From positions 1 through 56,533 of IMG/VR virus record IMGVR_UViG_3300028792_000027: DNA of 56,533 bases; one strand, 5' to 3'. Below are positions 1-56,533 of the stretch, one piece after another (positions within the stretch are counted from its first letter, which is position 1; each line of letters opens with the position of its first letter). Position numbers and translations under genes: made by a program. Source of the DNA: a virus (taxonomy: Duplodnaviria; Caudoviricetes). The notes beneath the pieces were generated by a model. The model was not told where the DNA came from. It ran no database searches and worked only from the letters and a program-made list of their open reading frames with translations.

Positions 1-19
1 ACTCGTAAGGTGCAGTAGC

Positions 20-40
20 CCGGACGAGCCTGGGGATAGT
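20..40 (+). promoter_or_regulatory. CCGGACG-box promoter (leaderless)
   Basis: CCGGACG-N8-GATAGT-N7-GTG(48). Confidence 0.8.
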
Positions 41-47
41 CCGTCCC

Positions 48-1718
48 GTGCCGAACATAACCGTGATGATGGATAAGAGCATCATCGGCTACGGCTACCA
101 GGGTGAAGTTATCTCCACCCCGTCCACCACGGAGACGGATTACATGCTGTCCGTGGGGGAGATGCACCTCTACGACGGGCCGGTCGCTCCGACGGCGCGG
201 CCGGTGCCTGTGTATTCGGTGAACAGGGTGACGCCGGATTCGTTCGGGGACGTGGAAATCACCATCAGCGGCGGGTCGGGGACGGTCCGGTCGGTGAACG
301 GTTCGCTGCCGGACGGCTCGGGGAATGTGACGGTGACCACGGCGGGTGGTGTGACCGTCGTCGATAACGGGGACGGGACCGCGACGATCACGTCCGACGG
401 CACCGGCGGCGGTGGGGGGTCGGTCGGTGGTGGTGTGACGGTGGTCGATAACGGGGATGGGACGATCAGCATCGTCGCGTCCTCGGGCGGCGGCACCGTC
501 ACCGTCGGAACAACAGCGGGCACGGTCGCTGCGGGTGACGACTCCCGGATTACGGGCGCCGCGCAGAAGGCATCCAACCTCGCCGACCTGGTGAACAAAC
601 CCACCGCGCGCGCGAACCTTGGCCTGGGCGGCGCGGCCACCCTCAACGTAGGCACCACCACAGGCACGGTCGCGGCCGGGAACGACTCCCGCCTGTCGAC
701 GGCGGTGCAAACCGGGTCGGCGGCCGGGGGTGACCTGTCCGGGACGTACCCGAACCCGACGGTCGGGAAGATCCTGGGCGTCGCCGTCACCGGGACGAGC
801 GCGGCGGGGAAAACGATCCTCGGCGTCGACGCGGGGAACGCGGCATGGTCGGCGATCCCCGGCTCAACCCTCGCCTCGACCATCGCGTCCCTGCGGCCTG
901 TGTATCCGACACCCGGCTCCGGCTCGTATTCGTTGGTCTGGTCCGACTCGTTCCCCGTGACCGGTGGGGGTGCGACCGGCCCGATCGACCCGTCCAAGTG
1001 GCAGTTTCAGCAGGGGACGGGCAACGCCTACTTCAACGGCGGGTGGGGCAACACCGAGCTTGAGGTTTACACCACGTCCCGCACCAACACCGAATGCACG
1101 TCCGCTGGTTTGGAGATCCGCCTGCTGAACCAGTCCACCACCGGCTACGACGGCGCCGGGTCCTGGACATCGGGGAAGGTCCTGACTAAGGGCCTGTTCG
1201 CGGCCGCCTATGGCAAGGTGCAGGCTACGATCAAAGTTCCGTACGGGAAGGGGGCGTGGCCCGCGTTCTGGATGCTCGGCGCGGACTACCCCCAATCACA
1301 ATGGCCGAGTTGCGGCGAGATCGACATTATGGAGATCGGGCAGGGGCAGGACTTCTTCACGGTGCATGGGACGGTGCACGGGCCCGGGTACGCCGCGCAG
1401 TGGGGGCCCACCGGGGCGCACACGCACAGTTCGCGGCTCGATGGGGCGTTCCACACGTACAGCGTGGAGTGGCTACCGGACCGGCTTATCTGGTCGTTCG
1501 ACGCCACCCCCTACTTCACGCTCCTCAAGACGGACGTGCCGCAACCGGCGGATTGGGTGTTCGACCACCCCTTCTACATTCTCCTGAACGTCGCGGTCGC
1601 GAACGGCGGGTTCCCCGGCGCCCTCGACGTCGCCTCATTCGCGACCGGCACGTACGGCGGTTTCACCGGCCCCGCAGCGGTCATGCAAGTGCAGAACGTG
1701 TCCGTCTACCAAAAGTAG
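48..1718 (+). CDS. Virion fibre/decoration protein: shared N-terminal domain, fibre repeats, C-terminal GH16 (laminarinase-like) domain
   Basis: GH16 motifs GAWPAFWMLG, WPSCGEIDIME, FHTYSVEW, FDHPFYILLN; NLADL..ARANLGLG and VDNGDGT repeats. Confidence 0.85.
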   Translation: MPNITVMMDKSIIGYGYQGEVISTPSTTETDYMLSVGEMHLYDGPVAPTARPVPVYSVNRVTPDSFGDVEITISGGSGTVRSVNGSLPDGSGNVTVTTAGGVTVVDNGDGTATITSDGTGGGGGSVGGGVTVVDNGDGTISIVASSGGGTVTVGTTAGTVAAGDDSRITGAAQKASNLADLVNKPTARANLGLGGAATLNVGTTTGTVAAGNDSRLSTAVQTGSAAGGDLSGTYPNPTVGKILGVAVTGTSAAGKTILGVDAGNAAWSAIPGSTLASTIASLRPVYPTPGSGSYSLVWSDSFPVTGGGATGPIDPSKWQFQQGTGNAYFNGGWGNTELEVYTTSRTNTECTSAGLEIRLLNQSTTGYDGAGSWTSGKVLTKGLFAAAYGKVQATIKVPYGKGAWPAFWMLGADYPQSQWPSCGEIDIMEIGQGQDFFTVHGTVHGPGYAAQWGPTGAHTHSSRLDGAFHTYSVEWLPDRLIWSFDATPYFTLLKTDVPQPADWVFDHPFYILLNVAVANGGFPGALDVASFATGTYGGFTGPAAVMQVQNVSVYQK

Positions 1719-1723
1719 GAGCC

Positions 1724-1939
1724 ATGGTGCCGATCCGGGTGCGGCGTGGTACCGCCGCCGAGTGGGCCGCGAAGAACCCCGTCCTCGCCGCCGGCGAGTT
1801 GGGGGAGGCGACCGACACCCGCGTCCTGAAGGCCGGTGACGGTGTGACGGCGTGGGTGGACCTGCCCGGCCACGTACCCGGCACCTCCGGCATGACCCTC
1901 GTCGATAACGGGGACGGGACGGTCACCATCAGCGTGTAG
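1724..1939 (+). CDS. Small protein with Mtd_N/hyaluronidase-N-like domain
   Basis: AGGAG RBS, ATG 1724; IRVRRGTAAEWAAKNPVLAAGELGEATDT..KAGDGVTAW. Confidence 0.75.
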   Translation: MVPIRVRRGTAAEWAAKNPVLAAGELGEATDTRVLKAGDGVTAWVDLPGHVPGTSGMTLVDNGDGTVTISV

Positions 1940-1940
1940 C

Positions 1941-1961
1941 CCGGACGCGCCTTCGGAAACT
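1941..1961 (+). promoter_or_regulatory. CCGGACG-box promoter (leaderless)
   Basis: CCGGACG-N8-GAAACT-N7-ATG(1969). Confidence 0.8.
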
Positions 1962-1968
1962 CGTCGGC

Positions 1969-4590
1969 ATGGCGTCCACGAATGTCGCGTCCACCAGCCA
2001 CGCCGGAAGGCACGTCCCGGGCGGCCTCGACCCCGTCACCCCCGCCATGATCGGCGCCGCCCCGACCACCGGAGCCACATTCACCGGCAACGTCATATTC
2101 AAAAACGGGTCACCCTGGGTCGACCCGGTAGCCGACGGCGCCGACCCCACCGGCGCCACCGACTCCGCCCCAGCGTTCCGCACCGCAGCCGCCCGCTGCG
2201 TCACCCTCGGCGCGCCCCTCGTCCCATCCCCCGGCACCTACCTGTTCACCACACTCGACTCCGCATCCCAATGCTTCGTGCCCCTCACCGCCGGCATCCC
2301 CATCCGGGCGCTACTACCAGGCACCGTCACCATCAAAATCGCGGCCACGGTCACGACGTGGACGGCGGTGTTCGGCGTCGCCGTCAACTCCACCCTCGAC
2401 CTGACCGGGCTCGACATCCAAAACCTCACCTTCGAAGGGCAGTCCGGGTCCAACCCCTACCCCGCGTCCGGGGCGCCCTACAGGTACGCCATCAACGCCT
2501 ACAAAGGCGGGCACCTGAACGTGTCCCGCTGCCGATTCCAGAACTGGGACGGCCGGAACCTCGTCATGTTCGACGGCCGAACCAACGGCATCACCGACGT
2601 GCGGGTAGCCGGCAACGACGGGTTCAACATCGGCACCGCCACCGTCTGGCACGACCACTCCAGCATCTACACCGACGCGGCGGGGCAGGACGTGTCGAGC
2701 AACAACCTCCGCGCCACCACCCTGCAAGGCGCCACCGCGCCGTCGAACGCGGTGTGCCCGCTGGAGTTGCACGGCTCCGGCATCGCCTGCCACGACAACG
2801 TCACATGGAACTACCAGTCGGCGGGGAACCTCTGCTCATCCATCCCCGCCGGCCCGACCGGGTTCGACGGCTACTCGTGGACGAACAACAAAAACTTCAA
2901 CGTCGGTCGCGGGTTGAGCATTTGGGCGTTCAACCCCATGTCCGGGGGGCTGGTGGAAGGCAACTACTTCGACCTGAACATTGACCAGTGGCCGACCGCC
3001 GCGACCGGCGGGTTCCCCGGCACCGCCCATTTCGGGTTCAACAAAACATCCACGGACGGCCTCACCGGCCTGCCGTCGACGGGGAACGTCATGCAGCGGT
3101 GGAAGTTCCGCAACAACACCGTGAAGTGGCGTTGGACGTCCGGCGCGCCCGGTTCGGGTGACGTCATGTACCGGTGGGTGGGCGCGGCGGCGGCGGTCAA
3201 CCTGCCGGCGTCGCCGGACACCGACCTTGAGTTCGGCGGCAACACCGTCGTCAACTGCCCATCGACGTACCTGTACCTGTACGGGTTCAACGGCTTGGCG
3301 AGGTGCACCTTCGATGACAAGGTTTATAACCTCGGTGTCGCCCGGCTGGATGCGTACAAGTTTCAGGCGGCGTACTACATCCGCAACGGCACGTCTCTGA
3401 CGTCCTGCCATTTGGGTGGGCAGTTCGTCGACGACTTGTCGTCGGGTGGCACGACGTACCTGACGCGGCTCGTCGCTACGGAGGTCGGCGGTGGGGAGGC
3501 GACGCCGACGTTCACCGACGTGGACATGCTGGATGTGCGGGTGGTGTCGGCGGTGCCGCCGGTGGTGGTGAATTTGCAGGCGGGGCAGTTCGTCGATTTG
3601 CGGGCGCGGGTGGGGGTGTTCACGGCGCCGGGCGCGGGGTCGGTGTTCACGGCCGGGTCTGAGATGGTTGAGACGACGACGGGTGTGGTGTGGCGGCAGA
3701 CGGCGGCGGCGACGGGTAACACGTGGACGCAGGTCGGGGTTGGTGGGCTGCCGCCGGTGGATGTGCAGAAGTTCACCGCCACCGGGACGTGGACGAAGCC
3801 GACGTCGGCGACCCCGAAGGCGGTGCATGTGCGGGTGTGGGCCGGCGGTGGGCAGGGCGGGTCCGGTGCGCGGGAGCCGTCGGGGACGTTGTCGACGGGC
3901 GGCGGCGGCGGCGGCCCGGGGGGGTACACGGACCGTTGGTTCACGGCCGGTGATTTGGCTGCGACGGTGGCGGTGACGGTCGGTGTGGGCGGCGCTACGG
4001 GCGGCGTCGCGGTGTCGACTGATGGGACTGTCGGCGCGGCTGGGCAGGCGGGCGGGTCGTCCATTTTCGGGGCGGCGTCGTCGACCTATTTTTGTGGCGC
4101 GAACGGCGGCGCGGCCGGTGCTGGTGGTACGGCTGCGGGTGCCGCTGCTGGTGGCGCGGCTGGTACGGGCGGGTCCGCGACGGGCGCGGCTGGTGGGGGT
4201 TCGTCCGCGACGGGCGGCGCGGGTACGGCGGGGGGTACGGGCAGCACGGCGGCGCCTACCGGTGGTGGTGGTGGTGGTGGTGTGACGACGGGCGCGGTCG
4301 CGGCGGGCGGGGCGGCTGGTGGGGCGTTGTCCGGCGCTGTCGGTGGCGGCACTGCGGGCGGTGTGGGTGTAGCTGGGGGTGCGGGTTCGGCGTTCCCGGC
4401 GGCCGGTGGCGGTCCGGGTGTCGGCGGCGGCGGCGGTGGTGGGGCGACTGCGGCGGCTGGCGGTGCGGGTGGTGCTGGCGGGGCTTACGGCGCTGGCGGT
4501 GGTGGTGGCGGGGCGTCGTTGAACGGGAACCTGTCGGGTGCGGGCGGTCCGGGCGCGGCGGGGCTGGTGATCGTCGAAACGTACTTCTAA
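1969..4590 (+). CDS. Tailspike-like beta-helix (pectate lyase-like) protein with Gly-rich C-terminal domain
   Basis: GADPTGATDSAPAF..PSPGTY entry motif, Asn-rich helix repeats, then FTATGTWTKP..WAGGGQGG..poly-Gly..GLVIVETYF. Confidence 0.75.
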   Translation: MASTNVASTSHAGRHVPGGLDPVTPAMIGAAPTTGATFTGNVIFKNGSPWVDPVADGADPTGATDSAPAFRTAAARCVTLGAPLVPSPGTYLFTTLDSASQCFVPLTAGIPIRALLPGTVTIKIAATVTTWTAVFGVAVNSTLDLTGLDIQNLTFEGQSGSNPYPASGAPYRYAINAYKGGHLNVSRCRFQNWDGRNLVMFDGRTNGITDVRVAGNDGFNIGTATVWHDHSSIYTDAAGQDVSSNNLRATTLQGATAPSNAVCPLELHGSGIACHDNVTWNYQSAGNLCSSIPAGPTGFDGYSWTNNKNFNVGRGLSIWAFNPMSGGLVEGNYFDLNIDQWPTAATGGFPGTAHFGFNKTSTDGLTGLPSTGNVMQRWKFRNNTVKWRWTSGAPGSGDVMYRWVGAAAAVNLPASPDTDLEFGGNTVVNCPSTYLYLYGFNGLARCTFDDKVYNLGVARLDAYKFQAAYYIRNGTSLTSCHLGGQFVDDLSSGGTTYLTRLVATEVGGGEATPTFTDVDMLDVRVVSAVPPVVVNLQAGQFVDLRARVGVFTAPGAGSVFTAGSEMVETTTGVVWRQTAAATGNTWTQVGVGGLPPVDVQKFTATGTWTKPTSATPKAVHVRVWAGGGQGGSGAREPSGTLSTGGGGGGPGGYTDRWFTAGDLAATVAVTVGVGGATGGVAVSTDGTVGAAGQAGGSSIFGAASSTYFCGANGGAAGAGGTAAGAAAGGAAGTGGSATGAAGGGSSATGGAGTAGGTGSTAAPTGGGGGGGVTTGAVAAGGAAGGALSGAVGGGTAGGVGVAGGAGSAFPAAGGGPGVGGGGGGGATAAAGGAGGAGGAYGAGGGGGGASLNGNLSGAGGPGAAGLVIVETYF

Positions 4591-4594
4591 CCCC

Positions 4595-4615
4595 CCGGAC
4601 GGTTGTTCAGACAAT
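4595..4615 (+). promoter_or_regulatory. CCGGACG-box promoter (leaderless)
   Basis: CCGGACG-N8-GACAAT-N6-ATG(4622). Confidence 0.8.
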
Positions 4616-4621
4616 CGGGGG

Positions 4622-4777
4622 ATGGTGATTCTCGGTATCGTGCTGCTCGTGTTGGGGTTCATCCTGAAACTGGGTCTGCTGCTGGTTGTCGGCGCGGTGG
4701 TGATCGTGGTCGGGGCGGCTCTGCTGGTGGTGGGCGGTTTGGGTCGTGAGTTGGGTGGCCGCCGGTACTGGTACTAG
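4622..4777 (+). CDS. Small two-TM membrane protein (DUF6131-like), absent from ORF track
   Basis: Manual translation MVILGIVLLVLGFILKLGLLLVVGAVVIVVGAALLVVGGLGRELGGRRYWY (51 aa); fills the gap between two promoter boxes. Confidence 0.75.
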   Translation: MVILGIVLLVLGFILKLGLLLVVGAVVIVVGAALLVVGGLGRELGGRRYWY

Positions 4778-4778
4778 C

Positions 4779-4799
4779 CCGGACGCCGCTGGGTAGGTT
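4779..4799 (+). promoter_or_regulatory. CCGGACG-box promoter (leaderless)
   Basis: CCGGACG-N8-TAGGTT-N6-GTG(4806). Confidence 0.8.
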
Positions 4800-4805
4800 C
4801 CGGGC

Positions 4806-7304
4806 GTGACCGCGCTCGTTTCCGCCATCAAATGGGGCGAGTATTACGTCACCCCGAACAATAACTATCCGGTGTTCGCGGCGAGGCAGTACAGCATCGG
4901 CCGGCAGTTCGACATCTCATCATGGTTCATCTCTTTCGATTCAAGCGTTTCGGGGCATGGGGAGTTCACGGCGGCCGCTGGGACGGGGCAGACGCTGCTC
5001 ATCGCGTGGCAGCCGTCCAGGACGGTGGGCCTGAAACTGTCCGACCTGCTCGCGGGGTCGTTTGATACGAAGATCGACGAGTGGTTGACGTGGGCTCTCG
5101 GGCTGACGGTGCCGGTGGTGTTCCGGTGGGGGCACGAAATGAACGGCCAGTTCATGAACTGGAACCCGCTGCACGCGGACAACACTTCGACGATCACCGC
5201 AGTCTCTTCGACGGGTTCGGCGGCGACAACCGTCACCGTATCGGCCGCCACGACGCTCGCGAGCGGGCAGCAGGTTCAGATCCAGGCCGTCGGCGGCGCG
5301 CTCATCAACGGCGCCTACACCGTGACCGTCGTCGACTCGACGCATTTCACGATCCCTGTCGCGAACTCGGCCGCGTGGACGTCGGGCGGCACCGTCCAAT
5401 GGTCCAACACCACCCTCAACGCGGCGCAGTACGTGTCGGCGTTCCAGTACATGGTGACCAAGGCGAGGGCGAAAGCCACCAGCCTCGGCGTCACCAACAA
5501 CGTGAAATGGTTCTGGTGCACCAACCAGAACGACACCGGCACCAACGGCGGTATCCCCCTCGAACAGTTCTACCCCGGCACCACCTGGGTCGATTACGTC
5601 GGCTACGACTCCTACAACACCCTCAACGGCTCGTACATGACGCCGCTGCAAACCCTGCAAGGCCACACCAACTCCACCCAGGCCGACACGTACACGCGGG
5701 TGACGGCGTTGCATCCGACGGCGCCGGTGTGGATCGGGGAGTTCGGGTGCGTCGACTTGAACGACCCGAAGGACACCACGCATACCGCCACGGGCCACAG
5801 CAAGGCGCAGTGGTACACGGACCTGTTCGCGATAGACCTCACGGCGATCCCGCGTCTGGGTGGGGCGTGCTGGTTCGACACGAACGGTTCCCGGAATTGG
5901 TTGCATGACACGACCACCGGCGCGTGGAACGCGTTCGTCAGTACAACGACGGGGTTCCTGCAAGGTAGCTACACGGTCGCTCAGCCTCCGGTGCCGATCG
6001 GTGGGCAGGCGCCGCCGTGGACGGGGTACGACCTGCCCGGCCCCGAAACGCACGTCTTCTCCCCCGACCCGGCGACGCGGGATCATCCGCGTGAGCACAA
6101 CGCGATCTGGCACTGGCTGAACCAGATCGTGACGAAAGTCAACGGCTGGACGAGCCTGGTGGGGAACTCGGACGGGTCAGCCCCCGCACTCAAGGGCGTC
6201 GTGTCCGCGCTCGGCACGGCCGCGACCGGCATCCTCCGCCTCGAAGTTCCCCTGACCGGGGTGAAACGCGCGATCAGTGTCGCTATCAGCGGTGACGCGA
6301 ACGACCGTTTCGGTGTCGACGCGGACGGGAAGGTGCAGTGGGGGCCCGGCGGCGCGACCCCTGTGGACGTGAACCTGTACCGGGGCGGGGTGTCCACCCT
6401 CGCGACCGATTCCGCGTTCACCCTCGGGACTCGCGCTTTGACGGCTCCGGCGTTCACGGCGACGGTGGACACGGTCCTCAACTCGACCGTCGCGCCCGCG
6501 AAACCAACAGCTGGTGCGGGGGTGACCCGGTACGCGTTGGCTGATGCTTCGTACGTTGGGCAGGCGGGGAAGGCGTGGATGCAGAGGCCGCGCGCGGATG
6601 ACGTGAACGTCCGGTTCTGCACGTTCGACCCCGCCCTAGCCACCGGGACAGTGTCGTTGACGGCGGGGGTGCTGTACCTCGCGAAAGTATGGGTCGGCGA
6701 AAGCAGGCTAGTAGCCTCGTGCGGCTGTAACGTCGCCACCGCCGGGGTGGGCCTGTCCAACACGTTCTGTGGGGCGTTCGACGCGGGCGGTGCGCTGCTC
6801 GGCAGCAGCCTGGACTTGTCGGTGTCGTGGCAGTCGACGGGCCAGAAACTGAACGACCTCACGGTAGCGACTATTAGCGGGGTCAGCACCGCGAACCCCA
6901 CCGTCGTGACCACAGCGGCCGCGCACGGCCTGACCACCGGCAACCAAGTCACCATCACAGGCATCGTCGGCGCTACCCAGGCCAACGGCACGTGGGCTGT
7001 CACCGTCACCGACGCGACCCATTTCACGGTCCCCGTGAACGTCACCGGCACCTACGCCTCGGGCGGCAAAGTGTATCTCGCGTCGTTGAATGTGGCGCCC
7101 AACTTCTTCTGGGCAGGGTTCCTCATCGGCGCGGCAACAACCATGCCGACGTTCTCCGGGGTCACCGGTTTGCCGAACTGGAACCTGATCAACACCACCG
7201 GCAGGAGCGTGCAGTACGGCTCCGGCCTCACCGCCCTACCGGGCTCGGTGCCGTTCGGGTCGGCGTCGACGCAGACGAAACTGATGCTCGCCGACCTGTA
7301 CTGA
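4806..7304 (+). CDS. GH26 (mannanase-like) virion-associated protein with two inserted beta-domains and a fibre-type C-terminus
   Basis: FRWGHEMNG, YPGTTWVDYVGYDSYN, PVWIGEFG catalytic motifs. Confidence 0.8.
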   Translation: MTALVSAIKWGEYYVTPNNNYPVFAARQYSIGRQFDISSWFISFDSSVSGHGEFTAAAGTGQTLLIAWQPSRTVGLKLSDLLAGSFDTKIDEWLTWALGLTVPVVFRWGHEMNGQFMNWNPLHADNTSTITAVSSTGSAATTVTVSAATTLASGQQVQIQAVGGALINGAYTVTVVDSTHFTIPVANSAAWTSGGTVQWSNTTLNAAQYVSAFQYMVTKARAKATSLGVTNNVKWFWCTNQNDTGTNGGIPLEQFYPGTTWVDYVGYDSYNTLNGSYMTPLQTLQGHTNSTQADTYTRVTALHPTAPVWIGEFGCVDLNDPKDTTHTATGHSKAQWYTDLFAIDLTAIPRLGGACWFDTNGSRNWLHDTTTGAWNAFVSTTTGFLQGSYTVAQPPVPIGGQAPPWTGYDLPGPETHVFSPDPATRDHPREHNAIWHWLNQIVTKVNGWTSLVGNSDGSAPALKGVVSALGTAATGILRLEVPLTGVKRAISVAISGDANDRFGVDADGKVQWGPGGATPVDVNLYRGGVSTLATDSAFTLGTRALTAPAFTATVDTVLNSTVAPAKPTAGAGVTRYALADASYVGQAGKAWMQRPRADDVNVRFCTFDPALATGTVSLTAGVLYLAKVWVGESRLVASCGCNVATAGVGLSNTFCGAFDAGGALLGSSLDLSVSWQSTGQKLNDLTVATISGVSTANPTVVTTAAAHGLTTGNQVTITGIVGATQANGTWAVTVTDATHFTVPVNVTGTYASGGKVYLASLNVAPNFFWAGFLIGAATTMPTFSGVTGLPNWNLINTTGRSVQYGSGLTALPGSVPFGSASTQTKLMLADLY

Positions 7305-7317
7305 CAGGCCAGTGAAG

Positions 7318-7392
7318 TACAATAAGGGGTATGAAAACCCCCGCGACGGCTGACACCGTCCGGGGGCGTGACCGACTGTGAAGGAGCCGGTA
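7318..7392 (+). promoter_or_regulatory. -10 box (TACAAT) and structured leader with uORF
   Basis: TACAAT 7318-7323; ATG 7331 uORF to 7381; hairpin CCCCCGCGACGG/CCGTCCGGGGG; AAGGAG RBS. Confidence 0.55.
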
Positions 7393-8895
7393 GTGAACGA
7401 GTTTACCCCCGCGTACCGGGACGAGTCGGTGACCGTGTATGAGGGTGACTGCCTTGACGTGATGCGGGGCATGCCTGACTGTTCGGTGGATTCGGTGGTG
7501 ACCGACCCGCCATATTCGTATGCGTTCATGGGTAAAAATTGGGATAGCCACGAGTCGCCGCGCGCGTTCCAGGCGTGGTGCGAGTCGTGGGCTCGCGAGT
7601 GTCTGCGGGTGTTGAAGCCGGGCGGTTTCCTCGCTGCGTTCGGGGGTACCCGGACGTTTCACAGGTTGGCGTGCGGGGTGGAGGACGCGGGGTTCGAGGT
7701 TCGGGATTCGATCGGGCACGGCTCGTCGCTGCTGGCGTGGGTCCAAGGGCAAGGTTTTCCGAAGAGTCGGGACGTCGGTAAAGCGATCGACCGCGCCCGA
7801 GATGACTCTGCGGCGATCACGGCAGTTACGTCTGCGATGGCAGACGCCGCTGACCGTGCCGGGATTACTCGCGCGGAACTCGACGCACATATGGGAACTA
7901 GTGATATGGGCGGTTGGTGGCTGTCCCGGTTGCCGCACCGATCAGCGTGCCCACGGTGGGATCAGTGGCTTGTCATCAAGGACTACCTTCGGATGTCTGA
8001 CGATCTTGATGCCGAGGTGTGGCGCCTCAATGGTCGGAAGGGTAAGCCCGGTGACAACTGGGACAGCCGCGAGGTCATCGGTGTGCGTACGACCGGGATA
8101 GGCACAGGTGGGGGCGCGGTCCCGTATATCGCAGACAGCGAGAATCGCGACGTGACCGCTCCCGCGACGCCCGAGGCGAAACAATGGGCTGGGTTCGGTA
8201 CGGCTCTTCGCCCGAGTTGGGAGCCGATCGTGGTGGCCCGTAAACCAATCCGGGGCACGGTGGCGTCGAATGTGGTCACGTGGGGTACGGGTGCGCTGAA
8301 CATAGACGCCTGCCGGGTCGCGGGTGAGCGTGTCAGCACAACGCGGACTACCGCGCTCGGTGTCATGAATGATGACGGATGGGTTCCTACGCCTGCCGTT
8401 TTCGAGTCCCACCCTGCGGGTCGTTGGCCTGCGAATGTGGTGTTGGATGAGTCGGCCGCTGCCGAACTAGACCGGCAAAGCGGGGTGACGACATCTGGTG
8501 CGCTTCGTCCTTACAAAGAGCAGCATACCGTCGCATCCTCGTATCGTATGGACAGAGACAAGACTTACACGAGTGATGCGAATAGCGGCGGCGCGTCCCG
8601 GTTCTTCCCCGTATTCAAATACGAACCGAAAGCCCCCACAGCGGAACGCCCCAAACTCCCCGACGGCACCGCACACCCCACCGTGAAACCCCGCGACCTC
8701 ATAGCTTGGCTCGCCCGCCTCTTCACCCCACCCGGCGGGCTCATCCTCGACCCGTTCGCGGGCACGGGCACGACCGGTGAGGCGGCGGTGATGGAAGGGT
8801 TCCGTGCGGTGCTGATCGAACGTGACCCGAAATCGGTTGAGATGATCCGGGTGCGTCTACGGCGACCGATTCAGGCCGCGATGTTCGGCGCCTAA
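7393..8895 (+). CDS. N4-cytosine/N6-adenine DNA methyltransferase (beta class)
   Basis: GDCLDVM, VVTDPPY, HPTVKP, ILDPFAGTGTT; start placed at GTG 7393 after AAGGAG. Confidence 0.9.
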   Translation: MNEFTPAYRDESVTVYEGDCLDVMRGMPDCSVDSVVTDPPYSYAFMGKNWDSHESPRAFQAWCESWARECLRVLKPGGFLAAFGGTRTFHRLACGVEDAGFEVRDSIGHGSSLLAWVQGQGFPKSRDVGKAIDRARDDSAAITAVTSAMADAADRAGITRAELDAHMGTSDMGGWWLSRLPHRSACPRWDQWLVIKDYLRMSDDLDAEVWRLNGRKGKPGDNWDSREVIGVRTTGIGTGGGAVPYIADSENRDVTAPATPEAKQWAGFGTALRPSWEPIVVARKPIRGTVASNVVTWGTGALNIDACRVAGERVSTTRTTALGVMNDDGWVPTPAVFESHPAGRWPANVVLDESAAAELDRQSGVTTSGALRPYKEQHTVASSYRMDRDKTYTSDANSGGASRFFPVFKYEPKAPTAERPKLPDGTAHPTVKPRDLIAWLARLFTPPGGLILDPFAGTGTTGEAAVMEGFRAVLIERDPKSVEMIRVRLRRPIQAAMFGA

Positions 8896-8898
8896 CCC

Positions 8899-8919
8899 CC
8901 GGACGGTGTTGGGGATGAT
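8899..8919 (+). promoter_or_regulatory. CCGGACG-box promoter (leaderless)
   Basis: CCGGACG-N8-GATGAT-N6-GTG(8926). Confidence 0.75.
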
Positions 8920-8925
8920 GAGGGT

Positions 8926-9255
8926 GTGCCGGTCCGGTCCGAATGGCTGCTAGTGGTTCTGACTGTTCTCGCTGTGGCCCGGTTGACGCATTTGGTGACT
9001 ACGGACTATTTGACGCAGCCGTTCCGGTTGTGGGCGCACCGCCACGCACCCGAAAAGGTGGCGTACCTCGTCACGTGCCCGTGGTGCTTATCGCTGCATT
9101 GGGCGGCGGTAGTGGCCCCGGTGGTGTGGCTGTGGCCGCACTCGTGGTGGACGCAGGTTCCTTTGTTGGCCCTCACCGCGTCTTATGTGACGGGGATGGC
9201 GGAGCAACTGTCGGGGCTGGTGAACGCCGAGCATGAGCAGGCGACGGAAGAGTGA
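8926..9255 (+). CDS. DUF1360-like membrane protein
   Basis: LAVARLTHLVTTDYLTQPFR..YLVTCPWCLS motif, hydrophobic segments. Confidence 0.75.
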   Translation: MPVRSEWLLVVLTVLAVARLTHLVTTDYLTQPFRLWAHRHAPEKVAYLVTCPWCLSLHWAAVVAPVVWLWPHSWWTQVPLLALTASYVTGMAEQLSGLVNAEHEQATEE

Positions 9256-10247
9256 CCGCAGCCGTTTACAGCGGCGGGGCTGGGCTGGCCGCGCCGTTCC
9301 CGTGGTTCGGCGGCAAATCCCGCGCAGCGCACGCGATATGGCAACGTTTCGGTGACCCACCCAACTATGTGGAGCCGTTCGCCGGTTCCCTCGCTGTCCT
9401 CCTCGCCAGGCCGGACGGCGGCCGGAGGGTTGAGACGGTGAACGATAAGGACGCGTTCGTGTCCAACTTTTGGAGGGCCGTCACCGCCGACCCGGAAGGC
9501 ACGGCGCGTTACGCGGACTGGCCGGTGAACGAGAACGACCTACATGCACGGCACGCCTACCTCGTAGGAATTCGGGACGGGTTCCGGGCACGGATTGAGG
9601 GTGACCCGGACTTCTTCGACCCTCGGGTGGCGGGCTGGTGGGCGTGGGGGGTTTGCAACTGGATCGGGTCCGGGTTTTGTAGCGGTGCCGGGCCGTGGAC
9701 GGTGCGCGATGGAGAGTTGGTGCGCGACCCCGGCCATGCGGGCGCGGGTGTCAAGCGGCAACTGCCGCACCTCTGGCGGGCTCGCGGTATCAACCGGACG
9801 GCGGCACCCCTAGGTGACGTTTACGCCTGGTTCGCCGCGCTCGCGGACAGGCTCCGAACCGTCCGCGTCACATCCGGCGACTGGACCCGCGTCCTAAGCG
9901 AAACCGTAACCACCCGTCGTGGTGTCACCGGCATCCTCCTCGACCCGCCCTACAGTTCAGCGGTCGATCAGTGGCGTGTATACGCCTCCGACGACCTCCT
10001 CATCGCGCACGCGGTACGCGATTGGGCCGCAGTGAACGGCGGCCACCCGCTGATGCGGATCGCGCTTTGCGGCTACGCGGGTGAAGGCCACGAGGCGTTG
10101 GAGGACGCCGGGTGGACCGTCCACAGGTTGAAGGCGCAAGGCGGGTACGGCGCCGGTCGCGACAATACCAGCCGGGAGGCGGTGTGGTTCTCCCCTCACT
10201 GCCTCCCTGTGACCCCGCAGCCATCTCTGTTCGGCGCCGCATCATGA
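9252..10247 (+). CDS. Dam-like (D12 class) DNA adenine methyltransferase
   Basis: PFPWFGGKS, YVEPFAGS, ETVND, LLDPPY. Confidence 0.85.
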   Translation: MTAAVYSGGAGLAAPFPWFGGKSRAAHAIWQRFGDPPNYVEPFAGSLAVLLARPDGGRRVETVNDKDAFVSNFWRAVTADPEGTARYADWPVNENDLHARHAYLVGIRDGFRARIEGDPDFFDPRVAGWWAWGVCNWIGSGFCSGAGPWTVRDGELVRDPGHAGAGVKRQLPHLWRARGINRTAAPLGDVYAWFAALADRLRTVRVTSGDWTRVLSETVTTRRGVTGILLDPPYSSAVDQWRVYASDDLLIAHAVRDWAAVNGGHPLMRIALCGYAGEGHEALEDAGWTVHRLKAQGGYGAGRDNTSREAVWFSPHCLPVTPQPSLFGAAS

Positions 10248-10462
10248 CCCCCCTACCGGTGCACCTGCGTAGGGACGGGGTGTTGTGGGCCGTGAACCGG
10301 GTTCTGTTCCACCCCAGGGGGTTCGCGTTGGCGAAGGGCGTCCGGGGCGGCTTGTACCTGCATGGTGACGGGACGAGCCCTCTGTCGTTTGGGATGGTGG
10401 ATATGGAGGATGAGAAGTTGGCTGCGTTCGAGGCGCTACTGGACCGCGCCCGCCCGAGCTAA
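10244..10462 (+). CDS. Hypothetical protein
   Basis: ATGA overlap; LRRDGVLWAVNRVLFHPRGFALA resembles small phage proteins. Confidence 0.6.
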   Translation: MTPLPVHLRRDGVLWAVNRVLFHPRGFALAKGVRGGLYLHGDGTSPLSFGMVDMEDEKLAAFEALLDRARPS

Positions 10463-10891
10463 CTGGTGGTGCGCGGCGCGGCGCAGCCATTCGGCTCTGC
10501 TTACCCCGTCCGCCCGCGCGGCTTCGTCGACCTTGGCGAGCAGATCCGGCGGGAACTTCACGCTGAATGCTGGGCCGACCTCGGGACGTCCGCCAAGGTT
10601 CGGGCCGGACTCGTCCTCGATTTCACCGAAGAACCGGCGTACCGCGTCGTCGTTGGATTCAGTCTTGAGCAGCCACTCTTTAGCGGCGTCTCCGGTGAGG
10701 TATTCGTAGGTGGCGGGCGTGTCGCCGTAGCCCGACTTGTGTCGGAGAACCCACCGGTCGCTGGGGGTGCGGTACAGGGTCTCATGCGGGTCGGATCCGT
10801 AGAACGCTTCCGCCCGGTCGGGGTCGAACCACCCAACGAACGCCCGGTCCGCCTGAAAGTCGAAGTAGTCGTAGATGTTGGTCCTGGTCAT
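10436..10891 (-). CDS. Ribbon-helix-helix (CopG-like) domain protein
   Basis: GGRPEVGPAFSVKFPPDLLAKVDEAARADGVSRAEWLRRA. Confidence 0.75.
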   Translation of the reverse strand: MTRTNIYDYFDFQADRAFVGWFDPDRAEAFYGSDPHETLYRTPSDRWVLRHKSGYGDTPATYEYLTGDAAKEWLLKTESNDDAVRRFFGEIEDESGPNLGGRPEVGPAFSVKFPPDLLAKVDEAARADGVSRAEWLRRAAHHQLARAGAVQ

Positions 10892-10927
10892 TGTCTCTGT
10901 CCTTGCTCTCGGTTGCTGATACCGTTA

Positions 10928-10955
10928 ACTATACGCGGTCCAGGCTAGTTGTCAA
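10928..10955 (-). promoter_or_regulatory. Canonical SigA-type promoter
   Basis: TTGACA-N16-TATAGT on minus strand, upstream of the RHH gene. Confidence 0.7.
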
Positions 10956-10982
10956 TACCGGAAACCTAGGCACTTACCAACC

Positions 10983-11003
10983 CCGGACGCGCCTGGGGAC
11001 ACT
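10983..11003 (+). promoter_or_regulatory. CCGGACG-box promoter (leaderless)
   Basis: CCGGACG-N8-GACACT-N7-GTG(11011). Confidence 0.85.
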
Positions 11004-11010
11004 CCGATCC

Positions 11011-11871
11011 GTGGCCGTGATCACGTTGCAGATGGACAAGGCCATCACCGGCCTCGGCCGGAAATACGACGTGATCACCATCGACCAATCCCCCGCCACC
11101 GACGCTTTGATAGCGAACGGGGAAGCGCACCTGTACACCGGCCCGACGGTTGACGCGCCGTACGTGCAGACCGTCACCTACGTCAAGACCGTCAACGGGC
11201 TCAAGCCGGACGGGTCTGGGAACGTCACCGTCGCGGGCGGCACCGGCACCATCGGCACGGTCACGATCAGCGGCACCCCCGCGACCGGGCAAGTGCCTAC
11301 GGCGGTGTCGGGGACGGCTGCGACGTGGCAGGCCCCCACAGGCGGGTCCGGCGTCACCGTCGGCACCACAGCGGGGACGGTCGCGGCGGGGGATGATGTG
11401 CGGATCACTTCCGCGCCGGACGCTCGGGTTGTCGCGCTCGGCAACATCACCGGCGCGGTGAACCTCGACCTCAGTCTCGGGACGGTGTTCACGGGCACCC
11501 TGACCGGCGACGTCACCGCGTCGTTCACGAACCCGCCCGCGTCGGGGAAGCTCAGCGAGCCGCTGATCCGGTTCGTCCAGGACGGCGTCGGCAGCCACCT
11601 GCTCACGGTGGCGGGCGTGTTGTGGGTGTACCCCGGCGGGACGGTCGGCGCCACAGCACCCGCTGTACCGGCGACACCCAGCAGCCAAATCACCATCCCG
11701 TTCCTGTCGTCGAACGGGTTCGCGACCGTCTACGGATTCGCCCCCTACTCCTTCATCGGCATGCCGCCGGTGGCGGGCAGTGCGGGGCAGGTGTTGACGC
11801 TCGCGTCGGATGGGACGGTCACGTGGGCCACCCCCGCCACGGGCACCGGGACGAGCAGCGGGTTCTGGTGA
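11011..11871 (+). CDS. Virion fibre/decoration protein with shared N-terminal domain
   Basis: MAVITLQMDKAITGLGRKYDV.. homologous to N-terminus of 48..1718; TVNG..PDGSGNVTV and GTTAGTVAAGDD modules. Confidence 0.75.
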   Translation: MAVITLQMDKAITGLGRKYDVITIDQSPATDALIANGEAHLYTGPTVDAPYVQTVTYVKTVNGLKPDGSGNVTVAGGTGTIGTVTISGTPATGQVPTAVSGTAATWQAPTGGSGVTVGTTAGTVAAGDDVRITSAPDARVVALGNITGAVNLDLSLGTVFTGTLTGDVTASFTNPPASGKLSEPLIRFVQDGVGSHLLTVAGVLWVYPGGTVGATAPAVPATPSSQITIPFLSSNGFATVYGFAPYSFIGMPPVAGSAGQVLTLASDGTVTWATPATGTGTSSGFW

Positions 11872-12488
11872 GGGTCCTCTCCCCGGTCACGGTCCTACCG
11901 CCGACCCTGCCGACCCCCGGCCCGCCGACGGCTGTGACAGTGTCGGCGGGTGACGGGCAGGCGACCGTCGGCTGGTCGGCGCCGTCGTCGCCGGGCGGCA
12001 CCCCCATCACCTCATACACCGTCACCCTGAACACGGGGACGGTCCTCACCACCACGGGCTTCACGGTCACGTTCACGGGCCTCACGAACGGCGTGGCCTA
12101 CACCGCCACCGTCAGGGCCGTCAACAGCGCCGGGGCGGGCGTCGGGACCGTCAGCGGCCTGTTCACCCCCCTCGGGCTGCCTGGCGCGCCCACGGCCCTC
12201 ACAGCGTTCGTCGGCGACGGGCAAGCGACCCTCAACTGGACCGCCCCCGCGACCGGAGGCGCCCCCATCACCTCCTACACGGTCACCCCGACAGGCGGGA
12301 CCGTGACCCGGACGGGCACCACAGCCACGGTCACGGGCCTCACCAACGGCGTCGCGTATTCGGCGACCGTCGCCGCTGTCACGTCCGTCGGCACCGGCCC
12401 AACCTCGACCGTCGGTTTCACGCCCGGAGCGGCCGCGTACCCGTCCGACGCCCTCTACCCGACCGACGCCCTCTACCCCACCGCCTAG
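11868..12488 (+). CDS. Tandem fibronectin type III protein
   Basis: Two repeats PGxPT..AGDGQATxxW..GGxPITSYTV..GLTNGVAY; C-terminal YP/LYP repeats. Confidence 0.8.
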   Translation: MRVLSPVTVLPPTLPTPGPPTAVTVSAGDGQATVGWSAPSSPGGTPITSYTVTLNTGTVLTTTGFTVTFTGLTNGVAYTATVRAVNSAGAGVGTVSGLFTPLGLPGAPTALTAFVGDGQATLNWTAPATGGAPITSYTVTPTGGTVTRTGTTATVTGLTNGVAYSATVAAVTSVGTGPTSTVGFTPGAAAYPSDALYPTDALYPTA

Positions 12489-12496
12489 GAGGACCC

Positions 12497-12799
12497 GTGG
12501 CTGACATCACCTACGTCGCGACCACGTGGGCCAACTCACCAGCGACCAGCTCGAAGCTGAACGCGACCAACCTGAACAACCTCGAAGCGGGCGTGACAGC
12601 CGCCACCGGGCAAGCCAATTTGGCGTTGCAAACGTTCCGGGGCACCGAATGCCTCATCATCTACACCGGCACCGTCCCCGTCCGAACCACCGGGACGGCG
12701 GACACGCTCAGGCCGGTGAAGTGGCGCGGCCCCACCGCCCCCACCATCGGCGGTGCGTACGCGATCGCGGGCCTCGACGTGTGGCAGCCGACGCCGTGA
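12497..12799 (+). CDS. Small virion fibre/adaptor protein
   Basis: AGGAGG RBS; TW....LNATNLNNLEAGV fibre N-terminal motif. Confidence 0.65.
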   Translation: MADITYVATTWANSPATSSKLNATNLNNLEAGVTAATGQANLALQTFRGTECLIIYTGTVPVRTTGTADTLRPVKWRGPTAPTIGGAYAIAGLDVWQPTP

Positions 12800-13947
12800 G
12801 CACCGGCGTCTGGTTCGCGAGGCCCACGAACGTGTGGCGCCGCTACCGGCGGCCCGATGTGGGGACGGTCCGCCCATCCGGCACCGGCTACACGACCCTC
12901 GAATCCGTCGACACGGGCGGGAGCCTCGTGTCCGGCAAGTGGGTTTGGGGGTCCGGTGTTACGTTGCAATCGGTGCTCACCACGGCCGCACCGAACGTCC
13001 TGACTTTGCCGGTCGGGATATTCGAGTTCGACGACTTCGCCCAGTCCGGGCAATGGGGCATTTTGGTTCCCGCCACGTCGGGCGGCATCGCCGGGTCCGG
13101 GCCGGGCACCGTCCTCCGCATGCGGGCCGGCACGTCCACGAAAGCGTCCTCGGTACCGGTCCAGTCGACGGCCGCGACCAACCCCCTCTACCTGATAAGG
13201 GCCACCGGAGGCAGCGACCAGCAGTTCACCAACTTTCAGCTACAGGGCACCGACCAGCAGACCGACCCGAACACCGGCAAACCGCACTGCTACAACGGGC
13301 TCATGGTGGGTTTGTGGCCGGACGGGCACCCCGCCACGTTGGACAACCTCCTCATCAACGGTATTCGGGGTGACGCGGGTAGCCAGCCGGGGGAGACGTT
13401 CGGCATCAACGTCTATAGCTGCCTGGACGTGACGATCAAGAACTGTGAAGTCAGCGGCTACATGGTTGACGGCACCACCAGGGTCGGGTCGTCCCCTATC
13501 GGGTTCAACTCGTTCCGGGGCACTCCCGGCCGGGTCCACGTCCGCAACTGCTATCTGCATGACGCGACGATAGGCCAATTCACGATGTACCAGACCAGTG
13601 ACGTGACGACGGTTGATGTGCAGTCGACGCGGAACACTAGAGCGTTCAACCACGAACGGACAGCCAGGGTCACGCACGTCAACCCCGTCGCCGTCGTTGA
13701 TGCTGGCTTGGCGCCGAACGGGATGCATTTCGCGTACGCCAACCCGCAACTAACGGCGTGGCCGGACTCGCCGAACACCATCCAGAACCCGGCGCACCCC
13801 GGCGACAGTCACCTTGACGGGAAGCTGGCGGTGATGGTGCAAGACACGTACGCGGGCGCGGCGAACCAGCAGACCACTTTGCCGACCATCCTGGACGCGG
13901 CCGGTAACCCGGTCACGTTCACGACCGTAGCGACGAGGTACCACTAG
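12796..13947 (+). CDS. Pectin lyase-fold beta-helix protein
   Basis: GTGA overlap; LTLPVGIFE, GIAGSGPGTVL, beta-helix-like repeats. Confidence 0.6.
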   Translation: MSTGVWFARPTNVWRRYRRPDVGTVRPSGTGYTTLESVDTGGSLVSGKWVWGSGVTLQSVLTTAAPNVLTLPVGIFEFDDFAQSGQWGILVPATSGGIAGSGPGTVLRMRAGTSTKASSVPVQSTAATNPLYLIRATGGSDQQFTNFQLQGTDQQTDPNTGKPHCYNGLMVGLWPDGHPATLDNLLINGIRGDAGSQPGETFGINVYSCLDVTIKNCEVSGYMVDGTTRVGSSPIGFNSFRGTPGRVHVRNCYLHDATIGQFTMYQTSDVTTVDVQSTRNTRAFNHERTARVTHVNPVAVVDAGLAPNGMHFAYANPQLTAWPDSPNTIQNPAHPGDSHLDGKLAVMVQDTYAGAANQQTTLPTILDAAGNPVTFTTVATRYH

Positions 13948-14979
13948 ATGACCACCTACAGCAACAACGCGGCCGGGGGTACGAACGGGACAGCCGTTAC
14001 GGTCGCGAACTCGGGCGGCACATCCGGCACCCCCTTCGGGCAAGTCAATAAGGTCGGCACCGGTTCGGTGACGTTCACCAACAGTCACACGGTCGGCGTG
14101 TCACCCTTGTCGTATGCGGTGCAGGCCCCGTCGGCGACGGACGTAGCCCAACTGATCACCCCGTCGTATGCGACGGTCGCGGACGGCGCGGCCAGGATAT
14201 CGTTCTGGTTCAACACCCTGCCTTCAGCGACGTGCGACTTCGTGACCGTCCGCAACACGAGCTCGGTCATGTGCAAAGCCCAAATCTTGGGCACCGGGAA
14301 ACTGAGGCTCACGAACGTCTCATCCGGCACCCTCCACGACTTCACCACCACCCTGACGACGGGCGGCTGGTACACCCTCGACATGCAAGCCTCCGCCAGG
14401 ACCACGGCCGGAGCCTCACGGGTGCAGGCCGCGCTGTACGTCGGCGACGTCGCAGCGGGCACTTCACCTACGGAAACCTATGATTCGGGGTTCGCCGCCG
14501 ATTTGGGGACCACGGGCGCGATCGACCACTACAGGTTCGGGAAGATCACCGCGACCGGCGTCACGATGGACGTCCTCCTCGGCCGGTTGGCGTGGTCAAC
14601 GTTCTCCCCGACCCTGTTGGGGATTCCGGTGAACGACCAGCCGCCCGTAGCGAACGCCGGGGCGGACCAGGCGAGTGTGGAGCCGTGGGCGACCGTCACG
14701 TTGGACGGGTCGGCGTCGACGGACCCGGACGGCACCGTGACCGCGTGGGCGTGGCGGCAAATCAGCGGCACCACCGTGACACTCACAGGCACCGGCGCCA
14801 CCAGAACCTTCCAAGCTCCGGCGTCGATGGCCGGTGACTACCTCGTGTTCGGGCTCACCGTAACCGATGACTTGGCTGTCACGTCGGCGGAGGACACCAC
14901 GATCGTGCAGGTCCTGCCGGCGACCGAATTCCTCGCCACCGCTACGGGGTGGCAGCCCATCCGAACCGTCATCCTCTGA
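13948..14979 (+). CDS. Lectin-like plus PKD/Ig-domain virion protein
   Basis: PPVANAGADQ..VTLDGSASTDPDGTVTAWAWRQISG..FGLTVTDD. Confidence 0.75.
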   Translation: MTTYSNNAAGGTNGTAVTVANSGGTSGTPFGQVNKVGTGSVTFTNSHTVGVSPLSYAVQAPSATDVAQLITPSYATVADGAARISFWFNTLPSATCDFVTVRNTSSVMCKAQILGTGKLRLTNVSSGTLHDFTTTLTTGGWYTLDMQASARTTAGASRVQAALYVGDVAAGTSPTETYDSGFAADLGTTGAIDHYRFGKITATGVTMDVLLGRLAWSTFSPTLLGIPVNDQPPVANAGADQASVEPWATVTLDGSASTDPDGTVTAWAWRQISGTTVTLTGTGATRTFQAPASMAGDYLVFGLTVTDDLAVTSAEDTTIVQVLPATEFLATATGWQPIRTVIL

Positions 14980-14988
14980 GGGAGTCTC

Positions 14989-17010
14989 GTGTCCGCGCCT
15001 ATCGTTGTCCAGCCCGCCGCCGGGAACCCGGCCATTGTGGTGTCTGAAGCGTCGGGTGCGGGCCCGCCGATCGGCACGGGGCCGGGCACTGTCGCGGCGG
15101 GGGACGACTCCAGGATTGTGGGGGCGGCGCAGAAGGCCGCGAACCTGTCGGATCTCGCGTCGGCGGTAACGGCCAGGTCGAACCTGGGGCTCGGGTCGGC
15201 GGCCACCTCGGCGAGTTCGGCGTTCGACGCTTCCGGGGCGGCGTCCACGGTCCAAGCGTTCGCCGTCCAACGAGCCAATCACACGGGGACGCAGGCAGCG
15301 GCGACCATCAGCGACTTCGCCGCAGCCGTCACAGGTAACGCGACGGTGGCGGCGAACACCACGAAACTCGCCGGTATCGCGGCGGGGGCGACCGCGAACG
15401 CGACGGACGCGCAACTGAGGGACCGCGCCACCCACACCGGCACCCAGTCAGCCGACACATTGACGGACGGCGCCACGAACAAGGCTTTCCTCGCGACTGA
15501 GCGGACGAAACTCGCCGGGATATCGGCGGGTGCGACGGTGGGTCTGCTACCAGCGTCGAACCTGTCTGACGTGACCGACCCGGCGGCGTCCCGGACGAAC
15601 CTCGGCCTCGGCACCGCCGCCACCCAAGCCGCTACGGCGTTCGACGCTTCGGGGGCCGCTGGTACGGCGCAGGCGTTCGCGATCCAACGCGGCAACCACA
15701 CCGGCACGCAATCAGCGGACACGTTGACCGACGGGGCCACGGTCAAGGCGTTCCTCGCCACCGAGCGGACGAAGCTGAGCGGTATCGCGGCGGGCGCCAC
15801 CGTCGGACTGCTACCAGCCTCGAACCTGTCCGACCTCGCATCAGCCGCGACAGCTAGAACCAACCTCGGGCTAGGCACCGCAGCGACCCAAGCGAGCTCG
15901 GCGTTCGCTACAGCCGCAGCGGCCGCCGTCCTCACCCTCACCCCCACCGCAACGAAAACCGGCGCGTACACCGCCGCGCCGCAGGACCTCGTCCTCACCG
16001 ACGCCACCAGCGGCGCCTTCGCCGTCACCCTCCCCACGGCGCCCGCCGACGCCACCCTCATCGCCGTCAAGAAACTCGACTCCACCACCAACACGGTCAC
16101 AGTCACGTGCGGCGGGAGCGACACGTACGCGGTCGGCGGCACAACCAACGCCCTGACCGTGCAAGGGCACGCGGTCACAGTCCGGTACCAAACCGCGACC
16201 GGCAAATGGATCACCCTGTCCAATGACCTGCCGCTCACGCAGGCCGATACCCGTTACGCCCGCACCGTCAACAACCTGTCCGACTTGGCGTCCGCCGCCA
16301 CAGCGAGGACCAACCTCGGACTCGGTACGGCCGCGACCTCAGCGACCACCGCGTTCGACGCGTCCGGCGCCGCTACGACCGCGCAGGCAGCGATAAACAC
16401 CATCCTCGGCACGACACCGCAACGCCAATACGCGGACCTGAAACAGCGCCTCGACAGGTTCACCGAAGCCGCCGCCCTCACCCTCATCCCACCCCAAGCC
16501 ATGGGGTTCCTCGCGTGGAACGGCCCCCCGCCACTCGCGTCATCGAACTCCGGCATCAGCGTCGGGTTCGTGTTCTACATTAGGATCCCCATCCTGGAGA
16601 CGATCAGTCCTACGAAGATGTCGTGTGACCTCACCACGTCCGGGACCGCCGTGTCCAACGCCTACATGGGTATCCACTCAAGTGACGGGCAGACCCTGCT
16701 GGCGCAGACGGCTGACATTTCCGCCGCCATCCAATCCGGCGGCCTCGTCACCGCGTCCCTCACCTCGACCCCGACGTTGACGGGTGGGGACAGCAATTAT
16801 GTGTGGGGTGAGATCCTGATGGGCGCGGCTACCGGCGCGAGCTTCCTGCGGATCACGGCGCAGCCCGTAGCGCTCAACTTCGGCCTGACGGGCGCGAACG
16901 CGTACGCGGGAAGGTCCACGGCGGGCGGCCTGACGGCGCTACCGGCGACGTTCACGCCGGGGTCTATGAACATCTCGTCGGTGCAGTCGACGTGGCTGGC
17001 GTTGTCCTGA
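14989..17010 (+). CDS. Tail/head fibre protein
   Basis: Repeated NLSDLASAATARTNLGLG, RANHTGTQ and ERTKLAGI units. Confidence 0.8.
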   Translation: MSAPIVVQPAAGNPAIVVSEASGAGPPIGTGPGTVAAGDDSRIVGAAQKAANLSDLASAVTARSNLGLGSAATSASSAFDASGAASTVQAFAVQRANHTGTQAAATISDFAAAVTGNATVAANTTKLAGIAAGATANATDAQLRDRATHTGTQSADTLTDGATNKAFLATERTKLAGISAGATVGLLPASNLSDVTDPAASRTNLGLGTAATQAATAFDASGAAGTAQAFAIQRGNHTGTQSADTLTDGATVKAFLATERTKLSGIAAGATVGLLPASNLSDLASAATARTNLGLGTAATQASSAFATAAAAAVLTLTPTATKTGAYTAAPQDLVLTDATSGAFAVTLPTAPADATLIAVKKLDSTTNTVTVTCGGSDTYAVGGTTNALTVQGHAVTVRYQTATGKWITLSNDLPLTQADTRYARTVNNLSDLASAATARTNLGLGTAATSATTAFDASGAATTAQAAINTILGTTPQRQYADLKQRLDRFTEAAALTLIPPQAMGFLAWNGPPPLASSNSGISVGFVFYIRIPILETISPTKMSCDLTTSGTAVSNAYMGIHSSDGQTLLAQTADISAAIQSGGLVTASLTSTPTLTGGDSNYVWGEILMGAATGASFLRITAQPVALNFGLTGANAYAGRSTAGGLTALPATFTPGSMNISSVQSTWLALS

Positions 17011-17306
17011 TGGCGACGACGAACCGGGTCGACCGGGGTGACTACACCGAGGTTGTGACGGGCGAGCCGGCGTGGGACAACCCCACGGTGTGGGTGACGA
17101 GGAGTGTGGAGTGGAAGGCGGGGACGGAGGGTGCGAACCGTGACGCGATCTTGACGGCGGCGGGGAACGCGCTCACCGCGAACGCGACTTATTTGGCTAT
17201 CGGGGCGCCGACGACGGGGCAGGCGGTGGCGCAGGTCGCGGCGTTGACGCGTCAGGTGGATGCGCTGATCAGGTTGCAGATCGGCCGGCTGGACGGCACC
17301 ACATGA
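17010..17306 (+). CDS. Hypothetical protein (possible fibre chaperone)
   Basis: TGATG coupling to the fibre gene. Confidence 0.6.
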   Translation: MATTNRVDRGDYTEVVTGEPAWDNPTVWVTRSVEWKAGTEGANRDAILTAAGNALTANATYLAIGAPTTGQAVAQVAALTRQVDALIRLQIGRLDGTT

Positions 17307-18475
17307 CCCCCCTCGGTGTGGACGTGAAAGAGTTCGGGGCGGTGGGCGACTGGGACCCCATCAGCAAGACCGGGACGGATGACACGGCCGCTGTGCAGGC
17401 AGCGCTTAACGCCGTATCCGGCGGGGGTGGGCTGTCAGCGGGCGGCTTGTGGTGGTCACCCGGCCGGTACCTCATCCGCGACACGTTGACGCTCGGGTCG
17501 AACACGGTCATCCAATCCACGGGCCTCCTGAATTCGGGCAGCGTCAACAACACTGTGGATCGGCTGCCGACGATGGTGCTGTTCGACGGCCCCGACGGGT
17601 CGCCGTGTTTCCATGCCACGGCGCAGCAGAAGATTCTCCTGTCCGGCCTCCGCATCCAAGACATCCGGCAAGGTGCGACAGCGGGTGACGGGGTGCTGTT
17701 CGAGAACGTCCTCAACGGCACCCAGATCGTCAGGTGTGACGTGCGGGACTTCCCCGGCGCGGGCATCCGCATCAAACGCGACGACACCACCAAATACCCC
17801 AGTGATTGTGTCCTCGTCGATGACGTGTGGCTCATGTCCAACGGCACCTACGGCCTCGACCTGGCCGACCTGGACAACACCGTCATCGTCCGGCACATCA
17901 AGGGCGACACGAAAGCCGGGTCCACCATGCGGGCGCTCATACGGTGCGCCGCCGGGGACTACCAGGGGTCCACGGTCACGGTCGAGCACGTGAAGCACGA
18001 GGTCCGCAACGGCGCGTCCACCATCTTCCTCGATACCCTGTACGGGCAGTGCAACATTCGGGGAGTCGTGCAACGCCTCGGGCCGGGCGGGCCGATCGTC
18101 GACATCCAGGGCAACGTCGGGTCGATGGTTGTCATACAAGGCGTGTCCGGTAAAACCGGTGCGACCGGCGGCGCGGCGGGGCAGCTACTCAGGGTCGGCC
18201 GGAATGTCGTGCCCGGTACCCGCCTGCCGCTGTGGGTGGGTGGAGCGGACGGCCTGCAAATCAACGGCGCCACCATCAAAGGCCAGTACGACTCGTGGCA
18301 GCAGATGACCCTCGGCGGCTCCGTCACGGTCGCCGGGAGGGTCGGGTTCTACGGGCAGAAGCCCGCGCTACAACCAACGTTGACCTACTCCCGCGCCACC
18401 GAAACGGCACCGGAGGGGCAACTGAGGGCCGCGCTCACCACGCTCGGCCTCGTCACCGACCGGACCGTCCCCTAA
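17303..18475 (+). CDS. Pectate lyase 3-like tailspike/depolymerase
   Basis: DVKEFGAVGD..TDDTAAVQAALN..PGRYLI. Confidence 0.75.
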   Translation: MTPLGVDVKEFGAVGDWDPISKTGTDDTAAVQAALNAVSGGGGLSAGGLWWSPGRYLIRDTLTLGSNTVIQSTGLLNSGSVNNTVDRLPTMVLFDGPDGSPCFHATAQQKILLSGLRIQDIRQGATAGDGVLFENVLNGTQIVRCDVRDFPGAGIRIKRDDTTKYPSDCVLVDDVWLMSNGTYGLDLADLDNTVIVRHIKGDTKAGSTMRALIRCAAGDYQGSTVTVEHVKHEVRNGASTIFLDTLYGQCNIRGVVQRLGPGGPIVDIQGNVGSMVVIQGVSGKTGATGGAAGQLLRVGRNVVPGTRLPLWVGGADGLQINGATIKGQYDSWQQMTLGGSVTVAGRVGFYGQKPALQPTLTYSRATETAPEGQLRAALTTLGLVTDRTVP

Positions 18476-18477
18476 CC

Positions 18478-18498
18478 CCGGACGCCCGCCGAGACACT
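18478..18498 (+). promoter_or_regulatory. CCGGACG-box promoter (leaderless)
   Basis: CCGGACG-N8-GACACT-N7-GTG(18506). Confidence 0.85.
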
Positions 18499-18505
18499 CC
18501 GTCAC

Positions 18506-20047
18506 GTGAATCGGCGTGAACGCAGAATCCTCCGCGAGAAGGAACTCACCGCCGCCGAGAAACCCGCCGCCCTCGTCGCCGCCGCCGTCAACGTCAAAGC
18601 GTCCGGCGGATTCACCGGCATCCGCCTAGGCGCCACCGAATGGCAGCAGGAAGCTTGGAATTTCTACGACACCTGCCCGGAATTTCATGCCGCCGTGAAC
18701 ATCATCGCCTACAACCTTTCCCGCGCCAGGCTGATCGGCGTCGACGTCGACCCGGCCACGGGCGAACCGCAAACGCAGCCCACCGAAGACCCCGAAGTCG
18801 TCCAAATCATGGCCCAATTCCTCGGCGGACCCACCGGCCAGTCGCAAGCGTTGGACAGGCTCGGCCGGCACCTCACCGTCGCAGGCGATTCGTGGGCGCT
18901 GGCGACGCCCACACCGGACGTGGACGGGGCGGTGTGGGAAATCCTCGCATCCACCGACGTGACAGGCGCGGCCGGGCGGATCATGGTGCGGCAGTTGAAC
19001 GGGCAGCCGCGTGAGGTTGACACCGACACTGAGCTGCTGATGCGCATCTGGCGGCCGCACCCGAAAATCCGGTGGGAACCGGATTCGATGACCCGCTCAC
19101 TCCTGCCGGTACTCAGGGAACTGGCGGCTCTTACGGCGATGGTCACCGCCACCGTCAAGTCTAGGCTCGCGTCGGCGGGTATCTTGTGGATCCCCGACGA
19201 CATCACCCTCCCGAAACCCGTCACCTCCACGGGCGAGGACTCCCAGGCCAAGTCCGAGTCGGCCGGGGCGGACGGGTGGCTGGACCTGATCACGGAGGCG
19301 ATGACAGCCCCCATCCGCGACCCCGACTCCGCATCCGCCGTCGTCCCGTTGATTGCTGTCGTGAAGAAAGACTCCATCAAAGAGATCACGCACATGGAGT
19401 TCGGGCGTGACCTGGACGCGACGATCGAGCCGTTGCGGGTCGCGTGCGTCCGCAGGCTCGCGGTGGGGGTGGACATGCCCCCCGAATACCTCACCGGAAC
19501 GGGGCAAATCAACCATTGGGGGCAGTGGTTCATAGGTGAGGAATTCGCGAAAACGTTCCTATCAAACCTCCTCGAACTGATCGTCGATTCCGCGACGCAG
19601 TACTATTTGCGGCCGGCGTTGAGGGCGTACGGCAAAGACCCGTCGAATTACGCGGTGTGGTTCGACCTCGCCGCCCTGTTCCCCCGCCAGATCAGTGTGG
19701 ATAACGCGACGGAGGCGCATAAGGCGGGGCTCCTGTCTGACCGGAAGTTCATGGAGGTGTTGGGGTTCAGTGAGGCGGATATGGCGGATGACCGGGAACG
19801 TGCTCGGCATTTGGTGGAGGAGTTGTTGATGCGGGGTAATCCGCAGACGTTGGCGGAGGTGGCGGATTCGGTTGGTTTGTTGTTCCCCGGCCTGGTGGTG
19901 CATCCGATCGCGCCGACGAACGGGGCTAACGGCAGCGGTGCCCGTCCGGCGTTGAAGCCTCCGCCTACGGAGCCTGTCCCGGCTGCGGAACGCCGCGCCC
20001 CGCCCGTGACGCCGGGTAGGGAACCTGTACGGCAGGCCGCGCCGTGA
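18506..20047 (+). CDS. Portal protein (cluster B-like)
   Basis: WQQEAWNFYD..PEF, RIWRPHP, SRLASAGIL, SAVVP, RLAVGVDMPPE, NHWGQW. Confidence 0.85.
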   Translation: MNRRERRILREKELTAAEKPAALVAAAVNVKASGGFTGIRLGATEWQQEAWNFYDTCPEFHAAVNIIAYNLSRARLIGVDVDPATGEPQTQPTEDPEVVQIMAQFLGGPTGQSQALDRLGRHLTVAGDSWALATPTPDVDGAVWEILASTDVTGAAGRIMVRQLNGQPREVDTDTELLMRIWRPHPKIRWEPDSMTRSLLPVLRELAALTAMVTATVKSRLASAGILWIPDDITLPKPVTSTGEDSQAKSESAGADGWLDLITEAMTAPIRDPDSASAVVPLIAVVKKDSIKEITHMEFGRDLDATIEPLRVACVRRLAVGVDMPPEYLTGTGQINHWGQWFIGEEFAKTFLSNLLELIVDSATQYYLRPALRAYGKDPSNYAVWFDLAALFPRQISVDNATEAHKAGLLSDRKFMEVLGFSEADMADDRERARHLVEELLMRGNPQTLAEVADSVGLLFPGLVVHPIAPTNGANGSGARPALKPPPTEPVPAAERRAPPVTPGREPVRQAAP

Positions 20048-20391
20048 CAGACCCGATCCTCGCCCTGTCCGACCTGCTCGTCCTGACGGCGTTGGAGCGG
20101 GCGTGGGCCCGTGCGGTGAAGCGCGGCCGGTACCACGTCCCGGCAGCGACGAGGCACAACCAGTATTTGCGGACCGTGATCGACGAGACGCTGATCGATT
20201 CGGCGTTGCGGGATGCGTGGGCGCTCGTCCCGCTGCTCGCTGTTAGGCACGGGTTGGGGGTGGACCCGTACGCGTGGACGCAGACCCTGGATAGTTATAC
20301 GCGGGCGTTGGTGATGGCGCAGGAACCCCACTCGCCAGCTAGGCTCGCGCCGCTGCTAGCGCCGCTGACGGTGGAGGCGGTCTACGGGTGA
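20044..20391 (+). CDS. Hypothetical protein
   Basis: GTGA overlap with the portal gene. Confidence 0.6.
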   Translation: MTDPILALSDLLVLTALERAWARAVKRGRYHVPAATRHNQYLRTVIDETLIDSALRDAWALVPLLAVRHGLGVDPYAWTQTLDSYTRALVMAQEPHSPARLAPLLAPLTVEAVYG

Positions 20392-20588
20392 ACAGCCTCC
20401 TTGCACGCCCTGATCGCGGCGAAGGTAGCAGTGTCACCGGCTTCGTGCATCTCACCGCACGCGCACCACGTCCGGTCCTCTAACGGGTTGAATGTCACGC
20501 CGGGGTGGTTGTTGGTCACGCACCACTGCCGGTGTTGTGAGGTCGCCGCGACCGTACGGAAGTCGAAGGTGTCCCAGTCAGTAGCCAT
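20382..20588 (-). CDS. Hypothetical Cys/His protein
   Basis: Leaderless start 6 nt after TAGTAT. Confidence 0.6.
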   Translation of the reverse strand: MATDWDTFDFRTVAATSQHRQWCVTNNHPGVTFNPLEDRTWCACGEMHEAGDTATFAAIRACKEAVHP

Positions 20589-20594
20589 ATCCGA

Positions 20595-20624
20595 ATACTA
20601 TCACCGCTACTAGCAGATAGCAAG
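20595..20624 (-). promoter_or_regulatory. SigA-type promoter, copy 1 of a 30-bp repeat
   Basis: TTGCTA-N17-TAGTAT; identical to 23954-23983. Confidence 0.8.
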
Positions 20625-20632
20625 GGTACTAG

Positions 20633-21445
20633 CTACGGCATTGTGGCGTCGGTGAGCGGCCCGCATTGCCTGCCGGCGTTCACGCACACCCGCGTCAGGT
20701 GGTCCATCACCGGCTGGTTCCACGCGTTCCAGAAATCGGCGTGCGCCGTCAAGAACGACCCTGATGACAACGTGATAGCCGTCCCGTCGAGAATGGGGTA
20801 GCCGAAATCCTCCGACACCCGAGGCACCGGCACCGGATGCGACGACGGGCAACGCCCGTTACTTGAGTACGCCATGTGCGACTTGTGATCGGGCGAATCC
20901 AAACGCGCACCGTCCCAGCAGTTCGGGAAGAACACGTGTAGCACGATCTTCTGCCCCGCCTTGCAGGAGATCGGATGGTCGTACTGTGTTTGGCCTTGGA
21001 CGCCGCAGTTCCATCCGACCACGTGTGTCGACTGCGCAGTCGTGGCGTGCGCGTCACCCGCGACCATCTTCAACCCCGCCGGTATCGGCCGGATCGACCG
21101 CACGTTCGGGACGTTCCCGGCCCGGTAATACGAATGCAGCCGGTCCGGCCGGACCGCTATCCCGTGGGAGTACAGCACCGGCGTCCAATACCCTGCGGTG
21201 TCCGCCGACAGCCGGCAGTTCGTCCCACCCGCACGCAAAGACTTCAACGTCGAATCAGCGTTGGTCGTGAGGTTCCCCTCGAAATCATGCAGGTGGGCGC
21301 TGACCCTGCCGGGGGAGACGATCGGATCCGCCAGGGCCGTGTGACTGTAGAAGCAGAACACTTCCCACCCCGGAATCACCCCATCCGCCCGCGCGGGTGT
21401 GACCATCGTGGCGAGCAGCATGAACGCAACCGTCAAGCACCGCAT
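20633..21445 (-). CDS. Secreted DUF1996-family protein
   Basis: Signal peptide ending ARA; DPIVSPG..HLHDFEGN, YWTP, GLKMVAGD, FPNCWDG..DHKSH, CPSSHPV, HADFWNAW. Confidence 0.85.
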   Translation of the reverse strand: MRCLTVAFMLLATMVTPARADGVIPGWEVFCFYSHTALADPIVSPGRVSAHLHDFEGNLTTNADSTLKSLRAGGTNCRLSADTAGYWTPVLYSHGIAVRPDRLHSYYRAGNVPNVRSIRPIPAGLKMVAGDAHATTAQSTHVVGWNCGVQGQTQYDHPISCKAGQKIVLHVFFPNCWDGARLDSPDHKSHMAYSSNGRCPSSHPVPVPRVSEDFGYPILDGTAITLSSGSFLTAHADFWNAWNQPVMDHLTRVCVNAGRQCGPLTDATMP

Positions 21446-21450
21446 AACCC

Positions 21451-21471
21451 ACTGTCACGCCCAACGTCCGG
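21451..21471 (-). promoter_or_regulatory. CCGGACG-box promoter (leaderless)
   Basis: CCGGACG-N8-GACAGT-N5-ATG(21445). Confidence 0.8.
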
Positions 21472-21509
21472 GCTACAGCGGCTGCTAACGCCGAGCGAAT
21501 CTGTCCGCC

Positions 21510-21761
21510 CTAACTAGCGCAGCAGTCGCACGGGTTCACGGCCCCGGTGGTCGGGCATTTCACGGTCACCCGGCATTCGCCGTGCCTGCTGTGGGCGCAG
21601 CCGGTACACACGCGGCTCGCCCGCAACCGGCACGTGGTTGCCGGGACGAACACTTTGACGAGCGCCGCGACGGTGCCCGGCCCGTCATTGGTGAGGAGTT
21701 CCGCGAGCAGCGCCCCAGCCGCGTCCTCGTCGTACACCGCCGCCTTCTCTTCGCTGGTCAT
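21510..21761 (-). CDS. Cys-rich hypothetical protein
   Basis: Translationally coupled ORF with multiple Cys/His. Confidence 0.55.
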   Translation of the reverse strand: MTSEEKAAVYDEDAAGALLAELLTNDGPGTVAALVKVFVPATTCRLRASRVCTGCAHSRHGECRVTVKCPTTGAVNPCDCCAS

Positions 21762-21934
21762 CAGATCCTTTCGACGGTGGTGACGGTCTTCTTAGCCATC
21801 GGCTGGGTGAGCGCCCACGTGACGGCCGCTATCAACCAATCATTCCGGGACCGGCCGGTCAGCTTCACCCGCGCGTCCATCTCCGTCAGCAGGTCCACAG
21901 GTACCCGGAATAGGACGTCCCTAGTGTCAGCCAT
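21761..21934 (-). CDS. Small RHH DNA-binding protein, absent from ORF track
   Basis: Manual translation MADTRDVLFRVPVDLLTEMDARVKLTGRSRNDWLIAAVTWAL.. (57 aa); TGATG overlaps at both ends. Confidence 0.75.
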   Translation of the reverse strand: MADTRDVLFRVPVDLLTEMDARVKLTGRSRNDWLIAAVTWALTQPMAKKTVTTVERI

Positions 21935-22365
21935 CACTCGCCTCCTTGAGTTTCAGCGGCTTGCGCGGCGGCACGGTTCGCCCGCGCGTCATCCTTAACG
22001 GCACGGACCAACGCCAACAGTTCCGCCCTGTCCGCGAGCGCCAGCCTCTCAGCGGCAGCCAACGCGTCCCGCATCAGCCGGGCCGTGTACCACGTCGGGA
22101 CCCCGTTCACGCCGGGGTCGTCGCCGAGCAGCCTCGCGATGTCGGCCAGCGCGGGAACAACGTTCGAGGTTAAAGCGCGGGCCGCCGCCTGCAACCCTTC
22201 TTCCCGCGCGGTCTGGAAACAGCGCCGTTCGTCCCTGGACACGTTGGTGAGGAACCGCATGTAACGGTCGTTTATGGCCGTGTTCTCTGCGGATAGGTAC
22301 GCTACTTGTTCTTCGAGTTCGGCTATACGTGCTGGCATGTCGTCGCCGGACGGTGCGTCAGCCAT
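21934..22365 (-). CDS. Coiled-coil hypothetical protein
   Basis: Operon-coupled ORF; RIAELEEQVAYL. Confidence 0.6.
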   Translation of the reverse strand: MADAPSGDDMPARIAELEEQVAYLSAENTAINDRYMRFLTNVSRDERRCFQTAREEGLQAAARALTSNVVPALADIARLLGDDPGVNGVPTWYTARLMRDALAAAERLALADRAELLALVRAVKDDARANRAAAQAAETQGGE

Positions 22366-22627
22366 TGCGTGCCCCTTCCAACGCGTGGCCGATAGCGAGA
22401 GCGAGATTCTGACAGTCCTCACACAACCGAAGCGGCTGGATGCTAGCGAAAAAACTGTCTTGCAACTCGACGAACGGAACCCACCGGGTCACGCCATCCT
22501 CGAACGACTCATCAGCCCAACCCACCTTGTGTGGTACGAGGTACGCGGATCCGTCGCAGGGAAAAGTTTCTATGCCGTCGTCGGGTTCGTCGTGGACGGT
22601 CGCAGTGAACGGGGTGTTCGTGGTCAT
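22358..22627 (-). CDS. Hypothetical protein
   Basis: Operon-coupled ORF. Confidence 0.55.
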   Translation of the reverse strand: MTTNTPFTATVHDEPDDGIETFPCDGSAYLVPHKVGWADESFEDGVTRWVPFVELQDSFFASIQPLRLCEDCQNLALAIGHALEGARNG

Positions 22628-22947
22628 ACCGTGAACCTCCCAGTCTCAGCTAGCGTGCGCTCTTCGTCGTTGTCGGCCATCGCGGCCTCTTCGACGCGGC
22701 ACGTCTCGGCCATCGCCTCGTAGTCGTCGTTAGTGGCGTCGGCCGGGTCGCCGAGCCAAAACGCCAGATCGGGTTGCGTGATCAGGACCCGGTGAGGCCT
22801 GCCCCTGCCCGTCCACGACGCGGTAGTCAGATACGGGCTCGGGATCACCTCCAGTTCGCCGTTATCCAGAAACCGGATCAGGATCGGCTCCGCAGCCTCG
22901 GAGTTGTGCAACTCACGGATAAGTGCGGCGGTCACCTCGGCGGTCAT
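22624..22947 (-). CDS. Hypothetical protein
   Basis: ATGA overlap; start MTAEV. Confidence 0.55.
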   Translation of the reverse strand: MTAEVTAALIRELHNSEAAEPILIRFLDNGELEVIPSPYLTTASWTGRGRPHRVLITQPDLAFWLGDPADATNDDYEAMAETCRVEEAAMADNDEERTLAETGRFTV

Positions 22948-23393
22948 ACGGATGCCACCATGAGCGCGGCGGCGACCCGTTCGGCGAACGCGACCGCCCC
23001 ACCCCACGTGTGGCCGGCGTCCTGCTGCCGCTGCGCGGCTAGCAACACCCTCACCGCAGGCTCAGTGAGCGTCACACCAGAGAGCGCAGACTCGTCGTTG
23101 TAGACGAGGTCCAGCGCGACATAGTCGGCGACTCCATTATCGAAACCGGCGACAGGCCGGACGGTAAGCCCGGCGACCTCCTCTATCCTGCCGGTCAAAC
23201 CCGCGAGCGTGTCGACGGGTACCCCGGCGCGGTGCAACGCCACCCCGACCAGGCACGCCGGCGTCGGCGCGTCACCGCCTGCCGCGTAGACGCATGCGCC
23301 GGGGAAGTGGTCGGAGTAGAGGTAGTCCGCGCCGCGTTCGTCCCTCGCTTGCCGTAGCAGGTCGAGCGCTTCGGGTAGGTCAATCAGGGTCAT
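22944..23393 (-). CDS. Hypothetical protein
   Basis: ERGADYLY..CVY..PACLVGVALH..AQRQQDAGHTWG resembles a conserved actinophage protein. Confidence 0.65.
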   Translation of the reverse strand: MTLIDLPEALDLLRQARDERGADYLYSDHFPGACVYAAGGDAPTPACLVGVALHRAGVPVDTLAGLTGRIEEVAGLTVRPVAGFDNGVADYVALDLVYNDESALSGVTLTEPAVRVLLAAQRQQDAGHTWGGAVAFAERVAAALMVASV

Positions 23394-23632
23394 GCGGTTA
23401 CTCCCAGCCTGTCGTTGAGTAGCCCCGCGCGGAATGCCGCGCCGGGTTTGGCTTGCACCCTGGCCGTGCCGACGACAGCGAACGGGTACCGCCCGGCGAT
23501 TACGCGCCGCGCGGGGTCCTCGAATGTGACCGCTTCGGTGTGGGTGGTGAACGGCCCGGCGAGCAGTTCTGTCCGGGCACCGTCGCGTGCTGTCACGTAA
23601 TGCCTATGGGCGGTCGTCTCCGCGTAGGTCAC
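23390..23632 (-). CDS. Hypothetical protein
   Basis: GAGG RBS; YVTARDG..LLAGPF. Confidence 0.6.
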   Translation of the reverse strand: MTYAETTAHRHYVTARDGARTELLAGPFTTHTEAVTFEDPARRVIAGRYPFAVVGTARVQAKPGAAFRAGLLNDRLGVTA

Positions 23633-23641
23633 GGCGTTACC

Positions 23642-23947
23642 TCAGTCGATGTTCGCGTTGATGAGCGCCATCGAGGCAGCCTCGGCATAGGTCAGCGGGC
23701 GGGGGTTCGCGGCGAGACGGTTACGGTCCTCCACCAAGTCCCGGTGCAAGTCGTGGAGGGCGTTCCAAGCGTCGCCGGGGTTCCAGTTCACGCCGAACCC
23801 CACTTGGCCTTCGCCGAAGGTGGCTTCGAACGCGGTGAGGGCGGCGGCGACGGTTTGGATGCGCCGGTCCGCGTCGGCGAGTGCATTCGCGAGTTGGGTG
23901 GTGGTGAGTCGACGGCCCCTGCTAGTCACGGCCTCTGTCTTTGTCAT
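23642..23947 (-). CDS. Hypothetical protein, first gene of leftward operon
   Basis: Leaderless ATG 6 nt after TAGTAT. Confidence 0.6.
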   Translation of the reverse strand: MTKTEAVTSRGRRLTTTQLANALADADRRIQTVAAALTAFEATFGEGQVGFGVNWNPGDAWNALHDLHRDLVEDRNRLAANPRPLTYAEAASMALINANID

Positions 23948-23953
23948 ACCCAC

Positions 23954-23983
23954 ATACTATCACCGCTACTAGCAGATAGCAAG
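23954..23983 (-). promoter_or_regulatory. SigA-type promoter, copy 2 of the 30-bp repeat
   Basis: TTGCTA-N17-TAGTAT. Confidence 0.8.
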
Positions 23984-24002
23984 TGGGCTAGCGCGCTATT
24001 CC

Positions 24003-24023
24003 CCGGACGGCGCTGCGGACACT
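24003..24023 (+). promoter_or_regulatory. CCGGACG-box promoter (leaderless)
   Basis: CCGGACG-N8-GACACT-N6-GTG(24030). Confidence 0.85.
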
Positions 24024-24029
24024 CGGGTC

Positions 24030-26945
24030 GTGGCGCTAACGAAAGCGGAGCTCGACAAGCTCCAAACCGAAGCGCGCGCACGCTACAACAGACACGAACA
24101 GCAACTCCTACCCCACGTCATAGCGGCGCTCAACGCCTACCTCGCCGTATGCCGCGCCAGGCTGCAACAATCCGCGTGGGGCCTCGCGCCCCTCGTAGCA
24201 GCCGGCCCAATCGCCTCACCCGTTGGCGAGCCGCACGGCTTCACCATCCACGACGCCGAAACGTTGACAGCGACACTCGACCAAGCCAAAGCCGAATGGC
24301 CGGGCATTCTCGACACGAAGCTGATGCCCGGCTACGGCATGCTCCTAGGGCAGATCCCCGAAGGGATAGACCTCACCCACCCTTCAGTCGCGTCGTCGGT
24401 GCAAGCGTGGCGCAGCGAGTGGCTACAGGAACGCACCCAAGTGTTGGTCGGCGTCCCCGACGACGTCACCGGGCAACTCAGGACTGAGATGGACCGGCTC
24501 GCCACCGAACACGGAACGTCAGTGTTCGACGCCCGCGTCGCGGCGCAGGAAATGCTCGACCAGGGATACCCGTCGTGGAAGAACCGCGCGGAACTGATCG
24601 CCAGGACCGAGACCGTGGCCGCTAACAATCAGGGTTCGTTGCGGGCGTGGACGGCGATGGCCGAAGCCGGGGGTGTAGCCGACTCGGCGATGAAGACGTG
24701 GGTGGGGGGGACGAGACCCACCCATTCCGCTGTGTCCGGTGCGACGGTTGGTTTGCGGGAGAAGTTCGTCGTGGGTGGGCAGGAGATGAACGGGCCCGGT
24801 GATCCTGCTGGTGGCGCGGCCGAATGCGCGAATTGCAGATGTGCACTTTCATATGAATTGCCCGATTCTGCCGCTGTACCGCTATCCGGGGGTGACGGGG
24901 GCGTCCTAACCGAATCGGCCGGCCTCGCCGAAGGCGCAGGACTCGACGAAGCGGCGGCAGGAGAGGCCAGCGCGGAAGAGGCACCACCCGAAGACGCCGG
25001 ACCCGGCATCGCCGACCTCATCCCAGCCCTCGCCGCCATCAACCTCACCCCAACCCACCCCACCAGCGGCCGGACCATCCCGGACGTGACCCCCGATGAT
25101 GACGGCATGACCGCGACGGGCCTGACAGCAGCGGCGTGCCCCACATGCGGACACGAAACGTTCGCGACGGGAGACACCATGACCACCCCAGCCCCGCCCG
25201 TCCCGGCACCCGCGCAACCAGCCGACCCCCAGCCGCCCGCCGAATCGTCCGGCCTCACCTGGTCAGGGCCACTCGCGCTACTCGACACACCCAGCACCGA
25301 CGGGTACGAACTGAACTCCGCAGGCGGCAGCATCCGGCCCCTCCCATTGCCGCTGAACTGGCAGGAGAAGCAGGCACCAAACCACGACGGGTCCACCGTC
25401 GTCGGCCGCATCCTCGACGCCGAAATACGCGGCAACCTCGTCTGGGGCCACGGCGACTGGCTCGACCCCGAATGCAACGACGCCGTAGCGAAAGCCATTG
25501 CCCAAGTAGACGCCGGCCTCGGCCTCGTGTCACTCGATGCAGCCAGGCGCACCGTCTCATTCAAAGACGAAACAGGCGCGGCCGTCGACCCCGGCACCTA
25601 CCCCGGCGACCCCGGCGGCCTGACCATAGTCATGGACGAGTGGGAGCTCGGCGGGGTCACCATCGTCAATTTCCCGAAATTCGCGGACGCCCGCATAGCG
25701 AACGACCAGCCACCCGAAGAACCCGATATGGAACCCGATGATGGGGGTTTGATTGTCATGCCAGGTGTTGAGACGTTCGCGGATACGGAGATGGCGGGGG
25801 CGAACCCGGAAGGGCCGACGTTGACACCAGACGGTCAGGGCGTCGTCCTCATGGACGGCACCACCGTCGCTGTTGGTGATGTGGTGGGTATCGGTGACCC
25901 GGACGGTGACGGCGACGTCGACACCGGCACCATCACCGGCATCAACGGCGACGCCCAGACGGTGGACGTGACGATGACCCCGGACCCGGACGACGCCGAC
26001 ACGGCGGTTCCGCTCACCGTCCCCATCGCCGACCTCGTGCCGGGCGCGGCGGATCAGAACCCGCCCGGCCCGCCGAAACCACCCCCGGCCGCGCTCGTCG
26101 CGTCCATCGGCGACGCGCCCGAGGACCCCGACATGGCGCTACTCGCATCCTCCGCCAGCGAGCCGTACAACTCCGCTTTCTTCGCCCGCCGGGAACTGCT
26201 CGGCCCCACCCCCTTGACGGTCAACCGGGACACGGGGGAGGTGTACGGCCACTTCGGGCAGTGGGGCGAATGCCACATCGGGAAAATGGCTGAGACGGGA
26301 ATGTGCACCACCGTCCCCCAAACCAAGCACGGCTACGACTATTTCCACGTCGGCGAAGTCATCACCGACCAGGGGCCGCTGCCGATCGGGAAAATCACCA
26401 TCGGGCAAGGCCACTACACAGGGAAGGGGTGGCGCGGCGCGGTCGAACATTACGACCGCACCGGGTCCATCGTCGCCGTGGTCAGGGCCTATGAGGACGA
26501 CTGGGGTGGGCAGTTCGCCGGGCAGCTACGGCGGGGTGTCCAGCCGGAGCAGGTCGATGAGTTGATGGCCGCCGGGCAAGTGTCGGGTGATTGGCGGATG
26601 CTGAACGGAAACCTTGAGCTGGTCCATATCTTGGGCGTGAACGTCGGCGGGTTCCCGAAGAAGAGGCTGTCGCCGGTGGTGGGGATGGTCGCCGGCCGGC
26701 AAGTGTCCCTCGTCGCGGCGGGGGTCGTGTACCCGGAAGAACACCCGAAGGTGAGGCTACCCAGCGGCGCGGAGTTGGACCGGGACGAGTGGGACACGTT
26801 GGTAGCCGCAGCGGTGGAGGCGCAGGACCGGAACACGCAACGACTCCGCCGGTTCGCGAAGGCGACGGCGACGCTCGCGGAACAGGACAAGATGGCACTC
26901 AGGCGGGCCAGGGCACGCGCCCAGCTAGCGTTGGTCTCCCGATGA
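24030..26945 (+). CDS. MuF-like minor head protein / capsid maturation protease fusion
   Basis: RAELIARTET..KTW..TRPTH..PGDP..ANCRC (MuF); PLPLPLNWQ..HDGSTVVGRI, VYGHFGQWGECH, VSGDWR. Confidence 0.85.
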   Translation: MALTKAELDKLQTEARARYNRHEQQLLPHVIAALNAYLAVCRARLQQSAWGLAPLVAAGPIASPVGEPHGFTIHDAETLTATLDQAKAEWPGILDTKLMPGYGMLLGQIPEGIDLTHPSVASSVQAWRSEWLQERTQVLVGVPDDVTGQLRTEMDRLATEHGTSVFDARVAAQEMLDQGYPSWKNRAELIARTETVAANNQGSLRAWTAMAEAGGVADSAMKTWVGGTRPTHSAVSGATVGLREKFVVGGQEMNGPGDPAGGAAECANCRCALSYELPDSAAVPLSGGDGGVLTESAGLAEGAGLDEAAAGEASAEEAPPEDAGPGIADLIPALAAINLTPTHPTSGRTIPDVTPDDDGMTATGLTAAACPTCGHETFATGDTMTTPAPPVPAPAQPADPQPPAESSGLTWSGPLALLDTPSTDGYELNSAGGSIRPLPLPLNWQEKQAPNHDGSTVVGRILDAEIRGNLVWGHGDWLDPECNDAVAKAIAQVDAGLGLVSLDAARRTVSFKDETGAAVDPGTYPGDPGGLTIVMDEWELGGVTIVNFPKFADARIANDQPPEEPDMEPDDGGLIVMPGVETFADTEMAGANPEGPTLTPDGQGVVLMDGTTVAVGDVVGIGDPDGDGDVDTGTITGINGDAQTVDVTMTPDPDDADTAVPLTVPIADLVPGAADQNPPGPPKPPPAALVASIGDAPEDPDMALLASSASEPYNSAFFARRELLGPTPLTVNRDTGEVYGHFGQWGECHIGKMAETGMCTTVPQTKHGYDYFHVGEVITDQGPLPIGKITIGQGHYTGKGWRGAVEHYDRTGSIVAVVRAYEDDWGGQFAGQLRRGVQPEQVDELMAAGQVSGDWRMLNGNLELVHILGVNVGGFPKKRLSPVVGMVAGRQVSLVAAGVVYPEEHPKVRLPSGAELDRDEWDTLVAAAVEAQDRNTQRLRRFAKATATLAEQDKMALRRARARAQLALVSR

Positions 26946-27118
26946 CGCTCGGGTCGTGGCTGCTCGTCGCAGCAGGCATCATCGCGCTTATAGCGGGGTG
27001 GGTCGCCGCGTCACCCCGACCCAGACCCAACCCCACCGTCCTCCTCGCCGCCGCTGTAGTCCTCGTCGTGATCGGTGTGCTGATCGTCGCCGGACCGGCA
27101 ACCGTGCGATGGAGATGA
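26942..27118 (+). CDS. Small membrane protein
   Basis: ATGA overlap; two hydrophobic helices. Confidence 0.55.
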   Translation: MTLGSWLLVAAGIIALIAGWVAASPRPRPNPTVLLAAAVVLVVIGVLIVAGPATVRWR

Positions 27119-27200
27119 CCCGGCCGGGGTGGCGAGCCATCGTCCTCCACCTACTGATGGTCATCTTGGCCGTGGTCGAACTCAGGCGGTGGCGGTAGTC

Positions 27201-27356
27201 ATGCCGTGCTGTGGGCAGCCGGCGCAGGGCTACGAGGTTCGGTGGCAGCTCAGGGTGAAGGGGGAGGTGCGGGAGTACGCGGATCAGGCGGCGGCGAAAA
27301 CGGATCAGGCGATGCTGGGTGGGGTGATTCTGCGGGTCCTGAAACGGGTTAGCTGA
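27201..27356 (+). CDS. Small hypothetical protein
   Basis: MPCCGQ.. start; resembles small proteins following the protease in similar phages. Confidence 0.5.
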   Translation: MPCCGQPAQGYEVRWQLRVKGEVREYADQAAAKTDQAMLGGVILRVLKRVS

Positions 27357-27567
27357 CGCCGATGGAGCGGAGCCACGCCGCGTCCGCCAAATCCGCTGCG
27401 GTGAACGCCCGCCAACCCCCTTCTACGGGGATCCACGCGACAACTTCGGACTTGGCTGCCTTCTTGATGAGCGCGGCGGCTTGGGAGCGGACCGCGAAGT
27501 AATCCTCCGGGTCGGCGCGGAGCAGCCAGTAGGCGCCGGTGTATTCCACGCTGAACGTCGGGGTCAC
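27349..27567 (-). CDS. Hypothetical protein
   Basis: GTGA overlap with the nucleotidyltransferase gene. Confidence 0.45.
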   Translation of the reverse strand: MTPTFSVEYTGAYWLLRADPEDYFAVRSQAAALIKKAAKSEVVAWIPVEGGWRAFTAADLADAAWLRSIGVS

Positions 27568-28361
27568 CTGCTGGCACCTTTCACGGCCCACACCCGCCGG
27601 TACATTTGCACCAGCCACCCGTCCAACGCGGCCGGGTCAGACCGCTCAGGCAGCGGCGACCGCATCTCAGCGGCCCGTAGCCGAACCTCATACCGGTCAC
27701 CAGTAGCCAGCACATCAGGCAACGGCACGTCACCCATGCGCACCGACCGGTAAAACGACCGTTCCGGCTCCGGGATGGGCAGCGACACTGAACCGGTCTC
27801 CAACAATTCGCAGCCCTGGAACCCCAACCTCAGCATGTGATACGCGAACTTCGTGTCGAACCCGAACCGGGCCACAAGCTCCGGCCGGTTCGTGTGCTTC
27901 CTCGGCCGCTCCCCCGTCAACTGGGCGCGCTGCCCCGCCATGTAGCCAAGGAACCGGGCAGCGACCTGCCTGGACAGGAACAGGTCCCGCCGGTCCAGCA
28001 ACTCCAGCCCCCAACCGGACGTGACCACGGCATCGGCGGGCGGCGCGAACAGCAGCATCAGAACAGTGGGGTTACCGGCCGCCGCGAGCCGAGCCCATTT
28101 CCTCAACGAGTACACAGTCAAATCCAGGTCGCCGCCGCCGGACCGTGCACCTTCCGGCTGTGTCCGGTACGTCCACTGCTCGAACCGGCGCAGGCCGATC
28201 ACATACTCCGCCGGTTCAACGCACACACCCATCTCGTCCCGGTCGTCACCGCCGGTCGTCACACCGTACGCGCCTGAACCGACTTCGCACCGCCACATTT
28301 CGGTGCCGAACTTGGCGGGCAGCGGCCGGAAGATTTCGTTATCCAGGATTGTCACGGTCAT
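27564..28361 (-). CDS. Pol-beta superfamily nucleotidyltransferase (YcgL/RlaP-like)
   Basis: VGSGAYG..DDRDEMGV, GNPTVLMLLF, RPELVARFGFDTKFAYHMLRL; start may extend to 28478. Confidence 0.85.
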   Translation of the reverse strand: MTVTILDNEIFRPLPAKFGTEMWRCEVGSGAYGVTTGGDDRDEMGVCVEPAEYVIGLRRFEQWTYRTQPEGARSGGGDLDLTVYSLRKWARLAAAGNPTVLMLLFAPPADAVVTSGWGLELLDRRDLFLSRQVAARFLGYMAGQRAQLTGERPRKHTNRPELVARFGFDTKFAYHMLRLGFQGCELLETGSVSLPIPEPERSFYRSVRMGDVPLPDVLATGDRYEVRLRAAEMRSPLPERSDPAALDGWLVQMYRRVWAVKGASR

Positions 28362-28474
28362 TCGTCCACCTCGATAATCTCCCCCTCGATCACGTTGTCT
28401 ATCACCGGCCGGCGGTATCGCGTCGTAATCCAGCCCGGCGGCATTAGCGGTAGCCCGCTCGTCCGCTTCCGACG

Positions 28475-28798
28475 TCACGACTGCTCATGCGGGTCGCGGA
28501 GGAGCGTCCCGTCACATCGCAGCCACTCATCCAACTCGTGCACCTCAATGTCGACCAGGACGTGCCGCAGCACGCGCGGGAGCGTGTCGGGTGCTAGTTC
28601 TTCCGGGGCCAGGGCGCGCTGCGACTGGATGCGCACGACGGCGCCGGGGTTGCGGCTGTCCGGTTCGGTTCGTTCAACCGTCAACCGGTAAAACCAGCCG
28701 TCGGTGGCGGGGTCGAGTTTGAACCGCCAGCCCGGCTTGTAGGTGTAGATGGCCAGTGCGCGGCGCGCGGCGGCTAGGGTGCGCGCGTCGGTCAGCAT
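28475..28798 (-). CDS. Hypothetical protein
   Basis: YTYKPGWRF..IEVHELDEWLR..DPH resembles a conserved actinophage family. Confidence 0.65.
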   Translation of the reverse strand: MLTDARTLAAARRALAIYTYKPGWRFKLDPATDGWFYRLTVERTEPDSRNPGAVVRIQSQRALAPEELAPDTLPRVLRHVLVDIEVHELDEWLRCDGTLLRDPHEQS

Positions 28799-29001
28799 GG
28801 CACTATCGCGCCGTTCCAATCGGGGGGCGGTTCCGCAGGCCCTCCCGTTAGTGCTTCGATGCATGCCTCCGCTGAGCATTTCACCGTCAACGTCGTTTCC
28901 GGTAGGTACACCTGGCACCGTTCCGGGTACGGACTCTGCCGCACAGCGGCCACCAGGTCAGGGTTCAGCCAAAGCCCGTCCGTGACCTCCACCAGCGCCA
29001 T
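28792..29001 (-). CDS. Hypothetical protein
   Basis: TGATG coupling; LWLNPDLVAAV. Confidence 0.55.
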   Translation of the reverse strand: MALVEVTDGLWLNPDLVAAVRQSPYPERCQVYLPETTLTVKCSAEACIEALTGGPAEPPPDWNGAIVPC

Positions 29002-29204
29002 CAGAACATCGGCTGATCGAGGAGGGTGACTTCCCGGAACTGGCCGAGCGCGTCCGGTGCCCGTGCGGACCCCCACTGGTGCATGTCCGCGCAGCCGCAC
29101 GGCCGCAGGCACGTGCAGTAGTCGCCGGGGTTACCGCACATCCCGCAATGCGCGGTGCGTTCGAACCATTCCAGTTGAGCCTTGTCGGCTATGTCCACGG
29201 CCAC
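29001..29204 (-). CDS. Cys-rich hypothetical protein
   Basis: TACAAT-N7-GTG leaderless start; CxxC motifs. Confidence 0.6.
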   Translation of the reverse strand: MAVDIADKAQLEWFERTAHCGMCGNPGDYCTCLRPCGCADMHQWGSARAPDALGQFREVTLLDQPMF

Positions 29205-29234
29205 ACCCCGGATTGTACCCGCCTGGCACGATAT

Positions 29235-29612
29235 TCAGGTCGGCTCGGTCCACGACAACAACGGGTGCGCCGGGTCGGTGACCCGACGTTCCGCCAACTC
29301 CACCAGCGGACGCAGCGCCGGAGGGACGGCACCCGACAGCAGTTCGATCGTCTCGTGGACAGTCCGGTCCGACACGCCACCGCCGGGCAGGACAGTCCGG
29401 CCGGTGAACACGATTATCGTCGGTACCGCGTGCGGTGACGCGGCGTCCCGCTCGAACACCACCGCGCACGCCCTCGGCTGGAAAACCCGGCCGTCCGCCT
29501 CCCGCAGTGGGCACGAGTCGACCCGGAACTTCACCGTCGTCGTCACCGTGTGACTGTCCTCCACCACAGCCAGCGGCACACCGTTCCCCTTCGCCACAGC
29601 ACCGAAACCCAC
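29235..29612 (-). CDS. Hypothetical protein
   Basis: GTG 29612 placed by the CCGGACG promoter; 125 aa. Confidence 0.6.
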   Translation of the reverse strand: MGFGAVAKGNGVPLAVVEDSHTVTTTVKFRVDSCPLREADGRVFQPRACAVVFERDAASPHAVPTIIVFTGRTVLPGGGVSDRTVHETIELLSGAVPPALRPLVELAERRVTDPAHPLLSWTEPT

Positions 29613-29618
29613 CAGCCC

Positions 29619-29639
29619 AGTGTCCCCCGCAACGTCCGG
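29619..29639 (-). promoter_or_regulatory. CCGGACG-box promoter (leaderless)
   Basis: CCGGACG-N8-GACACT-N6-GTG(29612). Confidence 0.75.
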
Positions 29640-29648
29640 CGCCCCACC

Positions 29649-29669
29649 CCGGACGGCCCTGTTTAACCT
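29649..29669 (+). promoter_or_regulatory. CCGGACG-box promoter (leadered) for the major capsid gene
   Basis: CCGGACG-N8-TAACCT; AGGAG RBS before ATG 29763. Confidence 0.75.
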
Positions 29670-29708
29670 CCGAGCAAGACAAGCATCGACAACCGAATAA
29701 GAAGCGTC

Positions 29709-29725
29709 GCTGGCGGCCGGGCCGG
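29709..29725 (+). repeat. 17-nt leader motif, copy 1
   Basis: GCTGGCGGCCGGGCCGG identical to 33045-33061. Confidence 0.8.
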
Positions 29726-29762
29726 ACAAGTCCACCCACGGACCCGTCCCCAGGAGACCCGA

Positions 29763-31598
29763 ATGCCCACCACCCGGAAGGTTGAACTGCCAGCCGACTC
29801 CGCCGTCTACGAGCCGCCAGCGGACGCCACAGTCGACGAACTCGCCGCCATGGCCGCGCAGGCCAGGCAGGACGCCCAAGCGCTCCTGAAAGACGACACC
29901 GCGAGCGCGGAGGACGTCGCGACCGCTGAAAGGTTCATCGCAGCTATCGACGCGATCACCGCCCGCCGTGGCGAGCTGGTCGCGGAGCAGGAAGCGCAGG
30001 CGCAGCGGGTGCAGGAAGCCCGCGCCCGCCTGACGGAGCCGGACCCGGAGCAGCAGGACGACGACGAGGACCCGGAGAAGGTTCCCGTCCCGGTGCCGGC
30101 GGCGCCCGCTGAGGGTGGGGAGCCGTCTGGGGTGAACCCGACCGGTGAGCCCGTGTTGGTCGCCGACGGCGGCCTGAAGCCGACGAAAGACCCGGCGATC
30201 CTCCCACCCGTCCGGCGCGGCAACCCCGTCCGCGACGTGGCCCGCACCACCCTCCCGCCGGACGTCGAAACAACCGGCAGGGAAACCGCGTACCTCGTAG
30301 CCGCCGCCGAAGTGAAAGGCTTCCACGCCGGGGCGCGGCTCGACTGGGCGCAGTACGGCGTCGCCGCGCAAGCACGATTCGGGTCCCTCCCCTACCCCGG
30401 ACGGGGCGGTGTCGGCGACTACGTGAAACACGCGATCTGTGACGTGAAAATCCCCACCGCCGACCAGGCGCTCGTCGCGTCCGCGATGCCGAACAGCGAC
30501 ATTCACGAAGTGGACCAGCAGGTCGAGTGGGCCGTGTCCCGGCACCGGTTGGCGGAAGCCACCGGAACCGACGGGTCACTCGTCGCTGCGGGCGGCTGGT
30601 GCGCACCCAGCGAAACCCTGTACGACCTGCTCGATATCACGACCGACGACGGCCTGCTCGACGTGCCGGGGATCACCGTCAACCGTGGCGGCGTCCGCTA
30701 CTCGTTGGGCCCGGACTTCACAGCCGTCTACGTCACCGGCAACGCCAACTTCACCAGGACCGAGACGCAAGCCATCGCTGGCACACCCACCAAACCGATG
30801 GTCAACATCCCCTGCCCCGCGTTCACCGACAACCGCATGCTCGTCGACGGCCTCTACCTGACCGGCGACATCCTCTCCTCCAAGGGATACCCGGAGGCGT
30901 ACACCGACTACACCCAGAAAGCCCTGAAGGCGTTCGCGCATTACGTCAACGCCCAATCCATCATCGACATCGTTGCCCTGTCCGGGTCACTCATCGACCT
31001 ATCCACCTCTACCGGCACGCTGCCGGTCACGAACCGGACCGGGTCAGCGACCGTCGAACTTTTGGGCGCGGTCGAGCTGCAAGTCACCGACATGCGATAC
31101 AAAAACCGGCTCAGCATGACCCAAGCCGTCGAAGTGATCATGCCGTTCTGGCTGCGCGGCAACATCCGCTCCGACCTCGCGAAACGGCAAGGCATGGACA
31201 ACGGATTCATGATCTCCGACGCCGACATCCGGTCGTGGTTCGCGCTGCGCGGCGCGTCCATCCAGTTCGTTTACGACTGGCAGGACGCTTTCACCGGTGT
31301 CGGGTCCGGGTTCGGCGCGGCTACCGCGATCGCGGGCTGGCCGACGACCGCGAACTTCCTGATTTACCCGCAAGGCACGTTCGTCCGCGCGTTGGAGCCC
31401 GTCATCGAACTGTCCGCGGTGTACGACTCGACGCTGCTGCAAACGAACCAGTTCGTGCAACTGTTCCAGGAGCAGGGCCGGCTCACGTTGAAACGGCATT
31501 GGGATGCCAGGTATGTGAAGGTCGCTGTCGCGCCGCTGGGCGGCACGTCCACCGGTTCGCCTGTGGGTGCTGCTGGCCTGACCGGGTCCGTCCTCTAG
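29763..31598 (+). CDS. Major capsid (hexamer) protein with N-terminal scaffold-like region
   Basis: LVAAGGWCAPSETLYD, RGGVRY, CPAFTD, QFVYDWQ, VYDSTLLQTN; cluster B-type. Confidence 0.88.
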   Translation: MPTTRKVELPADSAVYEPPADATVDELAAMAAQARQDAQALLKDDTASAEDVATAERFIAAIDAITARRGELVAEQEAQAQRVQEARARLTEPDPEQQDDDEDPEKVPVPVPAAPAEGGEPSGVNPTGEPVLVADGGLKPTKDPAILPPVRRGNPVRDVARTTLPPDVETTGRETAYLVAAAEVKGFHAGARLDWAQYGVAAQARFGSLPYPGRGGVGDYVKHAICDVKIPTADQALVASAMPNSDIHEVDQQVEWAVSRHRLAEATGTDGSLVAAGGWCAPSETLYDLLDITTDDGLLDVPGITVNRGGVRYSLGPDFTAVYVTGNANFTRTETQAIAGTPTKPMVNIPCPAFTDNRMLVDGLYLTGDILSSKGYPEAYTDYTQKALKAFAHYVNAQSIIDIVALSGSLIDLSTSTGTLPVTNRTGSATVELLGAVELQVTDMRYKNRLSMTQAVEVIMPFWLRGNIRSDLAKRQGMDNGFMISDADIRSWFALRGASIQFVYDWQDAFTGVGSGFGAATAIAGWPTTANFLIYPQGTFVRALEPVIELSAVYDSTLLQTNQFVQLFQEQGRLTLKRHWDARYVKVAVAPLGGTSTGSPVGAAGLTGSVL

Positions 31599-31604
31599 GA
31601 AGCT

Positions 31605-31646
31605 CCGGGGTTGGGTGGGGTTCCACGGCTCCCACCCAACCACCGG
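31605..31646 (+). terminator. Stem-loop after the capsid gene
   Basis: GGTTGGGTGGG/CCCACCCAACC stem extended by CCGG pairs; no U-tract. Confidence 0.6.
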
Positions 31647-31673
31647 CCTATCCCTTAGAGGGGGTGTGCCTGA

Positions 31674-32576
31674 ATGCCCGTGCTCCCGTATTTCTATGTC
31701 GAAGCGCCGCAGGTTGAACGTTATCGTCACGGCCTTCTCGACGTCGCGCCCGTCGTCGAGCAGCCGTCGGACCACTGGCAGTATTCGGGGGTCGAATTCG
31801 AGTCGTTCGCCTGCTACCTCTCCGCCACGTACCCCGGTGGCCTGAACGACTGCAACGGCGCGGGCGGCACCAAAGTCCTCCCCGCATGTTTGGGTGTCAC
31901 CCAAGCCACCTCGTTCGCCGTATACGGCGGCGTGTCATCCGGGTCGCTCGGCCACAACGCCGACGACAACGCCTGGTGGACCGACCGCGCCCGCCGCATA
32001 GTGGAGAACGGGGCGCAGCACGCCGTCGAATCCGCCCTCTGGACCGGCACCGCCGGGGCGACACCCGCGTTCAACGCCGCGACGACCGCGAAAGTCATCG
32101 GCGGGCAGGCGAACACGACCGTCGCAGCCGTCGACCTCGCGACCGGGGTCGCGGCGTGCGAAAACTATCTCGCGAACAACTACGCCGGACGGGGAATGAT
32201 CCACATGCCCCGTGGGGCGGGGATTCACATGTCCCGCCTCCAACTTTTGAAGGCCGAACCGGACCGGCCGGAGCAGTACTGCACACCGTTGGGGACGAGG
32301 CTCGTGTTCGGCGGCGGCTACGACGGTTCGGGCCCCGCAGCGGTCACCCCACCAGCCGGGACCGCGACCACAAGCTACTTCTGGGTGTACGTCACCGGGG
32401 CTGTGATGCTCATGGCCGGGCAGATTGAGCAGCCAGGCGGTTTCGCCTCCGCCCTCGACAGGGCCGGGAACCAGGTGAAGATGTACGCCGAGCAGCCCTG
32501 GCTCGCCGCAGTCGACTGCCTACAGGCCGGGGTATTGGTCGGGACGGGCGCCACCATCGACGGCGGAGCCCCGTAG
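31674..32576 (+). CDS. Capsid pentamer protein
   Basis: HGLLDVA..DHWQYSGV, HAVESALW, TPLGTRLVFGGGY; follows the hexamer gene. Confidence 0.75.
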   Translation: MPVLPYFYVEAPQVERYRHGLLDVAPVVEQPSDHWQYSGVEFESFACYLSATYPGGLNDCNGAGGTKVLPACLGVTQATSFAVYGGVSSGSLGHNADDNAWWTDRARRIVENGAQHAVESALWTGTAGATPAFNAATTAKVIGGQANTTVAAVDLATGVAACENYLANNYAGRGMIHMPRGAGIHMSRLQLLKAEPDRPEQYCTPLGTRLVFGGGYDGSGPAAVTPPAGTATTSYFWVYVTGAVMLMAGQIEQPGGFASALDRAGNQVKMYAEQPWLAAVDCLQAGVLVGTGATIDGGAP

Positions 32577-32578
32577 CC

Positions 32579-32599
32579 CCGGACGCGCCGCCTTACCGT
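32579..32599 (+). promoter_or_regulatory. CCGGACG-box promoter (leadered)
   Basis: CCGGACG-N8-TACCGT; GGAGG RBS before ATG 32626. Confidence 0.75.
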
Positions 32600-32625
32600 C
32601 AACAACAAACCACGGAGGAAACGCA

Positions 32626-33018
32626 ATGTCTGACAACAAGAGTGATGAGAGCGCGGAGTCGGGTTCCGCTCCGCACACCGACGTCGTCGTCGGGTTCGGT
32701 CTCGCGTCGGGGGAGGAAACGGAAGTGTTCCCCGAGGACGGGAAGATCGGCGAAACAGCGCAGGCGTTGAACGAAGCCGCCGAGAAGCTGGGGCTCCTGC
32801 CTCAGGTGAAGTGGACGGGCGGGTCGTTCACCGTCCCGAAGGAAGTGGCGGACAAAGCCAATTTGGGTGGCAGCGAGTCGGTGGACCGCCCCGCGCAGAC
32901 ACCCCAGCCGGCGACCATCACCGGCACCGACACGCCAGCCGGTGACGAGACGCTGACCGACGCGCAGAAGGAAGCCACGAAAACCACCAGGCCGTCGGCG
33001 AAGAAGACCGACAAGTAA
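32626..33018 (+). CDS. Hypothetical head-region protein
   Basis: Strong RBS; AQALNEAAEKLGL..GSFTVPKEVA. Confidence 0.7.
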   Translation: MSDNKSDESAESGSAPHTDVVVGFGLASGEETEVFPEDGKIGETAQALNEAAEKLGLLPQVKWTGGSFTVPKEVADKANLGGSESVDRPAQTPQPATITGTDTPAGDETLTDAQKEATKTTRPSAKKTDK

Positions 33019-33044
33019 CACCCACTTTCCACTTGCACCCCACT

Positions 33045-33061
33045 GCTGGCGGCCGGGCCGG
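33045..33061 (+). repeat. 17-nt leader motif, copy 2
   Basis: GCTGGCGGCCGGGCCGG. Confidence 0.8.
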
Positions 33062-33086
33062 GTGACCCCCTTAGGAGGGCTCACCG

Positions 33087-33815
33087 ATGGCCGGACCATA
33101 TTCGCTCACCACGAAACTTGTCAGGGGGAAAGTCGCCCGGTTCACCCTGCTCGATGCGTGCGGGCTGCCCGTCGCCACGAAGGGCACGTTCACGACGAAC
33201 GGTTTCGTTCAGGTGCAGGCGACGAAGAATTACGACAACGGCGACGAGGTCAAGGTTCGGCGCGCGGACGGCCTGATCGACACGTTCGCGACGGGCCGCC
33301 GGACGTTCATGAACTACTCGTTGCAGATCGATTTGACGCGGATCAACCCTGGTGTGGTGACGATGCTCACCGGCGACCCCGGTGTGCTGGATTGGCAGAC
33401 GACGCTGGTGGGGTGGGAGGAACGCGAATTCCAGCCCATCAGCGCAAACTTCGCGTTGGAGATCTGGACGGCGACGGCAGGCGTGCAATGCACCGCCGGG
33501 TCACTCATCTCCGGCTACGTCCTTTACCCCGGTTTGTATCAGGCGACGATGGACCTCGACAACATCACCGACAAGGAAATCAACCTGTCGATCAAGGCTG
33601 ACACGTTCGCTAACCCGTCGTGGGGTAAGGGGCCGTATGGGGGGACGGGGAGCATCAGCGGCCCGGTCGCTTCGGATGCGACACCGACCGCTTCGCGCCT
33701 GTTGCAGCCCGTCGCGACGGACGCTCACCGGCACGTGGAAATGACCCCAATCCCGGCACCTAGCCCAAGTCCGACAGATGGGCCACAATCGTACACATTA
33801 CCCTCCCCTTACTGA
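33087..33815 (+). CDS. Major tail (tube) protein
   Basis: RGKVARFTLLDACG, NFALEIW, WGKGPY; cluster B-type. Confidence 0.85.
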   Translation: MAGPYSLTTKLVRGKVARFTLLDACGLPVATKGTFTTNGFVQVQATKNYDNGDEVKVRRADGLIDTFATGRRTFMNYSLQIDLTRINPGVVTMLTGDPGVLDWQTTLVGWEEREFQPISANFALEIWTATAGVQCTAGSLISGYVLYPGLYQATMDLDNITDKEINLSIKADTFANPSWGKGPYGGTGSISGPVASDATPTASRLLQPVATDAHRHVEMTPIPAPSPSPTDGPQSYTLPSPY

Positions 33816-33846
33816 CGGGTAATCATCGAGCTACGGGGACAGGGAC

Positions 33847-33880
33847 AGGGCCGGGCGTCCAGTGGCGGGCGTCCGGTCCT
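33847..33880 (+). terminator. 14-bp stem-loop after the tail tube gene
   Basis: AGGGCCGGGCGTCC-AGTGGC-GGGCGTCCGGTCCT with G.U pairs on the + strand. Confidence 0.65.
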
Positions 33881-33899
33881 CTAACGAAAGGCAGGCCGC

Positions 33900-34769
33900 G
33901 TGACGCTCACCAGCGGCCCCCTCGCGTGGCCCTACATCCCCGCATGCACCGCCGTGAGCCTCGGGATAACCACCGACCAGTACACCCAGGCGTCCGTCAA
34001 CGCCGCCGAGTGGATGTGGTCGCACTCCGCACGCCGCTACGGCACCCGCACCACCGTGTACCGGCCGCAGTCCCGCGAGCGGGGGTATGCCGCGCCGTGG
34101 GCGGGGCTGCAACCCGTCGGCGGGTGGACCGGCATCCAACCCGACACCGTCGAGCACGACCAGGTGCTTGAACTGCCGCCACCCGCCGCGTCAATCACGA
34201 CCGTCACGGTCAACGGCACCGCCGTCGACCCCACCTTGTGGCGGCAGGAGGGGAACTGGCTGGTCAGGCAGGACGGCGGTTTCTGGCCCCGGACGCAGAA
34301 CATGCTCGCAGCGCTCGGGTCAGCGGACACGTGGGCCGTCACCTACGAACGCGGGTTGGCCGTGTCGCCGTGGGGTCAGTACGCGACAGGCCTGTTGATC
34401 TGCTACTTCGCGCGGCAACTGTCGGCGGGCAGGCCGTGCGTCATGCCCTACAACACCACCTCCGTCACCCGTGCCGGGGTCACCATTCAGCGGGACAAGG
34501 CGACCGCCGACAAAACCAGTCCCGTCCCGGAGGTGGACCAGTGGCTCGCGCAAGTCAACCCCCACGGACTCGCGCAAGCACCCGCCGTCTGGTCACCCGA
34601 CACCGACCGGAACAGGTGGCCGTTCTCCGGGTCCTACACCGCCACCCAAGCCCCCCAAGGCATGAGCATCGGCGACGTCACACAACTCGCCGACTTCCTC
34701 GTCCTCACCCCCGGCCAGACCGTCCCCGAAGGCACCCCCGTCGGCACCGTCATCCTCCGCACACAGTAA
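33900..34769 (+). CDS. Head-to-tail adaptor
   Basis: LVRQDGGFWP..Q, TSVTRAGVT, PEVDQWLAQVNP, VWSPD. Confidence 0.75.
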   Translation: MTLTSGPLAWPYIPACTAVSLGITTDQYTQASVNAAEWMWSHSARRYGTRTTVYRPQSRERGYAAPWAGLQPVGGWTGIQPDTVEHDQVLELPPPAASITTVTVNGTAVDPTLWRQEGNWLVRQDGGFWPRTQNMLAALGSADTWAVTYERGLAVSPWGQYATGLLICYFARQLSAGRPCVMPYNTTSVTRAGVTIQRDKATADKTSPVPEVDQWLAQVNPHGLAQAPAVWSPDTDRNRWPFSGSYTATQAPQGMSIGDVTQLADFLVLTPGQTVPEGTPVGTVILRTQ

Positions 34770-34779
34770 GGAACCCCTC

Positions 34780-35028
34780 ATGCCTGAACGTGGAACGTCG
34801 CGGTGCGACGAATGCCTACAGGACGACGACCACCCGAAACTGCACTACGGGACGCGGACCATGCACCACGACTGCGCACCCCAATCCGTCCGCAGGGACG
34901 TGCTCGACGGCGCGCATTCGGTGCACCCCGACCTGACCCGCGCCGTATTCGCCGCCGCCGACGAGGGCATCCACGGCCACGACCTGGTCGCGCACATTCA
35001 CCGTCTGCATGAGGCGCACGATGGCTAA
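34780..35028 (+). CDS. Small Zn-binding hypothetical protein
   Basis: CDECLQDDDHPKL..HHDC. Confidence 0.65.
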   Translation: MPERGTSRCDECLQDDDHPKLHYGTRTMHHDCAPQSVRRDVLDGAHSVHPDLTRAVFAAADEGIHGHDLVAHIHRLHEAHDG

Positions 35029-35446
35029 AGCAACCACCTTCGCCAACGACATCCTCGACGCCGCCTACCAGAACGGCGCGTCGGGCACGTTCGTCCTCGG
35101 ATCCACCACCTACACCCTGCCCCTGAAATGCCGGTTCCAATCCACCCTGTCCACCGCCGGGGCGCAAGGCACCGAATTCCCCGCCACCGGCGGATACACA
35201 GCGGGCGGAGTCTCCCTGGCGGGGCTGTTCACCGCAGCCGCGTCCGCAGCGTCGAAATCCAACACCGGAGCCGTCACCGTCTCCAACGCGCCAGCCGGGA
35301 CGTGGGCCGGAATCGAAATCACCGACTCCACGGGCACCCCGAAACGGATGAACTTCGGACCCGGCACCACCCTCGGTAAAACCGTCAACTCCGGGGACAC
35401 CGTCACCCTCCCGTCATCGACCGGGATCACCGGCACCGAAACGTAA
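35021..35446 (+). CDS. Virion structural protein
   Basis: ANDILD..GGYT..KTVNSGDTVT pattern of collar/fibre-associated proteins. Confidence 0.6.
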   Translation: MAKATTFANDILDAAYQNGASGTFVLGSTTYTLPLKCRFQSTLSTAGAQGTEFPATGGYTAGGVSLAGLFTAAASAASKSNTGAVTVSNAPAGTWAGIEITDSTGTPKRMNFGPGTTLGKTVNSGDTVTLPSSTGITGTET

Positions 35447-36330
35447 TGGCCAACAACACCACCCTGCCCGGCACGGGTGACGTGATCGCCGACGAGGACA
35501 TCGGCGGCGTCAAATACCAGCTCGTGAAACTGGTCGACGGCACAGCCGCAGGCACCGGCAGGGTCGCGGGGTCCGCAGGCAACGGCCTCGCCGTGGACGT
35601 CACCCGCATAGCGGCGGGCACGAACGAGGTGGGTGGGGTCACCGCCCGGGGCCTGCTCATCACCCCCGTCGCCACGAACATCACCGCCGCGACACCCGCG
35701 AACACCGCCGCGTACGACGTGTCAAAAGCCGGCAACGTCAGTTTCTTCGTCAAAAACACGGCAGCCGGTACGGCGTACGTCGGCAACCCTGTGGTCGTGT
35801 TCGAGCAGTCCGACGACTCCACGTCATGGGGGCTGCTGCAAGTGCAACGCTCCTCCGACGGGGTCATCGGGTCCACGTTCACGATCCCAGCGGTCGGCGC
35901 GAACGGTGAAGCGATCTTCGAGGCCGCCGTCGAATCCGTCCTCTGGGTCCGGGCGCGGGTGACGACGGCGCAAACAACGAACGGCATGACCGTCGTCATC
36001 GCCGGTGGCGGTATGCCGTTCAGCCCGATCGTGTCGACGATGCCGCAACCCACCGGCACGGCCGGGGCGCAAACCTCGGTCGCGGCGACGGTCACGACGA
36101 ATACGACGCTGATAGCGGCCGACCCGACCCGGAAGGGGCTGCTCGTTTACAACGAGTCCACGTCGTCGCTGTTTGTGCTGCTGGGGGCGGGCACCGAATC
36201 GGCCACCGTCTACAGTTTGCAACTCACACCGAACCAACTGTATGAGGTGCCGCTGAACTTCTGCACGCTGCGGGTGTCGGGGCATTGGGTGACCGCGAAC
36301 GGCTCCGCACGCATCACGGCAGTCACCTAG
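35446..36330 (+). CDS. Virion structural protein
   Basis: DIGGVKYQLVKL N-terminus; DPTRKGLLVYNES C-terminal domain. Confidence 0.6.
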   Translation: MANNTTLPGTGDVIADEDIGGVKYQLVKLVDGTAAGTGRVAGSAGNGLAVDVTRIAAGTNEVGGVTARGLLITPVATNITAATPANTAAYDVSKAGNVSFFVKNTAAGTAYVGNPVVVFEQSDDSTSWGLLQVQRSSDGVIGSTFTIPAVGANGEAIFEAAVESVLWVRARVTTAQTTNGMTVVIAGGGMPFSPIVSTMPQPTGTAGAQTSVAATVTTNTTLIAADPTRKGLLVYNESTSSLFVLLGAGTESATVYSLQLTPNQLYEVPLNFCTLRVSGHWVTANGSARITAVT

Positions 36331-36332
36331 CC

Positions 36333-36854
36333 ATGCCTCTCGCGCCCGTCGCGGGAATGGACTTCCTCGGTTCCCTGAAACTGTCCGGTAACGCGGTCAC
36401 GACGGGGGTGCTGACCATCCCCGCCAGGGACGTCCTGTTCCTGCTCGTCAACATCGCCGGCTACTCCTCCGGCGGCGACATCGCCTCCTTGAGGTTCAAC
36501 GGCGACACGGGCGCCAACTACTGGGACCGGCACCTCACAAGCGCAGCCGGGGGTGTGGTGTGGACGAACACCCAAACCCTGTCCACCACCCTCATACGGC
36601 TCGCCGGGAACGTCGTCAACGTCCACCGCACCGTCGCCGTGTCCATCACCAACATCGCGTCCCTGTCGAAACCGCTGGTGATGCAAACCCAGACAGCGTC
36701 CACGTCGGCGGCTACGGGCGGCCTGACCGACCTCGGGTCGGGGGAGTGGGTGAACACGTCAGCGCAGATCACGTCGATCGAGATGCGGACCGCTGGGGGT
36801 TCGATAACGATGCCGTCGGGGACGGGTTTCGGGGTGTGGGGTAAGAACCTGTGA
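36333..36854 (+). CDS. Virion structural/receptor-binding domain protein
   Basis: LRFNGDTGANY..ITSIE..GTGFGVWG. Confidence 0.6.
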   Translation: MPLAPVAGMDFLGSLKLSGNAVTTGVLTIPARDVLFLLVNIAGYSSGGDIASLRFNGDTGANYWDRHLTSAAGGVVWTNTQTLSTTLIRLAGNVVNVHRTVAVSITNIASLSKPLVMQTQTASTSAATGGLTDLGSGEWVNTSAQITSIEMRTAGGSITMPSGTGFGVWGKNL

Positions 36855-38413
36855 GCCTGCTCCTGCTGTTCAGCCAGGCGGGGGCGGTCACCCAGTCCGG
36901 GGCGGTCGGTTTGGGGGGTGCCGGTGTCCTGGTTGTGGGGCAGGCGCAGACCGAGCCGGGCGCGGTCGGCGTGGCCGGTTCGGGCGCCGTGGCCGTCGCG
37001 GGCCAGCAGACAGTGCTGGGGACTGTAGCGCTAACAGGTGCCGGCGTTGTCACTGTCGCGGTGCTGGTGACCGAGCCCGGCGTCGTGGCGTTGGCGGGGT
37101 CGGGCGGGACCGCCGTCACCGGCTCGGGCACTATCCCGGGCACGGTCGCGCTCACCGGCGCTGGCAGTGTCACGGTAGCGGGTACCGGTGCCACCACCGG
37201 GGCCGTGGCGCTCGCCGGGGCGGGGGCCCTCGCGACCACCGGCGCCGGAACAACCGCCGGGGCGGCGCCGCTCACCGGCGCTGGTGCCCTCACCGTTACG
37301 GGCGTCGCGGCCGAGCTGGGGACTGTAGCGCTGCAAGGTGCGGGCGCGGTCGCTGTAGCGCAGTCCCAGACCGTCCCCTCCACCGTGGCCCTCGCCGGGG
37401 CTGGGGCTGTCGCCGCGACAGGTTCAGGCGGCATCACAGGCGCGGTAGCCCTCGGCGGCACGGGTGCCCTCGGCGTCGCCGGCGCTGGCGCCATCAGCCC
37501 AACGGTGGTCGTGCCCGGCACTGCGGCCCTGGCCGTCGCGGCGACACAAACCACCCCCAGCGCTACCACCCTCACCGGTGCCAGCACGCTCACCGCGACC
37601 GGGACCGGCACCACAACCGGCCCGGTGGCCATCGCGGGGGCGGGCGCGGTCACAGTCACGCAGTCCCAAACAGGGCCGGGCACGGCCACTCTCGCAGGCG
37701 CGGGGACACTCACAACGACGGGCACAAGCACCGAACCCGCCGCCGCGCCACTCGCCGGCACGGGCGCTCTGAATGTCGTCACGGGGCAAGCCGCCGCCCT
37801 CACCCTCACCGGCATGGGGGCGGTCACCGTCACCGCCCAAGTCGGGGGCGCCGCAGTGCTGGACGGGTCGGGCACCGTCACAGTCCAGGCACTAACCCAA
37901 GCCGCTCTGGCACTGACCGGGTCGGGTAGCACCGTCGTCGCTGCAACCCAAACCACCCCCGCCACCGTCGCACTCAACGGCGCCAGCACGCTCACCGCCC
38001 AGCCGCCCGGCGCGCAAACCGCCACCGCACCGCTCACCGGTTCATCGACGTTCACCGCCGCGACGACCCTCACTCAGCCCGCCACCGTCCCCATGCCCGG
38101 CACGGGCAGCCTCACAACGACACCCGCCGTCATCGGCACGGCCAGCCTCGGCGGGGTGGGGACGCTCGACACGGCAGGCGGCGCCCTCCTCCAAACCGTC
38201 ATAGCTGTCACGGGCACGGCGGGGCTCACCATCACAGGATTGGGCGCGTTCACCGCCGCGATAGTCATCGCCGGCCGGGGCGACCTCCGAGCCGCCACCC
38301 TCGCCTTAGCGAGGCTCACCGTGTGGACCGGCCGGGCCGAGCACACCATCACCGTCGACCGTGGCGTCCTCGCCGGCCCGCTCAGGTTCGACCAAGTCTG
38401 GTCAGGTACCTGA
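36851..38413 (+). CDS. Ala/Gly/Thr/Val repeat fibre-like protein
   Basis: About 21-aa repeats of G[TA]VALxGAGxV/L. Confidence 0.65.
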   Translation: MSLLLLFSQAGAVTQSGAVGLGGAGVLVVGQAQTEPGAVGVAGSGAVAVAGQQTVLGTVALTGAGVVTVAVLVTEPGVVALAGSGGTAVTGSGTIPGTVALTGAGSVTVAGTGATTGAVALAGAGALATTGAGTTAGAAPLTGAGALTVTGVAAELGTVALQGAGAVAVAQSQTVPSTVALAGAGAVAATGSGGITGAVALGGTGALGVAGAGAISPTVVVPGTAALAVAATQTTPSATTLTGASTLTATGTGTTTGPVAIAGAGAVTVTQSQTGPGTATLAGAGTLTTTGTSTEPAAAPLAGTGALNVVTGQAAALTLTGMGAVTVTAQVGGAAVLDGSGTVTVQALTQAALALTGSGSTVVAATQTTPATVALNGASTLTAQPPGAQTATAPLTGSSTFTAATTLTQPATVPMPGTGSLTTTPAVIGTASLGGVGTLDTAGGALLQTVIAVTGTAGLTITGLGAFTAAIVIAGRGDLRAATLALARLTVWTGRAEHTITVDRGVLAGPLRFDQVWSGT

Positions 38414-38779
38414 CGACGACGAACACCACGCACCAGCCTGAACCGTCACCGACGGCGTCGTCCCCGTCAACGTCCAATTCAGCCGGTACATCGTCGCGTA
38501 AAGCGGGTCCACCAACACCCGGTACGTCCCGACAGCCGTCAGGCCGGTGCCTGTCGCGGCGGTCACCCAGTTACCGGAAAACTCGTCATACTCCTCAACG
38601 ATCGGGGTGAACGTCGCCCCCGCGCCCGATATCGCCGTCACCTGCACGTACACGGCGGCACGGTCATGATTACCGAGCGGCGATTCGATGGGGTACCCCG
38701 GCTGCACCGTCGTGAACGGCCCCGCTGCCGCTGTGGTCGTGAACGACTTCGCCAGGGTGAAGTACTCTTTCGTCGCCAT
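38402..38779 (-). CDS. Beta-sandwich structural protein
   Basis: VYVQVTAISG..TFT..YRLNWTLTGTTPS. Confidence 0.6.
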   Translation of the reverse strand: MATKEYFTLAKSFTTTAAAGPFTTVQPGYPIESPLGNHDRAAVYVQVTAISGAGATFTPIVEEYDEFSGNWVTAATGTGLTAVGTYRVLVDPLYATMYRLNWTLTGTTPSVTVQAGAWCSSSSGT

Positions 38780-39591
38780 TATTCGGCCGTCCCCGTCACC
38801 GAAGCCACGTTGATGTACCTCCGCGCGGGCGACCCGGACGTGGCGCCGTACTCCACGGAGAAGTGCATCACCGACTGCGACGTCGCGGCGGACGTGAAAA
38901 TGTCCAGCCCGGTCAGGTCGACGAACTGGTCAGCGACCTGCGCGTAGACGTACTTCTTCGTGTTCAGGTTGACGGCGAGTTTCACGAACCACCACAGGCC
39001 CGTCTTGTCCACGAAGTTCCCGCTGGGCTTGTAGGAGTGCTCATCCGTCCCCTGGTTCAGGATGGTGCCCCTGGTGGTCCACGTGGTCCCGTCCGTCCCA
39101 AGCGTCTTCGCGAGCAGCGTCTTCGGCGCGCCCGCGTTGTACGTGCCCGCACTGTTGTCGCCGGACGTGTCGAGCCACAACCTGCCGTAATAAGCGTTCG
39201 CGGAATCCCGGTTGTACACCGAGATTGTCGTGTACGAGTTGATCGCCGACGACGAGGACGTGAACCTCAGCCACAGCGAAACGGCGAACACACCCGAGAA
39301 CTGGTCAATGATCCGGCGTTTACAGATCACGTAATTGGACGGGCCCATCGTCGCCGGGCCCGACCCGGCCGTCGCTGTGGTTCCTTGCGGATCCAAGCGC
39401 ATCGTCGGCCGCCCGGCGAACGTCACGTTAGTGTCCCGGTACGCGCAGCCGATCCCGTCATTCCACATCCCCAGGACGGGGTGGACGAAGTCCTCCTGGA
39501 ACAGCACCCGCCCCCGGCTCGTGCGGTCCGCCGCCGTCCGGGGCAGGAACAGGCCAGCGTTCGGGTTGATCGGGGCGTCAAGAATACCCAT
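38779..39591 (-). CDS. Lectin/concanavalin-like hypothetical protein
   Basis: TGATG start MGILDAP; beta-rich sequence. Confidence 0.55.
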   Translation of the reverse strand: MGILDAPINPNAGLFLPRTAADRTSRGRVLFQEDFVHPVLGMWNDGIGCAYRDTNVTFAGRPTMRLDPQGTTATAGSGPATMGPSNYVICKRRIIDQFSGVFAVSLWLRFTSSSSAINSYTTISVYNRDSANAYYGRLWLDTSGDNSAGTYNAGAPKTLLAKTLGTDGTTWTTRGTILNQGTDEHSYKPSGNFVDKTGLWWFVKLAVNLNTKKYVYAQVADQFVDLTGLDIFTSAATSQSVMHFSVEYGATSGSPARRYINVASVTGTAE

Positions 39592-40028
39592 CAAGTCACC
39601 ACTATCTGCGGGGCTGCCGTGACCGCGCCCGTCGCGTCGCGGGTCACCGCCGGTTGGGTGTATGTCGCCGACCCGTGGGTGACGTGGTACGCGTCGACCG
39701 CCCCCGGAAACAGCGTTGACAGGGTGTCGGCGGTGTAGGTTCCGGTCACACCATCCGGCCACGTCACCGGCGCCGAAGTAACCGCGCCCGCGCTATTCCG
39801 GGTGACGGTGCCGGTGATCAGCACGTCCGGTGTCCTCGCGAGGGCGGTGTAGTTGACGGGGTCGGTGGAGCGGAGCTGCGCGGGCAGCCCGAGCCACGAC
39901 GTCGTCCCGTCACCGAACTTCACCTTCCCGGTGTCGGTCTCCTCCCCCGGCTCACCAGCGGCCAGGACAGGGTTCGCCGTCGACCACTGGACGGCGGTAC
40001 CCCGCCGCACCCGGATCGTGGCGGTCAC
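39591..40028 (-). CDS. Mtd_N-domain protein
   Basis: IRVRRGTAVQWSTANPVLAAGEPGEETDTGKVKFGDG; paralog of 1724..1939. Confidence 0.75.
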   Translation of the reverse strand: MTATIRVRRGTAVQWSTANPVLAAGEPGEETDTGKVKFGDGTTSWLGLPAQLRSTDPVNYTALARTPDVLITGTVTRNSAGAVTSAPVTWPDGVTGTYTADTLSTLFPGAVDAYHVTHGSATYTQPAVTRDATGAVTAAPQIVVT

Positions 40029-40282
40029 GGCCCGCCTCCGTCGACGAGGGTCAACGGGCCGCCCACGGTCACCGCGACATCACCGCTGCCGTCGGGCCGG
40101 GCGCCGTTCACGGTGAGGACCGGGCCCGCGTACGGGCCGGGCGTGTACCCCCCCGAATAGACATGCGCCTCCCCGTTCACGATCAGGGCGTCCGTTTGCG
40201 CGGTCTGGGTGAGGGTGAGGACCGTCCCGGCGTCGCCGTACCCGACGATCGACTTGTCCATCTGGATCGTCACCACAGCCAC
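40025..40282 (-). CDS. Protein consisting mainly of the shared N-terminal domain plus linker
   Basis: MAVVTIQMDKSIVGYGDAG..TDALIVNGEAH. Confidence 0.75.
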   Translation of the reverse strand: MAVVTIQMDKSIVGYGDAGTVLTLTQTAQTDALIVNGEAHVYSGGYTPGPYAGPVLTVNGARPDGSGDVAVTVGGPLTLVDGGGP

Positions 40283-40289
40283 GGCGTTG

Positions 40290-40310
40290 AGTGTCCGCGC
40301 GGGCGTCCGG
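40290..40310 (-). promoter_or_regulatory. CCGGACG-box promoter (leaderless)
   Basis: CCGGACG-N8-GACACT-N7-GTG(40282). Confidence 0.85.
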
Positions 40311-40312
40311 GG

Positions 40313-40522
40313 CTAGTTGCCGTACAGGAACATCCAATGCTCAGCGGCCTGGCACAGGCGCAGCAGGACGGGCCGTTCCGTCAGGTATGTCGGGTCGGCG
40401 GGGTCCCACGCGTACAGCCGCTCCCGCGCGGTGACGAGCGCCAGGCCGAGCGGCATCTCCCGGTACACCCCCAACGCGTCCTCCGCGATGGGGAACGCCG
40501 GGGGCAGCGGCACATTATCCAT
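40313..40522 (-). CDS. Hypothetical protein
   Basis: TGATG coupling. Confidence 0.55.
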   Translation of the reverse strand: MDNVPLPPAFPIAEDALGVYREMPLGLALVTARERLYAWDPADPTYLTERPVLLRLCQAAEHWMFLYGN

Positions 40523-40956
40523 CAGAGGATCCTCCAGTTCGCGCCGTCGCTGATGACCCGTAGGGTGGCGTTGTTCGCGAGCGACGCGGGTACGGCCCCG
40601 TCGATGGTTTGCGCGGCTGTGACGGCTGGGGTGACCGCGCCGCCGGACGTGTTCTTCAGCGTGTACTGGGACGTGTTCCCGACCGCCGTGGGCAGGGTGG
40701 GGACACCGCCCGCGCCGATGAGCACCACGTAGTCGATCCCCGCCACCCCGGCCAACGTTGTGGCCGTGGTGATCGACAGTATCGACCGGGAGATCGGCAA
40801 AGTAACCACGGTCGGCGTCACGGGGCCCGAGTAGGTGTGCGCCTCCCCGTTGGCGATCATCGCGTCGGTCTGCGCCGTCTGGGTCACGGTGATCACGTCA
40901 CCCGCCGAGCCGTACCCGGTGATGCTGCGGTCCATCTGGATAGTGACTAGAGCCAT
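40522..40956 (-). CDS. Protein with shared N-terminal domain and small fibre-tip-like domain
   Basis: MALVTIQMDRSITGYGSAGDV..; TLPTAVGN..YTLKN..TIDG..SDGANW. Confidence 0.75.
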   Translation of the reverse strand: MALVTIQMDRSITGYGSAGDVITVTQTAQTDAMIANGEAHTYSGPVTPTVVTLPISRSILSITTATTLAGVAGIDYVVLIGAGGVPTLPTAVGNTSQYTLKNTSGGAVTPAVTAAQTIDGAVPASLANNATLRVISDGANWRIL

Positions 40957-40962
40957 GCCCGG

Positions 40963-40990
40963 AGTGTCCCCGGACGCGTCCGGGCAGCAT
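40963..40990. promoter_or_regulatory. Overlapping divergent CCGGACG promoters forming a 16-bp palindrome
   Basis: CCCGGACGCGTCCGGG 40969-40984; minus GACACT-N6-ATG(40956); plus CAGCAT-N7-ATG(40998). Confidence 0.85.
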
Positions 40991-40997
40991 CCCGGTT

Positions 40998-41552
40998 ATG
41001 CCGAGAGCCGTGAAAACCGGGCGCCACCTCGAATACCAGCGGGTCATGGACGTCACCCCCGCCGTCCGCAACCCCAAAGACCACAACCTCCCCCTCATCC
41101 GGGGCCTGATTGAACAGTTCGGGTTCACCCAACCCCTGCTGGTTGATGAGCGGACCGGGCGGCTCGTGGCGGGGCACGGCAGGCTGCTCGTCCTCGACGC
41201 GATGGAGAAAGAGCAGGCCGCGCCGCCGGACGGTATCCGCGCCGACGAATCCGGGATATGGCTCGTCCCCGTCACCCGTGGATGGTCATCCCGGTCAGAC
41301 AGGGAAGCGGAAGCGTACCTGTTGGCGGACAACCGGTCGTCGGAGGTCGGCGGTTGGGTGCCACCCGAACTGTCTATGATCCTCGCGGAGCAGGATGAGG
41401 AGTTGCGGCGCCTCATCGGGTGGTCAGACGCGGACACGGAACGGCTAGTCGCGTCACTGGCTCCACCCGCCGCGCCGGAAGGGTTCCCCGAGTTCGACGA
41501 CATGATCGAAACGAAGCATGAGTGCCCAAAATGCGGGTACGCATGGAGCTAG
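40998..41552 (+). CDS. ParB-like N-terminal domain protein with C-terminal Zn ribbon
   Basis: RNPKDH..IEQFGFTQPLLVD..LVAGHGRL..ADNR; CPKCG. Confidence 0.85.
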   Translation: MPRAVKTGRHLEYQRVMDVTPAVRNPKDHNLPLIRGLIEQFGFTQPLLVDERTGRLVAGHGRLLVLDAMEKEQAAPPDGIRADESGIWLVPVTRGWSSRSDREAEAYLLADNRSSEVGGWVPPELSMILAEQDEELRRLIGWSDADTERLVASLAPPAAPEGFPEFDDMIETKHECPKCGYAWS

Positions 41553-42955
41553 ACCCCCGCGATCCCGAGACGGGAGTCCCCATTTCGTTACAGAATTACG
41601 CGATAGGCAGGGAGTGGCACACGCTACAGCCCGGCACCAACTCGCCTACCCGCTTCAACCGTGCACGTGCTCACTTTGACAGGCCCTGCCCGACCGTCAC
41701 GGCAGCGGGTGGCAGTAGGGGCCCTGGCGCGGTCATGCCACCGCACGAATGCCGTCAGTGGACCCTCGTCGAGTTGCGTGCCCTGTGCGGATTCCCGCCC
41801 GACTACGTCCTGACCGGAACATACGCCGACCGGTGGACACGGCTAGGCAACGCCGTACCACCACCCATGATCCAAGCCGTCGCGACCACCCTACGCGACC
41901 GGATCCTCCAACCGAAAGACACACCCATGCCGCCCGCCACGAAACCCCCCTACAGGGTGCCGCTCGTATCCGAAACAGCGGCAGCACCACGCAACGGCCT
42001 CAACGTCGCATCCACATTCGCCGGCGGCGGCGGATCCTCCTACGGCTACGAACTCGCCGGATACACCGTCCTATGGGCCAACGAAGTCGTCCCAGCCGCG
42101 CGGGACACCTACCGGGCGAACCACCCCAACACTATCCTCGACGGCCGCGACATCCGGGAAGTGCAAGCCGCCGACATCCTCACCGCCACCGGCCTCGGCG
42201 TGGGCGACCTTGACCTGTTCGACGGCAGTCCCCCGTGCCAATCGTTCTCGACAGCGGGGAAACGGGAGAAAGGGTGGGGGAAGGTCGCGGCGCACGCGGA
42301 CGGCACCACCCAAGCGTCGGATGACCTGTTCTTCGAGTACACCCGGCTCCTGGCGGGGTTGCGGCCGCGCGTGTTCGTGGCGGAGAACGTGTCCGGTCTG
42401 GTGAAGGGCAAAGCGAAAGGCTACTTCAAGCTGATCCTCGCGGCGTTGCAGGGCTGCGGTTACCGGGTGTCCGCCCGACTGTTGGATGCGCAGTGGTTGG
42501 GGGTTCCGCAAGCGCGGCAGCGGATCATTTTCGTGGGTGTCCGGGATGATTTGGGTATGGGTCCGGTGCATCCGTCACCGTTGCCGTACCGGTACACGGT
42601 AAGGGACGCCATCGGGGGCGCGGGGGCTTCGATGACTATGGGCGCCCACGGGTTCTTCCCAGGCCGTGTGGTTCAGTTCGATACCGAGCCAGCTCCGGCT
42701 GTCGCAGCGTCAGGCTTCGGCTCCTACCGGTACACCATTCACCGTGGCAGCGCCGTCGCGACCCTCGCAATCACCGAGCTTCGCCGTCTGTGCGGCTTCC
42801 CGGACGATTACACCCTGACCGGCGGGTACGGCGACCAGTGGGCGCGGCTCGGGAACTCCGTACCCCCACCCATGATGCAACACGTAGCGGCGACAATCCG
42901 TGACCGCATCCTCCAACCATCATCCCGGACGTTGAGCGGCACACTCAGCCCGTGA
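41543..42955 (+). CDS. DNA cytosine-5 methyltransferase with duplicated motif IX/X segment at the N-terminus
   Basis: STFAGGGG, GSPPCQSFS, AENV, PQARQRI, LGNSVPP; start may be 41522, 41543 or 41927. Confidence 0.88.
   Translation: MELDPRDPETGVPISLQNYAIGREWHTLQPGTNSPTRFNRARAHFDRPCPTVTAAGGSRGPGAVMPPHECRQWTLVELRALCGFPPDYVLTGTYADRWTRLGNAVPPPMIQAVATTLRDRILQPKDTPMPPATKPPYRVPLVSETAAAPRNGLNVASTFAGGGGSSYGYELAGYTVLWANEVVPAARDTYRANHPNTILDGRDIREVQAADILTATGLGVGDLDLFDGSPPCQSFSTAGKREKGWGKVAAHADGTTQASDDLFFEYTRLLAGLRPRVFVAENVSGLVKGKAKGYFKLILAALQGCGYRVSARLLDAQWLGVPQARQRIIFVGVRDDLGMGPVHPSPLPYRYTVRDAIGGAGASMTMGAHGFFPGRVVQFDTEPAPAVAASGFGSYRYTIHRGSAVATLAITELRRLCGFPDDYTLTGGYGDQWARLGNSVPPPMMQHVAATIRDRILQPSSRTLSGTLSP
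42925..42945 (+). promoter_or_regulatory. CCGGACG-box promoter (leaderless)
   Basis: CCGGACG-N8-CACACT-N6-GTG(42952). Confidence 0.8.
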
Positions 42956-43470
42956 CCGCTCCAAGCGACATCGGCAACTTCTTGGCCGAGACGCTCCTCA
43001 CGACGGTCCAGGCACAGTTCACCACCAACAGTCTGCCGATGCCCGCCACCTGCATGTACATCGCCGGAGTGTCAACTTCGGTGGATGATTGTTGTGAGGG
43101 GCTGCTGTGGACGAGGGTCGACACCGTCTACCCCACCGACGGGTCAGGTAATCCGTACACGCAGGCACGGCCGGACTGGGACATCCCCGCCTGGGTCCAT
43201 CCCGTCCAATGCGGCATTTTGAACTGCCATTTGGTGATTGATTCCGAGGGCAACCCGATACCGCCCGACCTCGAAACGCAGTACGCCGTCCGCGACGGCC
43301 AATACCGCGCCGCGATCCTCCAAGCGATTACCGTCCACTACCCGCCACTCGTCGGGCCGTGCGCTTTGGGGTACAGGATCTCCCCGTGGACACCCATCGG
43401 ACCCGAAGGCGGCTGCTCCGGCGGCCTCATCACCGTCAACGTCATCACCACCGCACTACTCACCGTCTAG
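42952..43470 (+). CDS. Tail terminator-like protein
   Basis: DDCCEGLLWTRV..YP, WTPIGPEGGCSG; cluster B-type neck gene. Confidence 0.65.
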   Translation: MTAPSDIGNFLAETLLTTVQAQFTTNSLPMPATCMYIAGVSTSVDDCCEGLLWTRVDTVYPTDGSGNPYTQARPDWDIPAWVHPVQCGILNCHLVIDSEGNPIPPDLETQYAVRDGQYRAAILQAITVHYPPLVGPCALGYRISPWTPIGPEGGCSGGLITVNVITTALLTV

Positions 43471-43478
43471 GAGCAGTC

Positions 43479-43721
43479 ATGGCCAAGGGTTTCTACGAAC
43501 TGCACAGGTCCCTCACCGGGATCGGGGAGGCGGGGCAGGTGGTCGAGCTCGACATCGACGACGCGACGAAAGGCATGGAAGCGAACGAACTGATAACCCG
43601 CGTCCCGAAAACGGCTTTGAAGGACCCAAGCCAGTACGCGCCCGTCCCTGAAGACTCGGCGGAGGAAACCGACCCGCCGCACGTCGCCGACGTTGTGTCA
43701 CCCGCCCAAGAAACCACCTGA
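43479..43721 (+). CDS. Small protein with a divergent copy of the shared N-terminal domain
   Basis: AGGAG RBS; YELHRSLTGIGEAGQVVEL..EANELI. Confidence 0.6.
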   Translation: MAKGFYELHRSLTGIGEAGQVVELDIDDATKGMEANELITRVPKTALKDPSQYAPVPEDSAEETDPPHVADVVSPAQETT

Positions 43722-44179
43722 TGCCCTACACCACCACCGTCTACCGCGACCGCCTCCACGCCCTCGCGCAGCCCGGCGGCAGCGTCTACGTCCACATGCT
43801 CCGAACCATGATGCGCATCGACGCCCGTGCCAAGTACTACCTGGAGGGGGTGATGGTCAACAAGCGGACCGGGAACCTCCTCACCAGCCAGTCGCCGCCG
43901 ACGATTGTCACGACCCCCACCCAAATCGTCGGCACCCTCGTCAACACCGCCCGCTACGCCCTGTACGTGCACGAGGGCACGAAGGAGCACGAAATCGTCC
44001 CGGTACGCGCCCGCTACCTCCGCTTCGTTCCCACCACCGCGAACTACGCCGCCGGCACGGGCGGGGGCAGGACCGCAACCGGGGGCCCCATCTTCCGCCC
44101 GAGAGTCCACCACCCCGGCACCGCCGCCAGACCGTTCCTCCGCCGCGCAATGGAAGACGTCCTCACCACCCACCTTTAG
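43721..44179 (+). CDS. Neck/tail-completion protein (HK97 gp10-like)
   Basis: RTGNL, YALYVHEGT, HHPGTAARPFLRRAM. Confidence 0.75.
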   Translation: MPYTTTVYRDRLHALAQPGGSVYVHMLRTMMRIDARAKYYLEGVMVNKRTGNLLTSQSPPTIVTTPTQIVGTLVNTARYALYVHEGTKEHEIVPVRARYLRFVPTTANYAAGTGGGRTATGGPIFRPRVHHPGTAARPFLRRAMEDVLTTHL

Positions 44180-44191
44180 GAAGCCCAAGCC

Positions 44192-44680
44192 GTGACCGCA
44201 ATCAAAAACCGCTCCAAGAAGGTCGACGACACACCCGAATTCACCACCGGCAAACGCACCAAACCCGCCGGGAAAGACCGCGTCCAATTCAGGCTCATCG
44301 GCCCCGAAGGTGAACGGGACCCCAACGACGTGTACGTCATCCGCCGACCGAAAATGACCGTCGCCCTCCCCATGCTCGCGTTGAGTGAGGGGGAGACGAT
44401 GAACACGTTGGACGAGATGGGCGTTTCGTTCGTCAAGTTGATGGCGCAGTTGATCGCGTACGTGGAGGACGAGAAACCCACCCCCGACGGGCAACTCAGG
44501 GGCCGCGCGAGACTCCTCCACCGACTGTACGACCCCGACGACACCCTCGACCTCGACGACCTCTCCGACCCGTTCCAACACCTCATGGCCGTGATGTTCG
44601 AACGCCCTACTGGGTCGCCGCCCGAATCGCCATCGAATCCGGGCGGCACCTCCCCAGAATCCGGGGACAGTTTGCCCTGA
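44192..44680 (+). CDS. Tail assembly chaperone
   Basis: Position before tape measure; RLYDPDDTLDLDDL..ERPT. Confidence 0.7.
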   Translation: MTAIKNRSKKVDDTPEFTTGKRTKPAGKDRVQFRLIGPEGERDPNDVYVIRRPKMTVALPMLALSEGETMNTLDEMGVSFVKLMAQLIAYVEDEKPTPDGQLRGRARLLHRLYDPDDTLDLDDLSDPFQHLMAVMFERPTGSPPESPSNPGGTSPESGDSLP

Positions 44681-45015
44681 ACACCGGCAAGGACCTGTAC
44701 GACATGCCCGGCGGGCTCCTCCTCGACGCCTGCTACGACTGGATACTCACCCGCGCGGAGCAGGCCGACGAGACGCGGGTGCGGGAGGTGGAGCGGTGGC
44801 TCCGCCGGCTCAACACACCCCCGACGATGCCGATGGACGACAAGGCACGCATGTTCGACGCGGCAGCGGCAGCGTTCACCACCTTCGTTACTGAAACAGC
44901 CCGGCGGCTCAAGGCCGGGGTCACATTTACACCCGATGATGAGGACGCCCCTCCAGGGTGGTCCAACGCCGAACTGATAGCGCTGCTGCAAGCATCCGAA
45001 GCGGCCGACCGTTAA
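44605..45015 (+). CDS. Tail assembly chaperone -1 frameshift extension
   Basis: -1 frame open from CCC TAC (44605) through the 44704..45015 ORF. Confidence 0.55.
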   Translation, partial: PYWVAARIAIESGRHLPRIRGQFALNTGKDLYDMPGGLLLDACYDWILTRAEQADETRVREVERWLRRLNTPPTMPMDDKARMFDAAAAAFTTFVTETARRLKAGVTFTPDDEDAPPGWSNAELIALLQASEAADR

Positions 45016-45082
45016 CCCCATGTGAGCAGCAACACGTTCCCGCTAGTACCCCAAGCGACACGCCCGCGCGTATAGTTCAGGC

Positions 45083-45277
45083 ATGGCGCGCAAAGCTCAC
45101 GAGGACTACCTACGCCGCATCGCGCAACGACGCGGCTGGACCCTCACCAAATCCCGAATCCGTGACCCACACGCCATCGGGTACGGCCTATGGCAACTCA
45201 CCACACCCGACACCACCCACCACAACCTCACCCTCACCGACGTGGACCGGCTACTCGGCCGCGACTCGTGGACCTAA
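45083..45277 (+). CDS. Small hypothetical protein (moron-like)
   Basis: TATAGT-N6-ATG leaderless; LRRIAQRRGWTLTKSRIRDP. Confidence 0.65.
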   Translation: MARKAHEDYLRRIAQRRGWTLTKSRIRDPHAIGYGLWQLTTPDTTHHNLTLTDVDRLLGRDSWT

Positions 45278-45343
45278 CAACCCCCGAAGAAGGGGCCGGG
45301 GCAACCGCACACCAAACTAGAAACGACCGAAAGGGACAACCCA

Positions 45344-54387: not shown

Positions 54388-55202
54388 ACCGGATCATTGA
54401 GGAGCAGCGGGTAGAGGGCAAGCGGCTCGGGCGTCACGTAAACCACGACCCCCGGTCGCTCGCCTACGCCATCCGGCCCCGAGCCGCCCTCGCCAAGACC
54501 CAACTGTGGCCCCAGCGCATCGCAATCCTCGACCAGGGCAACATCGGAAGCTGCACAGCCAACTCCGCGACCCTCACCCTCGGCTCAGACCCCTACTGGG
54601 ACACCCTCCCAGCATCGGTGCAGGCAGCGTTGAATGAGGCGTACGCCGTCCAGTTGTACCGGGACACCACGAGGACCGACCCGTACCCCGGCGCGTGGGA
54701 GCCCGACGACACCGGAAGTGACGGTGTCTCCGCCGCGAAAGTCGTCCAGAAACGGGGCCTCATCTCCGGCTACGTCCACGCACTGTCCATCGACGCCGTC
54801 ATCACAGGTTTGCAGACCGGGCCGATGCCGACCGGCATCAACTGGTATGAGGGCATGGACAACCCCGACTCGTCCGGGCTGATCCACCCGACCGGCAACG
54901 TCCGGGGCGGGCATGAACCTACCCTCGCCGGTGTCGACGTCGACGCGAAGAAGTTCAGGATCGCGAACTCGTGGGGCGACTCGTGGGGTGACAAAGGGTA
55001 CTGCGACATCACGTTCACAGACTTCGACCAATTGCTGCATGAGCAGGGTGACGCCACAAGCTACGTGCCCAACACAGCCCCCGCGCCGACACCGACGACC
55101 CTGACCCCGAACGCCGCCGACCTCGAATACGCCCAGAAAGCCGGCGCCGCGACGAGACGCACGAAAGCGTACAAGACGTGGGCCGCCGCGCTCGGGCTAT
55201 GA
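54384..55202 (+). CDS. Papain-like (C1) cysteine peptidase
   Basis: LDQGNIGSCT, GGHE, ANSWGDSWGDKG. Confidence 0.85.
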   Translation: MNRIIEEQRVEGKRLGRHVNHDPRSLAYAIRPRAALAKTQLWPQRIAILDQGNIGSCTANSATLTLGSDPYWDTLPASVQAALNEAYAVQLYRDTTRTDPYPGAWEPDDTGSDGVSAAKVVQKRGLISGYVHALSIDAVITGLQTGPMPTGINWYEGMDNPDSSGLIHPTGNVRGGHEPTLAGVDVDAKKFRIANSWGDSWGDKGYCDITFTDFDQLLHEQGDATSYVPNTAPAPTPTTLTPNAADLEYAQKAGAATRRTKAYKTWAAALGL

Positions 55203-55519
55203 CCCTCACACGAACCGTCAGCGCCCGAGCCGGGCGCCTACTGACACGCGCCGCCCGCCTCCTAGCCAGGCAAACCGCGCGGGCCGTGTTCATCGTCGCC
55301 TGGCCCGAACGCCGCCCCCCCACACCCCCAGGCACCACCCTCGCCAGCATGGACACCCTCAGCATCGAACTACATGACGGCCGGGTCGTGTCCGTCTGGT
55401 TCAGGGGGGAACCCCTACCGTTCACAGCTAGACCCGTCACACCAGACCGGGCGGCGGCCGTCGCCGGCATCTACCTCGACCCCCTCCCTAAAATCACCGG
55501 GGTCGACACCGAATGCTGA
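55199..55519 (+). CDS. Hypothetical protein
   Basis: ATGA overlap; start uncertain. Confidence 0.4.
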   Translation: MTLTRTVSARAGRLLTRAARLLARQTARAVFIVAWPERRPPTPPGTTLASMDTLSIELHDGRVVSVWFRGEPLPFTARPVTPDRAAAVAGIYLDPLPKITGVDTEC

Positions 55520-55947
55520 CCAGCCCCGACATCGCCCCCGGTGACGTCCTCGCCGTCCGCACCTCCATATCGCTTATGGAGAAGGCCGTCAACATCGGCG
55601 GGGTCCTCACCGGCGAAACCGGCCTCGACAACCACGTCGTCGTCGTCCACCACACCACGGATGGCGTCCCGTGGGGTGTCGAAGGGAAACCCGGCGGCGT
55701 CGGCTGGGCCGACCTCCGCAGGTACATTCGCGACCCTCACACCGTAGGCAACGCTGAGCAACCCAAAACGCCGCTACAGCGCGCCACCATCACCGAGCTC
55801 GCGACCACAATGCTCGGCACCCCCTACGACTGGGCAGCCATCGCCGACGACGCCCTCACAGCACTCAACCTCCCCGCCCTGTTCGCCGAAGACTGGGACG
55901 GGCACGGCGCACCCGGCCACGTCGTCTGCTCAACCCGCCCATGGTGA
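55513..55947 (+). CDS. Permuted NlpC/P60-like peptidase, possibly truncated
   Basis: PGDVLAV, NHVVV, GTPYDW, VVCS. Confidence 0.6.
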   Translation: MLTSPDIAPGDVLAVRTSISLMEKAVNIGGVLTGETGLDNHVVVVHHTTDGVPWGVEGKPGGVGWADLRRYIRDPHTVGNAEQPKTPLQRATITELATTMLGTPYDWAAIADDALTALNLPALFAEDWDGHGAPGHVVCSTRPW

Positions 55948-56309
55948 CCCGGCCGTGGCTCGCGTGGCCACCCACCCTCGCCGTACTCCTCGGCGCCGCG
56001 ATCCTCGCCGGAGGCGCCACCCGCTTCTCCGGCCCCTCCTTCGTCATACCCCGCACCATCGCGCCGTGGTGGGTCCACGGCACCCTGTTCATCCTCCTCG
56101 GCCTCGCGCAACTCGCGCCCATGCGGCCACGGTTGGAGTGGAAAGTTAAAGCCGCCGCCGCCCTCCCCTACTTGGGCCTCTCAGTCGGCATCGCGTTCTC
56201 CGCCCCGTTGAATCGCACCGTCCCATTCACCGGCGTCATCGTCTACGGCTGGGTCGGCGCCCTACATTTACGGTCAGCCGTCAACCTCCGCGCCCACGCC
56301 CATGCATGA
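55941..56309 (+). CDS. Membrane protein (holin candidate)
   Basis: Four hydrophobic segments in the lysis region. Confidence 0.6.
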   Translation: MVTRPWLAWPPTLAVLLGAAILAGGATRFSGPSFVIPRTIAPWWVHGTLFILLGLAQLAPMRPRLEWKVKAAAALPYLGLSVGIAFSAPLNRTVPFTGVIVYGWVGALHLRSAVNLRAHAHA

Positions 56310-56533
56310 CCCACTCACCCCCGTCGGACAGAGGCACCCCTACGCCGTATGGGGAGCCGCCGTCTGCGCCCTCTCCGGGTTGGGAATCACCCTCGGCGGA
56401 CCCCAACCCAACTCCATCGACGCCACCCTCCCCACCGCGTTCGTCCACATCTGGGGCGCCATACTCCTACTCGGAGGCGCCGCCCTACTCATCTCCAACA
56501 TCATCCGCGACCCCGTACTAGCCATCCTCCTCG
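56302..56533 (+). CDS. Membrane protein, partial (runs off the window)
   Basis: MHDPLTPVGQRHPYAVWGAAVCALSGLG..WGAILLLGGAALL. Confidence 0.6.
   Translation, partial: MHDPLTPVGQRHPYAVWGAAVCALSGLGITLGGPQPNSIDATLPTAFVHIWGAILLLGGAALLISNIIRDPVLAILL

What the first reader, a model, noticed from the sequence alone, without database searches (positions are those of the whole stretch)
48..43721. Shared ~45-aa N-terminal domain on unrelated payloads: possible modular virion display system
Seen: genes at 48(+), 11011(+), 40282(-) and 40956(-) start with near-identical [IV]T[ILV][QM]MD[KR][SA]I.G[YL]G....V[IL].......TD.[ML][IL]..GE.H.Y.G; 43479(+) has a divergent copy (RSLTGIGEAGQVVEL). Each of the four close copies has its own CCGGACG promoter. 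Payloads differ: fibre+GH16, fibre+beta domain, linker only, small tip domain. Inference: the pattern resembles the ribosomal L9 N-terminal-type beta-beta-alpha module and could be a common docking tag, so interchangeable adhesins/glycanases compete for the same virion sites and give heterogeneous particles.
Basis: partly seen in the sequence, partly recalled or inferred. Interest (0 to 1): 0.82.

Follow-up and report, generated by a model that had tools for sequence, protein, structure and literature searches.

The report
Shared L9-like handle on phage fibres
Four fibre-like and sugar-cutting proteins of an uncultured high-GC phage start with the same rare 45-residue domain, predicted to fold like the N-terminal domain of ribosomal protein L9, and it most likely fastens interchangeable host-recognition proteins to the virus particle.

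Summary
Genes at 48(+), 11011(+), 40282(-) and 40956(-) open with one ~45-aa domain (in-window E 1e-17 to 1e-19). The copies are old paralogues (dS about 1) kept at protein level.

The family is very rare: about 15 outside proteins among 1.8-5.8 billion, none in Pfam or PHROGs. Payloads differ: GH16, SGNH hydrolase, a 590-aa protein of unnamed family, a small tip domain.

Pfam Ribosomal_L9_N gives sub-threshold hits. An AlphaFold model (pLDDT 79) finds ribosome large-subunit chains and isolated L9 N-domains first. All 14 domains are acidic, so they are not L9 proteins.

New here: the domain is remotely like the N-terminus of phrog_901, a small protein in the head-tail connector gene block of 469 actinophage records.

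The CCGGACG motif is genome-wide: I count 16 gene starts, so it is not special to these genes.

Best reading: a shared virion-attachment handle for interchangeable fibres, a known principle built on a new domain. The docking site, competition for sites and mixed particles remain untested.

The parts
20..47 (+). upstream box (CCGGACG, then an ACACTC-like element) ending at the start codon of gene 48
   Evidence: The same box lies at the same distance before 12 other genes by my count.
48..1718 (+). 556-aa protein: N-domain (48-182), Pro-rich linker, fibre-type repeats, GH16 glycanase
   Evidence: PF00722, E 3.5e-19; tail-fibre PHROGs on the shaft
10983..11010 (+). upstream box of gene 11011
11011..11871 (+). 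286-aa protein: N-domain (11011-11145), fibre-type linker, C-terminal domain of no known family. The start at 11011 is supported by the box and by the relative P0010.
40025..40282 (-). 85-aa protein: N-domain (40148-40282) plus one fibre-type repeat. The upstream box is at 40283-40310.
39591..40028 (-). 145-aa protein beginning with an Mtd_N domain. Its start overlaps the stop of the 85-aa gene by 4 nt. Probable distal partner of the 85-aa handle protein (inference).
   Evidence: PF18454, E 7.8e-16
40522..40956 (-). 144-aa protein: N-domain (40822-40956) plus a small tip domain. The upstream box is at 40957-40983, inside a palindrome shared with the divergent ParB-like gene.
   Evidence: (phrog_37034, E 6.6e-6)
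40313..40522 (-). 69-aa protein of unknown function between the two minus-strand N-domain genes
   Evidence: no family
38402..39591 (-). two further genes of the same minus-strand run (270 aa and 125 aa), start/stop-coupled to the Mtd_N gene
43479..43721 (+). 80-aa stand-alone protein: weak N-domain look-alike plus an acidic tail. It lies between a phrog_810 gene and the Neck1/tail-completion gene, the slot held by phrog_901 in related phages.
   Evidence: No relatives in 5.8 billion proteins.

Best explanation
The ~45-residue domain is a shared N-terminal attachment handle. Each of the four proteins is a fibre-like virion appendage. Its handle plugs into one type of site on the particle, and its C-terminal part carries a different host-surface function: a GH16 glycanase, an unknown beta-rich domain, a small tip domain, or (through the 85-aa handle protein) an Mtd_N-headed receptor-binding protein.

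The handle is predicted to have the small strand-hairpin-strand-helix-strand fold of the ribosomal L9 N-domain. It is acidic and is not an L9 protein. It is probably related to the N-terminal domain of a small protein (phrog_901) that this phage lineage encodes in its head-tail connector gene block.

Shown: the shared domain, its rarity, its protein-level conservation, the varied payloads, the predicted fold, and the remote link to phrog_901. Inferred: that it binds the virion at all, and where.
For: 1. Four paralogous N-termini, with dS about 1 but conserved residues, point to selection on the protein and not on the DNA.

2. In the 15 outside family members the domain is N-terminal in 12. In the other three small proteins it follows a 40-90 aa extension. 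Behind it come unrelated payloads: GH16 (P0011), SGNH hydrolase PF13472 (P0024), a 590-aa protein (P0016), a 145-aa tip domain (P0012, P0026, P0027) and others.

3. Directly behind the domain come Pro-rich linkers and fibre-type repeats that hit tail-fibre PHROGs (phrog_523, 2282, 4465). The gene after the 85-aa handle protein starts with Mtd_N.

4. Several family members seem to share contigs. P0011, P0014 and P0026 each list a longest contig of 11,245 bases, and P0018 and P0025 one of 2,695. The sibling phage contigs carry the same four copies. Several handles per genome may therefore be the rule.

5. A conserved N-terminal anchor with swapped distal modules is the established design of phage receptor-binding proteins (PMC6872550 and PMC12692247; search listing and start of abstract only).

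6. Fold evidence: Pfam L9_N hits 4 of 14 segments, best E 0.0028. The AF2 model has pLDDT 79.2. In Foldseek the first 32 rows are ribosome large-subunit entries or isolated NTL9, with rmsd 1.6-2.3 A over 36-43 columns. VIA-align gives Z 5.8.

7. Link to a connector-block protein:
- phrog_901 hits 5 of 14 segments (best E 0.024).
- Its only hit in the window's six frames is the 40956 copy (E 0.0037).
- hhalign of the 14-row family against 7 phrog_901-type proteins gives 80.6%, E 1.3e-5, over 45 gapless columns.
- Against 50 window proteins, the phrog_901 alignment ranks three handle genes and the fifth copy as its top four.
Against: No result here shows binding to any virion protein, or that these proteins are in particles at all.

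The four genes are scattered. One lies after the lysis genes, one among glycanase genes upstream of the portal gene, and two in a minus-strand run inside the connector block. They are not next to the Dit and Tal-like tail-tip genes.

All fold matches are weak in absolute terms. Foldseek's best E is 0.071 with none at or below 0.001. VIA's best Z is 5.8, and the tool notes that Z under 8 can be a common arrangement. The model rests on an 18-row alignment.

The phrog_901 link is sub-threshold in every single test. Gene 48 is not among the top nine. The fifth copy does not match the phrog_901 alignment (0.2%).

No known anchor family matches the domain.

Between orthologues the handle is less conserved than the GH16 part (63% against 80%). 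That fits either co-evolution with a partner or loose constraint.
Confidence: 0.55

Rival explanations
1. The domain is an assembly or oligomerisation handle and not a docking tag. It would nucleate trimer formation or be held by a dedicated chaperone (for instance the 69-aa protein at 40313-40522), and the fibres would attach to the virion through other parts or other proteins.
For: The domain sits directly before fibre-type repeats. A small gene of unknown function lies between the two minus-strand copies. No docking partner was identified.
Against: Known intramolecular chaperones and trimerisation caps of phage fibres are C-terminal (established knowledge, recalled). The 144-aa protein has almost no shaft between the handle and the tip. 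The related fold in phrog_901-type proteins occurs without any fibre.
Confidence: 0.15
2. The proteins are free enzymes or adhesins released at lysis, not virion parts. The domain would then bind a host cell-envelope polymer, as a small cell-wall-binding module does.
For: Gene 48 lies just after the lysis genes and carries a GH16 glycanase. Payloads elsewhere include an SGNH hydrolase. None of the genes adjoins the tail-tip genes.
Against: There is no match to any known wall-binding family. The linkers are fibre-type and hit tail-fibre PHROGs. One copy is followed by an Mtd_N receptor-binding-type gene. The 85-aa protein has no enzyme at all. The related Gordonia phage Clawz also has an annotated tail fibre gene after its lysis cassette.
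Confidence: 0.1
3. The domain is a true L9 mimic that binds ribosomal or other RNA.
For: Sub-threshold Pfam Ribosomal_L9_N hits and the L9 N-domain as the best structural match.
Against: All 14 domain segments are net acidic, -1 to -5, whereas the L9 N-domain is strongly basic (established knowledge, recalled). The L9 long helix and C-domain are absent. The payloads are extracellular-type fibres and glycanases.
Confidence: 0.03
4. The shared N-terminus is a relic of duplication or cassette spread, together with its promoter box, and has no common function of its own.
For: Each copy carries the same upstream box. Mosaic cassette exchange is common in actinophages (established knowledge, recalled).
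Against: Synonymous sites are saturated (dS 0.91-1.15) while 19-33 of 44 residues stay identical, and 16 columns are invariant. The same domain is kept before different payloads in distinct metagenomic relatives. The box is genome-wide, so it does not mark one cassette.
Confidence: 0.05

Closest known systems
Conserved N-terminal anchor/adapter domains of phage receptor-binding proteins (for example the anchor-branch systems of Klebsiella phages; PMC6872550, PMC12692247)
   Same: One conserved N-terminal module sits before swapped distal binding or depolymerase modules, and one phage carries several such proteins.
   Different: There is no sequence match to any such anchor. The domain is much smaller (about 45 aa) and has an L9 N-domain-like predicted fold. 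The genes are scattered, each with its own upstream box, in a high-GC siphovirus-type genome. Attachment is not shown.
Ribosomal protein bL9 N-terminal domain (Pfam PF01281; isolated NTL9 structures 2hbb, 2hba, 2hvf)
   Same: The predicted strand-hairpin-strand-helix-strand fold matches, with rmsd 1.6-1.8 A over about 40 residues. There is weak sequence-profile similarity.
   Different: Scores are below the Pfam cut-off (11.7 against 20.7 bits). The domain is acidic, not basic. There is no L9 helix or C-domain. It is fused to fibres and glycanases.
phrog_901: small uncharacterised protein of the head-tail connector gene block (Gordonia phage Clawz gp52; 469 phage records, mostly Mycobacterium phages)
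   Same: The N-terminal 45 residues align without gaps to the handle family (hhalign 80.6%). The window's fifth copy occupies its slot between a ~175-aa gene and the Neck1/tail-completion gene.
   Different: phrog_901 proteins are stand-alone, at 111-148 aa in the 7 read. They have an acidic linker and a C-terminal helical motif (HeH at E 0.036 in 1 of 7). They lack the Gly-x-Gly hairpin and the GE.H.Y.G motif. Their function and virion presence are unknown.
Phage lambda gpFI C-terminal domain (2lsm) and B. subtilis prophage protein YqbF (2hjq)
   Same: Small phage morphogenesis-module proteins whose domains superpose on the model: Z 4.2, rmsd 1.7 A over 41 residues, and Z 2.9 over 42 residues. 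A passage of PMC4493119 reports that Popovic et al. 2012 suggested an interaction of gpFI with the major head protein.
   Different: The structural scores are low and there is no sequence signal. A passage of PMC4493119 calls gpFI a capsid chaperone protein that helps DNA-terminase complexes meet procapsids; that it is absent from particles is recalled. The primary paper is not held.

Membership tests
Ribosomal_L9_N (PF01281) | Sequence score over the Pfam gathering cut-off | tested here: not met
   4 of 14 domain segments match at E up to 10, best E 0.0028. In the window's six frames there is one hit, 11038-11139, at 11.7 bits against a cut-off of 20.7. None of the five window proteins matched at E up to 1.
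Ribosomal_L9_N (PF01281) | Fold: strand, Gly-rich hairpin, strand, helix, strand | tested here: met
   The AF2 model has pLDDT 79.2, with strands at 3-8, 21-25 and 39-41 and a helix at 28-35. The first 32 Foldseek rows are ribosome large-subunit entries or isolated NTL9, and three rows are titled NTL9. That the ribosome chains are bL9 is inferred, not printed. VIA gives Z 5.8. This is a prediction only.
Ribosomal_L9_N (PF01281) | Basic rRNA-binding surface, followed by the L9 connecting helix and C-domain | tested here: not met
   Net charge is -1 to -5 in 14 of 14 segments. The domain is followed by Pro-rich linkers and fibre repeats. The basic nature of L9 is recalled.
N-terminal anchor domains of phage receptor-binding proteins (functional class) | Conserved N-terminal module before variable distal modules, in several proteins of one phage | tested here: met
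N-terminal anchor domains of phage receptor-binding proteins (functional class) | Homology to a described anchor family | tested here: not met
   No Pfam or PHROG family covers the domain over threshold. There was no match in 50,697 phage records.
N-terminal anchor domains of phage receptor-binding proteins (functional class) | Physical attachment to a virion protein | not testable with these tools
   This needs virion proteomics, pull-down or cryo-EM.
phrog_901 connector-block protein | Sequence-profile match | tested here: inconclusive
   5 of 14 segments match, best E 0.024. The window's six frames give one hit at E 0.0037. hhalign gives 80.6%. The fifth copy scores 0.2% against phrog_901.
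phrog_901 connector-block protein | Position between the ~175-aa gene and the Neck1/tail-completion gene | tested here: met
   Met for the fifth copy only (43479-43721, compared, where 6 of 6 further phages show the same order). Not met for the four fibre genes.
lambda gpFI C-domain / YqbF | Structural and sequence similarity | tested here: inconclusive
   VIA gives Z 4.2 (2lsm) and 2.9 (2hjq). No Pfam hit.

The most novel reading that the evidence does not exclude
The handle is a co-opted copy of the N-terminal domain of the phage's own connector-block protein (phrog_901 type; here the 80-aa protein at 43479). The four fibres and glycanases would then hang where that small protein binds, at the head-tail junction or on the capsid, and not at the tail tip. 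They would compete with each other and with the free small protein for a fixed number of sites. That would give a built-in, promoter-tunable display system on an L9-like plug, a fibre-attachment design not described for tailed phages.
Probability: 0.2. Interest if true: 0.75.

Novelty: new variant of a known kind. Interest (0 to 1): 0.55.

Why it matters
A minimal 45-residue domain that is enough to hang any payload on a phage particle would be a compact tag for phage display and for host-range work in actinobacterial phages, where fibre attachment is poorly understood.

The link to phrog_901 also gives a first functional lead for a small, conserved, unannotated protein. It is found in 469 phage records, mostly Mycobacterium phages. 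The lead is that its N-domain may be a virion-binding plug.

The finding would also add a protein-protein role to a fold best known from the ribosomal protein L9 N-domain, although GINS and primase chains also scored in the fold search.

Tried and rejected
Searches that found nothing
- Close DNA relatives in the 50,697 phage records: none.
- tblastn of the 85-aa protein, the fifth copy and P0025 against the same records: none. P0021 gave one E 0.05 row in an unannotated record.
- The search for related loci with the domain alignments: nothing in viral contigs (2 scans) or genome contigs. In metagenome contigs it found only three contigs of a sibling phage.
- The ESM Atlas gave no usable hit.
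- A profile search of PDB sequences gave only a 12-residue chance match.

Structure and complex jobs
- Single-sequence AlphaFold2 of the 144-aa protein was useless (pLDDT 37).
- Complex prediction with three copies of the 85-aa handle protein gave no verdict (median 0.27, mark 0.42, controls not run). It counts neither for nor against anything.

Other negative comparisons
- The Clawz tail fibre (gp69) and tail protein (gp63) show no handle.
- Pfam on 7 phrog_901-type proteins gave no family over cut-off, no L9_N and no YqbF. My recalled 'YqbF-like architecture' for them is therefore not supported beyond one weak HeH hit.
- The fifth copy has no relatives in 5.8 billion proteins.

Literature
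- The gpFI passages I looked for in PMC10721106 and PMC11445458 turned out to concern gpFII.
- Popovic et al. 2012 is not held. I know it only through a passage of PMC4493119.
- PMC7150772 (passages) names the Rosebush capsid and decoration proteins only. Its mass-spectrometry tables are supplements, which are closed, and they might show whether the phrog_901-type protein is in virions.
- Searches for prior descriptions: 'tail fiber' + 'ribosomal protein L9' + 'phage' gave 2 irrelevant papers. 'YqbF' gave 3 irrelevant papers. 'L9 N-terminal domain' + 'bacteriophage' gave 0 papers. 'minor tail protein' / 'shared N-terminal' / 'actinobacteriophage' gave nothing relevant among the 10 of 109 listed.

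Hits not read
- Of the 17 hits, one is the window's own protein and I read 12 of the other 16. I set aside P0017 as a false hit, because it is a repeated protein matching in three stretches. I did not read P0019, P0020, P0022 and P0023, which are long proteins with 5-6 short stretches.

Full report
**What the window is.** The window is a whole IMG/VR virus record of 56,533 bases at about 67% G+C. It is classed as linear, and CheckV estimates it at about 80% complete. PHROG and Pfam scans give a siphovirus-type map:

- portal, 18506-20047
- MuF-like protein, 24030-26945
- major capsid protein, 29763-31598, and a second capsid-type protein, 31674-32576
- major tail protein, 33087-33815
- head-tail adaptor, 33900-34769
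- Neck1/tail-completion protein, 43721-44179
- tape measure, 45785-49423
- Dit, 49420-50301
- Tal-like minor tail protein, 51163-52290
- lysin-like and peptidase genes, 53137-55202
- a run of fibre, glycanase and adhesin-type genes between 48 and 18475

The nearest cultured phages are actinophages of Gordonia, Mycobacterium, Microbacterium and Arthrobacter, with portal identity of only 31-35%. Gordonia phage Clawz has the same overall order, including a tail fibre gene after the lysis cassette.

**The observation.** The products of 48(+), 11011(+), 40282(-) and 40956(-) begin with the same domain of about 45 residues.

- A search of the window with the 85-aa protein finds the other three copies at E 6e-17 to 1.4e-19.
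- Sixteen alignment columns are invariant.
- A profile of the domain scores the four at E 5e-30 to 9e-25 among all frames of 40 aa or more.
- The copies are old. Nucleotide identity is 54-70%, dS is 0.91-1.15 and dN/dS is 0.26-0.67. What is conserved is therefore the protein, not the DNA.
- All-against-all BLAST of 50 window proteins shows no other shared N-terminal module. Only fibre repeats are shared, between genes 48 and 14989.

**The upstream box.** CCGGACG occurs 71 times against 45.8 expected. It lies 27-28 nt before each of the four start codons. By my count it also lies 26-28 nt before 12 other gene starts: 1969, 4622, 4806, 8926, 18506 (portal), 24030, 40998 (ParB-like), 42952, 45785 (tape measure), 53137, and on the minus strand 29612 and 21445. 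Sites of the same kind that fall inside genes are left out of this count. The box is a genome-wide start-associated element. It may be a promoter of leaderless mRNAs (inference). It says nothing specific about the four genes.

**What follows the domain.**
- Gene 48 has a Pro-rich linker and repeats that hit tail-fibre PHROGs, then a GH16 domain (Pfam E 3.5e-19).
- Gene 11011 has similar repeats and a C-terminal part with no family.
- Gene 40956 has a short linker and a tip domain that matches phrog_37034 (E 6.6e-6).
- Gene 40282 is only 85 aa, the domain plus one repeat. The next gene overlaps its stop by 4 nt and begins with an Mtd_N domain (PF18454, E 7.8e-16). Mtd_N is the N-terminal domain of a phage receptor-binding protein family. 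The handle and the binding part may therefore be two polypeptides here (inference).
- Together with a 69-aa gene and two further coupled genes, these form a six-gene minus-strand run at 38402-40956.

**Rarity and partners elsewhere.**
- A profile of the four copies, run against 1.84 billion representative proteins, gave 17 hits at E up to 1e-3 and 7 at up to 1e-10. One of the 17 is the window's own protein. I read 12 of the other 16 and accept 11.
- A word-seeded search of 5.8 billion proteins with a 14-row profile gave 14 hits, four of them new. That makes 15 outside members.
- The domain is N-terminal in 12 of them. In three small proteins (P0018, P0021, P0025) it follows a 40-90 aa extension.
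- Payloads include GH16 (P0011), SGNH hydrolase PF13472 (P0024), a 590-aa protein of unnamed family (P0016), the 145-aa tip type (P0012, P0026, P0027) and unknowns.
- Several members list the same longest contig: 11,245 bases for P0011, P0014 and P0026, and 2,695 for P0018 and P0025.
- Three metagenome contigs of a sibling phage carry the same four copies.
- No member was found in IMG/VR apart from the window itself, in GTDB genomes, or in deposited phage records.

**The fold.**
- No Pfam or PHROG family covers the domain over threshold.
- Among the 14 domain segments, Pfam Ribosomal_L9_N is the family hit most often: 4 of 14, best E 0.0028.
- Over the window's six frames its only hit is the 11011 copy, at E 0.0135 and 11.7 bits against a cut-off of 20.7.
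- AlphaFold2 with an 18-row alignment gave pLDDT 79.2, with strands at 3-8 and 21-25, a helix at 28-35 and a strand at 39-41.
- In Foldseek against the PDB the first 32 rows are ribosome large-subunit entries or the isolated L9 N-domain. TM is 0.53-0.68 and rmsd 1.6-2.3 A over 36-43 columns. E-values are poor, as expected for 55 residues: the best is 0.071 and none is at or below 0.001.
- VIA-align against 48,161 chains puts ribosome chains first (Z 5.8). Then come GINS B-domains (Z 5.5-5.7), an archaeal primase chain (Z 4.6), the lambda gpFI C-domain (Z 4.2) and YqbF (Z 2.9). The tool warns that Z under 8 can be a common arrangement.
- It is not L9. All 14 segments are net acidic, and the L9 helix and C-domain are missing.

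- In the viral structure library the best matches are small (59-139 aa in the top rows) uncharacterised proteins, mainly of actinophages. The best is a 94-aa Gordonia phage protein at E 1.7e-3 and 38% identity.
- Among PHROGs, phrog_901 is hit by 5 of 14 segments, best E 0.024. Its only hit in the window's six frames is the 40956 copy, at E 0.0037.
- phrog_901 is Clawz gp52 (E 3.9e-29). Its relatives occur in 469 phage records, 429 of them Mycobacterium phages.
- In 6 of 6 further genomes that I opened, it lies in the same order: adaptor, a ~175-aa gene, this gene, then the Neck1-type gene (annotated as tail assembly chaperone in several of them), then the tape measure region.
- An alignment of 7 such proteins against the 14-row handle family gives hhalign 80.6%, E 1.3e-5, over 45 gapless columns.
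- As a control, I ran the same phrog_901 alignment against 50 window proteins. Its top four are the 40956 gene, the fifth copy, the 11011 gene and the 40282 gene, all in register. Individual probabilities are low (16.6% down to 1.1%), and gene 48 is not in the top nine.
- The fifth copy (43479-43721, 80 aa) sits exactly in the phrog_901 slot, after a phrog_810 gene and before Neck1.
- By sequence it is nearer to the handle family: 62.6% (the next window protein scores 2.5%) and 70.7%. Against phrog_901 it scores 0.2%. It has no relatives of its own.
- Compared with Clawz, the window has about 8 kb inserted into this connector block. The insert spans 34.8-42.9 kb and includes the minus-strand fibre run.

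**Reading.** The anatomy fits the established design of phage receptor-binding proteins, which is a conserved N-terminal anchor before exchangeable distal modules (PMC6872550, PMC12692247; listing and abstract starts only). I therefore take the domain to be a shared virion-attachment handle, with confidence 0.55. Nothing here shows binding, and the docking site is open.

The tail tip is the usual place for such anchors. The remote link to a connector-block protein, and the weak fold match to the lambda gpFI C-domain, keep a bolder reading alive: attachment at the neck or capsid, in competition with the free 80-aa protein (probability 0.2). On gpFI, Popovic et al. suggested an interaction with the major head protein, according to a passage of PMC4493119.

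The rivals are an assembly-only handle, a wall-binding module of free enzymes, an RNA-binding L9 mimic, and a functionless duplication relic. Each is given with its evidence in its own section.

**Novelty.** The principle is known. The domain family, its predicted L9-like fold, its extreme rarity, its four scattered copies and its probable kinship with phrog_901 are not described in any paper that my searches found. I class it as a new variant of a known kind.

Noticed in passing
window 20-53137, both strands: CCGGACG occurs 71 times against 45.8 expected. By my count it lies 26-28 nt before the start codon of 16 genes, followed by an ACACTC-like element 6-8 nt before the start. This may be a non-canonical promoter of leaderless mRNAs or a start-associated sequence.
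   Followed up: partly
window 40968-40985: A perfect 16-nt palindrome holds the CCGGACG boxes of both divergent genes, 40956(-) and the ParB-like 40998(+).
   Followed up: no
window 34780-42955: About 8 kb is inserted into the head-tail connector gene block, compared with Clawz-type phages. It holds four plus-strand genes of no family, the six-gene minus-strand fibre run, a ParB-like gene and a C5 methyltransferase.
   Followed up: partly
window 36851-38413 (+): A 520-aa protein made almost wholly of Gly/Ala/Thr/Val repeats of about 20 residues. It has no PHROG or Pfam hit.
   Followed up: no
window 40025-40028 (-): The stop of the 85-aa handle gene overlaps the GTG start of the Mtd_N gene (GTGA). 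This is either translational coupling of a two-piece fibre or a fixed split of one gene. The sibling contig has the same 95-residue open frame.
   Followed up: partly
window 1-50 and locus L008: The sibling phage contig L008 ends within 9 nt of the window's left end, just upstream of gene 48. This may be a true genome end or a shared assembly break.
   Followed up: no
window 7378-8895, 9252-10247, 41522-42955: Three DNA methyltransferase-type genes and a ParB-like gene lie in one 56-kb phage record.
   Followed up: no
loci L009, L013-L018: In the 7 phrog_901-type proteins read (469 phage records hold a relative), there is an N-terminal strand-rich ~45 aa, an acidic linker and a conserved C-terminal helical motif. 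All are annotated as hypothetical. The neighbouring Neck1-type gene is annotated as tail assembly chaperone in several records.
   Followed up: partly
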